Source of the DNA: Isurus oxyrinchus
Taxonomy: Eukaryota
NCBI GenBank assembly: GCA_026770705.1
Contig: JANJGN010000126.1
Coordinates: 434,001 to 498,000, forward strand
Length of the DNA stretch: 64,000 nucleotides
Reading direction: 5' to 3'
Shown: in pieces, positions 1-64,000 of the stretch
How the letters are laid out: each line of letters starts with the position of its first letter
Position numbering within the stretch: the first letter of the stretch is position 1
Made by a program: the position numbers and the translations under genes
The notes under the pieces: generated by a model
Told to the model about the DNA's origin: nothing
The model's database searches: none
Seen by the model: only the letters and a program-made list of their open reading frames with translations

Positions 1-529
1 TGTTTGCTAATCAGAATGAATGAATGGATCTACTGATGTGAAATGTTTGTTTTTCCAATTGCAGGAAGTGATTTTAAATTATGTTCTGATTTTTGGGCCT
101 TGTGCAGTTGAAATTGTCTATAACGTGCCAATTAAATTGCTAATTTTGTGTTGGGGGTGACACAGTGGAAAGTGATGTTATTCCATAATCTGTAACAGTG
201 CCACAATTCAATAATTGCACTTGTTTGTAAAGACTCCTCATTTAACTTTGATTATGTTGAGAGACAAACTGATTCAAAAAATATATTGGTAGAATGATTC
301 AATTAAAATGCATTAAAGGTACTGAAAGACTCTGTGCAGTATTTCCAAATTTAAATTCGTCACAGCATCGACAGAGACCCCAGAATAGCAGTAAATGGTT
401 AATAAAAGTTAATACGGAATGAAATGGTCTTGCCAGCTGTGAGGTGGCACACTACATGACCATGTTTCCAGTTTCGAGATAGTACCCGAGAAAGAATTCC
501 TAACTTCTTGCTACACATGGATACCAGGT

Positions 530-1915
530 TTAGGTGATGCATGAACAAAGACATCCAGGGCCCTTCTAAGATCTATCTATCCCAACCTCTCAGCAGTTAA
601 AAAACACACTGCTGTTTTGTTTATTTTTCAACCAAAGAGGATAACATCACAGTTATTCACAGTGCATTTCATCTTCCATGTTCTTGCTCATTGACTTCTC
701 CTGTCCAAGCCGCCTTGAAGCCTGGTTGCATCCTCCTCACAACATACATTCACAGCTGGTTTTGTCTCATCAACAGGTTTGAAAATGTTAGTTTGGTTGC
801 CTCATCGAAAACATTTATAAGGGTTTTGAACAGCGGTGGACTGAACAGTGATCCTTCCTGTATCCCAGTAGTAACAGTCCGCAATCATGACAAAGACCCA
901 TTTATTCCTCCACTCCCTGTTCTGTCCGTGAACCATATACACTGCATGCACTGGCTCTCCATTATGTATTCTGCATGCAACATCATCAACATCCTCTATT
1001 GGGTTTGTCAAACATGATTGCTCTTTCATAAATCAATGCTGACTCCGTCAAGTGCTGTCATCATTTTCTAAGTGCTCAATTATCACATATTTAGAATCTA
1101 ACAGCTTCCATAATATTGATATCAAATGTAGTTCTTCATTCTCCCTCCCTCCTGTCTTAATTGGTGGGATTGCATATCCTAATTTCTGGGCTGCAGGAAA
1201 TCTTCCAGAATCCGTGCAATTTGGAAAGCTAACCACCAGTGCAGCCATTATCTCTGTAACCACCTACTTCAACACCCTGAGATGTAGCTCATCTGGTCCT
1301 GCGAATTTATTAATCTTCCACCCAATTAGTTTCTCGGGTTCAGTCACCTTATTAATACGAATTTCTTTCAGTTCCTCATTTTGACAAGTCCCTTGGTCCA
1401 CTATTTTTTTTCTGGGAGATAATTCTGTATTTTCCACGATGATGACAACACAAAGTAATCTTTCAATTCCTATACCGTTTTCCAATTCGCTACTTTAACA
1501 TCTCCCACCTTTGCATGAAACCAGCGTTTTCCTTGCTCTTTTGTGACTTTTTCTGTGTCAAAATAAACTTCTATAGTCCGCCTTTATGCTTTTTGTTAGC
1601 TTGCATTCCCACATTTTGTCGCTTTCTTCATCAGTTCCATGGGCATCGTTTGCTGAATTATAAATGCCCCAAACCCTCGGGCTTATCACTTTATCTGTCA
1701 ACCTTATAAGCCATCTGTTGTCATCTAATGCAAGTGGTGGTTCAAATCACCTTCCCTTTTGGGTTTTGTGCCTTAGAGAATATATATTTGCAGCACACCA
1801 TATTATACTTCTTTAATAATTAGCCATTTCGTGTCTACTATCAAGCCTTTTAATGCATCTCCCAATTCACTATAGCCAACCTGCCCTTCATACCTCCAAT
1901 ATTTGCTTAGGTCAT
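530..1915 (-). mobile_element. Degenerate CR1 LINE ORF2 (reverse transcriptase region) fragment
   Basis: Minus-strand ORF pieces KFAGPDELHLRVLK (1264-1485) and QSCLTNPIEDVDDVACRIHNGEPVHAVY (802-1029) match the CR1 motifs KSPGPDGLHPRVLKE and KSCLTNLIEFF..VDxGEPVDVVY; many stops and frameshifts. Confidence 0.85.
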
Positions 1916-1924
1916 TTATAAAAT

Positions 1925-2730
1925 CCGAGTTTTATCTCCCAATGCGGCCTCCTGCACGTTGGAAAGACCAAACACAGGCTGAGTGACTGCTTTGCAGAAC
2001 ACCTTCGATCCGTTTGAAAACACGACCTAGACCTCCCTGTCGCTTCTCATTTCTACACTCTACCCTAATCTCACTCCCAGATGTCCGTCCTTGGCCTGCT
2101 GCAATGTTCCAGTGAAGCTAAATGCAAACTGGAGGAACAGCAGCTCATCTTCTGGCAAGGCACTTTACAGCCTTCCGGACTTAATATTGAGTTCAACAAC
2201 TTCAGATCATGAACTCTCTCCTCCATCCCACCAGCATTCCGATCCCCCCTTTTCCAATAATTTATATATATATTTCTTTTCCCACCTATGTCTATTCTGT
2301 TTAAATGTATTTCCATCCATATTTTTATCTCTACCTTTTTGCTTAGTTCGATCCCTGCCCCCAACCCCGCCCCCAGTGGTGCTATCTGTCACTTGTTCGT
2401 CCTGTTTTCTACCCTTAATGTCACCATTAGCACATTCCTCAGCTAGTATCACCACCGTCGACACCCCTTTGTCGTTTTGTCTATGATATCCATGGCAATC
2501 ACTTCTTTGCCTCCACCTATCACTGGCCCTCTATCCAGCTCCACCTTCCGCATCCACTCAACAAGCTTATATTTCACTTCATTTCTGTTTTCCTTAGTTC
2601 TGATGAAGAGTCATACGGACTCGAAATGTTAAGTGTGTTCCTCTCCACAGATGCTGTCAGACCTGCGGCTTTTTTTTCAGGTAGTTTTGTTTTTGTTTCA
2701 GATTTCCAGCATCCGCAGTATTTTGCTGTG
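1925..2730 (+). mobile_element. Penelope-like retroelement 3' part (GIY-YIG endonuclease C-terminus plus 3' repeat)
   Basis: Manual translation from about 1956 gives HVGKTKHRLSDCFAEHLRSV..LPVASHF..LEEQQLIFWQGTLQPSGLNIEFNNFRS*, typical of a PLE GIY-YIG domain. The tail is shared with 18620-19412 and 32745-33125. Confidence 0.8.
2596..2634 (+). ncRNA. Minimal type I hammerhead ribozyme motif (slightly decayed) in the Penelope 3' repeat
   Basis: AGTT-CTGATGA-A-GAGTC-atacg-GACTC-GAAA-TGTT-AAGT: intact CUGAUGA and GAAA core boxes and a perfect 5-bp stem II. Two substitutions versus the consensus built from the other copies (ACGT palindrome, AACT stem I). Confidence 0.6.
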
Positions 2731-3379
2731 AACTAGCACACATACGGATTCCAGCGCAATGATCTTAATTTGGGATAATTGAGTGGGCTTAAAGGTGTTG
2801 CTCTTCAAATTTAGAGCAAGTTCAGTCAGATGGTGGAGAGTGAAGGTTCATGGGGAGAGCCCTCAGATTGTCCTGGTGGGAAATAGACAAATACAGAGAT
2901 TCGATATCCAATGGTGAAAAGGAGTTGGCTGAAATAACGGAGGGCATCAGATTAGCCGTAGGTATTAGTGGGAAGAGTCTGAATGACAGCTGCTCACAAA
3001 AGCTGTAAACATGTATGAATATGACCAGTCCATAGAGGATCTAACGGCATGTTTACCTTGCTTATGTGCAAAGCCAAAATAAATGAACTGATCTAACAAT
3101 GTGTTCCCTGAATGGAAACTGGCCAAACTGGTACTTTTAAACTAAAAGTAAAGACATAATGCGTTGGATACCGGGAATCTGCACGAAAAAATACAGACGT
3201 TGTTGGGTATAATCTGGCAGCGTCTGAGCTGAGCATTTCTAGAATTTATCATTTTATTCCCGATGAAATCCAATCTCCCTGACGTTCATCGAGCCACACT
3301 GCCTGCCATTGTGTTGAGCTGGACCTATGGAACGTTGAAATTAACTATACTGAATGTGAGTTTGCAGGGCAGGACTCAC

Positions 3380-4265
3380 CCCTAGTTCTAGGTTCTCCCA
3401 AAAGCGAAAGCATCCTCTCCACATCCACCCTTTCGAGCCGCCTCATGATGTCATCTTGATCTTATGAACTCCAGTAGATACAAGCATAGACTGCACAACC
3501 TTTCCACATAAGATAGCCTTTCTGTGTCCGGCATTGGTATGGTAGACCTTATCTGAAATATTTCCAAAATGTTGATGTCCTTCATTAAGTAAGGAGAATA
3601 ATACTGTACATAGTGTTCCAGATGTCGTGCCACCAGTGTCCTGCCTAACTGAGGCGGAGAGTTTCTACTTTTCCAATATTTACCCCTCACCATAAATGAT
3701 AATATTCTATTAGCTTTCCTAACTACTTGCTGCACCTGCTTGCTAATATTTTGTGATTCATGCACTAGGACACCCAAATCCCTCTGCGTCTCAGAGCCCT
3801 GCAATCTCACACCAATTAGATAATATGCTTCACTACCATTCCTCTTTCCAAAATAGACAATTTCACATTTTCCCACATTATACCCCACTTGCCATATCCT
3901 TGCTCACTCACTTAATTGATCAATATCCCTTTGTAACCTCCTTATGCCCAATTCACAACTTACTTTCCTCCCTATACTTGTATCATTGGCAAATTAGCAT
4001 CCATTGCTTCAATCGCATCAAAGAAGTCATTTTATAAATTATAAAATGTTCAGGCTCCAGCACTGATCCCTGTGGCACTCCATTCGTACGATTTAGCTCA
4101 CCAAAAAACAGGGCATTTTTCCTACTCTCTGTTTCCTCTCAGCTAGACAATCTCTATCCAAGCCAATTTATTATCCCCTACACTGTGAGCTTTTAATTTC
4201 CGCATTTAAAATAGATTTATCATTTTCAAATGGCTTCTAGAATTCTAAGTACAACACATTCACCG
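3380..4265 (-). mobile_element. CR1 LINE ORF2 3' fragment
   Basis: ORF 3451-3888: YNVGKCEIVYFGKRN..QRDLGVLVHES..ANRILSF..LVARHLEHYVQY, the CR1 post-RT region. Confidence 0.9.
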
Positions 4266-4801
4266 TTACTTCTTGAAATAGCTCCAATCAGAGTCCTTAT
4301 CGAGCCTCACTATACTGAACCGGACTATTTAGGGTGAACTGGATCGGCCCAAATTGAACCGAACCTAATCAGGTCGGTAAATCTGAATTAAAAGTAATTG
4401 CGAATTGAGCCTGCGCACACTGAATGTAACCGGTGTTTAACTGGACCAGTCAAAAGCTAAAATGCGGATAGTTTTACTTTCAAGACTCAGGAAAAGTTTC
4501 AGTCATGTATCTGACCCATCATCACACCTTCATTTGCTTTTGGACCAGCATATCTATGACACTTTTCCCTTTGTTCTGTGATCACTTCGTTCAACTTCCA
4601 ATTGTTAAACCTGAAAACTCTGCGGACCATGTTTATTTTTTTTTCACATCAGAATGTGTCAGATCACTGGAAAACACTTTCTAGCGCATGGAAATACAAA
4701 GACGAGTCCGGGAGCATCTTCACCAATCTGTTAGTTTCATAAACACTATTAAGTGCAGCAGGTCAATGAAGATAATTATCTCCCTTGAGCCTGACTTCAG
4801 A

Positions 4802-4807
4802 TATAAA
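4802..4807 (+). promoter_or_regulatory. Candidate TATA box of GPCR gene 1
   Basis: TATAAA starting 57 nt upstream of the exon-1 ATG at 4859; positional inference only. Confidence 0.35.
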
Positions 4808-5441
4808 TGTAACAATCGCTGAGAACAAAGCAGAACGTGTTCCTAGCTTCTGAGGGAAATGCACGGATTACCGAAGGGCCTGCTGTTTGCCATTTACTAC
4901 CCCGTCCTTGCAGCTGTGGGCGTTCCAGCTAAAGTACGATTGTCAGTTACTCTTTACAGGAATTATTAATTAGATGTATTATTGTTCTCAGTTACAATTC
5001 CCGCTTCTTCATGGCGTATGATTCCCTTTTTCCCGTTAATGGAATATTTTCTCCCTTTACCAGGACATTTCGACTCCTTAACTGATGTAATTTCACCTAA
5101 TTAATGTCTCACTATATTTCTCGGCCTGCGTATCTCCTTTTGTCTGTTCATCTGTCCGAGGGATCTTTCATCTACCTGAGGGAGGATCCTTTGTTGTATT
5201 GTCTAATGATGTCTCCTTCTGAACTGGGTCTGGAGCTGTTTCTGTCCCCTAATGGTTCTTTCCTCATTGCCTACCGATTTCAGATGCATGGGGAGGAGGC
5301 AAGCCCCAAGTCTACCTCGGCCTGAAAGAGAATTGAAGCCGCGTTGCTGGTGTTTTATTTTTGTGAACCGCCTGACTTCAAGACAATTATGCTAACCGCC
5401 CCTTGTCAGTACGCTCTCAGAGTCTCAATGTAGTTCCATAT

Positions 5442-5535
5442 AGTTATTGACAGAGATAAAAACAAAAAAATTGCAGATGCTGGAAATCCAAAACAAAAAC
5501 AGAATTACCTGGAAAAACTCAGCAGTTATTGACAG
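5442..5535 (-). mobile_element. 70-bp 5'-truncated Penelope-derived insertion with 12-bp target-site duplication
   Basis: AGTTATTGACAG at 5442-5453 and 5524-5535 flanks 5454-5523, which is the reverse complement of the element 3' end seen at about 19345-19414. Confidence 0.75.
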
Positions 5536-6109
5536 CCCTTATCTGGGTGAATCATCCCAGAGATCATGTAGCTCTGCTGCGTGATTTGACATTTCGATTG
5601 CAGATGAATTGGTCCGCACAGTGCAATTGTAATGTAATTGTCGTATAAACGCTGTTATTGACAGCGAATTATCACGTTATTCTTGTGGTATAATTGTAAA
5701 CCCAATGCGTTTTTGGCACTGGCAGTGGCTGAGTATTTTCCAACAATTGATTCATTTATTATTATTCAACTGTTAACTTATTCCTGGCTAAAGGAATATG
5801 GGGTCCCTTTCCTTCAATTAAATTATTTGGCATTGAGTTGTTGACAGAAGAAACAATGTGCGTTGATACGTTATGAAATAATCAGTGTTTCTCTAAATGA
5901 AGTAATGGATTGCGACAGCAAAGATCAGGCCATAAGGCCCGCCATGGCAATGCGGGGCACTGTGCAAAACCAGTGCACGCGGTTCCATTCCCTCAAGATT
6001 CCCCTTTCCCTCTTTACATGTTTATACTCTCGGACATCCTATTATTATTGATCCCATTCTCTTCCCGTAGTCGCCAGCTGATGTGTTGCCCTTACTTCCC
6101 CTTATGCAC

Positions 6110-9100
6110 AGAATACTTACATTGCAGAGGAAGGCCGCTCGGCCCATCCAGTCTGCAGTAGCCTTCTGAAAGATCATTTGACCTAGTGCTATTTCCCTGC
6201 CTCATTCCCGTAACCTTGCATATTAATTATATTCCAATAGGCATCCAATTCCTCTCTGAGTACTTCGATAAAAGCTCCCTTAACCAGTCGCTCAGGAATT
6301 TCGTTCCAGATTCCACCAGACTTTGGGTGAAAAATATCAGTCCCATTACTTTTACTCCTTTCTCCAAATAATTTGAATTTGTGCCATCAAGCCCTTCATG
6401 CTCCCTTGAGTGAAAACATTTTCTCGCTATTTACTCAGCCCATGCCTCTGAGGACCTTGAATATCTCTATCAAGTCCCCTCTCAGCCTTCATTCCTCCAA
6501 GAAAAGAAAATCGGCAAACTCTTCAAACTATCATCAGAGCAATAATTCGCCAACCTGGGATAATTCTTGTGAATCTCCTCTGTACTCTCCCCATGGCCTT
6601 CGCAACATTTCTCAAGTATGGCGCCCAGGACTTGACGCAGAAACTCAGATGAGGTGTAACCAGTGTCTTAAATAGGTTCAACATGACCACTATACTGTTG
6701 CAATCAATGGTCATATTAATAAACATTAGGCACTAAACGCTTTATTAACTGCTCTCAGCATGCCCTGCCATCTTCAATAATCTATCTACGTATACACTGA
6801 GACCCCTCTGTTCCTACACCTCCCTAAGTGTTTCCCCTTTATTTCATCCAGTCTTTCCATATTCTTATTTCCAAAATGAATCACCTCACGCTTCGCTGCA
6901 TTGAACTGCATCTATCACTTGTCTGCCCATTCCACCAAAATTCGTATTGAATTTTGAAGTTAAAGACGATCCTCATCGCAGTTGACAAAGATTCCAATCG
7001 TTGTATCATTTGCAGATTTTGAAAACAAGCACTAAAGAACTGAGTCTAAGTCTTTAACATGTATCTTGAAGAGATCGTGTCCCAGCAGTGACCCCTGGGG
7101 AAATCTACTACCAAATATGCTCCTGTCTGAAAAAACTTCACGAACCACTGTTCGTTTTTTCCTGTAATTCAGCCAATTTCATATCAGAGTGCCAACACTC
7201 ACTGTTATTCCCAGATATAGAATTTTTCTCACAAGCCTTCTGTTTGGCACTGCATTATGAAAATCCAGGAATGCCACATCAACATCATTGCTCATATCAA
7301 CATTCCCTGTTACCATCTCAAAAAAGCCAACTTATTTAAAAATGATTCTGCCCTTGTCAAAGTTTCGATTGACTATGTTCCTAGGTATAGTCTCCAGAAG
7401 TCAAAGTGACTGGTGCTTCATCACCGCCATTTATGAACAAGGGTTTAACTTTCGCAATTCTCCAGCACTCTGGAACACCCCTCCATCCCCTGTCTCACCT
7501 CGCCCCCCGCACCCCACCCCCCACCCTCGCACTCGTGTCTATGGAAAGCTGGAAGATTATCACTACTGCCTCTGAAATTTTCACTATCACTTCCCAATGT
7601 ATTCTTGGATGCATCTCAACCGATCCTGATAACTTATCAATTTTAGGTAAAGGTAGCCTTTCTAAAGCCTCCTTCTTCTCAATTGTAAATTCTTATAGTG
7701 TACCAGTTAACCACTCTCTCACCTCGGCCTTGTAACATGTTTTCCCTTTGTAAATTCACCTGCAAATTAATGCCTTCGCTATTTATCCTGCCTTCAGGTG
7801 CAACTCAACTTTCCATTCCATAATCGGCTCTTCCTTCTTTTACCAAACATTATTATTTGTACATTGTTAGAAGACCTTGAGATTCCCCTTCATGCTAGCT
7901 GCCAATATCTTCTCATGCTTTCTCCTTGTTTTGCATATTGGTATTTGTATCGCCTCCCCCGCCCCCGCCTTCTTTCCATGTTAAGCTTGATTCTGTGTTG
8001 TATTTTCTACCTGGCCTCTATGTGCGCAAAAGCCCTTATTTTCATCATCACCTCATTCCTCTCGTCATCCAGGGAGTTCAGGATTTACTTTTCCTAACTT
8101 TCCCTTTTAAGGGAATATAGCTTGACATTGCCTGCAATACATTTCCTTTGAAGATAGCCATTGTTGAACCAATGTCTTTTCTGCCAGCATTAGGTTGCAC
8201 ATCATCGACTCAGGTGTATTTTTATTCCAATGGAGTTAGCTTACCCCCAATGAATTATCCATGTCCTGGATTGTTCCTTGTCCATTTCCATGGCCAACAT
8301 AAACCTGAAAATGCAATGCTAATGGTTCTCTAAATGCTCTCCCATTGACATTCGATCCAATTGAGCCAAACCATTCCCAAAAACAAGTTCCAACAGTGCC
8401 TTCCCTCTGGTTGGACCAGAAGGATACGGCTGCAGAAACTTATCTTGAACTCATTCGAGGAACTGTCGCCCCTTTTGTCCATTTGCACTATTCCCATGCC
8501 AGGCTATATTTGGATAATTGAAGTCCCCGATTATTATAACTCTATAATTGTATACCTCCCTGTAACTTCTTTGTACATTTGCTTCTCTATATCCCTTGCA
8601 CCAATTGGTGATCTCTGTTTTGCAATGGTCATTTCAGCATTTTCACTCATTACCTCAAGCCGGAGAGATTCGGTCATTGACCCCGCTGGAACATCCTCAC
8701 TCTCCGGTACTATGATGTCATTTTAATGAACACTGCCACCACCGCCACCACCCATATCCAGATTTTCTTCATTTCCTTAACATCTTGTACATGGAATTGT
8801 TAACTCCTAGCCGTGCATTTCTTTGAGCCATGTTTCTGTTATAGCAATAATATCATAATTCTATTTGTCGCCTGTGTCTGTAGTTCACCATTCTTATTAT
8901 CCAAACCCTGTGTATTTACTTAAGTGCATAGTAACACTGATTTAGTTTTACTTTTACTCTCTCCTCACTCTTTCCTGATCGAATGACTTGCTATTGCCCA
9001 CACTAACTCCATCAATTCTCCAAGCATTTCTTTTACCTTCATACTACTCGCTGATATACCCTTCTTATCGGTAAGAACTTTTCTACTTCTCACTGCCAGT

Positions 9101-10110
9101 TCCAACCGTCTCCACTCTGAATTTCCTCTCGGGTTCTCATCCCATTGTCAACCCATTTTAATGTGTTCCCAACAACACTTGCATATCTTCCCGTGAGGAC
9201 ACTTGTCCCAGTCCTGTTAAGATGAAACCTCTCATTCTTTTGCCATTCCCACCTATCCCAGAACTGGCCCCAATGGCGAAGAAAGCTAAATCACTCCCTC
9301 CTACTCCATTTCTCCAGCTACGTGTTGAACTGCTCACTCTACCTATTCACATGGTCCCTAGTATCTGCCAATGGGAGTAATCCTGAGACGAAAGCTCCAT
9401 AAATTCTGCTTTCCGGGCCTCATCGCTTTTCCTACCTATGTTTTTTGTCCCAATGTGGGCCACGCCCTCAGCCTATTCACCCTACCCCAAAGCAGTGTTC
9501 TACAGCCGCTCTGTGACAGCTTTGACCATGTTCCCTAACCATGGAATTGTCTGCCACCATTGCACTTTTCCCCCTACCTCCCGTGCAGTTGAGCCAACTG
9601 TTGTGCCACAACCTGCCTCTTTCTTTAGTATTAAGGGGACCTACCTCAGTCACCAAAATCCAAAGTGTGGGAACAACTGGACAGCAAGGTGGCCTCCGGA
9701 GAATGCTGCTCATCCTACCTATCTACCTTAGATACTCTGGCGGTCACACATTCCCTCTCTGCCTTTGTAATTCATAGCTATTGCGTGACTGCCACTCTAA
9801 GCATGTTATCCATGTAATCATTAGGTTTGCGGATGCACCATGTTGACTCCAGCCAGCGCTCACGTTCCACATTCTAGAGCTGAGTTTTTGCAGCTGGTGA
9901 CACTTCCTGCATATGTAATCAAGGAGGGCATTTTCTGCCTGAACGACTTCCCACACCTGGCAGGATGTACATTCCACGTGACCAAGCTGCACCGACATAG
10001 CTTAAAATTTTTATGAGGTGTTTGCAACAGTGTGGTATCATATAATAATTCACCTGTCGCTCTCCAACCGCCTCCTCTGTGCTGAGTATGGACGGACCCA
10101 TATTTACTAG
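6110..10110 (-). mobile_element. Near full-length degenerate CR1 LINE inside the GPCR1 intron
   Basis: ORF1 zinc-finger-like VECTSCQVWE..YICRKCHQL (9744-9998), endonuclease region at about 8100-8950, RT/3' part LFKTLVTPHLSFCVKSWAPYL..VQRRFTRIIPG (6523-6726), and a CR1 3' UTR near 6110-6400. Confidence 0.85.
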
Positions 10111-11189
10111 CTATTCAACTAAGTAGATTCCTGTGAGGCCAGTTATAAATTTTACCTATGCTCTCTCAGCTCTGTCTGCTGCTTTGTGGGCTTTTCCTCT
10201 CTGTGAACTCTCTGTTTTATGGGCTCTCTTATCTTATTTGCTTAGCTTAATTCCATAACTTTACGAATTAACTTAGAACTGTCTCCATGTATACCACACC
10301 TCTTTCAAATGTGCACTGCATCCCCACATGAACCTAATGTGCTAATCACTCAGGATCAGCCTCACTCTGACCTGGTCGCCTATCTTTCTGGTCACGAGTT
10401 ACTGATCAACTTATGTTTTACATTCAATATTGTTCACATTGACTTATCAAGTTGACCTCTGTCGCTCTTTGTTTGGTTTGATTCACCATACTCCGTATGC
10501 TTCCCGTCATTGGCAAAGTTGGTTTTGTTGCCCTTATCTTTCCCCATCTTGGGAATATGCCTCACCTGTACCTTTTTAAAAGGAGCTCATTGTTCTTATG
10601 AGGTATTGTCTGCCACCTTTGTATACCATCTGATTTACCTGTGGTGGATCCAATCTCACCCGCATGAAATACATCTACTCAAATTTCGTATTTCATATAC
10701 ATGTTGCTCCGGATAATTTTTCAAGAATTATGATTCTAAGATATTTGTTCCCTCATCGTTCACCAACGGACACCAGATTCGGTTGACACACCTCATTCCA
10801 CAAATTCTGATCAAGCATTGCCACTTTGTTGGGCTAAAGAAAATATATATTAACAAAATCATCTTAACACTTCAAAAGCTCTTCCACATCTAAGCCCGTT
10901 TGCACTACTTCTATCCCACTCTTTGTGCAGCATCGGAAGTCCCCTATTATTTATTTTTTCGTCATTTTCATCGCCTCTCCCTAATGATCATGCCAATTGG
11001 CTTCTCCGCATATTACAACAACATGGTGGCCTTAAATTCTGTCATTGAACTCCCCAGGACCTCTTCTCTCTCCTCTGCATTATTCCCGCAATCATTACAG
11101 CCAGTTTCACCCATTTCTTCCTGTCCCTATCTTTCCTGAGCACCTTATGAGCAGGAAAGCTGAGTACACAGTGCCGCCCCTATTTTTAG

Positions 11190-11415
11190 CAGTAAAAACA
11201 TAATGTTTAACTTGAACTTAGTAGGCCTAGCAACATCTGTGGAGTGAGAAACGGACTTCTTATTTCGAGTCCATTATGACAATCTACCTACAGTGAAGAT
11301 TGTGGATTTGAACAATGAACTCAGTTTCTCTCTCTCCACATACGCTGCGAGACCTGCTAATTTCTTCCAATCCTCTCGGTTTTCCCTGTGAAATCCAGCC
11401 TCCACAGTACTTTAA
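11190..11415. repeat. Fold-back copy of the Penelope-derived repeat (old)
   Basis: CATCTGTGGAGTGAGAAAC..TTTCGAGTCC followed by an inverted arm, GTTTCTCTCTCTCCACATACGCTG. Confidence 0.55.
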
Positions 11416-11419
11416 TTCA

Positions 11420-11860
11420 ATTGTACAGCCACCTACTCTCCGGTACTCTCCGGCTTCTTCCCTCCCCTCAAATCACCATGCCCCCCACCAGGACACGCCA
11501 CGCCCCTCCCATACTCCCCCACCCCCTCCACAAACAAGCCACCTCAAGCTGGCTCACTTTCGCTGTTTCCCGTCTCCTATCATCAACTCCCTCACTTGCT
11601 TCCTCACCATCTTCTCTCCAGCCCATTCTCCTCACAACATCACCCTCCCTTTCCATGCACTCCACCTCCTCCCTTCCAATGCACCCCATACATTCCTCCT
11701 CACCACATCTCTCCCCAAACCCTTCCTACCTTTCCGTCTATCACTCCATCCCCTCCTTTCCCTGCTCCCTCCTTTACCCTCCTCGTTCTTCACCCCATCC
11801 ATACCTCCCACTCCACTGTCTCGACCCCTCCACCCATCCATCCCCTTTCCCTGCACCACT
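11420..11860. repeat. C/T-rich low-complexity tract
   Basis: Long CCCT/CCAT/CCAC-rich run; it explains the spurious Pro/His/Ser-rich ORFs here. Confidence 0.75.
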
Positions 11861-14844
11861 ATAACAATCAGGAGAAGATCTCACTGTTGTTACTACACAA
11901 TCACGAACACATTCTCTAGAATTCAGAGGCGATAATATTTCCACCTCTACGCAGTGCCTTGGGTGTTTCTGAACCTGTGGAGGGACGAATCTGTTGGTTG
12001 TCCTGTCAGCTATCGTCTGAGATATAGTATGCAACATGTTAGGGATATTAGTTTTCCTATCTAATGATGTGGCTTGTTGGTTTCAATTTGGTTTCGATGC
12101 CTTCTTGCTCTCCATCATGTTTCATTCTCTAATCTTACATTTTCATCTCACTGGTTTGCCCAATTCTTTCAGTGGGATGATTAGTTCTACAAAGCAACAA
12201 GTGGCCACAGCGTAGCCGACATTTTCCAACTCAGCATCACCTATCAAACTAGGAATTCACATGGAATCCTGCGAAATGGAATTTTTTCCGTAGAGTCCAA
12301 ACAGCAATATTACTGTCCTCGATGATGTACACAGGCACATTTTCCATCTTTCACGCAAATTTTCTCTCTTCCTTTTACAGTAACTTGGCAGTGATTGTGA
12401 TTCTTCCTCGAAAACCATGCGGCCTATCCAAGTGTATTATTTGGTATTTGGTTTCCATGGCAGTGTCGGATCTCCTGGTTATTATCACTGCTGTGATATT
12501 AAACCGGGTCGCTGGAGTGTATTTCCCACTCAGTTTCCTCTCCTTCACGCCGGTTTGCAGTCTTCGTTCTGTACTGAATTCTGCAGCACTCAGCAGTTCT
12601 GTCTGGTTAACAGTCGCTTTTACGTTTGATCGATTTGTGGCCATTTGCTGCCAGAATCTGAAATGACAATATTGCACCGAGAAAACTGCAGCCACCGTGA
12701 TAGCAATCGTCTGCACACTGAGTTGTTTGATAGGTGCCTTTTTATATTTTATATATGAGCCCTTGTACATCATTAAAAACATCACTTGGTTCTGCAGCAT
12801 AAAATCAACATTTTATACGTCAATAGCATGGGCCATATATGACTGGATTCTCACCATTTTAACCCCATGTCTCCCATTCATTCTGATCTTATTGCTCAAT
12901 GCTCTGACCGTCAGACATATTCTAGTGGCCAATAGAGTTCGCAGGAGACTCCGAGCCCAGAGCAATGGAGAGAATCAGCGTGACCCAGAGATGGAGAAGC
13001 GGAGAAAGTCCATTGTTTTTCTCTTCACCATCTCGGGAAGTTTCATCCTGTTGTACTTATTATTGTTTATAACGCTAGTGTATATCCGAATTGCGAATGT
13101 TACTTATTTCTCAGGTTCAAATCTCAATGAATCAAATTTTATTCTCGAGGAAAGCAGATTCATGTTTCTGTTTTTGAGCTCTTGCATCAACCCGTTTATT
13201 TATGCTGGGGTACAGGGTAATTTCAGAGAGGCGTTAAAGAATGGCGTGAAATATCCACTCAGACTATTTGTAAGACTATTGAAATGATTAAAATAAAGGA
13301 TGAACTTTCATTGTATCCTACCCATTGTTGCTGCTCTTTGTGTCACAAACCTGTGCCATCTCCTAGGTAAGCAGTCATTCGCTTTAAGAAGCTTTCTCAT
13401 TGTGTGATATGAAAAACGGATCATCTAAAGGACATGTTGGTGAGGGCATCTGTCAGCTATGTTGACTGGATCGCTGGCGTAAGTTACAGAATGATGCAAC
13501 AGCACCGGTGCAATCCCCATCCCGGATACAACCCTACCTTGTTCATCATCGCTCCTTTCTTCAGCCACTCTAACGACTCCATTCCTCTCACATCCACACG
13601 TTCCAATCGAGCAGAACAAAATCCGTTGCAAACCGAAAATGCAAAGGCATGCAAACAATAATGAAGTAAATAATAACGAAAAGAACATCTCTATAAATTA
13701 TGTTACCTTCACAGCAGATTCTGCATTTGGACACATTGCATTTAGCACAATTTGAATGCCAAAGAAGTTTCTGATAAATAATAGCACATGCTCTCTATTT
13801 CTTAAGTTTTTATTGATACACATATGGTTCTGGAAAGCTCCACTTGTGGAGAGCTATATGAATCAAAGTGCCGGCACTACCTGTTCCTCCAAAGCAGGCC
13901 CCACATATGATTTGTTACGTATCAAATTGTTCATATTTTGTGGCCTACAAAATTACTGTTAACATGAGTGATATCTAATTTCTTTGCAGGAATCAGTGCT
14001 AACTGATTTCTCCGTGCCTGTAGTGAGCCTGTTCCATGGATTGAGAATTCATGCACGAAAACTTTGTTTTTACAAGTTGATTCAGGTTTCTCCCATTTAA
14101 GTGCAGAACGTGCCCTTTAGTTCTCCTGTTACGGGCAATGTGGCAAAACATGTGTTCTAATTTACATATTCCGTGGGATATTCTAACAATAAAAACATGA
14201 AGCATATCACTTCTGTTTAGAAATGAATGGGGGTCAGTAATTTTAGAAGGTAGGTTACATTTGTAGATGAAACAAAGTTGGTGTGGATGATAGTCTGCAA
14301 AGTTGAAAAGGATTAGCTGCAGGCGAATGTAACAACTTTACAATTGGCAAACACCAAGTGTCATTTTCAATATGCACATTCCCAATTTACGTAATCATTT
14401 CTCAAAATCCATTTCAAACCATCCCTTTAAATAATTCTATTGACACTCCACTGTTTGCACTCAAAAGCTTGAATATCCTGTGAGGTGTGGACCTGCATGA
14501 AATACTCGAGGCGGGGGTGACACCAGATTATATGAAGTGGGCGGATTAGGTCACAATGTTGTCTCAGTTTTGATCTTCCAATGCATTCCGAAATCTGATT
14601 AATTTAACTCGTTGCTGTCAATCGGCACATGCAGATCTCACTCGTTTGTCATCAAATGAATTTGTTGGCCTTCCATTGATGTGGGGTGTCGAATTGGACA
14701 AAATATTTTAAGTGGGATTACACCCATGAATTCCAGATCAGATTAACGAAATGCATAAATAACACTCTAATAAGTTTGGTTCTGAGTTTTTCCACAACTA
14801 CCTTAAATCTTTCTCTTTTTGCTTCACCCAAGTGATTTATTTTT

Positions 14845-15145
14845 CATTCGTTCATTGCATATGGGGGTCACTGGCTAAATCAGCATTTATGACCCATATT
14901 AGGAGGGCATTTAAGAACCAACCACGTTGCTGAGCGGGTGTGAAATTACATGCCGGCCAGAGCAGCTGAGGAGATTACTTTCTCTAAAGGACCTGAAGGA
15001 GATCAAGACAATGGCTTCGGCATGGCAATGAAACATTAATTGAATTCAGGTTTGCCATGGTGGGGATTGAAGCCATGTCCCGAATGCTTTGCCCTGGGCC
15101 TCTGGAACGCTAACACATTGACAACTCCACTATGTCACCACCTAG
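14845..15145 (-). mobile_element. tRNA-derived shark SINE (SacSINE1/DeuSINE-like); further copies at about 27900-28250 (-), 36875-37210 (+) and 54120-54480 (-)
   Basis: Shared head GGTGACATAGTGG..TGTCA....GGCTTCAATCCCCACCATGGCA, and a 3' tail matching the LINE end at 48725-48800. Confidence 0.65.
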
Positions 15146-17160
15146 GGCCGCTATGTGAATCATGATTTGAGGGATAATTTGAAGGCCTAGTACAAATCCC
15201 TCTGACATTCACTGTTCTTCAGATTTCCTATGGTTTCTCCACCTAATAATAGCTACGATTCCTGATATCATTCTTCTAAACCTGCTCTGAACTTCCTGAA
15301 GTCCTGTCCATCCCGCAAAATGTGAAGAAGTCTGATATGAATAAACTGCTCCAGCTGGTTTCCATTCAATTATATATGCAGGTTTTGTCTGTCTGCATCT
15401 TTCATGTCTCAGTTTGTAAAACCACTGTATGCATTTCATTGGCCTTCTCAAGATTTTCCTGCCACTTTCAAATATCTAAATACGTGGATTCAGGTGCCAC
15501 TCTGTCCCTGCTCCCTGTTTAAATCTGCATTATTTTTCTCTGTATTGCTGGTCTGGAACTTCACACTGTTATGGCATAATTCACATTCTTTGTATTAAAT
15601 CGGATCTGTCAGGTGCTCTACACATGTCACGAGTCTCTCTCTGGCCTCGTGAAATGCGCTGCTATATCTGTCATTATTGATTAATTTTTATAGAATTCAT
15701 GTCATCTGGAAACGTTGAAATTATGGTCTGCATACCCAGGTCCATGGCATAAATATATACCAAAGAACTGTGATGCGCGGCAAATGTCCCAGAGAACATC
15801 ACATCATTTCTTTCCCGGCCTGAAAACAACAGTTCACCTCTCTTTGCTATCTGCCTCTTAGTCAAAAGCTTTTCCTGCTGTCCCATTTCATCACATCGGA
15901 TTCGAAACTGGCATCAAGTCCATTGTGCTGTGTTTCATCAAACGCTGCTGTTTTTCAAAGGAAACCAAGTGCAGTAGGATTTATGGAATGATAGAATAGC
16001 ACAAGAAAAAATAGGTCGTTCTTTCCAAAGAGAACGATCTGTCTTATTTAAACCAGTTAGTATCACGTCCGTCTCAATCTCCACCTCGGACTTTCCATTT
16101 TCAGCCTGCTTATCAATTGTATGATCAATCGGGGGCCTGCCATATTGTACGGTTCCACTCCTGGCATTTGCTTCATCCAAGGCAGAAGTCGAGCTCATTA
16201 TTATTTGAAAGAATTTTATTAAGAATCCGCATTTTGAATATAATGCACGAGTTAATTAAACAGGCAAGCACATTACCCCTGACAGTGGGCCACCGAAGAT
16301 GGTGGCAGAAGCCACCTGCTGTCGAGGCGACTGGTTAGAAAGTCATTGTTCGGTCTGTTCCAGGTTCAAGACGGGGGAAAGCAAAATGGATACCTTTGGT
16401 AAATTCTAACCTTTCCAAAGTGATTTTTGTTTTCCTCTCTTTTAAATCAGTTTTCATTTACAGGAGTGCTGCTCATTCTAGTTATTTGCTTATAGACATA
16501 GAATTAAAGCAACAGGGACATGATAAATTGTGAAACTTTCCTTTTACCCGTACCCATCTTACGGATCACCCGCTTTAATTCTTCATTTTCTTTGCCCCCA
16601 TTCTCTCAATACAAATGTCTTTTACTTTATTTTTCAATTCATAGCACTATTAGTTCAATCTTAACTGGCTTCAGTTCAATTTCTCTGTGAAGTATATGCG
16701 AATGTCTTTATCATTTAAAGGTGTTTTTTTCTTCCACGCCACTGTGCATGTTGACCGTTTCCTCCTCTAAAAGGTGAATGCTACATATGCTGGAAACCTG
16801 AAACATAAAACAGAAAATTCTGGGGTAAGCATTCAGAAGTGTGGGCAGCACCTTTCTAGAGAATGATAGAGAGTAAAATATTCAGATCAGTGACGCTTCA
16901 TCGGAACTGGAGAAAGTTACAGATGTAATAGTTCCTAAAAACATGATGGGTGGGACAAGGGCACGCGGAAGGCCTGAGATAGCTTGGAAGAGCGGAGGGA
17001 TTGAGTACCAGAAATAAAAGTCATCCAGGGCCAATTCTAATGGAGATGGGAGAAGAAAAGATTGAAATAAACAAAAAGGTAAATGTGCCTCAAACTGGGG
17101 TCACGTCAGCTGAAAGAAAAATGACGTCAACGAAACACAGATAAATAATGATAGAGACAA

Positions 17161-18431
17161 GTGGACAGACCATAAACTTTGAAGAAACGTCAATTCGAAT
17201 CGGAAGAGAAAACTCATTTTGAAATCTAGACGGGAAATAGAGGTAGCAACACGTGAATTAGAATGCCAAGGATCGAGGGCAGGAGAGAAACTAGAATGAG
17301 AGGAAATTAATCGGTAAGAAGACAGAAAAGTGCAAAAGGAAGCACCTTGAGATTCCATCAGGACAAGAAATTTTCCGGGTTTCAAACAAAGAGCTTCTCC
17401 ACCATCTCCAGTCCAGCTGAAATTGATGAAATTCCAAAGTCTTAAAGATTGTTTCAGCAAACTTATTCCATGTCCAACCACCATCCTGATGAAACTGACT
17501 TTTTCTTATTTCGTTTCCATTTCTAGAACTGTTCCTGTGAGCCAAGCCTGCAACAATACAAATGCAAAACGCTGGGAATGCCCGAAATCACATGCACCAA
17601 GAACCATAAAATGTTACCATGTGGGTGGAATCCATTCAACACTTCATCTCTTTCCCAGCTTTCTGAAAGTGACACTAAGCTCATTTTACTACTTTCAAAT
17701 TACCTGTGAGTCTGCAATGTTCCAAACCCAAATTAAAAGCGACGTTGGAATCCATGCACTCTCGAATTTATCAGTTCGTGCATTTCAGACTTTGAACTTC
17801 GCTGCTTAAAATAGAAATTCTGATTCGACCGTTGGGCCCTTTGTCAATCAGTCAAGCCGCTATCTTCACTTTCGCAACTGCAGGACGAGAGATGGCTTTG
17901 GCAAAATTTGCCAGGTACTCCTTCAATCAGCATGTTTTGGGAAAAGCGAAGAACATAGAAACATTGGAACATTGGAGCAGCAGAAGGCCATTCCGCCCCT
18001 CGAGCCTGAACCATCATTCTAACAGATCAAGGCTGACCTTCTGCATCAACGCAGATGTAGAAATGTGGGCAGAACATAAACTTTGAAGAAACGACAATTG
18101 GGATTAAAAAAAGGAAATTCATTTTGAAGTCTAGAAGGGAAATTGAGGTAGCAAAACCTGAACTAGAATTCCAAGGATAGAGGGCACGAGAGAAAATAGA
18201 ATGAGAGTCAATGAATTGTCAAAAATACAGAAAAGTTCAGAGAGGAACGCATTGAAATTCCATCAGGGTTTGAAAGTTCCCAGGCATCAAACAAGGAGCT
18301 TCTCCCCCATCTCCACTCCAGCTGAAATTGGAGCAATTCACAAGTCTTAAAAATGGGTTGAGGAAACTTCTTCTATACCCAGAACTATCCTGATTAAAAC
18401 TGACTTTTTCTTATTTCATTTCCATTTCTAG
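17161..18431 (+). repeat. Diverged direct duplication of a ~366-bp unit (17161-17526 and 18065-18431)
   Basis: Colinear copies from GTGGRCAGAMCATAAACTTTGAAGAAACG to ACTGACTTTTTCTTATTTCRTTTCCATTTCTAG, offset 904-905 nt. Confidence 0.85.
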
Positions 18432-18619
18432 GCCATAATCCTACATTCTCGTCATATTATTGCCCATCCCTAATAGGCCTTAAGATGGTTGTGGTTAGCT
18501 GCCTTCTTGAAATGCTCTGTTGTCGGTACACCCACAGCGCTGTTAGGAAGAGGGTTCTTGTCATGGTAAATAACTAGAGATCCATCTATCTCTGTCTTGA
18601 ACGTGCTCTATCAGTCAGC

Positions 18620-19412
18620 TTCTATAGCCTTTACTTTCCCTCTCCTTGCCGTCCAAGGGCCTAAACACTCCTTTCAACTGAAACAGCTTTCCACTTGCAC
18701 ATCCCTCAATTTAGTCTACATGGCTCAGAGCTCGCTGTCGCTTGCCATTTCAACACATCACTCTGCACTCATGCCCACATGTGCGCCCTTGGCCTGCTGT
18801 CATGTTGAAGTGAAGCTCAACGCAAACTGGAGGAACAGCACCTCATCTTCTGACTAGGCACTTTACAGCTATTTGGACTGAATATTGAGTTCAAGACCTT
18901 TAGATCATGAACTCTCTCCTCCATCCCCACTCCCTTTCCGATCCCACTTTTTCCAATCATTTTTATACATTTTTCTTTTCCCATTATTTCCATTATTTTT
19001 AAATGCATTTCCATCCATTGTTTCTTCTCTAACTTTTAGCCTATTTTGATCCCTTCCCTTCACCTCACCCCACCCTTGGTACCTAGCTCGTCCTGCTTTC
19101 TACCCTTAATGTCACCATTAGCACATTTCTTAGACAATATCACCACCGTCAACACCTCTTTGTACTTTTGCCTATGAATTCTTTCGGCAATCTCCACCTA
19201 TCACTGGCTCTCTATCCAGCATCCCACCACACCCACCCCCTCCTTTAACAAGCTTATATTTCACCTATTTTCTATTTTTCCTTCTGAAGAGTCAATCGGA
19301 TTCGAGACATTAACTGTACTCCTCTCCGCAGATGCTGTCAGATCTGATTAGATTTTCCAGGTATTTTGTTTTTGCTTTGGATTTCCAGCATCCGCAGTTT
19401 TTTTGCTTTTAT
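18620..19412 (+). mobile_element. Penelope-like element 3' part, second copy
   Basis: Colinear with 2040-2730 (AAACTGGAGGAACAGCA.CTCATCTTCTG..AATATTGAGTTCAA, and the tail). Confidence 0.8.
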
Positions 19413-19414
19413 CT

Positions 19415-21840
19415 TCTATAGCCCTCTGGAGAGGGAATTACAAAGATTCAGCAAGTTCTAAGTGAATGCAGTTCTCCTCTGACTTGAGTTGCCCGTTCTG
19501 AGTTTGTGTTTCCTGGTTCCTGGCCGCCCAGCCTGGGTAAACATCCTTCCGACATCTATCGTTGACAATTTTATTTCTCTCAATGGGATCACTTCTCATG
19601 GTTCTAACGTCTAGATCATACAGTCCCAGTCCCCTCGATCTCGCTTCACAGGACAATCCCGCCATGCCAGGAATCATTCTGTTTTACTTTCGGTGCATTC
19701 CAAAAATGGAAAGTTTATCCTTCCTTAGGTCAGTAGACCAACGTTTCACACAGTACTCCAGGGGCAGCCTCATCAAAGCTCTATGCAACTGCAGAAACAC
19801 TTCTTTACGCCTGTATTCAAATAATCTTGCAATAAATTACAACGTACCATCTGCCTTTTAATTGCTTGATGCACATGCATGTTACCTTTCAGCGATTGTC
19901 AAGAAGAACTCGGGTTTATTTGGACATCAATACTTCTCCACCTATCATCATTCCAGAAATGCATTGCATTTCCATTAATGTTAATAAAGGGGTTAAGTTC
20001 GCATTGTCAAAATTATATTTCTTGTACCTTGATCTTTTCCATTCACTTCACCTCTCCAAATTCCCTTGAAGTCATTCAGATTTCTCCTCATAATTCACAC
20101 TCACCTAAGTTTTTTTGCATCAGGCAACACAGAAATATTACATTTGGGACACACATACAAATCATTGATACAGTTTGTGAATAACTAGGACCCAAGGACT
20201 GATCGATGCAGTGCCCCAGTATTTACAGTCTGCCAACCAGAGAATGATCTCTTATTCCTCCTTTCTGCGTCCAGTTCCCATCCAAAACAAATTGTCAATA
20301 TTTTATCCCCCCAAACCTATTTGCTTTATTTTTCGCTTACTAACCTCGCTTGGAAACTGATCAAAAACCTTCTTAAAATACAAGCACACCACAACCACGG
20401 GTTCTCCCTTATCTACACCGCTAGTTACATCCTCAAATATCAACACTAATACGGTTGTCAGACATGACTTCCCCTCATATATCCACATTGATTCAGATCA
20501 AACTGCCGATTAAATTCTAATTGTCCAGTTATCACATCCTTTATAATAGAGTCTAGAGTTTCCCCGACTACTGTTGTCAGGCTTACAGGACAGTCGTTTC
20601 CGTTTTTCCTCCCTCCTTTCTTAAATGGTGAGGTTAATTAAGCGATCCAATCTACAGGAACAATTCCAGAATCTATGCAATTTAGGGAAAGACCCACCAA
20701 TACATCCATTCTCTCTCTCGGCACCTATTTCATCAGCATGGGAAAAGAGATCATCAGGTCTGGAAATTTCATCAAATTTCAGTCCCATTATTTTCTCCAG
20801 TTTTTATGTAGTAATACCAATTTATTTCAATTTCTGAACATTGTTGTTCCCTTGGCTCTCTAGCATTTGCGGGACACCTTTTGCATCTTCTTCCGTGAAG
20901 ACAGACACAATGTATCAGTTCATTTTCTCTGTCATTTCCTTATTACTTATACATTTTCATGTTCCTTCATATAATTGGGCCCACATTTATCTTTGTTGAA
21001 ATTCTCCTTTTTACATACCTTTTGAAGTTTTAGCAATATGTTCTTTTTCAAATGTTTCGCTCTAGGGTACTTTCCTATTCGATTTCGTCTTTTTACAACA
21101 GTTTCTAGGATCTCACTTCCTCCATTCTAAAATAATCCCAATCCTCAGGTTTACTACTTTTAGCAACTGCATTTAACTGCTCGTTCGATTAATACGATCC
21201 TTAACTCTTCTTTTAAGACTTGAATTGATCGCTTTCTGTGCCTCATAGGAATGGAAAATTATTGTGAACCATGTATTAATTATGCAACAGTTAGCCATTG
21301 CTTGCCTGCAGTCAAATCTTTTCATGTAGTTGACCAATAGGCTAGAGCCAAATTCTCCTTATTCCTTCGCAGTTTTATTTGTTGAGGGAGGGATTATTTT
21401 TTTGAACTTCGCCACCTTCAAAATTAATGTAAACTTCTATAATATTCATTTTGCTTTCCATAAAGACACTTTTTCAAATGCATTATTAATTTGCCCTTTA
21501 CACTTGCAGAAAACCACATCTAAAATGTTCTGTTATCTCGTTGATTCCTCAAGAAAATGTTCAAGATAAGTTATCTCATATACATTTCAGGACAAGTCCT
21601 TCACAGCGCTTGATATAATTAGATTTACACATTTTACATGTAGATCGAAGTCACCCATGATTACCACATTACCCTTGTTACATGCAACTATAATTTACTA
21701 TTTTATACCTCGCCCTACATTATAACTACGGCTTGTTGGTCTATAAACAAGTCACACCAGTGCCTGTTGCCGCTTGCTGTTTCCTAGTTCATCTCACACC
21801 GATTCTACATCTTGATATTCTAACATAAGAACTTCTCTAT
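19415..21840 (-). mobile_element. Degenerate CR1 LINE ORF2
   Basis: ORFs MIPGMAGLSCEARSRGLGLY (19438-19677) and GKSCLTT..FEDVTSGVDKGEPVVVVCLYFKKVFD (20303-20488). Confidence 0.85.
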
Positions 21841-21899
21841 TCCTACTCCAGGAAGAAATGTTTGTTTCTCAGTTTTGTAAATTTAAACTTGCTGAACTG

Positions 21900-23900
21900 T
21901 GAGACATTACAGGACAATCACTATCAGACAGACACTACCAGTGGGAAAGGCAACTCTAGTACTGCCGTTTGAGCCTGGGAGAAACAAAATCCGTTCTTTT
22001 TGGAAACTCTGCAGGGATAAATCATAGATTGGAGTTTGGTATCTTGACAGTTACACAATCAAATGGGTGTTATGGCAGTCACTAAGGAAATAAGAAGGGT
22101 GGACAGGTTATGCACTTGTTACTTATAAAAATGAGAGTAAAGGGCCGTTGGACATTTTAAGAAATTATTGATTGGTCAATAATTTGTTAATGATGTAAAA
22201 GTATGTGCACCATTGCAAAAATAACGCTTAAACTCTATAATAGATTGGAGAGATCGGCTGCAGTTTCGAAAAGCAAACAATGCAATTGAAGAAAGGAGAG
22301 AACCTAACCGTGCAGTTGTCGGAGTCCCCAGTGATTTGTCAGGAGAAGCCATCTTGCTAAGTGACACCAACTGAGCGTTTGGCAGGGAAACTACAAGTAT
22401 GGACAGAAGCTGGCCGCGTAGGGAGATTCATGATTAATGGTCAATAACAAATTTGAACTCGATATTTTGATGAATTTACTTGTTTGAAGAAAAGAAGAAA
22501 GCAGAACTTTGTAATTCATCTACTTTTTTTTTACCCAAACTTTCAATCTGTGGCACTTTTCTGTAATCTGTTTAAGAAGACCAGAAAGTTACTAAGCACA
22601 ATAACTTTTTGAGTGTGCCTTCAGTTTCTTTTCCAGTATAATTCACGGATATAATGGAATGTTAATCCGAATAACGACTCCTTGAATTGACCTTTGTTAG
22701 TAACAATAAAACGACACTTTAAAACTAATTGGAGAAAATCTTTTTGAACCAGTAACTAAGTATGGAACAGAATCTTACCTTTAAATGAAAGTTGGTTTAC
22801 GAAGTGGTGTTAGTGCAGTTTGTTAGGCAGAATAATACATGTGGGTTTATACCATAGGCCATGGTATGCTAACAAGGCTCAGGTGCGACACGTCAGCCAG
22901 TTTTCTGAGGATGACACACAATATGTTTCGGTAGAAAAAGATATGTAGGAAAATAATACAAAGGAGTAATCGGGAGTATGCAGATTCCAATTGTCAGTAC
23001 AAAGAGATAAGGAGTATTTAATTATGTAGGAAAATTATGAATTAAAGTCACGAGTGTCAGACAATAGATTCTGCAGCAGCATGTGCAGTTACAGAATTTC
23101 AGTGTTGTAAAGGAGAGGTACATAGAGAAATCGGTGTTTGGAAATAGGCTAACAATCAGTGATTGTGAATGCTACAAGCTTACTGCGATGGGAATTCCGT
23201 TGAAGTATGTGTGCCCGTTCCAGCTTCCCAGGTGAGCTGGGAGTCATTTACTATTTATAATAAAGCCTTAAATGTCTTTCTAAAATAAACCTGCGTAACC
23301 CAGGGCCTTTAAAAACAATACTTGTCACAAAAATAATAATAACTGCCTAGTGCAAGTAAGATTGAGAGTTTTGTGCTTAACTTGCCGACGAGCAGGATTT
23401 GCAAAGACTGTGCAACTGAGATCAGGTGAAGCCCAATATTCCAACAAAATCCAAACATGTCTTCTTCTGAAATACTGAAAAAAGTGGATTTACTTAATGC
23501 AGAATTGTATGATACATGAAATGAGGGATAGGTAGCTGTACGGACCGTGACAAGTCATGTTTTAAACAGAGACCACAGAATCTAATTGTGCTTTAACAAT
23601 AAGCTTCATAGGGATTGTATGGCCTGTCAATATAGTAAACTAACTTCACCATCGACTTTTGCTACAGTTGCGAGAGACCAGCCAATGGAAATAGGAATCA
23701 ATTCCACCTTTGATAATATGTCAGAGAATCAGAAGTAGGATCTACGATCAAAGACAGCTGACCATTTTGGGTAATTATAAGAGAATCTGCCAATATATTT
23801 AAGCATTTCAGTGCTCAGATAGTTGAAGCATTCGGTTGCTAAAAGCAGTGAACATTGTTGAAGAATGCAATTGATATGAACAATGTCTTTAAGACTCTAT
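21900..23900 (+). mobile_element. Highly decayed Gypsy/Ty3 LTR retrotransposon pol remnant
   Basis: Broken motifs in the expected order: retropepsin-like INGQ..KFELDI (about 22433-22466), RT-like TKWC (about 22799-22810), integrase-zinc-region-like IVWP (about 23614-23625). No LTRs identified. Confidence 0.45.
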
Positions 23901-24244
23901 GATTCTTTGAAAAAATTGTTACTTTTTCATTTTTTATTTTTATTTTTTAAATTCTCTAATGATTTTCTGTAACCAATTTATTTTTCCTGAAATGATTACA
24001 ACAACCCCTGAAGGGAACAGAGGTGAGGTTTTCTTTCTTATAGTTGCCGCTTGTCATTTGGTGTTTGTAAACAATATGTCTCAAAATGTGACAGGCACTT
24101 ATCAGCGAAACTTGTAACAGATACATGGCATCATACAAGGTGGGAAGTGGTTAGTTTTTGCAAAATATGTGTTCCAGATTTCCACAGTACAACGTTTTCG
24201 AAAGTGGCCATTTACCCTCGGATTTAGGGTGAATTAACTTTTTC

Positions 24245-25359
24245 TCTCCAAAACAGCTTGTATCCAGGAATATTTATCGCCCAGGCCTGCCCTCTTTGAG
24301 CCAAGCTTCTGTTATAGCCAAAATACCATAATTATATTTGTCAACCTGTGCCTGTAGTTCACCAATCTTATTAACCACACCCCGTGCATTCACATACATA
24401 CATATTAATCCTGATTTAGGCAGTTAAAATCTTTCCTCCTACACTGACCTCATCTAACGATTTACCATTACTATCTCTGGCACTATCACACTCTTCAAGT
24501 GTTCCATTTCCCGTGACAATACTGCCTGATATATCCTCCTTATCGATTCATGTTTACCTCTTCCTTCTGCAAGTTTTTCGCCTCTCCACGTCGAGATTAA
24601 ACCTATAGTTCCCGGTCCTGGTAATCTTGTTAAACCCTCCCCAACAACGCTGTTATATTTAAAATGGTTCCTTTGAAATGTTGTGGATTGCCTTAGCTGC
24701 ATAAGTGAAAGTTAACACACCTGTCAAAACGAGAGAACATGTTCCTCAGCAGGCTGTTGGTTGAGAATTATTTTGAAGCCTGCTCAGTGAGATCAGAGGT
24801 TTTGGGAAGTGTTCTGAAGAAGAGTCATGCAGACTCCAAACGATAACTCTGTCTTTCTCTCCACAGATGCTGTCAGACCTACTGAATTTTCCAGCAATGT
24901 TGTTTTTGTTTCAGATTTCCAGAATCCGCAGGGCTTTTCTTTTATCTTAAAACGCGTTGTTGGGGAGGGTTTAACAAGATTACCAGGACCGGGAACTATA
25001 GGTTTAATCTCGACGTGGAGAGGCGAAAAACTAGCAGAAAGAAGAGGTAAACATGAATCGATAAGGAGGATATATCAGGCAGTATTGTCATGGGAAATGG
25101 AACACTTGAAGAGTGTGATAGTGCCAGAGATAGTAATGGTAAATCGTTAGATGAGGTCAGTGTAGGAGGAAAGATTTTAAATGCCTAAATCAGGATTAAT
25201 ATGTATGTATGTGAATGCACGGGGTGTGGTTAATAAGATTGGTGAACTACAGGCACAGGTTGACAAATGTAATTATGGTATTTTGGCTATAACAGAAGCT
25301 TGGCTCAAAGAGGGCAGGCCTGGGCGATAAATATTCCTGGATACAAGCTGTTTTGGAGA
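24245..25359. repeat. 406-bp inverted repeat (24245-24650 / 24954-25359) with a 303-bp spacer
   Basis: The arms are reverse complements with about 5 mismatches by manual alignment; the ORF track shows near-identical peptides on opposite strands (24454-24702 - and 24827-25150 +). Confidence 0.95.
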
Positions 25360-25750
25360 AACTGGAAATGAAGAAAAGGAAGGTTGGAGGGTGTGGCAGT
25401 GGCGATTAAAGATGTTACAGTCCTGGAGAGAGAGATCTTCCAGAGGGGTCAATGAAAACAATCTCACTGGCTGAAGGTAAGATGTGAAAAAGGTGCAAAA
25501 ACATTAAGCAGTGGAGTATTTAGACAACTAACCAGTTGAATGGATGCAGAGAAACAATTTTGCAAAGAAATTACAGAGAGATGCAAGAATCATACAGTAA
25601 TTATAATGTTGCACGTCAATTATCTAAATATAGACTGCAGATGAAATTCCATGCTGAGAAGTGCAATTTGATTGATGTTGGCAGCAATAATATGGGGGGA
25701 CAATGTAAAATAAAGAAATAAACTCTAAAGGAGGCACAGGAATAGAAGGG
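24954..25750 (+). mobile_element. CR1 LINE fragment (start of the ORF2 endonuclease, fused to a post-RT piece)
   Basis: LICMYVNARGVVNKIGELQAQV..YGILAITEAWL from about 25197; LQMKFHAEKCNLI at about 25635. Confidence 0.8.
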
Positions 25751-28700
25751 CATGGGATGCTGGCCTCGACAGATTTCAATTCTACACCCACTGGTACATC
25801 TCTTTATGGTCTGCCTTCAAGGCGTTGACTCCTGCTGGTACCTGTTCTAAACTTATTTATCCATCTCTCTCTCTCCCTCTCTGTCCATTCTCTCTTTGCT
25901 GCCCCGAAGCGGCTGACCTCGGCCTAGTGCAGTTTACATCTCAATGCGTTCTTGCTCTCTTCAATCCTGACTATGCTGCTCAGGCTGTTTTAAATTTGTC
26001 ATGCACAGTTACATCTCCCGTTACTCTGCTGCCATTTTTGATTCTTGCTGTTTATATTCCCAATGCCAATCTATCCTTCTCTCTTTTTCCTGAACTTGCT
26101 TATCCTTGCTGTGTTTTCTTCTACATTGATATTCTCCCACTTCTTCTTCCCCTGAAATGTTTGAAGTTGGCTGCATTAATTTCTAGACAAACGTTCTGCC
26201 CTCTCTCGCTGCTCCCCTGAAGTTGATGACTTTGGTTGAGTTCAGTTCCGCACTCAGTCGCTCTCCAGCTTCAGTGTTGTTTCAGTCTGTCCCTCTATTC
26301 TCAAAGCAGAGTATAAGTAAAGTATTTTATCTAGACGACTTGTTCTACCCACCCTAGCATCTTCATATATCCCCAGATTCTATCGATCCTAATCTCCCTT
26401 TAGAATTAAAAAGCGTACACCATTGGCCTGCCAGGGATCCGCCCATTCCAGGTCTATCCAAGTCATTTTTCATGTGAATCATTATCCTCCTCCTATTTGA
26501 AAATACCGCCAAGTTATGCGTCATTGACGAATTTTGACATTGCATCATTTACTCCAAGACCAGGTCGTCAATATAGATTTTTCAAAAGAAGACCAAACAC
26601 CAATGTTTGGGAACCGACAGTACATACTGTTTCCCCAACTGAAAAAAAAAACAACGGTTCATCGCTACTCACTGTTTCCGGTCACTTGACCAGACTCCCA
26701 TTGATGCATCTATTGTTTACTTTATACCAAGGGCTTCAGTTCTGTTAGAAAGGTTACTATGTGACAATGCATGAAATGTCTTTTTGGTGCCCATGTACAC
26801 GATCCAATGCATTACCCTCGTTAGTCTTTTTCTTTTACTTCATTAAAAAAAACAATTTACTGTGGTGAGTGCGTTTTTTTTATTTCAGTTGTACTTATTT
26901 TTTGAGGCAAACCCTAACTAAAACAGAAACTAAACTGCAAACGAACAGATGTTCAAGCAGAACAGGTGAACATAGAAGGGAAACTGATCTTCTCAGCTCC
27001 TTAGGAAAGAGAAAAACAAGCTGAGGTTCATAAATCAAGCCTTCTGTCACACTGGACCTGTTTTATAGATATATAAGCGCAGTGATTAGTCTGAGCTGAG
27101 CAAAGGCAGCTGAATGCGTCCACAGGTGCAGTAGCATTGAGAGGGCTGAGGAAGAAGGAGGCTGGATCCAAAAGCTGAGAATAAACAAATATTTAGCTGT
27201 TCAAGTTTTTTCTGTTATTTTGAGGCAGCTTTGGTCGATCTGCACCATCCAGACTGAGTTGAAAAGGTTCCGCATATGTGTCTGTTTTATGATGAAGACT
27301 GTACCCAGAAACACAGTTTGGTTGTGCTCTGCTGTCGGGTGCGCATCAGAATTGCTCCTAGAATGACGGGGCTTAAATTCCTCGTGAGGAACACAGAGCT
27401 TGATGGACCTTCTGGCTGAAAGTGATCACTACAATCTGAGTGAACTGCTGAGGCAATTCATAAGGCAACTAAATTATATACTTTTCCCATCTATAAGGAC
27501 ATCTCAGTTCAAACCACTGCCCTGCCCTTTCCCCGGACCCCTTTCCCTCCCACCCCATTCCCCCCTTCAGTAGCTTAATAATTCACTTGTCAATCTCATA
27601 ATTGAATCTTGCTCTACCACACCTTCAGGCAGTGCACTCCAGATTGATCTTTTAATGTTGAAATTATAGTTTGATTTCGACATCAATTTACCTGATAATT
27701 CATTTTTAACTCATTTTAATTTTTGATGTTAGGGTGTAAGACAGATAGAATTCAGCGTTTGCTTAGTTGACACTTGTATAGCCTACTATTTCCTATGTTA
27801 AACAGTGGACACGTAGGGGTAACATACATAATTGTTATAGATGCTTTAATAAGTAGCCATGGTTCCATATTTCTTTGCTCTTTCATGGTCTGTATGCAAA
27901 TGTGGCACATGCAGAATTTGCTTCTCATCTAGAATTGCTCTTGAACTGAATATTTCAGAGGAAAGTTGAAAGCCTTCCAGATTGCTGTGGGTCTGGAGTC
28001 ACATATAGGCTGCACCAGATCAGGTTAGAATGGCAAATTTCATTCCCTAAAGGGCATAAGTGTATCAGATTTATATTCTAACGACAACAAATGTAATTTC
28101 CATATCACCATCACTGGGATTGGTTTTAGAGCTCAGATGTATGAATTTATTTCACTAGCTATAATGGTGGGAAATGGACACGTGTCCCCAGTGCATTAGC
28201 GTTGGCTTCTAGGTTACTAGTCAAGTGGCATTACCAGTTCAGCACTATCATCTGCTGTTGAAAGCTCCTGGTCCATATTTCGATTGTGACACTAAAGACG
28301 ATTTGAATTCAAAGATTCCGCCAGGTTTAAGTCATTTAATCTTTTTTTTCCTAATTTTTCCAGTTCAACGTTTTCTATGTATTTCCCACCAACATTGAGT
28401 ATCAAATTGTCTTGTGTTTCCTTAAATTGTACCCAGAGCCTCCCTTTGAACAAGAGCGTGAATTTCACAATTCTCCAAATCTCCCACCTTCCCCTTATCT
28501 GACGGGGACTGAACGATTATGGACAGCACCTCAGTAATTTCTTCACTTATATAAACAGCTCAGAATTTGCAGCCCTGCTCATTAACTTGTGAACCTGTTA
28601 AATTTGCACGTGTTGACTGTTGATGCAGATATTTGGAGAGGGATGTAAATCCCAACGAAAGGGAAATGTTTCAAATTTTAAGATAGTTGGCTTCCTGGAT

Positions 28701-31700
28701 GGAATATCAGAGACATATTTTTTCGTTAATATGTCTTTCAGGAAGGGCTAGAATATGCAAGATGTGAAGGGGTTAGCAGCAGGAAAATGAATGAATGAAT
28801 TGAATAAAAAAACTTAGAGCAGTCAGCCCACAGGAAGCTCCAAGATTAAAGAGTGAATAAGATAGAGTGAGTAGTTGGCAGCCTGGGGAAGCAATGGGGA
28901 AATGGAGCTGTGGATATGTGGTGTGGCTGTGGTGAAAGGAATGAATGTATCAGAGGATGCTTTGTGCATGTATTGTATCAGGATGACAAGATGTAGAAAA
29001 AAATAGTTTTCTGAAACTGACAATGCGAATCGAAGGACGGTACATGAACCAGGGGAATCCTTCCATACTGCAAATTGTGAGGTCATATTAGTATTTGGGG
29101 ACTCAGAATGCAGGATGCAAGAATGCAATTCACTACTATCTACGTTTGACATCTGTGGTATATTTCCTTCCTGATGCCTGTTTAAGGGGCATTATGGAGA
29201 AGGTGCAGAACGCTCTGTGTGTCGGGGAAGAATGTGCTGTTCATATCAGAACCAATTCCATAATGAGAAATATGCAGAGACCGTTTAAGTCGGAGTATAA
29301 GGAACTGAGGCGGTTACAATTCAAAATAAATAATTACTCAAGTACTCCTAATGCAACACAATAACGAGAGTAAAAATGGGCGTAGAAGGCAGATTAATAC
29401 ACGGTTGCAGGCATGATGCAACAGGGAGGGCTTGAGGTTCCTGAGACATTCGGATCAGCTGAAGAGTGGGAGGATAGGGCTCAAGGTTTATGGGTTACAA
29501 CTCAGAAGGCTGAACGCTCTCTTCGCAGGAAGTATAACTATGATAGTGTGGATGGAGTAACCTAATGAGGCACAGGGTGGAGAGCAACGTGTTAGATTAA
29601 GTAGAAAATGTAAAACAAGGTGAAGGCAGGAAGGAGGAGACAGTTAGATGAAAGCAACATACCGGGGTGCTGAAAATCTGAAATATAAACAGAAATTGCA
29701 GGAAATAAAAACTGAACAGTTCTGAGAAGAAATGTGGAGAAAGAAATCTGAATAAACGTTGGGAGTTGAATGACTCCTCTTTAGCAACATGGGAAATGAA
29801 GTTCCAAAGTATAACCATTGGACTCGAAACATTAGCCCTGGTGCTTTCAATATGCATGTTTCCAGATCCGCCATGTTTTTTTTTAACCCGCTAGCATTAG
29901 AAACAGCATAGCGTTTTGGGGATTTTAGAAAACACCACCATCTCTAACTTTACTTTGTCGTTCACATTTGCACATGTACAATGGGTCATTAAGCAGGCTG
30001 GGAACACATATAGCCAAGTGAGAACATTATCTGGTGTCAATATTTAAAATCGAGCTCAAAGAGAAGGAGGGTTCAATGCTTCATGTCCCAGGATTCAATT
30101 TATTCAGGAAATATTGAAAGAAAGGCAGTGTTTTTTTTTATTATTTAGGGCAATATTACAGTGTCGAAATGCAGAGGCAGCCATTTTAGATTGCTGTTCG
30201 GCAATTGTTTCTGATAAATGATTCAAAGCTGTCAAATGGCTGGTTGGTTAATGAGATAAACACGCCTTAAAGAAACGTATTCCATTTTAAACCAGCTTGA
30301 ACAGTTTCGAGATGCTGACTAGCCTGCATTCACCTCATCAATATCTCCTGAGCTGTGATTGAACAGTGCAAATAAATAATTTCAATTGGGAAATACGTAC
30401 ATATGAATTAGGGACACAAGTAGCCCCTTCAGCATCTCTGGTTTGGTCTAACTTTAAATAATGTCACAGCTGATGTGAGTGTGGCCTCAACTCCGCATTC
30501 TGTGTACCTCTCTCCTCCACCTGAGAACCTTTGACTCGCTGCTTAGTCAAGAATGCATCTCTCTCTACCTTAAAAACATTGAATGACCCTGCTTCAACTG
30601 CTCTCCACAGAAAAGAGTTTCAAACAGTCAGCGCCCTCCGAGAGAAAAAAAGGGGGAAAAATCTTCTCATCTCCATCTTAAACTCTCTCTCCTAGTTCTG
30701 GTCCCTCCCACAGAGGGAATCACAATTTCAGCATCCACCCTGTCAAGTCCCTTAAGGATCATATATGTTTCACGAAGCTCATCTCTCTATCTTCTAAACT
30801 CCAATGCTTACAGTCCCAGGCCTGAACAAACTGTCCTCATAAAATAAGCCTCACACCCCGTCCCAGCTATCAGTCGAATAAACATTTTACGAGAACATGT
30901 GTTACAGGTTTTCATCTACACTGTCAATCCAGAATCAGTCATGACATGAAGGAGCAGGAGACGGTGGAAGGAAAGCAAACTGAAGGGACCTGAAATATGA
31001 ATGGATTTTGTTCAAGACTTCAGAGACTGCTAGGTGAAGCAGGTCATGAGAAACTGAAAAAGTTTATTGAAATACAAGACAGAATCAGCGAAAGATCGAA
31101 TATTACATGTCACAAGCATCTTAAACAGAGCACGTGGATTATGCAGTAAACAAATAATAATCTGATGTAAATTAGATTATGTGTAGTGAAGTGCGGTGTC
31201 CATAAGTAACTTCCGAAATGATAACTCAATTGGCAAACCTAGTGTAGCAATGAGTGGGTAGTAAATTTCTTCTAAATCATAAATTGTCCAAAGTTTCTGG
31301 ACTTGAATTGGAAGGTTCCAGAAAATAATTTGACTGTTTGTGGTATCCAAAGATTATGGTTTGTAACTAAACACCGGTACTCACAGCAAAAATAATATCT
31401 ATTTATAATACATAGGAACTCCCTAGTGAGGCAATACAACTACACACTGGTTTACATTAATTACAGTCAAGGACCAAACAACGTGAATTCATGCTTTTAT
31501 CCCATGATTTTCTATTTTATAGTACATCAAAAATAACGTGCCATGTAAACAGAGTCAATTTAGCCAAAATGAATAAAATAACTTTAAAAAAGCAACTTTG
31601 AGAGACAAATTAGCTGAACAATGCAGTCTCACAGCAACTGGTCTGAATGGAACAGATTCATGTACATGATAATCAGTGTCCATGTGATATCATGTTACCA

Positions 31701-31789
31701 TGCCATATCAGGCTTCCAAATTAAACGATTATCTAACAACTTCACAGAGTTGAAAGAGGCAGATCAAGTTGTGGTTAATAAGGACAAAC

Positions 31790-32540
31790 GGGAATTGATA
31801 ATACATGGCTAGTATGGATAAACGGGGACTGCGAATATGTAAATTATTAAGGACACAAGGGGGCTAATAATAACGTGAGGTTTGAAAATGCAATGGTCTG
31901 TAAGGGAACATTGGAACTGTCAACGAAGTGACCTGTAGTTAAGCATGGTGATTGTTAAAGCAAATCAGTGATCAAATACGCGTGTTAAAATTGAATGATC
32001 AGGATGGATACATGGGGCAAGGCAATCGAATGGCCTGGAATGATGGATGGGAAACGTTAATACAATGGTCTTGAAGGATACTTTGGGACTGAGAATTAAA
32101 TGCTTAGTAGAATAGATGGGGAGCAAGAGTCTGTGAATGCAAGAATACAGACTACTGAACTTTCAATAAGGGTATATGATGACAGAAAATTCTATGGTCC
32201 GTCAGGATACTTGTATGATGATTGAATTGGCAGTAAGGTTACGTGGAGACGAAGAATCCAAAGGTACAATCCGAGATATGGAGACTGATAATAACGGGTT
32301 CACTCAGAAATCCAGGACTAACAATGACGTGGTCAGCAAGAATATATGACGACTAATAAAGAATTAGCAGCCAAGGCATATGGGGCTCTTAATTCAGTGG
32401 TCAGCAAGGATACATTTGGAGCAATCATGAAAGTACATTTCAGAAACATGGGAACTGATGAACGAATGGTCAGTGAGGATACATAGGGACTGTTAATTAA
32501 GTGGGAATTTAGGGCACATGGAACTGTTGCGGTGTCCACG
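31790..32540. repeat. Degenerate ~34-bp minisatellite
   Basis: TGGTC-anchored units at 31894, 32066, 32195, 32330, 32398 and 32467; approximate consensus AATGGTCAGTAAGGATACATGGGGACTGATAATG. Confidence 0.6.
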
Positions 32541-32744
32541 TTGGCAGGATAGTGGAGAACAAAAAGCACTATTATATTTAAATTGAAAGATATTGCAGAA
32601 TTCTGCTGCACAGAGGGAGCTTTGTGTTCTGCTACATGAATAACAAAAGGAAAGCTGGAATCCAGATGCAACAATTGATGTGGATGGCAAATGGATTGCT
32701 GTTGCTAACTGCAAGGGGAAGGAGGAATATAGATTTAGGTACCA

Positions 32745-33125
32745 CAAATAAAAAATACCTGGAAAAACTCAGCAGGTATGGCAGCATCTGCGGAGAGGAA
32801 CACAGTTAATGTTTCGAGTCCGTATGACTCTTCAACAGAACTAAGTAAAAAGAGAAAAGAGGTGAAATATAAGCTGGATTAAGTGGGGTATCGGGGGGAT
32901 GGGGAACAGGTATAGCCGGATAGAGGGCCTGTGATAGGTGGATATAACCAAATGATGTCACAGACAAAAGTACAAAGAAGTGTTGAAGGTGGTGATATTA
33001 TCTAAGTAATGTTCTAATTAAGGGTAGAAAGCTGGACAAGCAAGGTACAGATAGCTCTAGTGGGGATGGGGTGGGGTAAAGGGAAGGGATCGAAATAGGC
33101 TAAAAGGCAGCGATAAAACAATGAA
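32745..33125 (-). mobile_element. Penelope-like 3' repeat with hammerhead-like motif at 32804-32842
   Basis: Reverse complement of 2330-2690. The motif reads AGTT-CTGTTGA-A-GAGTC-atacg-GACTC-GAAACATT-AACT on the minus strand. Confidence 0.75.
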
Positions 33126-35228
33126 GCTATCCAACCCACTAATGATGTGGGAAATAATTGACACATTCTGGTGATATAGACAGACACATAACAGGTTACA
33201 CTCTTGGAGAAGTATTAAATTATCCATTTTGGTAGGTATAGTGAGAAAGGTAATATGGATTAAATGCGCAATATTATCAGGGGGCAAGAGCTCCTGAGTT
33301 TAAATGAAGCCAAAATTTGTAGGTCGCAGGATGAACAGAGATGGTTTCTCAGGACCATAGATTTCCTAATGGAGGAATACGTACAAGAGGAATGATTTTC
33401 CTCTAAGCCCTTGTCAAATACTGGGTGCTAGTCCAGATTTAGGGTTTTTGGTGTAATTAATATATTACGTGCTAAGTAAGAGATCGGCCATTTAGAGCTG
33501 AGGTGGCAATAAATGTTCACACTCAGAGAATTGTGAATCATTGGAAATCTCGACCGCAAATGGACTGTAGGTCTAGTCAAGAGAGAAATCGATAAATCAA
33601 AGAGAATCAAATAAATGTTGCAGGGAATTTCAGTCAATAATTTTAGTCATGATTCTAGCGAATGACAAATGAGCCTGGAGTTTCAAAATAACGTCATCTT
33701 GCTTCTGTATCTTATCTATTTTATCCATATGAATAGGATAGAAAAATATTAATTCTAACATTCTCTGCTCGTTTTCGTCGTCTAGAATAGAACAGAGATG
33801 GTGATATGTGGTATGTGTTTCATCCTGACGCCTTTGTGAGACATGTGACAAATATGGCAAACATTTCCTTTTATCGATGTGTTGTAATTTTAGTGAATGG
33901 TCTCCCTTTATGTTAAAATTATAAGTTATCTGACAATTTAATATGTTCAAGGCCATATGTTCGCATTCATGGTCATTACCCACACATAGAAAAATATTAC
34001 TGATAACAATTTCTCATATAGATTTTCAAAGATTTTATGCAGGTTTAAAATGTAATACCTTTGAAGGCAGGTATAGGATAAGCAAACTGCGTATGAAAAC
34101 ATATTTCATGACGTTTTAACATAATGCATTTTAAATTTATGGGTTTCAATATTATTGCCATTGTTTGTGATGTATCATTAAATTCGATTTTCCACCTAGT
34201 TGAAATCCGTCTCCAGTTGTTTCTGAGTGTTTTGATGAGCAAAAACGCATCATTAACAATGTTAACGGTGTGAATTTTAGAATAGCTCTGAAATTAGTCA
34301 TCGGTTTGGCACTGACATTTTTTTCTTCTGAGCTCAGGTGTAGTTTTGACGCTTTGAAAGTTTGAAGTTGCAGAAGGATTTTATTCATCCTTTACATTTA
34401 AAGAGCATTTCGGGAAACACAAGTTTCTGGAGAATTCCTATTACAGCTCCCTGGTTGAAGAGGAATGGCTGATTCGTACCTGCCCTAATATCAACTCTTT
34501 GACCGTTACTTTCTCTCTTATTACATGTTACGTGTTCCAGGACATTACTTCTCCCAGTTTAGCTGCGAAAAAAATCAGCTTTAGCAAGGATCACTGAAAA
34601 AACTTTGCCCTTGGCTGAACTGCCAATCTAATCATTCAACGGAAGACAATTAAGCGCCCAACAGGGACTCCCCGCATTTCTTATGTCACCTGCCTCGATG
34701 GAGGCATTTTCTGAAGGTATACCGTGTGGAGCTGAAGGTTACCACATAACCAAGAGAGATGAAGACTAGCTCATTCCTGACATATCTATAGTAAGCAAAG
34801 TGACCTCCCAAGCAGGGAAATCTGCCCTTGATTGAACTGATCTACCTTAACCGCTTAGAAATGCTTTCTATGAAAGTGTGCACTACTCACTGAAACTCAC
34901 GTCAACGACAAAGTTTTTTAAAAAATCACTATAATGTCAACCCAGTCCTTGCTGAAGTCTTTCTTTACTATTTCACTAGAGATGCACCAGAGAAATATGA
35001 CTTTCATGTTTGGATCGATAACTGGGAAATTAAGTCTAACTGATTCCACTTTATAAGCCATATTGGTACATTTGAGGCTTTGGTACACTTTGCAAATATT
35101 TATCTGAACTGCTATATTATATTTATCCTGTGACCCTGACAGCACACCGTATAGCGAGTGCTGTTCTTCTCACTACCAGGCTCCATAGTCGCAATGAGAG
35201 CTTACCTCCAAGTCACAAGGGCCTATCA

Positions 35229-35267
35229 AGTTACTGTATGATTGTCGGGCTGGTTCTAATCGCTGTG
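35229..35267 (-). other. 23-bp-spacer recombination signal sequence of the V pseudogene
   Basis: Minus strand: CACAGCG + 23 nt + ACAGTAACT, directly after YYCVLT. Confidence 0.85.
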
Positions 35268-35721
35268 AGCGTCAATACGCAGTAATACATAGGCTGCGTC
35301 AGAGAGCCGCAGTTTGGAGAATTTTAAGATAATGATGGTATTCGTAGTGACCAGTACAGACGGGAAAAGGCTTCGAGCAGAACGTGCTCTCATTTGGTAA
35401 CCAGCCGAAATCTTGCGTAGTAGAATTTGTAATTATTTGCCCGGATATTACAGGACCCAGAATAAGCTGAAGGAACACTTGGTACTGAAGTAGAAGCATT
35501 CTGAAGTTGTAATGCTTCCTTTTGTCCAAACCACTGTCAGGAGGCGTTGTGTCACAGAGATTTCCTGAGTCAGGCCAGCTTTAAATGGAAAATAAAATCA
35601 AAAGCTAACCCATTTTTAAAGTGCTGTTACGTTTGGTTCAAAATTACTTCCAAGAATACTTACCCGTGATAAGTGCTCCAAACACGGCACCGAAAAGGAG
35701 TAAGCGCGCTGCCGCTTTCAT
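35268..35721 (-). pseudogene. T-cell receptor alpha/delta V gene segment pseudogene (leader 35721-35664, intron 85 nt, V exon 35578-35268)
   Basis: Leader MKAAARLLLFGAVFGALIT, GTAAGT donor and AG acceptor in phase 1. V exon GLTQEISVTQ..SECFYFSTKCSFSLFWVL*YPGK*LQILLRK..LKFSKLRLSDAA/MYYCVLT, with TAA at 35450-35448 and 35435-35433 and a +1 frameshift at about 35291. Not visible in the ORF track. Confidence 0.88.
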
Positions 35722-38254
35722 TAACGTGTATTAACATAGTAACCTAGAGAAACTGGCACAAATTGACCTCTGAAACTAGCCGCATTGAGGATCGATGTTC
35801 CTTTCTTGTGTCCCCACTCATATGTCGTAATGTTCAATCTTTGCGGTTAAACAGGGCTACGAGTCTCCAGGCAATGAGCAAGCAAATGTTACAATCGCCC
35901 GAGCTGCAAGCATCAAAAATCCAAACAGGATAACGAATTTATTCAGAGGGAAGGAAGCAATATATTTTTACAGCATCAAATTTAGATTATTCGCTCTCGA
36001 CGCATGTGTGAACTTGTTGCAATGACTAACAGCCGGAAATTACGATTGAATTTCACCAAGTACATTGAAGTTCACCAACATATTATATATAACGTAGCGT
36101 GTCACAGAGCATGGCAGAAGTCATTAACTTGCAGGGAATATTTTGTAAATATTGAACCTTTGTTTTTTTGTTTGAGTTCCATTAGAGGCACCAGGATATT
36201 AGAGTCCGGCATGGATTTCACAAAAAATAAATAAGGGACATAATAAAAGGTTTCCCCTGTGGACAATTCTGTTGCATTATTTGTTAGCAACTGCTCATCA
36301 AAACGATACTTTGTATTTTACTTCCTTCTGTGACATTAACAAGCGCAATAATTTGCATAGGCAATGAAATGCTAACGATATCGCTTTTGCCACAGCAAAG
36401 CTTCCATGAGACGTAAAACACATTTGGGCATTTTTAACTGTTGAGGTTATGTTAAAACCAACTCGTGAGATGACGCTTCTCGCTGCTGCTGTAACCTGGG
36501 AGTGACAGTTGCGGTACAAGGTGGGACAGAACGAGACAGGTGCACTTCCGGCTCTAACACCGGCTCCTTATCTCCAACTGAGTGGTGAAAGAAGAAAAAG
36601 GCTGAATGGAAAGTAGGGCAATTCTATGAGACAAAATATTCATAGAAAATGATTCAACATTTGAAAACACTGGTGACACCACATGTTCACTCTCCAAGTA
36701 CATTTCTGGGGAACTGATTATAGAATTTTTTTTTTAAATAAAGGACATGAATTAGGATCAGAACAGACAAGGGGGTGGGGAATGTTTTCATGGAAAACAT
36801 GAAACTAAGGCTGCTCTTTACGTACTTTAAGTGTAAAGTTACGCTGTGCAACATCACCTCTTAGAGACCAGACAATGGCTTAGTAGCAATGTCACTAGAG
36901 TGATATCTGAGAGATTCAGGCTCATATTTGGAGGATGCATATTCAAATCCCACCACGGAAAGCTGGTAAAATTAACAAAATGAGAATTCATTTCAATGAT
37001 CGTGTCTGTGAATTGTCAGTGATTGTTCACTCATATCTTTCAGGGAAGGAAGTCTGTCACCCTTACCTGGTCTGGCCTCTATGTGACTCCAGATTGATTG
37101 ATAACTGCCCTTTGATGAAACACCCTAACAAGCCATTCAGCTCAGTGACATTTAGGAATGGACAGCTTACGCAGGTCTTGCCAGCGATGCCGACATCCTA
37201 TGAAACAAATAAAATAAATTTAGGAAGCACGTCAGGAAACTTTAGCCCAGCAAGGTCCCAAAAAGCAGCAATGTGATCCTGATGATATCACCCCTTTTTA
37301 TTATATTGGTTGAAAATAGATGTTCACCAACAGATCAGGCAGATCTTTAGTTTCCTCCCTTCCATCCTACTCACCTTCCTAACTTCATCCTTCCTCTCCC
37401 CTTCCTGATTTCGTTCTTCCATTCCAGCATTCCTATCTCCATTCCTCCCATCGAAATTCTTCAATATGTAATGTGAAGTTTTCACTGTCACAACTGAACG
37501 TTGCAGCCCACAACTGATACACCACAACTGTTCTGTTATTGAGCAGAATCCGTGTGACTTTAACACTGTCTCTTCCTGCGCACACAGATATACCGCGGAG
37601 TACCAAGTTACAGACTTGTGAATATCAAATGCAGTTTGCCATTTTATACAATAGGTATTGATGTTGAATCTGCAGGCCGCGTGTTCGCTGTCAAATGGTG
37701 GGATGAGCCGCATTTGCATTAAACGAAATCAAAAATAAAAATACATCTAAAAACCTCAACTTTTCTGACAGCATCTGCTGGGAGGAACACAGTTATTGTT
37801 TCGAGTCCGCATGACTCTTCAACAGAACGTGCCTGCTGTCCGAATAAACGCATGCAAATAGTTATAGTTTCTTCATCTTTGTCACTTCCCAATGTTGACA
37901 ACATATTCCACTATTAAAGTCATGTTCAAACGGAGTCTGCAGCTCTGCCGGCATGAAGTATTAATTCAGGGCACTGGGAGACCTGCAATGCCCTTCTTGA
38001 AATATGCCATCATTTATGTGTAACGGAGGCAGCAAACGGTGCTTCAGTACAATACATTCGAAAGATCTCAATGTTCTACACCGAAACGCCAGTCTACATT
38101 AAAAACGCAATCTCCGGACTGGGACTTTAAATAACATTTTCTGATTCTGAGGCCAGAGTGCTACCACTGATCCACAAATCTGTAAAGGAATAACAGCAGT
38201 GCGACGGCTGATTGAAGCAGGGAATTCAGAGAATTCACAACAACTGGAGCTGAT

Positions 38255-38293
38255 AGTTTTTGTACCAGTGGTAAGGATTTATGTAACGTGGTG
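38255..38293 (-). other. Recombination signal sequence of the open V segment (non-canonical heptamer)
   Basis: Minus strand: CACCACG + 23 nt + ACAAAAACT; the nonamer matches consensus at 8/9, the heptamer keeps only CAC and the last G. Confidence 0.75.
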
Positions 38294-39154
38294 CTTCATA
38301 GCCGCGCAGTAATACACGGCTGAGTCAGAGAGCTGGGTGTCTGTGATCTTCAAAGGGATGTTTGTGTTGCTCCTATCCTGTACGGCTGAAAAGCGCTTTG
38401 CAAAAGCTGGTGCATTCTCTTCATTCCCAGCCGTGTGTCTGAGCAGCACATACTGAAGGCTTTTTCCCGAGTACTGTACGTACCAGCATAGGTAAGCAGC
38501 TGTGTATGTCGCTGGGTAGATACATGACAACACTGCAGTATCTCCTTCACTCACTGCTACAATTGAGGGTGTTTGGGAAAGTCTCTCCTGTTGGCTGTAT
38601 TCTGGAAAACAATAACAGAATGTTATCAAGGCAACTTTCAGATTTTTTTTTCATTTGGACGAAATAGGCTTTCCAGTGCACACGCAAACGCGCACACGCA
38701 CGGGCTCACGTTAAATCATTCCCTTCAATACGACGGTTGACTGCATTTCATGTGTGAACAACAACAGCCAAAAACAGGGAGCTTCAGCGATTTCACCCCT
38801 CAGTTAACTGATCCCAGGCAATCATCGGTGCAATTTCCTTCTGGCTGTGTTCAGCCAAGGCTACTGTTTCTGCAGGAAGTAGAGAAGCCCTTCTCCGGCC
38901 CGCTGAGACAGTGACAGGTCAGCTTGTGGCTAATGTAGATACTGTACAGACACTCACTGACCAGTGAGCGAAGCCGAGGAAGCTGACCTCATCAATGGAG
39001 TGAACAAAGATTGGAGGAAAAATAACACTACAATTAACAAATTAAAGCGTTACAATCGCATGAAATACTTACTTGGTTGAACATTTATGAGGAAAAGGAA
39101 AACTTTGACGAATATTATTCTTGTCCAGGAGACACACTGGCGATCAGAAGACAT
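38294..39154 (-). CDS. T-cell receptor alpha/delta V gene segment, open frame (leader exon 39154-39073, V exon 38601-38294)
   Basis: V exon YSQQERLSQTPSIVAVSEGDTAVLSCIYPATYTAAYLCWYVQYSGKSLQYVL..RFSA..LKITDTQLSDSAVYYCAAMK has the canonical Cys, Trp and YYC. TTTTCCAG acceptor; GTAAGTA donor after MSSDRQCVSWTRIIFVKVFLFLINVQP in matching phase 1; RSS downstream. The leader assignment is less certain than the V exon. Confidence 0.9.
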
Positions 39155-39619
39155 GTTGTATCCTGTGTCACAATTCGATGCTGTACGGAAGTATGTGATG
39201 TATATTCAGGACATTTGTTAGATCCTACCACCACGTTTAGCTGCACATGTGTATGAGTCCGAGGTTTATAAACAACACTCAAATCGCAAATGTAAGTTTT
39301 CTCAGTTTGATGTCTTCCAGCAGCCGATAGGTGCGATGCTGGCAGGGGTGGGGCAGACAAACAAAGGCAACGAATCAAAATAAAAAAAATTCCAAATTCA
39401 TATCCATAGCCCTGCCTCAATATCGAGGTACATCAATGGCATTTGTTGGTTAAAAGACACAATTGATCTTTAATATTTATTTGACTCCAATAAATGCTGT
39501 TCCTTACTGGACCTAAATTATGTGTTGAACACCAATATAACATTGGTGTCATGGACACTCATATAACAATCAACACTGCTCATTGTTATTCAATGCAAAA
39601 AGAATACGCGTTGGTTTTT

Positions 39620-39880
39620 GTTTGGACAGAACTTGAGTATTTCTGAAAAAGAGACAGGTCTAAGCTTATCGCCCTGCACTCATCAGGAAACTCACAACAA
39701 TAACAATACATGGGAGGGGGGAGCACAATTTACACTGTATGTGAGGAGAATGATGATTGGTTGGCAAGTGGCATTTCCCTGAATAATGCACCACCTGTGG
39801 CGACTGACAGTTAACAGCCAAGAATTGTTTGAAATTTAAGCCAGGTAGCTTGACCCTGATTGGTTCAGGCTGACTCGTTT
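39620..39880 (-). mobile_element. 3' repeat of a second Penelope-like family, with hammerhead-like motif at 39658-39689
   Basis: Reverse complement of 60860-61090. Minus strand reads TTC-CTGATGA-GT-gcagg-GC-GATA-AGCTT-A-GAC. Confidence 0.6.
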
Positions 39881-41369
39881 CTCATGATGATGAAGAAGAA
39901 TAAGACGAAGAAGATGAAGACGATATTGCTGATCTGACTGGTTTGCTCTCCGGAGGTCCGGCAAAGACTGTGTAGGTCGAATGCCTCCCTTCCCGCCCCC
40001 ACCACACCCCACCCCCCACACCCCGCCACCACCTCGCCCCCTCCCCCCTTTCCGCCTCCGTGCTGTAATGAGACTGGTGAACCTGGTTGCACCAATCTAT
40101 GGCAGAGCTATCCAGCCCTAGTTAGGTGGACCAAAACTGAGCACAGTTCTCCAAATGTGTTGTTAGCAAAATCTTACATATTTGCAGCAAAGCTTCGTTT
40201 CACTCCTTATCCAAACCTCTTGCGATGGCTTCACAAACACTGTTGATTAGTCTTTGTTATTAACCAGTTTGAACTGAGAAACAAAAACATAAAGACACAT
40301 TGTTCTCCTGCATATTTTTGGCTCATCCCTTTCTCTCTGTACATATTTAATTCGAAGAATGACAGAGAGCTATAGATACAAAATGGCACTATGTTCCTCT
40401 GAGTACTGAATCAAAAGTGAGGGATGGATTTAGTCTTCATTGTATTGAATCGGAGCTAATCCATTGCACAGCTATGAATTCCATGTCAGAGCAATAATCG
40501 ATCCTAGACAAGGGAAAGGGAAACAGGCATAGAAACTGAAAATTAGTGGAAAGAAGCTGTACATTAATTTCACAATTCCATCTCATTATTCATTTATAGT
40601 TACTGGCAGACAGCAACTTCTGCAATTATATAAAGTCCTTCAATAGTTCAGAGTGTCCCAGGTTGCTTAACAGATAAGGGCGTATTTTTGAAGACTAGTC
40701 ATTCCTTTAATCTAGTGATAGAGTTAAAGGAAAATACAGAATCTGTCTAAATAACTTCTTAAGAAAGACATATAAACGTGGAATTTCTCTTTCCATATAT
40801 TTACGATGCTTGATGAAGATCTAGGAGTTGTAAAGGTCTTTTGAATTTTCAACCTCTGCTCTGTTAAAACTTCACTCGTACAGCATGAAATTCATAGAAA
40901 TTTGGAGCAAAGAATCAGGCCTCTAAGCATTCTCCAATCAATAAGATGTTTAATTTTTTATGTTCTAAAAGCGCAAGGAGAAGTTAAGGAAGTTAAACAA
41001 TTGTAATGAAATCCTTTGAATGATTATAATTGCTGCAAGCTGGAGGGGTCGTTGGATACCCGCTTCTTAGTTTATCGTCAGAGAAACCAAGGGATCTATG
41101 ATCAAAGGTAATTAACAGCTCTCAGTTCCTCTCAGGCAGCGTCAATAATGTTTCCTGATCCAGTGAATCTTGTCATCTGCTATTTGATGTCATAGTTTAA
41201 CCGTAGACTGCACAACAATGAACGAAAACTTATGTGACACATTCCCACCTCCTTGTATAGAAAGAGCCAGATTAAAATGGCCTGGTATCAGGGGAGAGTG
41301 TGGCAGAGATAAACAGACTCTTGGTCAAAAAAAAAATGTTGAAGCTCTGAACTATAATAAAACAGGCAG

Positions 41370-41500
41370 GCATGCGCACATACACTTTTCAAAGAGGCTA
41401 CACAAACAAATACACACACGTACACACATAGGCGCGCTTGCACACACGCAAACACGCATGTACCCACACAACCACATGCATTTCCACATCAATACATATG
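41370..41500. repeat. Imperfect (CA)n-type microsatellite
   Basis: CACACACGTACACACATAGGCGCGCTTGCACACACGCAAACACGCA. Confidence 0.7.
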
Positions 41501-43199
41501 TAACTGTATATATTTTATGTAGTTTTAAATGGAAATAGAGGCGGACAAACTGCAAGAACATTGGCTGCTATTTTGACTTATTTTATTAATGCACAGTCTA
41601 TCAAAATGGAGAACCCAACAACACTGTCAGGGTGCAAGGAGGGAGTAAACATTGCTCATACACCCGTGAAAACACCACCGCCGTTTATCGCTAGTGGTGG
41701 CGCTGCATTTGTTCCCTCAAACAATTCAGGTTCATATTCACTTAACAAACGTTTACATTCATGCAGTTAGCAAGTCCATAAGGATCCCCAAACACAGGCT
41801 TTTATGCCTAACATTTCAGAAAGCAAACACACAAAAGTGTTAAGTTGATCTTTTATACACCGTTTGGTCATGAATATCAAGGTCACATGCTCAACGACTA
41901 TCTATTACTCTTTGGTCCAATGACTGATCAGTTACCAGTCACATCTGTGTCCACAATTAGCTACATGTGACGGCTGGCTAAGTTAGTTAAATAGAAGATA
42001 CCAGTACAGAGGCATGAACAAAGAGCAATAGATGGTGAGGGAAATCCTCAATTTACATAATTTAAAAATGCTTGCAAATCTCCGGACTCTGAAAAGCATC
42101 TTTCAACTCATGTCACTCAAAAATACATAGAGTTAACTGGATAAATCCCAGAATAATTTTAATGCCAAACACCAATCGTTACTCTTCCAGGGGCTTGAAA
42201 ATATTTTTGTGTTTGCAACTTTGATGCCAATTCAGGTTCTTTCTGGAAGCTATTGTAATATTTTCGATAATCAACTAATTGAGGTCCGACATTGCTCTAA
42301 GACTTCGATAGCTCAAACTATGTGGCACAATAGTGAACTTACAGCACAGGAACGACTTCAAATTCCCATGAGTCAATTTTCAAAACGTTCTGTATCCTCT
42401 TTTTCTAGTCATATAATAATGTAAATTATAGATCAGGCATTTTTTTCTCTCCAAGAGACATTCTGAAAAAATATTTTTATGTTTTCCAGTGCTCTCCCCC
42501 CCATTCCTCAAGGACGTTCATGTATCATTGTGAAGGGCAACTATGCGCAGCCCATCTCAGAGCTGGAACAGGTGCATGATATCCCTTTTGCAGTGGCATT
42601 TGCTGGTTGAAATCCCACAGAAACGCCAAACAGATATTTGACCTCTTAATAATGTGAATACTCTGGTGCATAAGCAGAAAGTAACGCCTGGCCACAGCCT
42701 GGACTGTTGCAGGTCCACTCTTTGGTATCGCTGTGTCAATGAGTCACCAATTGAAATGGAAGATTGAAGTCATTGCTGCATTGGGAGTGGGTGACAGCTA
42801 CTCACCGGTGTGGTTGTATGTATGAGACAGTATTGAGGAGGGGCAGTAGATCTCTTCTTGCTCTTACTGTACCTGAATGCCATTATGCCTTCATTGGTGG
42901 AACGTGTGAGTGAACTTGGATCTAAATGGTGATTAACCAATTAAGCCGCATCGCTTGGTCTGCATAGAGCCACTAGAGCCTCAGCAGGTTGGACAGTAGG
43001 TGAATTCTCTCCTGCACACATGGCAGGCTAATTACACAGCCCATGTGTGGACTTATAGGTTTCTCAGCAGTTCACGAAGTCTGAACCTATTTCCAAAGTA
43101 AAATGGACTCAAATTAAATTCTCAATTCTCCATCACGCTATAGAGAGTGCAGTTTATCATGAAAGAGACTGGGGTTTTACCAATGGCCACTAGGTAAAA

Positions 43200-44130
43200 G
43201 GGAGGAGTTTTGTCCTCATCGGGCGGGCACAGCAAGGTGGACAGGAGCTCTCCAGAAGGTGACTGCCAGCCCGCGATCAGGGCTGGAAAGCGATTTCACG
43301 CTAGCAGGTCAGATAAGGGCCATTCCGCGTGAAACTCAACGGGTGACAAGTTGGAGGGGCCAAGTGGGGATGGGAGCCTCTCAGCCCCCGGGTCCAATGG
43401 CGATCCGGCCGCCAGTTTGAAAACGGCCCAGGCAGCCCCAGGAAGGCTGCTGGAGAATGACGTCTGTCTGCTGTTGCAAAGATAGACTCCTGTGCGGCAG
43501 CAAGTACCAGGCGGGAGGGCATGTTGTTTGGGCATTCGGCCCCCAGTTTTACTGAGGTGTGCCTCGCTGCTCTCACGGAGGGGGTGGCTGCCGGAAGGGA
43601 CACACTTGTCCGAAGAGATGGAAGGAGGACGCCTCCAAACCTCACAAAGAAGCATTGGGAGGAAGTGGCAGCCTCGGTGAACAGCCATAATGCACACCTG
43701 GGTGCAGTGCCACAGGCGTTTCATTGACCTGCTACACTCGGAAAGGGTGATTGCTGTGTTGGCATCAGTCAGTGTGTGGAATTGTTTTGAACTAGCCGCC
43801 CTCCCCATGCAGTTCAGCGTGTCAGAACCTGAGTCCTAACTGTCAATCACTCCGGCTCTGGCCAAGTTGCTGAGCTTTGGCTGCTTTGACTGAGTGCATG
43901 CGATTCAACGGCCATGATATGGATGTGGCCTGCAAGGCGCCTGAAGCTGGGGTTCGCCAGGCTGTAATGGCGCTGCAGGTTGGGTGTGGACTAATGAATG
44001 CTTCTCTGTTCTTTCAGGAGAAGGCAGCCCGTAACAACATTGAGAGGCCACGGACTGGTGCAGGACGCCCACACCTTTCAACATCGCTGTCTCTGGCGAC
44101 ATAACGGCCTCCAGCCAGGGCTCCCCTTGC
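43200..44130 (+). mobile_element. PIF/Harbinger transposon fragment with a spliced Myb/SANT-like gene remnant
   Basis: APSFTEVCLAALTEGVAAGRDTL..LTKKHWEEVAASVNS/TWVQCHRRFIDLLHSER (about 43521-43746, one frameshift), GT..AG intron 43747-44017, then EKAARNNIERPRTGAG. This is the Harbinger Myb/SANT trihelix pattern ending in the typical TGGG-like motif. GC-rich relative to the flanks. Confidence 0.75.
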
Positions 44131-44759
44131 TGTGATCATCTCCGACTATGGAGGGTTGTATCTATAAATCATTCCCTCTCTGCTCCCTTAGCTTGGTCAT
44201 ACCAGACATTTAAATCACTGTTGAGAAAACCCTGCAGATAACAAAAGTTTTAATTCTTTAAGCAAACACCCAGAATTTGAACCAAATTCTGATGACAAAT
44301 ACGTTTCCTTCACTCCACCTTGTTCTAAAATCTCAACTGAGCTTCACCGATCCTCACGTGATACACAAGGTCTGTTACCACGTAGAAATGCAATTTAACT
44401 ACATGTTAGCTCCAAAACTTACCTTAATCTTGGGAAACTACGTGACAAGCTTTTTATTTACTGCAATAACTTCAAAGGTCCTGCCTCCTTGTCCTTACCT
44501 AATTAAAAGCGCCCACATTATCATGATCTTGTAATTTTAGCTGTGAACCTCTTAAGTCAACAAGGCTCCAAACTTTTAAGAATAATAAACTTCAAGGTTG
44601 GTTAAATAGCATTTAATTTACGGGTGCTTTTACCAGTTTTTGCCACCAGATATCCCCACTGCCTATAGTTAGATCTTTAATTCCTAAAACTAACAATTGG
44701 ATTGAAAATCAGCTGAATTATGACACTAGCCATAGGTAACAGAAGGTGAATTCTTCACC

Positions 44760-45210
44760 GCAGTATCAGGTACGAATTTACTGTTAAACTGGTATACCAG
44801 TTCCAAGGTCACATTTAGACCGGGGCTTCAGGTACATGTTCACTTTCAAATTGGTGTATCCGGTACAAAGCCACTGTTAGACTGAATTATCAGTTAGAAT
44901 AGCACTGATAGACTGGAATGTCATGTACATGGTCAATGTTAGATCGGGATATCAGTTACAACGTCACTGTTGTACTCAATTATCAGTTACAGCGAAGATT
45001 CGGGTACAAGGCCAATAGGATACCATATTTCAATCCCATGGTCACCGTTTGACGACAGTATCTGTAGGAAGCCCACTGATGGACCTATGCATAATTCAAA
45101 TGAGCACTGTGTGACCAGGTATTAGTTGCATGGTCACTGTAAGTCCGTGGTGTCAGGTACAAAGTCATTTTAGATTGTTTAGTGTCATTTACATGGACAC
45201 TAATATTCCA
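44760..45210. repeat. Degenerate ~31-bp minisatellite (about 14 units)
   Basis: Units such as GGTGTATCCGGTACAAAGCCACTGTTAGACT / GAATTATCAGTTAGAATAGCACTGATAGACT / GGGATATCAGTTACAACGTCACTGTTGTACT. Confidence 0.75.
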
Positions 45211-45606
45211 TGGATTTCAATTACAGGGTTTGGTTACAATGGGGCATCATTTTCCAGGTCAGCTTTAAAGTTAAACTCTCTTATCATTTCCATGGTAATT
45301 GTTGATCCACAGCATCAGTTTTACGTTTACTGTTAAACCAAGCAGTTTCAAATCATCAGTCCACTTTTTCCCTTTCTGATCACTAGACAATGATCAACAA
45401 TGCATCCTTTCGGACTGTTACTGCTTCTGTCCATACTCTGGCACTTGTATTATGTTCATCCCCTGAGAAATTAATTGAAACTGTGAAATTGTTGGGCAGC
45501 ATTTTATCTCCGGAATAATCAAAGCTCTGGATTTGAGTCTGTTTTTCTTTTCTTATCTGTGCTGCAAGTCTGCAGGATTCCATAATCTGTTTATCACAAA
45601 AGTGGC

Positions 45607-45618
45607 TGACGTCACGTG
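45607..45618. promoter_or_regulatory. Overlapping CRE (TGACGTCA) and E-box (CACGTG) upstream of GPCR gene 2
   Basis: TGACGTCACGTG about 270 nt upstream of the exon-1 ATG; TATAAA at 45843-45848. Motif match only. Confidence 0.35.
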
Positions 45619-45881
45619 CTTACTTTGAATAAATTATCTTGACAGGAATGCCATGTTGTTTTTACTATATTTTTTCCATGCAAAGTGATGGGATGAAAGG
45701 GTTAAGGCATCTTGTTTGTTAAGTGACTGTAATTAATGCCAGCCAGTGTATTGTTTAATTGAATCACCAGGACTCTCCTCCGCCTATATCTAGGCAATGT
45801 TTTCAATGTGTATATCAATGTTTGACAGAGTGCGGTCTCCAGTATAAACAGCGATCATTGGATCTCACAGCAAATGCGATC

Positions 45882-48800
45882 ATGTTCTTTGAAATTCCAA
45901 CTGAACTTCGGATTCTGTGGGTGATTTAGGATTTACAAAGGATTTACTATCCGCTCCTCTCTGCTGTTGGCATTCTGGTGAGTGATTATTTTAGAAACTT
46001 ATTTTATAAAACATCTTTCACCATGTCTGTTATCCTTGTCCTTAATGTGAGTTAATTAATTTTATTCTCTTTAATTCTTGTGTCCTGTGATGTGTAATGC
46101 CCTGTGCTTCTGTGAAGTAGCATTTCAGCAGTTGCTGATTCCCTGTTCACAGTTCAATGGACCATTTGTACATCTGAAGACTTACTTCAAGTGATTTTTT
46201 TTTCTTCAGAATTTGGCTGGTTAAATATTTTATGAAATAAATATTGGTGATGAATTATAGCTATTGAACAGCTGCAGTCTGCTGTTTAGACTGAACCCCA
46301 ATATCTGAGCAGAAATATGTTGCGCAGGTATTGGTTTTGCGATGCGATGGAGATAGTAATTTGCACTGATCTGTGGAAATTAGGGCAGACAAGAACGAGG
46401 GAAGATCTCACATATGACTCAGCTCCAGGCAACTTCCGGTCCACCATCTCCCGCTTTGCCTAACATTCACCAAATTTAGATATTTAGGAGAGGATTTGAA
46501 ATGTAATAATTGTTCAACAATACTTGCTCCCCTCACCAACAATTGGCTCCGTTCCCATTTCTGTCCACAGACCTAATTTCCTTCCCTTGACTCTGAATGA
46601 CTTTATTCAGAGCTGCAAATCATTATCCCCCCTCCCAGTTTTTTTATTTTCAATATGCGTTCTTGGGAAATGAATGCCTGTGACAAAGTTCCACTTATTA
46701 CCCATCCGGAGGTGAGCTGACAAGCTGGTGCTGAGTCTTCTTGCTGAGCTGAAGTATTCCCTCTGCTGACTGTGCTCCTACCTGCTGTTAGGGAATTCCG
46801 GAACTCTGACGAAGGGAGAGGTTTCTGTTCCAAGTCAGGATGGTGCGTTAGAGAAGGTGAATCTTGCAGCATTGCACACTTTCTGAATTTTGCTGTGCTG
46901 GTACGTGCTGGCGAAGTAGCCGCGGTGTTTTGTTGTAGTTGATTCTGTAGACATTCTCCCTGCATCCACAGAGGTGAAGGCAGAGAAATATCAAGTTTAA
47001 TGATCGACGGTCACTGATGGAAAATCTAATGCATTTTTGAAGATGATTCTGCTTATTGTGCGTTGCTCTGACAACCATACCGATGAGTAGTGAGCGGTCC
47101 ATCGTCTTTCAGGCGTGAAGTTGATTGATTTGGTGGGAGGCGTGGTGTCGGGGGGTGGGCTGTGGGGTGGCTACTGGAGGGGACTGGTTCAGCGCACTCC
47201 CACCAAACTGCTGAACACCGAACATCCTCACCATGTTCTTCATTGGCTGATATAGTTAATTGTTCCTTCTGCTTAGCCATTTTCTTATGCTGCTCCATTC
47301 TGTAGTCATCACCCCTGCCCTTGTAAATAAACAACCCCTGATGCCTCAGTCCTTGTAAGCAAAAAAACACACCATCTCTAAGCTCTCTTTCCTCTACAAA
47401 TTCCTTGTGCCTGCTGCTACCCCCCAAGTTTCTGCCCCATCTTCCAGGGACACCATGCTTAAATCCTTCTAACCATTTTTCTACCTTGTTACAACTCTTA
47501 CACCGTCCTTACCAAAGGTGCAAATTATATCTTATGTGACTCTGTTTATGTCAAACTACCTCTCTTTCCTCTTCTCGACATGTCTGCAGCCTTTGGCATG
47601 GGTGACCACAATGAAATATTAAGAGTTTCATGCTCTGAATTTGCTCCTAAATCCTTTGTCCTCGCTACAAACTTATCATCCTTTAAGATAATTCTTAAAA
47701 TGTGTTCTTTATTGTTATTCACCCTAAGCCAGCCTTCTTTGACCTGATCTCCATTTCGCTCTTGGTGTAATTTCCCTCTATCTGAAGCTGGGGTCTGGAG
47801 TACATTGCGGTGAATTTAATACTGACTGTATCATTAACCGGAGCTGCCGATGCCAACAGTGGTGAATATTGAAATGTCCGCCGGTCTGCATATCAGGACC
47901 CATCTGAAATCTTGATCCAGGAGCATGCATGCTAATTTCCCGTGAACTTCAAACTTCTGATGGGCAGATTTGTACTGCCCAGGCCCCTCTAACAATGATT
48001 CCAACACTGACTTCAGTTTTGGACTGTTGTGCCTGTTGTGCGACAGATGCTTGCCCTAGTATTTTCCCACTATTAATTTCTAGCTTGTGTCAGTGAATAA
48101 CTTTCAAGCGAAGTCCATGCACGCCCAACCCCCACCTACAGACCTCCCACATTCATCCCACACACAGCAACCCACAACACCCCCAACTACTGACCTCAGG
48201 AAACCTAATCTGAATCGATTGCCTTCCCCTCGACCCACTTGCACAGCTCTCACTAGCCATCGCCCGTCCATTCAACCCCCAACTGACTGCAAAGCACGTT
48301 AACTACTCACCCATTCCCATCCCAACTACTAACCACCCGCCATCTACGCACCTCATACACACCTCATCTCCCCCACCCCGCTACATAGGCAAGAAAAACA
48401 AGCTGCAAGGGTGGGAAAAGATAGGGCTTTAATTACATTTGCAATCAGCGCTGATCATCCGAGTATCACCACCAAATGGGAGGCCAGGACCATTAATTTT
48501 ATGAATTATCTCACGTATTAATTTACACATTCATCAAAGCCCTGTGTTAAAATTGCACCAGAATCTTCAGTTTCCCTGAGATAATAACACAGACGAGTTT
48601 CATTCTATCCTCATCCAGCGTTTCAACAGGCGAGAAACAAGTAAAAATTGTAAATGTTCATAACTTGGGTGCTCGGGTACACAAACTAGAGAAAGCTAAC
48701 ATGCAATATGTTTTATTATTATCCGTTCATGGGAAATGGCTGCGTTGGCTGGGCCAGCATTTATTACCCATCACTAGTTGCCCTTGTGAAGGTGGTGATG

Positions 48801-51800
48801 AGCTGCCTTCTTGAACTACTACAGTCTTCGGCGTGTAGGTGCACCCAGAGTGCTGTTCTGAAGGGAATTCCAGGATTTTCGCCAGCAACAGTGAAGGAAC
48901 GGCGATATATTTCCAAGTCAGAATGGTGAGTGACTTGAAGGGGAACTTCCTTTTGGTGGTGTTCATATCTGTCTGCTCCCCTTCTCCTTCTAGATGGTAG
49001 TGGTCGGGGTTTTGAACGTGCAGCCGAAGGAGCCTTGGTGAGTTCCTGCAGCGCATCTTGTAGATGGCACCCACAGCTGCAACTATGCAACAGTGGTGGA
49101 GTGTGTAAATATTTTTGGAAGTGCTGCCAATCCAGCGAGGTGCATTGCCCTGAATGGTGTCAAGCTTCTTGAGCGTTCTGGGAGCTGCACCCATCCAAGC
49201 AAGCGAGGAGCATTCCACTACACTCCTGACTTGTGCCTTGCAGATGGTGGACAGGCTTTGGAGGTGTGGAGGTGAGTTACGCGTCGCACTATCCCTAGCC
49301 TCTAATCTGTTGTTGTAGCCATAGTATTTGTATGGCTCGTTCAGTGCTGTTTCTGGTCAATGGTAAACCCCAGGATTTGATAGTGGGGGATTCAGTGATG
49401 TTAATGCCGTTGAATGACAAAGGACGATGGTTGGGTTCTCCCTTGTTGGAGATGGTCATTGCCTGACACTTGAGCAGTGCGCAAGATACTTGCCACATGT
49501 CAGCGCAAGCCTGGTAATTGTCCAGCTCTTGCTGCATTTGAACATGGGCTGCTTCAGTACCTGAGGAGTCATTAATGGTGCTGAACATTGTGAAATCGTT
49601 AGTGAACATCCCACTACTGACTGTGTGATGGAAGGAAGGTCATTGATGAAGCAGCTGAAGATGGTTGGGCCGAGGACAGTACACTGAAGGAATGCTGCAG
49701 TGAAGTCCTAGAGCTGAGATGACCGACCCCCAACAAACACAACCATCTTCCTTTCTGCTGGGTAGTGTTCGAAGCAGCAGAGATTTCCCCCCTGATTCCC
49801 ACTGACTCCAGGTTTGCTAGGGACCCTTGATGCTACACTCTGCCAAATGTTGCCTTGATGCCAAGGGGAGCCGCTCTCATCTCCCCCTGGGAGTTCAGCT
49901 CTTTTGTCCATGTTTGAAGCAAAGCTGTAATGAGGTTAGGATGCAGCAATATAAAACGTGAATAGGATAATAAATGGCAGTGTTCCCTGTATTCGAGTAA
50001 GCAACTTTTGATAGAATTATGCATGTGATTGGCGAGAAAACATATGGATTAATGTGCAGAGTTTTGGCCTCCTTGCCTAAGGAAAAATATACTTAACTAA
50101 TCAATCAATCAAATTAGATGTGCATTTTCTTAAATTTAGAAGATGGGTGATTATCTCATCGAGTCATAGAAAATCATTTAGTGTCCTCATAGGATAGATG
50201 CTGAGAGAATGTTTCCCTAAGGTGGGGAGTCCAGAACTCGATTCCTGAGATAAGATGTTGGCCATTTGGAATTGAGATGAAGAGAATCTTCTTTACTCAG
50301 AAAGTGGAGAAACTTTGGAATGATCAACTCTCGAGGGCTGTTGGTCGGTAGATCTTTGTGCTCTAAGGCATCAAGGTAAATGGGGATAGTTTTGAAAGTA
50401 GAGGTCGAAGAATGGCCACGGGCTTTGTGAACGTTAGACTTGGACAAAGGGAAATATGGCTTGCTCTTGCTCCTAACTCTTGCATTCTTATGTAACAACC
50501 TAAATTTCCAACCACTGGCCCATTTAATTCCTGGCCCAAAACACGGACATCCGATCCATTGCTAAACACTCTCCTGCTTGCCAGCCTGAATTTTGGGTGC
50601 TGTCACTCTCTGCTGTTCCTTCGTGTTGACCAATATCCAGCTCTGATTCAATCTCTAATTTATTTTCTTCAGTTTAGCGATCCATTTACCTCCCTGTTCT
50701 TTATTTCTTTTCGAGAGTCTGTTTGTTACTGGGATACAGTCTAAGGGTTCATTGTGCCTTTTGGCGAAGGCAATAATTATCAGAAAGGCACATTTGGACA
50801 TCCTGATTTGAAAGACAATTTCTGAATTCAAATCTGTATTTACTTCTTTACACAACCTTAATGTTCCATTCAAATGTCTTCTAAGAAAATGAACCATTTT
50901 CCGTCAGTACAAATCACAGCCCATCCTATATATTGTTGTGATACAGTTTGCAGCAAATTCATGTGATATTGAGCATGACGAGTAATGGGGTGAGTGATTT
51001 TCACTCCGAATTCCATGAATAATGTAGGGAAGTGGCGGTGGGACCTGCTGCAGGATTTGGTTTCCTGCTACAACAGGATGGTGTTTAACTCAAAATACTC
51101 CCTCCTGCGTAAAGCTCAAACACTGGTGAAATAATTAGATTCTGACCTTGGATAACTCTGTTCAAATGTAACTCTATCAGTCTGTAACAGTTGCTCTGAG
51201 TTAAACAAGAACGTTCCTGCCTTTCTCTGCCTTACAGTGAATATACTGACTATTGTGACCCAGTCTCGGGGAAGGTGCGGTCTCTCAAAATGTGTTTCCC
51301 TTTACCTGGTGTCCATGGCAACCGCGGATCTACTGGTCGTTATCCTTGATCTCATATTCAGGCACATTGCTATTCGTTACTCGGCTCAGTTTCAGTTCAT
51401 GTGGAGGTTTCAAGTGTATAATATCCATGCAGTCCTGCTGTATGCAGCCACAGATTGTTCTGTCTGGTTCACAGTCTCTTTCACCTTTGATAGATTTCTG
51501 GCTATTTGTTCCCAGAAGTTGAAAACAAAATATTGCACCGAGCGTACGGCGGCTGTGGTTCTCGGAACAATGAGTCTGCTATTCTGTGTGAAGGACACTT
51601 TCTGGTACTTTATGTATGAAGGTCAATATTGGCTTTCCAACGCTCCTTGGTTTTGCACATTAGTGACGGATGCTGAATTCTCATCAATGTGGGCAGCAAT
51701 CGAATGTCTTCTTTATATTTTAAACCATTTACGCCATTTGTTTTGATTTTGATGTTGAACGCTTTAACAGTCAGATATATTTTAGTGTCGAGCAGAGCCC

Positions 51801-52138
51801 GCAGGAGACTCCGGGCTCACTGCAGTGGGGAGAGACCCAGGGACCCACAGATGGAGAAACGCAGGAAATCCATCATTTTTCTGTTTGCTATATCGGGGAA
51901 TTTTATCTTGTTGTGGGTAGTTTTTATGATACATTCTGTTTGTAATAGGCTATATTTGTTAGATGCTATTCCTGTATACCTTCTTAGGTTTGTGCAGGAA
52001 CTGGGATTTATATTTCAGCTCCTGAGTTGTTGCACCAACATGGCCATTTATGCAGTGACCCAGACTCAATTCAGAAATGAGCTGAAGAATGTGGTGAAAT
52101 ATCCCTTTTCTGTAATTGTTAAATTTATTAAACAGTGA
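45882..52138 (+). pseudogene. GPR139-like: GPR139-like class A GPCR pseudogene 2 (exon 1 about 45882-45977, exon 2 51238-52138)
   Basis: Exon 1 MFFEIPTELRILWVI*DLQRIYYPLLSAVGI with a GTGAGT donor. Exon 2 after cttacag: NILTIV..CGLSKCVSLYLVSMATADLLV..FTFDRFLAIC..PFVLILMLNALTVRYI..SCCTNMAIYAVTQTQFR. Lesions: TAG at 45927-45929, 1-nt loss before the donor (ATT CTG versus expected ATT CCT G), 1-nt frameshift at about 51724. Confidence 0.88.
48720..49940 (-). mobile_element. LINE (CR1/L2 group) RT and 3' end; related 3' pieces at about 46660-47000 (-) and 63040-63400 (+)
   Basis: ALLQTWTKELNSQGEMR..IKATFGRV, MFTNDFTMF (decayed FADD), MECSSLAWMGAAPRTLKKLDTIQ; 3' tail shared with the SINE copies. 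Confidence 0.85.
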
Positions 52139-53039
52139 CAAGAATATCCATTATCAATACGAGTTGACCCTGTTTTATTCCCAATCTCTTCATCTCGGCG
52201 ATGAACACAGGGTGAGGCCAGTTTTCATCTTTCACCGCCAGGATTCAATGACTAACAGAAACGATGCATTTGGGAAGTAATTTACATCAGTCCTGTTTGA
52301 CCTGCTGGTTTTCAGGCTATTCCAACTCTCCTGCTGTCCTTGGGCATGGTGTGTGAAATTCCCACCCACCAGGCTCGAGTTTCATGTCATTAGGCACAGG
52401 GGTTTTGGAGGATTAGGTCACTCGGGCAGATTACAGTCCAGGGGCGGACATGCTGCAGTGCCTCCAGTATCACAGGGAAACCTTGTTCAAAACATTTCGG
52501 ACCAACCTGCAGATGGGAGGGTGGTTTCTAGAGGTTCGAAGGTCAGTGAATTTAGCTTTTCAAATTCTTTCTGTGATTTTATTCCAGTGTTTTTAGAGCT
52601 GAACAGTCACAGAACCTCGGAGCGGGAAGTCTCCTCCTTTCAAATAAAGGTTTACTTCCACTGCACAAGTTATGTTCCAGTGAAATTCGTCAATTCAAAT
52701 GTCACTCTGAACCCAGCATGAAAAACGATGATCAGGAGAGAAGAGAGTGGGGGGGGGGGGGGTCAATGTGCTCGGAACTGAAAAGAAAAGAAATGCTGGG
52801 AATAATCAGCAGCCCTCGCTACCTTTGTGTAGCGAGAAACAATCTAAAGCTTCAAGGGCTTCCATCAGTGTTGTGACACTCTAAGGTGATCCAAAGGCTT
52901 CCTCCTGCTGCAGCAGTAACTGAAGCATGTCATTTCAAAGTGTGAGGTGTGGGGTGAGGGGGGCTGGCGGCCTAAGTGGGGGCTTTTTTGTTGTGGGGTT
53001 GGTGGTGCTGGGGTGGGGGGGAGGTGTTTAGAGTGAAAT

Positions 53040-54085
53040 ATCAAACTTTGTCAGCATGTGGCCAGTGGGGTACTGCAAGGATCATCACTTGAGAGCCAGC
53101 TGTTCACAACATATCAATGAGTGGATGTGTGCATCAAATGTAATATTTCCAAGTTCGAGGATGACACAAAGCTTGATGGGAACGTGTGTTGTGAGGAAGG
53201 TGAAAAGCAGTTTCAAGGCGATTTGGACAGACTTAGTGATGTGTACAGAACAGAAAAGATGAAATTCAACGTGGAAGAATGTCAGGTTAACCTTTTTGTT
53301 AAGATCAACAGATGTGCAGATTATTTCATAAAACGTGAGATCCGAGAAAATGTGGCTGTGCAAGGGGGCCTGGGTACCCTCATCAATAAGTCTCTGAAAC
53401 CTCATATACATATGAAGCAATTAGGAAGGCGAATGGAATGTCAGTCTTTATCACAAGAAGATTTGGATACAGCAGTAGCGAAGTCTCATTTCCTTTGTAT
53501 ACAATCTTGGTTAGGCCACCCCTGGGTACAATGTGCAGGTTTGGTCCCCTTACCTTGGAAGGGTGTAATTGTCATTGAGGGAGTGAATCGAAGGCTCACC
53601 AGACTTGCATCAGGGATGGCGTGACTGTCCTGTGAAGAAGGATTGGGGACACTGGACCTGTATTCTCTAGAGTTTCGAAAAATGAGCAAAAACATCTCAT
53701 TAACACAAACAAAACAAATTAACGGAAGAAAGTGTAAATGCAGGTCAGATGTTTCCCCTGGTTGGGGATTCTAGAACCAGGGGACACAATTTCAAAATAA
53801 GTGGAAAGCCACTACGACTGACATGAGGAGAATTGTTTTTTTACTCAGAGGTTTGCGAAACTTTGGAATTCTGCATCCCAGAGAGCTATGGAAGTTCTAT
53901 CATTGAGTATGTTTACAGCAGATAATGGCAGATTTCCAAATACCAAAGATATAAAAGGTATGGGGATAGTGCGGGAAAATGATGTTGGAGTGGAAGGTCA
54001 TCCATGATCACAATGAAAGGTGGGACAGGTTCGATGGGAAAAATGGCATTCTCCTGTTCCTCTGTTTCAATGCAATAGGTTTGGA
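53040..54085 (+). mobile_element. CR1 LINE 3' fragment
   Basis: CNISKFEDDTKLDGNVCCEE..FQGDLDRLS..MKFNVEECQV (53121-53624), followed by a CR1 3' UTR. Confidence 0.9.
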
Positions 54086-54669
54086 TTTTTTTGCATTGTT
54101 TATTTGAAGGGAGCATTGTGGACAAAGCCTGTGTTTATTGCCATCCCTCATTTCCCTGGGGAAGATGTTGGTGGGGACGTTCTTGAAGAGAAGTGCTCCA
54201 ACTGGTTTGGCTTGTCTGCAGCGGTTTGATATAACTCACGGTGTCCAGACTACTTCAGGACCAGCGACATTGCTGTGAGTATGGAATCACATGGAGCCGC
54301 CAGAATGTGGGGAATTCTTGGAGATTACCAGAGATTTCATATTTAGACCGAAATCATCCCCATTAGTGAAAGGGTTTCAACTCCTGATTTTGTGACGGAA
54401 ATTCAGCCATTTGCTGTAACGGGGTTTGAACATTTCTTCAGTCTTTTTAGCTTATCCGCATCGTGACATTACCAATACACCAGGATCTCCCTGTCGGTGT
54501 AGAGGGGGCGGGGGCATAGCAGAGAATGCCTGGGATGATGTTTACAGCACTGGACGAACAACAGAAGAAAGAATGGATCTGCCAAAACTCTAATTGTCTG
54601 CTCCCACTGGGAAGCAGTTGTTCGGTGGCTACAAGTGATTCACTCACACATGCATTCTGCTGAAACAAC

Positions 54670-55095
54670 AAGGACACCCAGGTCCCGTTGCACATTCCCC
54701 TCTCTCAATTTATAGTCATTCAGAAAATAATCCGCCTTACTGTTTTTGCTACCAAAACGGATAACCCCACATTTATCCCCGTTATATTGCATCTGCCATG
54801 CATTTGCCTACTCACTCAGCTTGTCCAAATCACACTGAAGCACCTCTGCATCTTTCTCACTGCTCACCCTCCCACCCAGCTTTGTGTCATCTGCAAATTT
54901 GGAGATATTACATTTAGCTTCCGCATCTAATTGATTAATATATATTGTGAATATCTGTAGTCCCAGCACCGATCACTGCGGTACCCCACTAGTCACTGCC
55001 TGCCATTCAGAAAAAGAGCAGTTTCTTCCTACTCTTTATTCCATGTCTGACAACCAGTTTTCTAACCATCTCAATACACCATCCCCAATCCCATG
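54670..55095 (-). mobile_element. CR1 LINE RT fragment
   Basis: Reverse complement encodes VTSGVPQ*SVLG..ISKFADDTKLGG. Confidence 0.85.
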
Positions 55096-55169
55096 TGCAA
55101 TGGCAGCGGTGAAAGAAAAATACAGCCACCAGACGAGGGAAGTCCTGAATGGAAAAAGCAAAATATTTC

Positions 55170-55942
55170 AGTTTCTGGAAATCTAAAACTAAAACAGAAA
55201 ATGCTGGAAAAACACAGCAAGTCCAACAGCACCTTTGGAGAGAAAGATGGGATTAACGTTTCGAGTCTGTCCATCTTTTATTTAGATAAGAAGACTCTGA
55301 AGTAGAATCATGCAGGCTCGAAACGTTAACCCTATATTTTTCTCCACAGATGCTTTAAGAACCTTTGAGTTTTTACAAGATTTTCTGTTGTTGATTCAGA
55401 TGTCCTGAATGCCATTGCAGTAGAGGAAGGGAGAGAGATTGGGAGAGAGAAATGGTTTAAGCATTAACTCCACTCATTCATAAATATCATTCCGAGTCTT
55501 GAAGATGTGTAGGTAAATTTTCTCTGCCGAACCCTTCCTATATTCAACAACAAGGAACCTCGTGCTTGAACTCTGGGGCATTAGATAAAAGTGACTCAGT
55601 TTCAGAAGGAAAACATTGGAAGATAGTAGGATATGAAGAGAAACTTCTGCTGTTATTCCCGTGATCGGGAGGCTCCGAAGTATCGTTTGACGAAACGATG
55701 AAGCAGTTAGAACGAAATCCCTGTGGTGATAAATGCAAAATACTGCGGATACTGGAAATCTGAAACAAAAACAAAAATTGTTGGAAAAACTCATCAGGCC
55801 TAACAGCATCTGAGGAGAGAGAAAAAGAGTTGACGTTTCGAGTCCATCTGAAGAAGGGTCATAACGACTCGAGAAGACCACTCTGTTTCTGTCTCCACAG
55901 ATTCTATCAGACCTGCTGATAATTTCAGCGTTTTCTGTGTTT
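55170..55942. repeat. Two fold-back Penelope-derived repeats (about 55170-55410 and 55730-55942) with hammerhead half-motifs on both strands
   Basis: Each has a minus-orientation arm ending in TTRACGTTTCGAGTC, then a plus-orientation arm CTGAAG..GRRTC..GRCTCGA..TCTCCACAGAT. Confidence 0.75.
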
Positions 55943-58900
55943 ACCCCTGGGGTGATGTTCAGCGAGTTCAGGGAGATGGTATTAGTAGGAATGCGCTGAT
56001 CAGGAATACAGTTCATTATCACAGCAGAAGGGCGAATTACAGCGCTATTGGATTTAACAGAAAAGGTGGAAGTGGAGAGTCGGCCTGTGTTTACCCGAAT
56101 AAGGCCCGTGTATATGCTAAACAGAAAGGGGTGGGCGAGGGTGAGGTGCGGGCTACGTCTGTTTGTTTATTTAAGAGAAAATGCAAAGCCAGTGTCTCAG
56201 TATCCGAGCGGCCCCAGGATCTGTGAACAAGCCCCATGTTTATGGTTACATGCAGCATAAAGTTAGACCCCACCTTTGAGTATTTTCACGGTTTTGACCC
56301 TCCGTATGTCGAATAGACCTAAAGCTCTGTAATAATTTGCAGGATTTGTACTTAATAATATATCAGTGCCAGACACGCCCCAGTCCCTGGAAACATCCCT
56401 TGGTTTGTGCTCCATATTCTGCCTGTGTTATATATCTAGCTTGTGGCATCCCCACTTCAAAGTGTTTATTCGGACAATGCAGAGGGATCTTTACACTTTT
56501 TCTGACCCTGATTGCACCAACGGTGGGAGCGTTTGATGGGGTATTTTAAAGGAAGTTTACTGCTCCAATTTCCTGTCCTATATCAGCCTCCAATGAAGCC
56601 GAACACTATAGTTTAGAATTGCCAGACATGTGACTGTGACCGCCCAGAGTGAAATCACCGAGGTGACCTTCCCTGTTCAATCATTCCGCCTCGGGCAATT
56701 GCCAGAAACAGGCACGGATGGGACGATGGGTGGCCCAATGGGGTCTTGGGTGCAAACAGATCCCAGACAAGACTGGTAAAACTGAGAGAAATGTGTAATA
56801 GGGAAAATGGAGCGGTGTGAATGGGCCTTGGAGAAAGGAATCCAGCAAAGTCACAATTAGTTCACTTTTCATTCCATTTTATTAGTAATATCAGAGAATA
56901 TTTCACAGGAAAGTTTATTTTAAAGTTAGCAGAAGTGAATATAATGCCTGAGGTCACGTTGGGAACAGAACACATGCACGCTGAGTTGGTAAATTGTATG
57001 TACCACTGGAACGTAGATCAGAAAGAGAAAACTCTGGCTCAAAGGAAAGGGAAGCGGGCAATAATGAATAACGAATGAAAACGTTACTTAATTACAATTG
57101 AAATCCTACCTCCAGGGAAATTAGCTGCTACAATTACATTACAACCATTATCATCTCACACATTTCATACATGAAAACGGAAATACTGTTACAGGTTCGG
57201 TTACAGATTCGGGATCACAAAGTGACGACATTTCATCTTTAGAATCACCAAGAGAACATATTTTATATTGGAATACAGAGATCTGAATAAACAGCTGAGG
57301 AAAAGCAACAGGGTCCAAACTGAACCGATCACTTGATCTGTAAAAGAGGCAGAAAATAATGAAGCAGATGTTTATGATCTGGTGCATTTATGTTATAGTT
57401 TTTATTTGTTGAAATGTTTAGGAAGTTTTCAAACTGCTTCTGTCAGATTGTAGTGTTCAATCCACTAGGATTGAATATTCTCACCTTTACCAGAGTGACG
57501 GTAGCGCTGTCGAAAATGCTCAGGAAGAACAGGACAAGATGTTCCCGTTATCGTCCTCATAGCCTTCAATCCAGATGCAGTCTGTTGAATCTACACGGAT
57601 ATTACCGCGGGGTTGACCAATGGGAACCTCAATTAATCTCAGCAAAAAAATAACAACAACAAATCATGTAATACATTAAAAATTATGCGATGTCGGAATG
57701 AAGCTGGAATTTATCCATATGAAAGTACCTGTTATTAGATAGAAACAGATAACACTCACGAGGAGAAAGATGGAAAGCCAAGGTTTCACGTCGACGCCAT
57801 TTCATCAGAACACTCAGGTCTTCAGCATCCAGTGTCTTTTGTTACATTTACGCCGTTGCTTTTTTGACTTGTGCACGTTTGCCTACCATTTTATTGCCGT
57901 TTATTTATTTAAGGAGACAATTACTAACATTTTATTTCAGTTATGCGGTAGCTGAATGGATAACAAAGCATAGCATTGCACTGCACAGATGGAGGCCAGT
58001 ACACCCATTATTCCTTTTCCTGAAAGTGCTATTCCATTTGTCCAGTTCCAATGCTCTTTCTCATAGTAATTTATTTTCCTTTCTGAATAGTGATTCATTT
58101 TTGGAAGAAATATTATCCAGTCTGCTTCTACCACGTGTTCAGCTTATGCATACACAGGTCACCATGAATAACTTATTTGAAATGTCCAGATATTCCCAGT
58201 GGTTTTTTAACCTCTACTACCAAAGTAAAACAAACAGAAAAGAAATACAGAGAGCAGGAATTGAATATAGTTATTGCTACAGGTGCCAAGTAGCAGTAAT
58301 AATCCATGGGGATAGCAACTTTAGCCACCATTTTCCACCATGGACTTGAATGAGCTGATCTCAGTGCCGGTAAGTATAGTATTAAAAAATTGCATACCAT
58401 GCTAACTTAGGAAGGGTTGAGGTTTTGTTAATGCTAAGGCTGAATGTGACCAAATACAAGAATATCAGAAACACATGAGGATAAATGGCAAAGTAATTTA
58501 ATTCTGACCAAGATTGAAGTGCTGTAATTTGGTAGGAAGATTAAGCCGAGGCAAACTATTGGTTGGAAATTATGATCTTAAATGAGATTAAGACTCGGGG
58601 TCATCCAGAATGGTAATGCTTCACAAATCAAGGAATGCCCATTGAGATAAATGCCGCAACATTTGCAGATGATTGGGAAATTTCAACTGATTAAATGTTC
58701 AAGGAGAATTTTTCACGAATGTGTCCACTGAAGAGTCCACGCATGTTGACTGAACGTCCAATCAGCACGTCCATAAAACACCCCTAACACTTTTGCAGTT
58801 CCGTTGATAGCTCAACCTGAAACGGTTACCTGTTTTTTTGTTCTCAATCCAGAGATGTTATCCAGTCAATGAAATGTGTCCAGCATTTCCTCTTGCATAT

Positions 58901-60549
58901 ATAAACAGTCTCCGAAGAGAGCACAATAAATTAATATTGTATTTTTTTTTCATGTTATTGGAGTGGGATATTGAGACAGACAAATTTTCAATGATCAATA
59001 ATTGGGACTCAGAAATACATACTTTTATAGGTAGTAGAGACGTGAGAATAGGCGAATTTCTTGCAGATATTTAAAACACCTCCATGCATTTAATGGATAA
59101 AAAAAAATGACTTTTTTTAGAATGTGTCAGAGAATCGTTGTGACTCAGGTCACATTGCGATCAATATGGTTGATGAACAGCTGTCCAAAATTCAATTCTG
59201 ATTCGTCGACCTAAATGGCCAGTTAACTTTAATCGGGCTTCCTTATGCAAATACGTAAGCACATTGCAGGGTGCCGCACACAAATCAAAGAGAAAGTCCT
59301 GACCATTAAAGAGTGGTTGGTGCTCCAGAAAAGCAGATGCCAATTTGATCCAGGAAAGTACAAAGTATTGACTTGATGTTCAGAGTGTGTAATGCTGTGC
59401 AACCGTTGCTGCAAATAAAGCCATGGAACAGATGGATGCAAAGTAATCTCAATATATAGTGGATATATGTTCATGAAAGGGAGTCTGTGCCATTCAACTT
59501 CACCAGGTAGGATCCATTTAATGGATGCGATACACTTGGCTTTTTCAGTCCTTGCACGTAGTTCATCTAGGAATCAGTTGCTAGAATTGGTGGATATATT
59601 TCACAAGGGGTTACTAGCATGTTGATGCATAATGCCTATACGGCATGGATACAGAGATGAATTGGCCTAAAGTGGATATCCTAGAGTCTCCTTATTTGAA
59701 CCTATTTTTTTAATGCAGTTGATAATGACCCGAAGCTCAAAGACACAACAACAATGGCCGAATTTGTGGAGGAAACAAAGTTGTTGAAGATGGTCGACTG
59801 CAAAACCTGATAAAGATTAGCTCCAGGAAGATGTTTGGAATAGGAGAGACAGACAGTATTTGCACTTCAACAGATAGGAATGGTAAAAAATAAATGCCAC
59901 ATGTAGACCAGAAGTATAATGAGCCTTTCTTCAGTCGCTAGGAACTGTGGGAATCGATTGTTTAGAATTCTGAACAATTCATTAAGATATTTATGCTATG
60001 ATTGGAGGAAATCTTCATGGGTTATGATAGTGACATCGTTTTTGACACATTTTGACACCAGTTGATGCCATACACTTGGATTTCGAACTTAAATCCCTCA
60101 AGATTCCACACAAAGGTTAGTTCACAAGATGATGACTCATAAGTTTGAAGCGAATACATTAGCATGGGTAGAAGATCGGTCAATGTCGAAGAAGCAAATA
60201 ATATGGTTTACCGGGCATTTTCAGGGTGGCAGGCTGGCAGGCTGTCACTAGTGGAGTGCCACAACTTTCAATGATGGCCTCTGCTACAATTTGCTTTAAT
60301 CACTTAGGAAAAGACCTGGAAAATTAGCGAGTTACTGACGATTCAAGGCTAGGTGCGGGTGAAAGCTGTGAGGAGAACACAAGGAGGCTGAAAATTCATG
60401 TCGAAAGGTTAAGGGAGTGGGCAACAGATGGAATTTCTATCGGAGTACAAAGTGCAGAAATGTGAAGTCGTGCAATTTAGCGGTAAGAAAGTGAAATACA
60501 ATGTTTCTTAATGGCGTAAATCATGCAAATGTTGATGCTGGCTGAACCT

Positions 60550-61090
60550 CGAAACGGGCAAAGTACAGAACATATCCAAGCAGACCATGCTGGTAAAGCT
60601 CAAATTACAGTGTTCAACATTGGATGCGATTCGGAACTCGAGAACATTTGCTAAATAAAATTAATTGCACTAGGAATAACGTTGACAACCAACTCAGATT
60701 ATCAGTTGGGCTTGCAGAGTGGTGCATTTGCATGTAATGGACGCTGCATATTTTAATACACAGGACCCTGTTCTTTGTAAGCAAAAGTGACATGCACACA
60801 CATTGTACCTGGTTCAGCTAAACACAATAAGTGACAGCCATTCGCTGACTCATTCCTCAAGGCAATGCATTGACTAATCAAGGCCAAGCTGCCTAGTTAA
60901 AATTTCAAACAAAGCTTAGCAGTTAACTTTCAGTCGCCATAATTTGTGCATTCTCCATGATAATTCCTCTGCTGGAGTCCACTTGCCAAGCAATCAGCAC
61001 TCTCTTCACATGCAGTATGAATTGTTGTTTTCCCTTTACATCGGTATTCTTAAAAAGTGACCTGATGAGTCAAAAAATGTTTCAAACTGG
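60550..61090 (+). mobile_element. Penelope-like element (second family) C-terminus and 3' repeat
   Basis: Decayed CDS..EHLLNKINC..AAYFNTQDPVLCKQK, and CCTGATGAGT at about 61061. Confidence 0.65.
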
Positions 61091-61819
61091 AGGAAGATTT
61101 CGCCAGGAGTTGGTGTCAGCACCCTTTCTCTGGATATATATAATGGCTTTGACTTGAGTGTACGTGACATAATTTCAAAGCTTACAGATGTGACAAAACT
61201 TGGAAATATTGCAAAGTAATGTGATGGGGGTGCTGAACTTCCAAAAGCCATGGACAGATTTATAACATGGGCATACAAGTTGGCAGCTTAACTTTAACGT
61301 AGCTATCTGTCAAGTGAATCACCTTCGAATGTAGAATAAGGAAAAGAAAACTGGAATAAAGGATATGATTGTAATGGGATTGCAGGAGCAAAATACATGT
61401 TCCATATGTTTATAAATCGGCATACAGGAAGCTTGATTATATAAGTAGCAACCTAGGATAAAACACAAGAACGGTTTGGCTCAGCTGGAGCATTTGAGTC
61501 CAGTTCTGGGAAGATCATTTTGCAAGGATTTTATAGCTTTTGAAATGATGACAGGGATGAGGAACATCTGTTACAAGTTGTCGCTTGGTAGTACAGAATT
61601 ACGTGTATTGCTGAAAATGAGGGATATGTTATGGAAGCTTATTGTCTTGCACTCATCATGAATCCCGAATTGCAAATGATCACAGGAACTCGAAGCTGAT
61701 TGGCTGAGCGCAGCCATGGAGAATGCAATGGAGAGCCGTTAGCTCCCCATGATCTTAGGCAACTCAAAAAAGAGCTACCGTCTAGAACCTCAGCACTATC
61801 CAGGACAAAGCAATGCGCT

Positions 61820-62990
61820 TGACTGGCACATTCGATACGGTGCCATGTAAAAGATTATTGCACAAGATAAGAGCTCACGGTATTGGGAGAAATGTATTAG
61901 TATGGATTGAGGATTAGATAACACACAGGAGACAGAGAGTCTGGATTAATGGGTCCTTTTCAGACGCATTGGAAAGACGCAACAAATGGAGTGCCAGAAG
62001 TATCAGTCTTGGCGCCTCAACTATTTATTATCTATTGCAATGACTTGGAGGAGCGGACGGAGTGTGATGTATCCAAATTTGCTGATGATACAACAATAGG
62101 TGAGAAGCCATGTTGTGAAAGGTCATAAGGAATATAAAAGGGGTTGTAGATAGGTTGAGTGAGTGGGAAAAAAAAAACCTTGGCAGATGGAGATTAATGC
62201 AAGAAAGTGTGAGGTCATTCACTTTTGTAGGAAGAATCAAAAGGCAGACTATTATTAAAATGGAGAGAGTCCCCAAAAACATGCAAGATCTGATTGTTCT
62301 TGTGTATGAAACACAAAACGTTAACATGCAAATGTAACAAGTAATTAAGAAGGCAAATGGCATTTTGGCCTGTGTTGATAGGGGGTTACAGTTTTAAAAA
62401 TAGGGAGGTCTTATTACAAATGTGCAGGCTTCGGTGGGGCCACACCTGGAGTGCTATGTACAGTTTCAGTCCCTGTATTTAAGAAATGATATATTGGCAT
62501 TAGATGCAGTTCAAAGGGGATTCGTTAGGCTGATTCCTGGGATGAAGGAATTGACTTATCAGGAACGGCTAAACAGATTAGGGCTTTATTTATTAGCGTT
62601 TAGAGGAATGAGGAATGATCTTATCGAGACGAACAGATTCTTGAGGGGAGGTGTTGTTGGCAGGTGGATATTGAGAAAATGTTCGCTCTAGTGGCGGAAT
62701 CTCGAGCTAGGGGACACAGTTACATAATAAGGGGCCACTCATACAAAACTGATTTGCGAAGGAATATCTTCTCTCTGAGAGTATTGAATGACTGGAATTC
62801 TCTACCCCAGAGAGTTGTGGAGGTATTTAAAAAAGAGATGGATAGATTATTGAAATATCATGAGTTGAGCTTCATGAAGAGCTGGCAGTACATAGGAGTT
62901 GAGGCCTGGGGCAGATCAGCCATGGTGTTATTGAATGGGGATGGGGCAGGGTTGAGCGGCCGAATGGCTTACTGATGTTGCAATTTCTTA
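61820..62990 (+). mobile_element. CR1 LINE RT and 3' end
   Basis: SKFADDT near 62071; GPHLECYVQFQSLYLRNDILALDAVQRGFVRLIPG; RRNIFSLRVLNDWNSLPQRVVE. Confidence 0.92.
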
Positions 62991-63429
62991 TTATCACTTG
63001 TCTATTACCACCCCATCGACAAACATTCAGTCCCTGCAGCACCGATGCAAAGAGGCAGCAGTTGTGAACAACCTACAGAATGCATTTCAGGATCTTACCA
63101 AGGCTTCTTAAACGTCATCTTACCAACCGATGATCTCTACTGCCTGGAAGATCAAGCACAAGAAATGAATAAGAACACCACCGGCTTCAAGTTCTCTTCC
63201 AAGCCACACACCATCCAGACTTTGAATCAGATCGTCGTTCCTTCACTGTCATGGAGGTTAAATCTTTGAACTTCCTCCCTAAATGCACTGTACCTGTATG
63301 TACACTACATGGATTGCAGCGGTTCAAGAATGCAGCTCACCAACAACTTCCGAAGGACAATTAGTGATTGGCAATAAATGTTAACGTAGCCAGCGAAGCC
63401 TAATTCTGCACACAAATTTTGAAAAAGCT

Positions 63430-63880
63430 TGGAAAATTAATTTAGCTTGCAGAGATCGAGTCCTTCTTTATGAATGCATGTTGCCCCTGACAAGTTTTAA
63501 TGAGCCACGTGACCAACTTGACAGATCACCTTGAAGTTCTTGCTAGTGTGCAGCAATTAGCGCGCTCAAGACTGCTCAACGACTGCTGACCAATCGTGGA
63601 ATCGTCTCTAATTGTTGGAGTTTTGATTCGAGTTTTAGAAGCGCGGGCTGCTTCAGTTGGATCTTTGTTCTGTATATTACGAACCGGGTGGAAGGACATT
63701 TTGTTTGATTCGACCAACCAATCGGTGGGACCTCTGACTCACTTGCCTGGCGCTGGAATTCATACATGGCGTTACTCAATTGCCTGATGAGTAGAAACTT
63801 GGCTTGTTCTATCCTCTTCAACTGATTCGTGAACAATACCACTTGTGTCGCTGTTGCATCATGACAACATTTTTTTTGTT
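63430..63880 (-). mobile_element. Penelope-like GIY-YIG fragment
   Basis: Minus-strand pieces LSNAMYEFQRQ and RIKTPTIRDDSTIGQQ resemble SNVVYEFQCQC..CDSAIGQHL; homologous to 60550-60790. Confidence 0.6.
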
Positions 63881-64000
63881 AACCTGGAGTTCCAATTTTG
63901 GGCTACTTGAGTCTTCCAGGAAAACTTGAGATATACCCAGTATTTTCGGGCCCGAAAGGGAAGGCTGTGGCCATTTTGCGCGTTTGCCTAAAGTACTGCA

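Follow-up and report, generated by a model that had tools for sequence, protein, structure and literature searches.

Orphon V segments of the human genome lie in segmental duplications, where they keep a leader and an RSS at a distance from J and C. In elasmobranchs, TCR-type V exons have been described between IgH clusters (PMC12227049, in the sections considered here). Moreover, the part of PMC2435157 used here reports that rearrangement of nurse shark IgH stays inside miniloci, 97 events having yielded one possible exception, and that the IgH clusters are at least 120 kb apart, each having V-D-D-J within 2 kb and 6 kb from C-mu-1.

Here, we analyze a window, that is, a whole stretch of 64,000 nucleotides from Isurus oxyrinchus (GCA_026770705.1, contig JANJGN010000126.1, termed C126, forward strand, C126:434001-498000). 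The window is probably one decayed copy of a block that is repeated about 30 times and, since this block lies among antibody gene clusters with the TCR joining genes on another contig, segmental duplication likely carried its V pair along as a passenger.

Two V segments between two GPCR genes

The window contains two V segments, V1 and V2, on the minus strand, both with a leader and a 23-spacer RSS, which are flanked by the plus-strand class A GPCR genes GPCR1 and GPCR2. This confirms the arrangement described in an earlier note on this DNA. In coordinates of the window, the features are:

4859..4928, plus strand: GPCR1 exon 1, 23 codons, phase 1; donor CT instead of GT
12381..13287, plus strand: GPCR1 exon 2 (7tm_1); acceptor lacking 1 base, stop codon at 12664-12666; pseudogene in the window copy
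31230..31326 (about), minus strand: isolated relic of a GPCR exon 1 that lacks a start codon and a donor
33133..40258, no strand assigned: block of about 7 kb holding V1 and V2, the sole unique part in common with the oldest copy (C26:5.96 Mb)
35229..35267, minus strand: V2 23-spacer RSS
35268..35578, minus strand: V2 exon, pseudogene of TCR alpha/delta type with two in-frame stops plus a frameshift upstream of the second Cys
35664..35721, minus strand: V2 leader exon
38255..38293, minus strand: V1 23-spacer RSS; nonamer 8/9 and heptamer only 4/7 relative to the consensus
38294..38601, minus strand: V1 exon, open, TCR alpha/delta-type V; Pfam V-set E 1e-16
39073..39154, minus strand: V1 leader exon, 27 codons, phase 1, GT donor
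45882..45977, plus strand: GPCR2 exon 1; in-frame stop and 1-base loss ahead of the donor
51238..52138, plus strand: GPCR2 exon 2 (7tm_1, GPR139-like); frameshift near 51725; pseudogene in the window copy

The V-set domain of V1 has both cysteines as well as the WY-Q and YYC motifs and ends before a J. Its leader is split by a phase 1 intron, the leader-V intron being 471 bases long, and the joined frame stays open into the RSS, where it meets a stop after four codons. Under the RSS consensus rules, a CAC combined with a nonamer (at most one mismatch) at 23-RSS spacing occurs in the window at the V1 site only, compared to 0.14 on average for 50 mononucleotide shuffles. The best matches of V1 are TRAV-like. 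In a quick tree of 97 columns it falls into a clade of 54 rows (SH-aLRT 90), which takes in every named TRAV/DV row except one and leaves out TRBV and IgH-like V; the clade includes VNAR-like rows too. Neither word-based protein searches nor a full representative search returned a shark orthologue of V1 (best match 46% among 254 proteins), which does not show lineage restriction because the searched protein libraries hold few germline V segments. No D or C segments were found in the 64-kb window, and criteria that yield 88 J-like segments on contig C242 yield none here, so the previously noted absence of D, J and C is borne out.

The presence and strands of all four genes stand as first reported, with the corrections that V2 is a pseudogene and both GPCR genes are broken. 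GPCR1 and GPCR2 are two-exon genes with three lesions each in the window copy. The donor of GPCR1 exon 1 is GT in all 11 sister copies read, and GPCR2 exon 1 is open in all 10 read. Exon 1 is intact in 21/21 GPCR sequences, which were picked from copies whose exon 2 is open. Exon 2 itself is open at 18 of 30 GPCR2 loci and at 17 of 30 GPCR1 loci (16 after subtraction of one with the acceptor base loss). The identity between GPCR1 and GPCR2 is only 45-51%, which places them in different subfamilies. Both have a 7tm_1 domain and GPR139 as the nearest named family: the nearest Atlas clusters are called 'probable G-protein coupled receptor 139' (score 0.97), and human GPR139 aligns over the full length, albeit weakly (E 6e-4). 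We therefore call them GPR139-like class A GPCRs, after the nearest family. Related GPCRs are found at hundreds of loci in the assembly (6145 and 6236 first-look candidates, 150 of which were scored in each case), in contrast to the scarcity of GPCRs in cartilaginous fishes reported in the part of PMC8455134 used here.

The V pair is duplicated together with its GPCR neighbours

On 11 contigs, 30 sequences match V1 at 88-100% protein identity, and the next best matches are at 51% or less. At the DNA level, the 4.8 kb V pair is present in 30 places of the assembly with 86-100% identity, 29 of which were read. Ten copies sit on one contig and eight on another; ten is therefore a safe lower bound for the copy number. 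GPCR2 is found 10-15 kb 5' of the V pair in 24 of the 30 copies and GPCR1 20-26 kb 3' of it in 21, in each case on the opposite strand. Both are present in 16 copies, and one or both, near-identical and at fixed spacing, in 29/30, which bears out the suggested co-duplication of V and GPCR genes. Moreover, at least 7 of the 30 copies have an IgH C exon listed 132-185 kb 3' on the same strand. Segmental duplications are defined as blocks above 1 kb that share 90% or more identity, non-coding sequence included, and keep a constant order, and the repeated block fits this definition. Within the GPCR array the V pair forms an orphon-like group, in line with one of the two alternatives that the note had offered.

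Contig C38 provides an independent view of the region: C38:9.02-9.15 Mb is colinear with C126:438-314 kb from GPCR1 to an IgM cluster (110 of the 130 kb were fetched), and the IgM of C38 is intact, with VH, D1, D2, JH and four C exons. Since this colinearity holds at 85-97% identity, a misassembly, which the note had named as a possible objection, is unlikely. The oldest copy, on C26, has only the 7 kb V block in common with the others and is accompanied by a third V and by other GPCR neighbours. The tree places the window copy as sister to 17 copies that form a young clade. It is 95.6% identical to its nearest copy, compared to 98-99% for most nearest neighbours. Some cross-contig pairs reach 99.5-99.8% and may be alternative haplotypes. 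The frameshift of V2 is identical in 29/29 rows read; V2 was dead before the block was amplified. Finally, a DNA run from another organism carries basal alleles: 29-31 of 40 sites match the window, C49 and C26 copies, and 16 or fewer of the 40 match the young copies. This comparison, in which 40 of 202 differences were listed, hints that the expansion may be recent and lineage-limited.

The block lies among IgM and IgNAR clusters

We read 664 of the 1429 kb of C126 (234-898 kb). This part contains 15 GPR139-like loci, most of them broken, and neither TCR-type V other than V1 and V2 nor TCR J or C. An IgM cluster is located at 325-338 kb on the minus strand, about 135 kb 3' of V1, and an IgNAR cluster at 837-855 kb on the plus strand, 365 kb 5' of V1; the two labels derive from gene organisation and PDB matches. 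Thus, IgM and IgNAR miniclusters are linked to TCR alpha/delta-type V on C126. The RSS of V1 and the IgM D are 12/23-compatible and in deletional orientation, 133-135 kb apart, on both C126 and C38.

The TCR core is found on C242, where one D (12/23 signals) is followed by 7 J and a C exon, and then by 81 J with a second C exon. The names delta and alpha are taken from this segment order, and the PDB match for the first C exon is weak. C-alpha, with its 81 J-alpha on C242, is single in the assembly; a second copy of C-delta is located at C26:29.90 Mb. The Pfam TCR-alpha-C model PF09291 was tried as a C-alpha finder and rejected (best E 0.73, nothing real), and C-alpha was located via the J-RSS pattern instead. 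On C26, IgNAR-type C exons lie at 0.69 Mb and the single V1 copy at 5.96 Mb. Related GPCRs extend as far as 12.5 Mb, a V/IgH array occupies 23-40 Mb, and no GPCR was found in 110 kb sampled from this array. The order agrees with that of the stingray in table S1 of PMC12227049, as far as the table was considered. C126 may be part of the same chromosome as C26 and C242, which we infer from the gene sets common to C126 and C26; the contigs are not joined in the assembly.

These surroundings do not support the proposal that the window is the edge of the TCR alpha/delta locus. IgM and IgNAR clusters are its neighbours, and the assembly has its sole C-alpha on a different contig. On C26, 17 Mb separate the V1 copy from the main V array, and 24 Mb separate it from the closest C-delta. 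If the window were an edge of a compact TCR alpha/delta translocon, it would be contiguous with the V array and with D-J-C, with no IgH clusters between, and this is not what is seen. The related claim, that a GPCR family fills the V-distal neighbourhood, holds coarsely, in that the GPCR array is V-distal to the TCR alpha/delta region in the order of C26 and in the stingray (table S1).

Selection acts on the GPCR genes

Across copies, omega is 0.50 for GPCR1 (24 loci; below 1, p 1e-8) and 0.69 for GPCR2 (30 loci; below 1, p 0.007). For V1 it is 1.30 (28 rows), which does not differ from 1 (p 0.32), and a value of 0.5 is rejected (p 0.0002). Thus, both GPCR genes show purifying selection, whereas omega shows none for V1. 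The changes in V1 are spread over the three codon positions as 31/25/31, and of 28 fully readable copies 21 are open and 7 have stops.

Pairwise distances, from which V1 constraint was judged for deep and shallow copies, point away from strict neutrality of V1. Among deep copies (10 deep pairs), the divergence of the V1 exon is 0.046, compared to a background of 0.083-0.096 and to 0.087 for V2, and this slowdown is equal at synonymous and replacement sites. V1 has 87 changes versus a minimum of 94 across 111 overlapping non-coding windows, and its difference from V2 is not significant (p 0.12). In the young clade, pN (0.009) is lower than pS (0.020) over 136 pairs, which are not independent. 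The DNA run from the other organism differs from a V1 copy at 2/273 exon bases and 20/344 intron bases. The low divergence of the V1 exon could stem from exon-limited gene conversion, past selection or chance.

A spliced V1 transcript

In one RNA-type run, a single contig of 263 bases joins the V1 leader of a sister copy to its V exon at the predicted GT-AG. This joint is absent from the DNA run. The RNA status of a run is a software guess. A look-up of runs that carry V1 named no RNA run, and the other two of the three RNA-type runs leave the V1 exon uncovered and so give no evidence on expression either way. At two sites the contig does not carry the basal alleles; it fits the young clade, and it is equal to no sampled copy. 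Somatic hypermutation as the source of its 8 differences was considered and rejected, as the positions are unlisted and at least 3 fit germline variants. The run with the spliced V1 also matches C-alpha, with 0 differences in 262 bases. C-alpha sequence is present in all four runs examined; in the comparison for the last J-alpha and C-alpha, repeats masked everything else.

No V(D)J junction was seen: the contig ends about 120 bases before the end of V and, since it stops before CDR3, germline and rearranged V1 transcripts look the same in it. Hence, the data lend no support to the claim that V(D)J deletion removes GPCR genes in T cells. The idea of GPCR deletion does gain a concrete candidate partner, IgM rather than a TCR J, because the RSS of V1 faces the IgM D.

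Discussion

Our results are best explained by a V block that was stranded in the GPCR array separating IgH miniclusters and was then copied along by segmental duplication, which we consider probable. In the proposed sequence of events, the starting point would be the 7 kb V block common to all copies, whose V2 frameshift predates their split. This block would have left the TCR V array and entered the array of GPCRs that occupies the intervals between IgH miniclusters. The unit then copied would consist of GPCR2, V1, V2, GPCR1, three further GPCRs and the IgM cluster, about 160-175 kb in all; this extent is seen on two contigs and presumed for the rest, and many copies are shorter. Unequal crossing-over may have been the driver, with selection acting on the GPCR or IgM genes and not on V1. 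V1 copies would still be transcribed and spliced, as one contig suggests, likely into germline transcripts, and joining to a J would probably be rare or never occur.

Some observations count against this reading, namely the low divergence of the V1 exon, the open frame of 21/28 copies, the splicing of a young-clade copy in a run with C-alpha sequence, the unassembled link of C126 to C26 and C242, and the chance that some of the 30 copies are alternative haplotypes. Several other explanations have to be weighed as well. V1 might be a functional but distant family of TCR alpha/delta V segments, which would reach J-alpha or D-delta across megabases through deletion or inversion and whose dosage was raised by amplification. 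Most copies do have an open frame, canonical splice sites and a 23-RSS, there is a spliced transcript, the V1 exon is conserved more than its flanks, and TCR V exons of the white shark are spread over 9 Mb among IgM clusters (PMC12227049, the portion of table S1 used here). However, omega is not below 1, the heptamer is non-consensus, stops occur in a quarter of the copies (7/28), no rearranged protein among 254 exceeds 46% identity, and the nearest C-delta on a contig with a V1 copy is 24 Mb off, all of which makes this reading unlikely. We regard it as very unlikely that V1 recombines with D-JH in the IgM cluster that follows it on its own strand after 133-135 kb. Such joining would create a TCR-V/IgM chimera, delete four GPCR loci and be the mirror image of the known joins of IgH-V to TCR-delta. 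Duplication alone accounts for the geometry, even though the signals are 12/23-compatible and deletional on C126 and C38 and co-duplication has kept this layout in at least 7/30 copies. Furthermore, while trans-rearrangement of IgH-V to TCR-delta is common in sharks (PMC12227049, sections considered here), IgH recombination over long distances is seldom or never observed in B cells of the nurse shark (PMC2435157, part used here), no junction was seen, and for many copies the nearest 200 kb hold no listed IgH C exon, the listing being a lower bound. It is quite improbable that V1 is in use, be it by joining the IgM D or a distant J-alpha, with TCR-V/IgM chimeras and somatic deletion of GPR139-like genes as the outcome.

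VpreB is an example of a V domain that does not rearrange, and in a similar manner V1 could be a stand-alone secreted V domain made from a germline transcript that stops in the RSS. The leader and V frame that runs open into the RSS before its stop, and the spliced transcript in which no junction was seen, would fit; the same reading applies to any germline V, though, the RSS is kept, and omega gives no selection on the V1 protein, so that we find this extremely unlikely. It is highly unlikely, too, that copy number and arrangement are artefacts of the assembly, such as uncollapsed haplotypes or misjoins. Apart from the cross-contig pairs at 99.5-99.8% identity, the V and C matches of C26 recur on small contigs, as artefacts might produce. 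They would hardly produce one contig with 10 copies and a second with 8, nearest neighbours that are mostly 98-99% identical, with 95.6% for the window copy, a single C-alpha, or long colinearity with diverged sequence.

Passenger duplication of a stranded V block thus remains our preferred explanation. It supplies a mechanism for the published, unexplained TCR V exons amid IgH clusters, and it suggests that the number of clusters grows by joint copying of IgM, orphan GPCRs and TCR V segments. Our analysis also shows what the gaps of at least 120 kb between shark IgH miniclusters contain in this genome. As about 20 near-identical, open V1 copies lie near IgM, they offer a natural test of the greatest V-J distance that still permits use of a V and of joining between TCR V and IgH D-J. 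For annotation, such V segments inflate TCR V counts.

Comparison with known systems

The antigen-receptor complex of elasmobranchs, made up of IgM, IgW, IgNAR and TCR alpha/delta, is alike in having TCR alpha/delta-type V exons amid IgH clusters and in placing IgNAR and IgM on the V-distal side of the TCR D-J-C core, as in the stingray order (PMC12227049, sections considered here). It differs in that the main text does not contain the terms GPCR, G protein or orphon, and table S1 covers Ig, TCR and marker genes, whereas we find co-duplication of a V/GPCR/IgM block and a V pair in 30 places. Compared to the shark IgH miniclusters described in the part of PMC2435157 used here, the spacer consists of GPCR genes and TCR V, and is copied with the cluster. 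The openly accessible literature that was searched held nothing relevant on GPCR genes in the shark IgH/TCR region and no published description of GPCR filling and V/GPCR/IgM co-duplication.

In tetrapods, a large class A GPCR family likewise adjoins TCR V, as olfactory receptor genes flank TCR alpha/delta (PMC3457774, in part). In the shark, by comparison, the family is GPR139-like, interleaved with IgH clusters and far from J/C, and there is no evidence for homology of the two arrangements. The GPR139/GPR142 and GPR210 group includes the nearest named family, GPR139, and the shark genes differ from this group by their hundreds of loci versus single genes (PMC6504862; the part used here has 0 mentions of shark data).

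The human orphons resemble the shark V pair in that V segments with leader and RSS are stranded from J/C and multiplied by segmental duplication. The shark V segments differ from them in that they likely lie on the chromosome of their parent locus, beside IgH D-J segments. The observation is thus real, and it is a variant of orphon V segments combined with birth-and-death by segmental duplication, in a region that has been described only recently.

V segments and repeats of the duplicated block

Between the anciently split copies of the V pair, the exon of the open V segment V1 (window 38294-38601) shows roughly double the conservation of the flanking sequence, and this extra conservation is equal at synonymous and replacement sites. 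The V pair of the oldest copy has a further neighbour, which was not found in the stretch of C126, the contig of the window, that was read. Two repeats were also recorded.

G000:C26:5955690-5955917, third V with RSS adjoining the V pair of the oldest copy (L197)
window 24245-25359, inverted repeat: two arms of 406 bases, 98.8% identical, with a 303-base gap
G000:C126:355.6-362 kb and C38:9.09-9.107 Mb, tandem repeats whose unit is about 54 bases long

The inverted repeat encloses a short interspersed repeat, and on both contigs the tandem array is placed within the duplicated block, with the GPCRs on one side and IgM on the other.

Segments apparently joined in the germline

G000:C126:337400-337450, D1-D2 fusion in the IgM cluster nearest the window (L062)
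G000:C2:2.25-2.30 Mb, V exons directly abutting J-like sequence, with no RSS (L105, L106)

The fused D1 and D2 are separated by G-rich bases, and about 395 bases present in the C38 sister cluster are absent from this region, which is apparently a germline D-D join. The VH of the same cluster carries a frameshift. The C2 exons are light-chain-like and resemble a germline-joined light chain; one of these V matches is contained in an open frame of 2078 residues.

TCR delta segments

G000:C26:29.90-29.94 Mb, second TCR delta cassette (L216-L219)
G000:C242:581-585 kb, V segments of IgH-like type, each bearing a 23-RSS, immediately upstream of D-delta (L112)

The second cassette comprises an IgH-like V, a D with 12/23 signals, C-delta and five J segments that were found; no J-alpha array was found in the 40 kb behind it. 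Its C-delta is 85% identical to the copy on C242, the contig carrying the TCR D-J-C core. There, the IgH-like V segments occupy the position expected of TCR-delta-associated Ig-like V segments.
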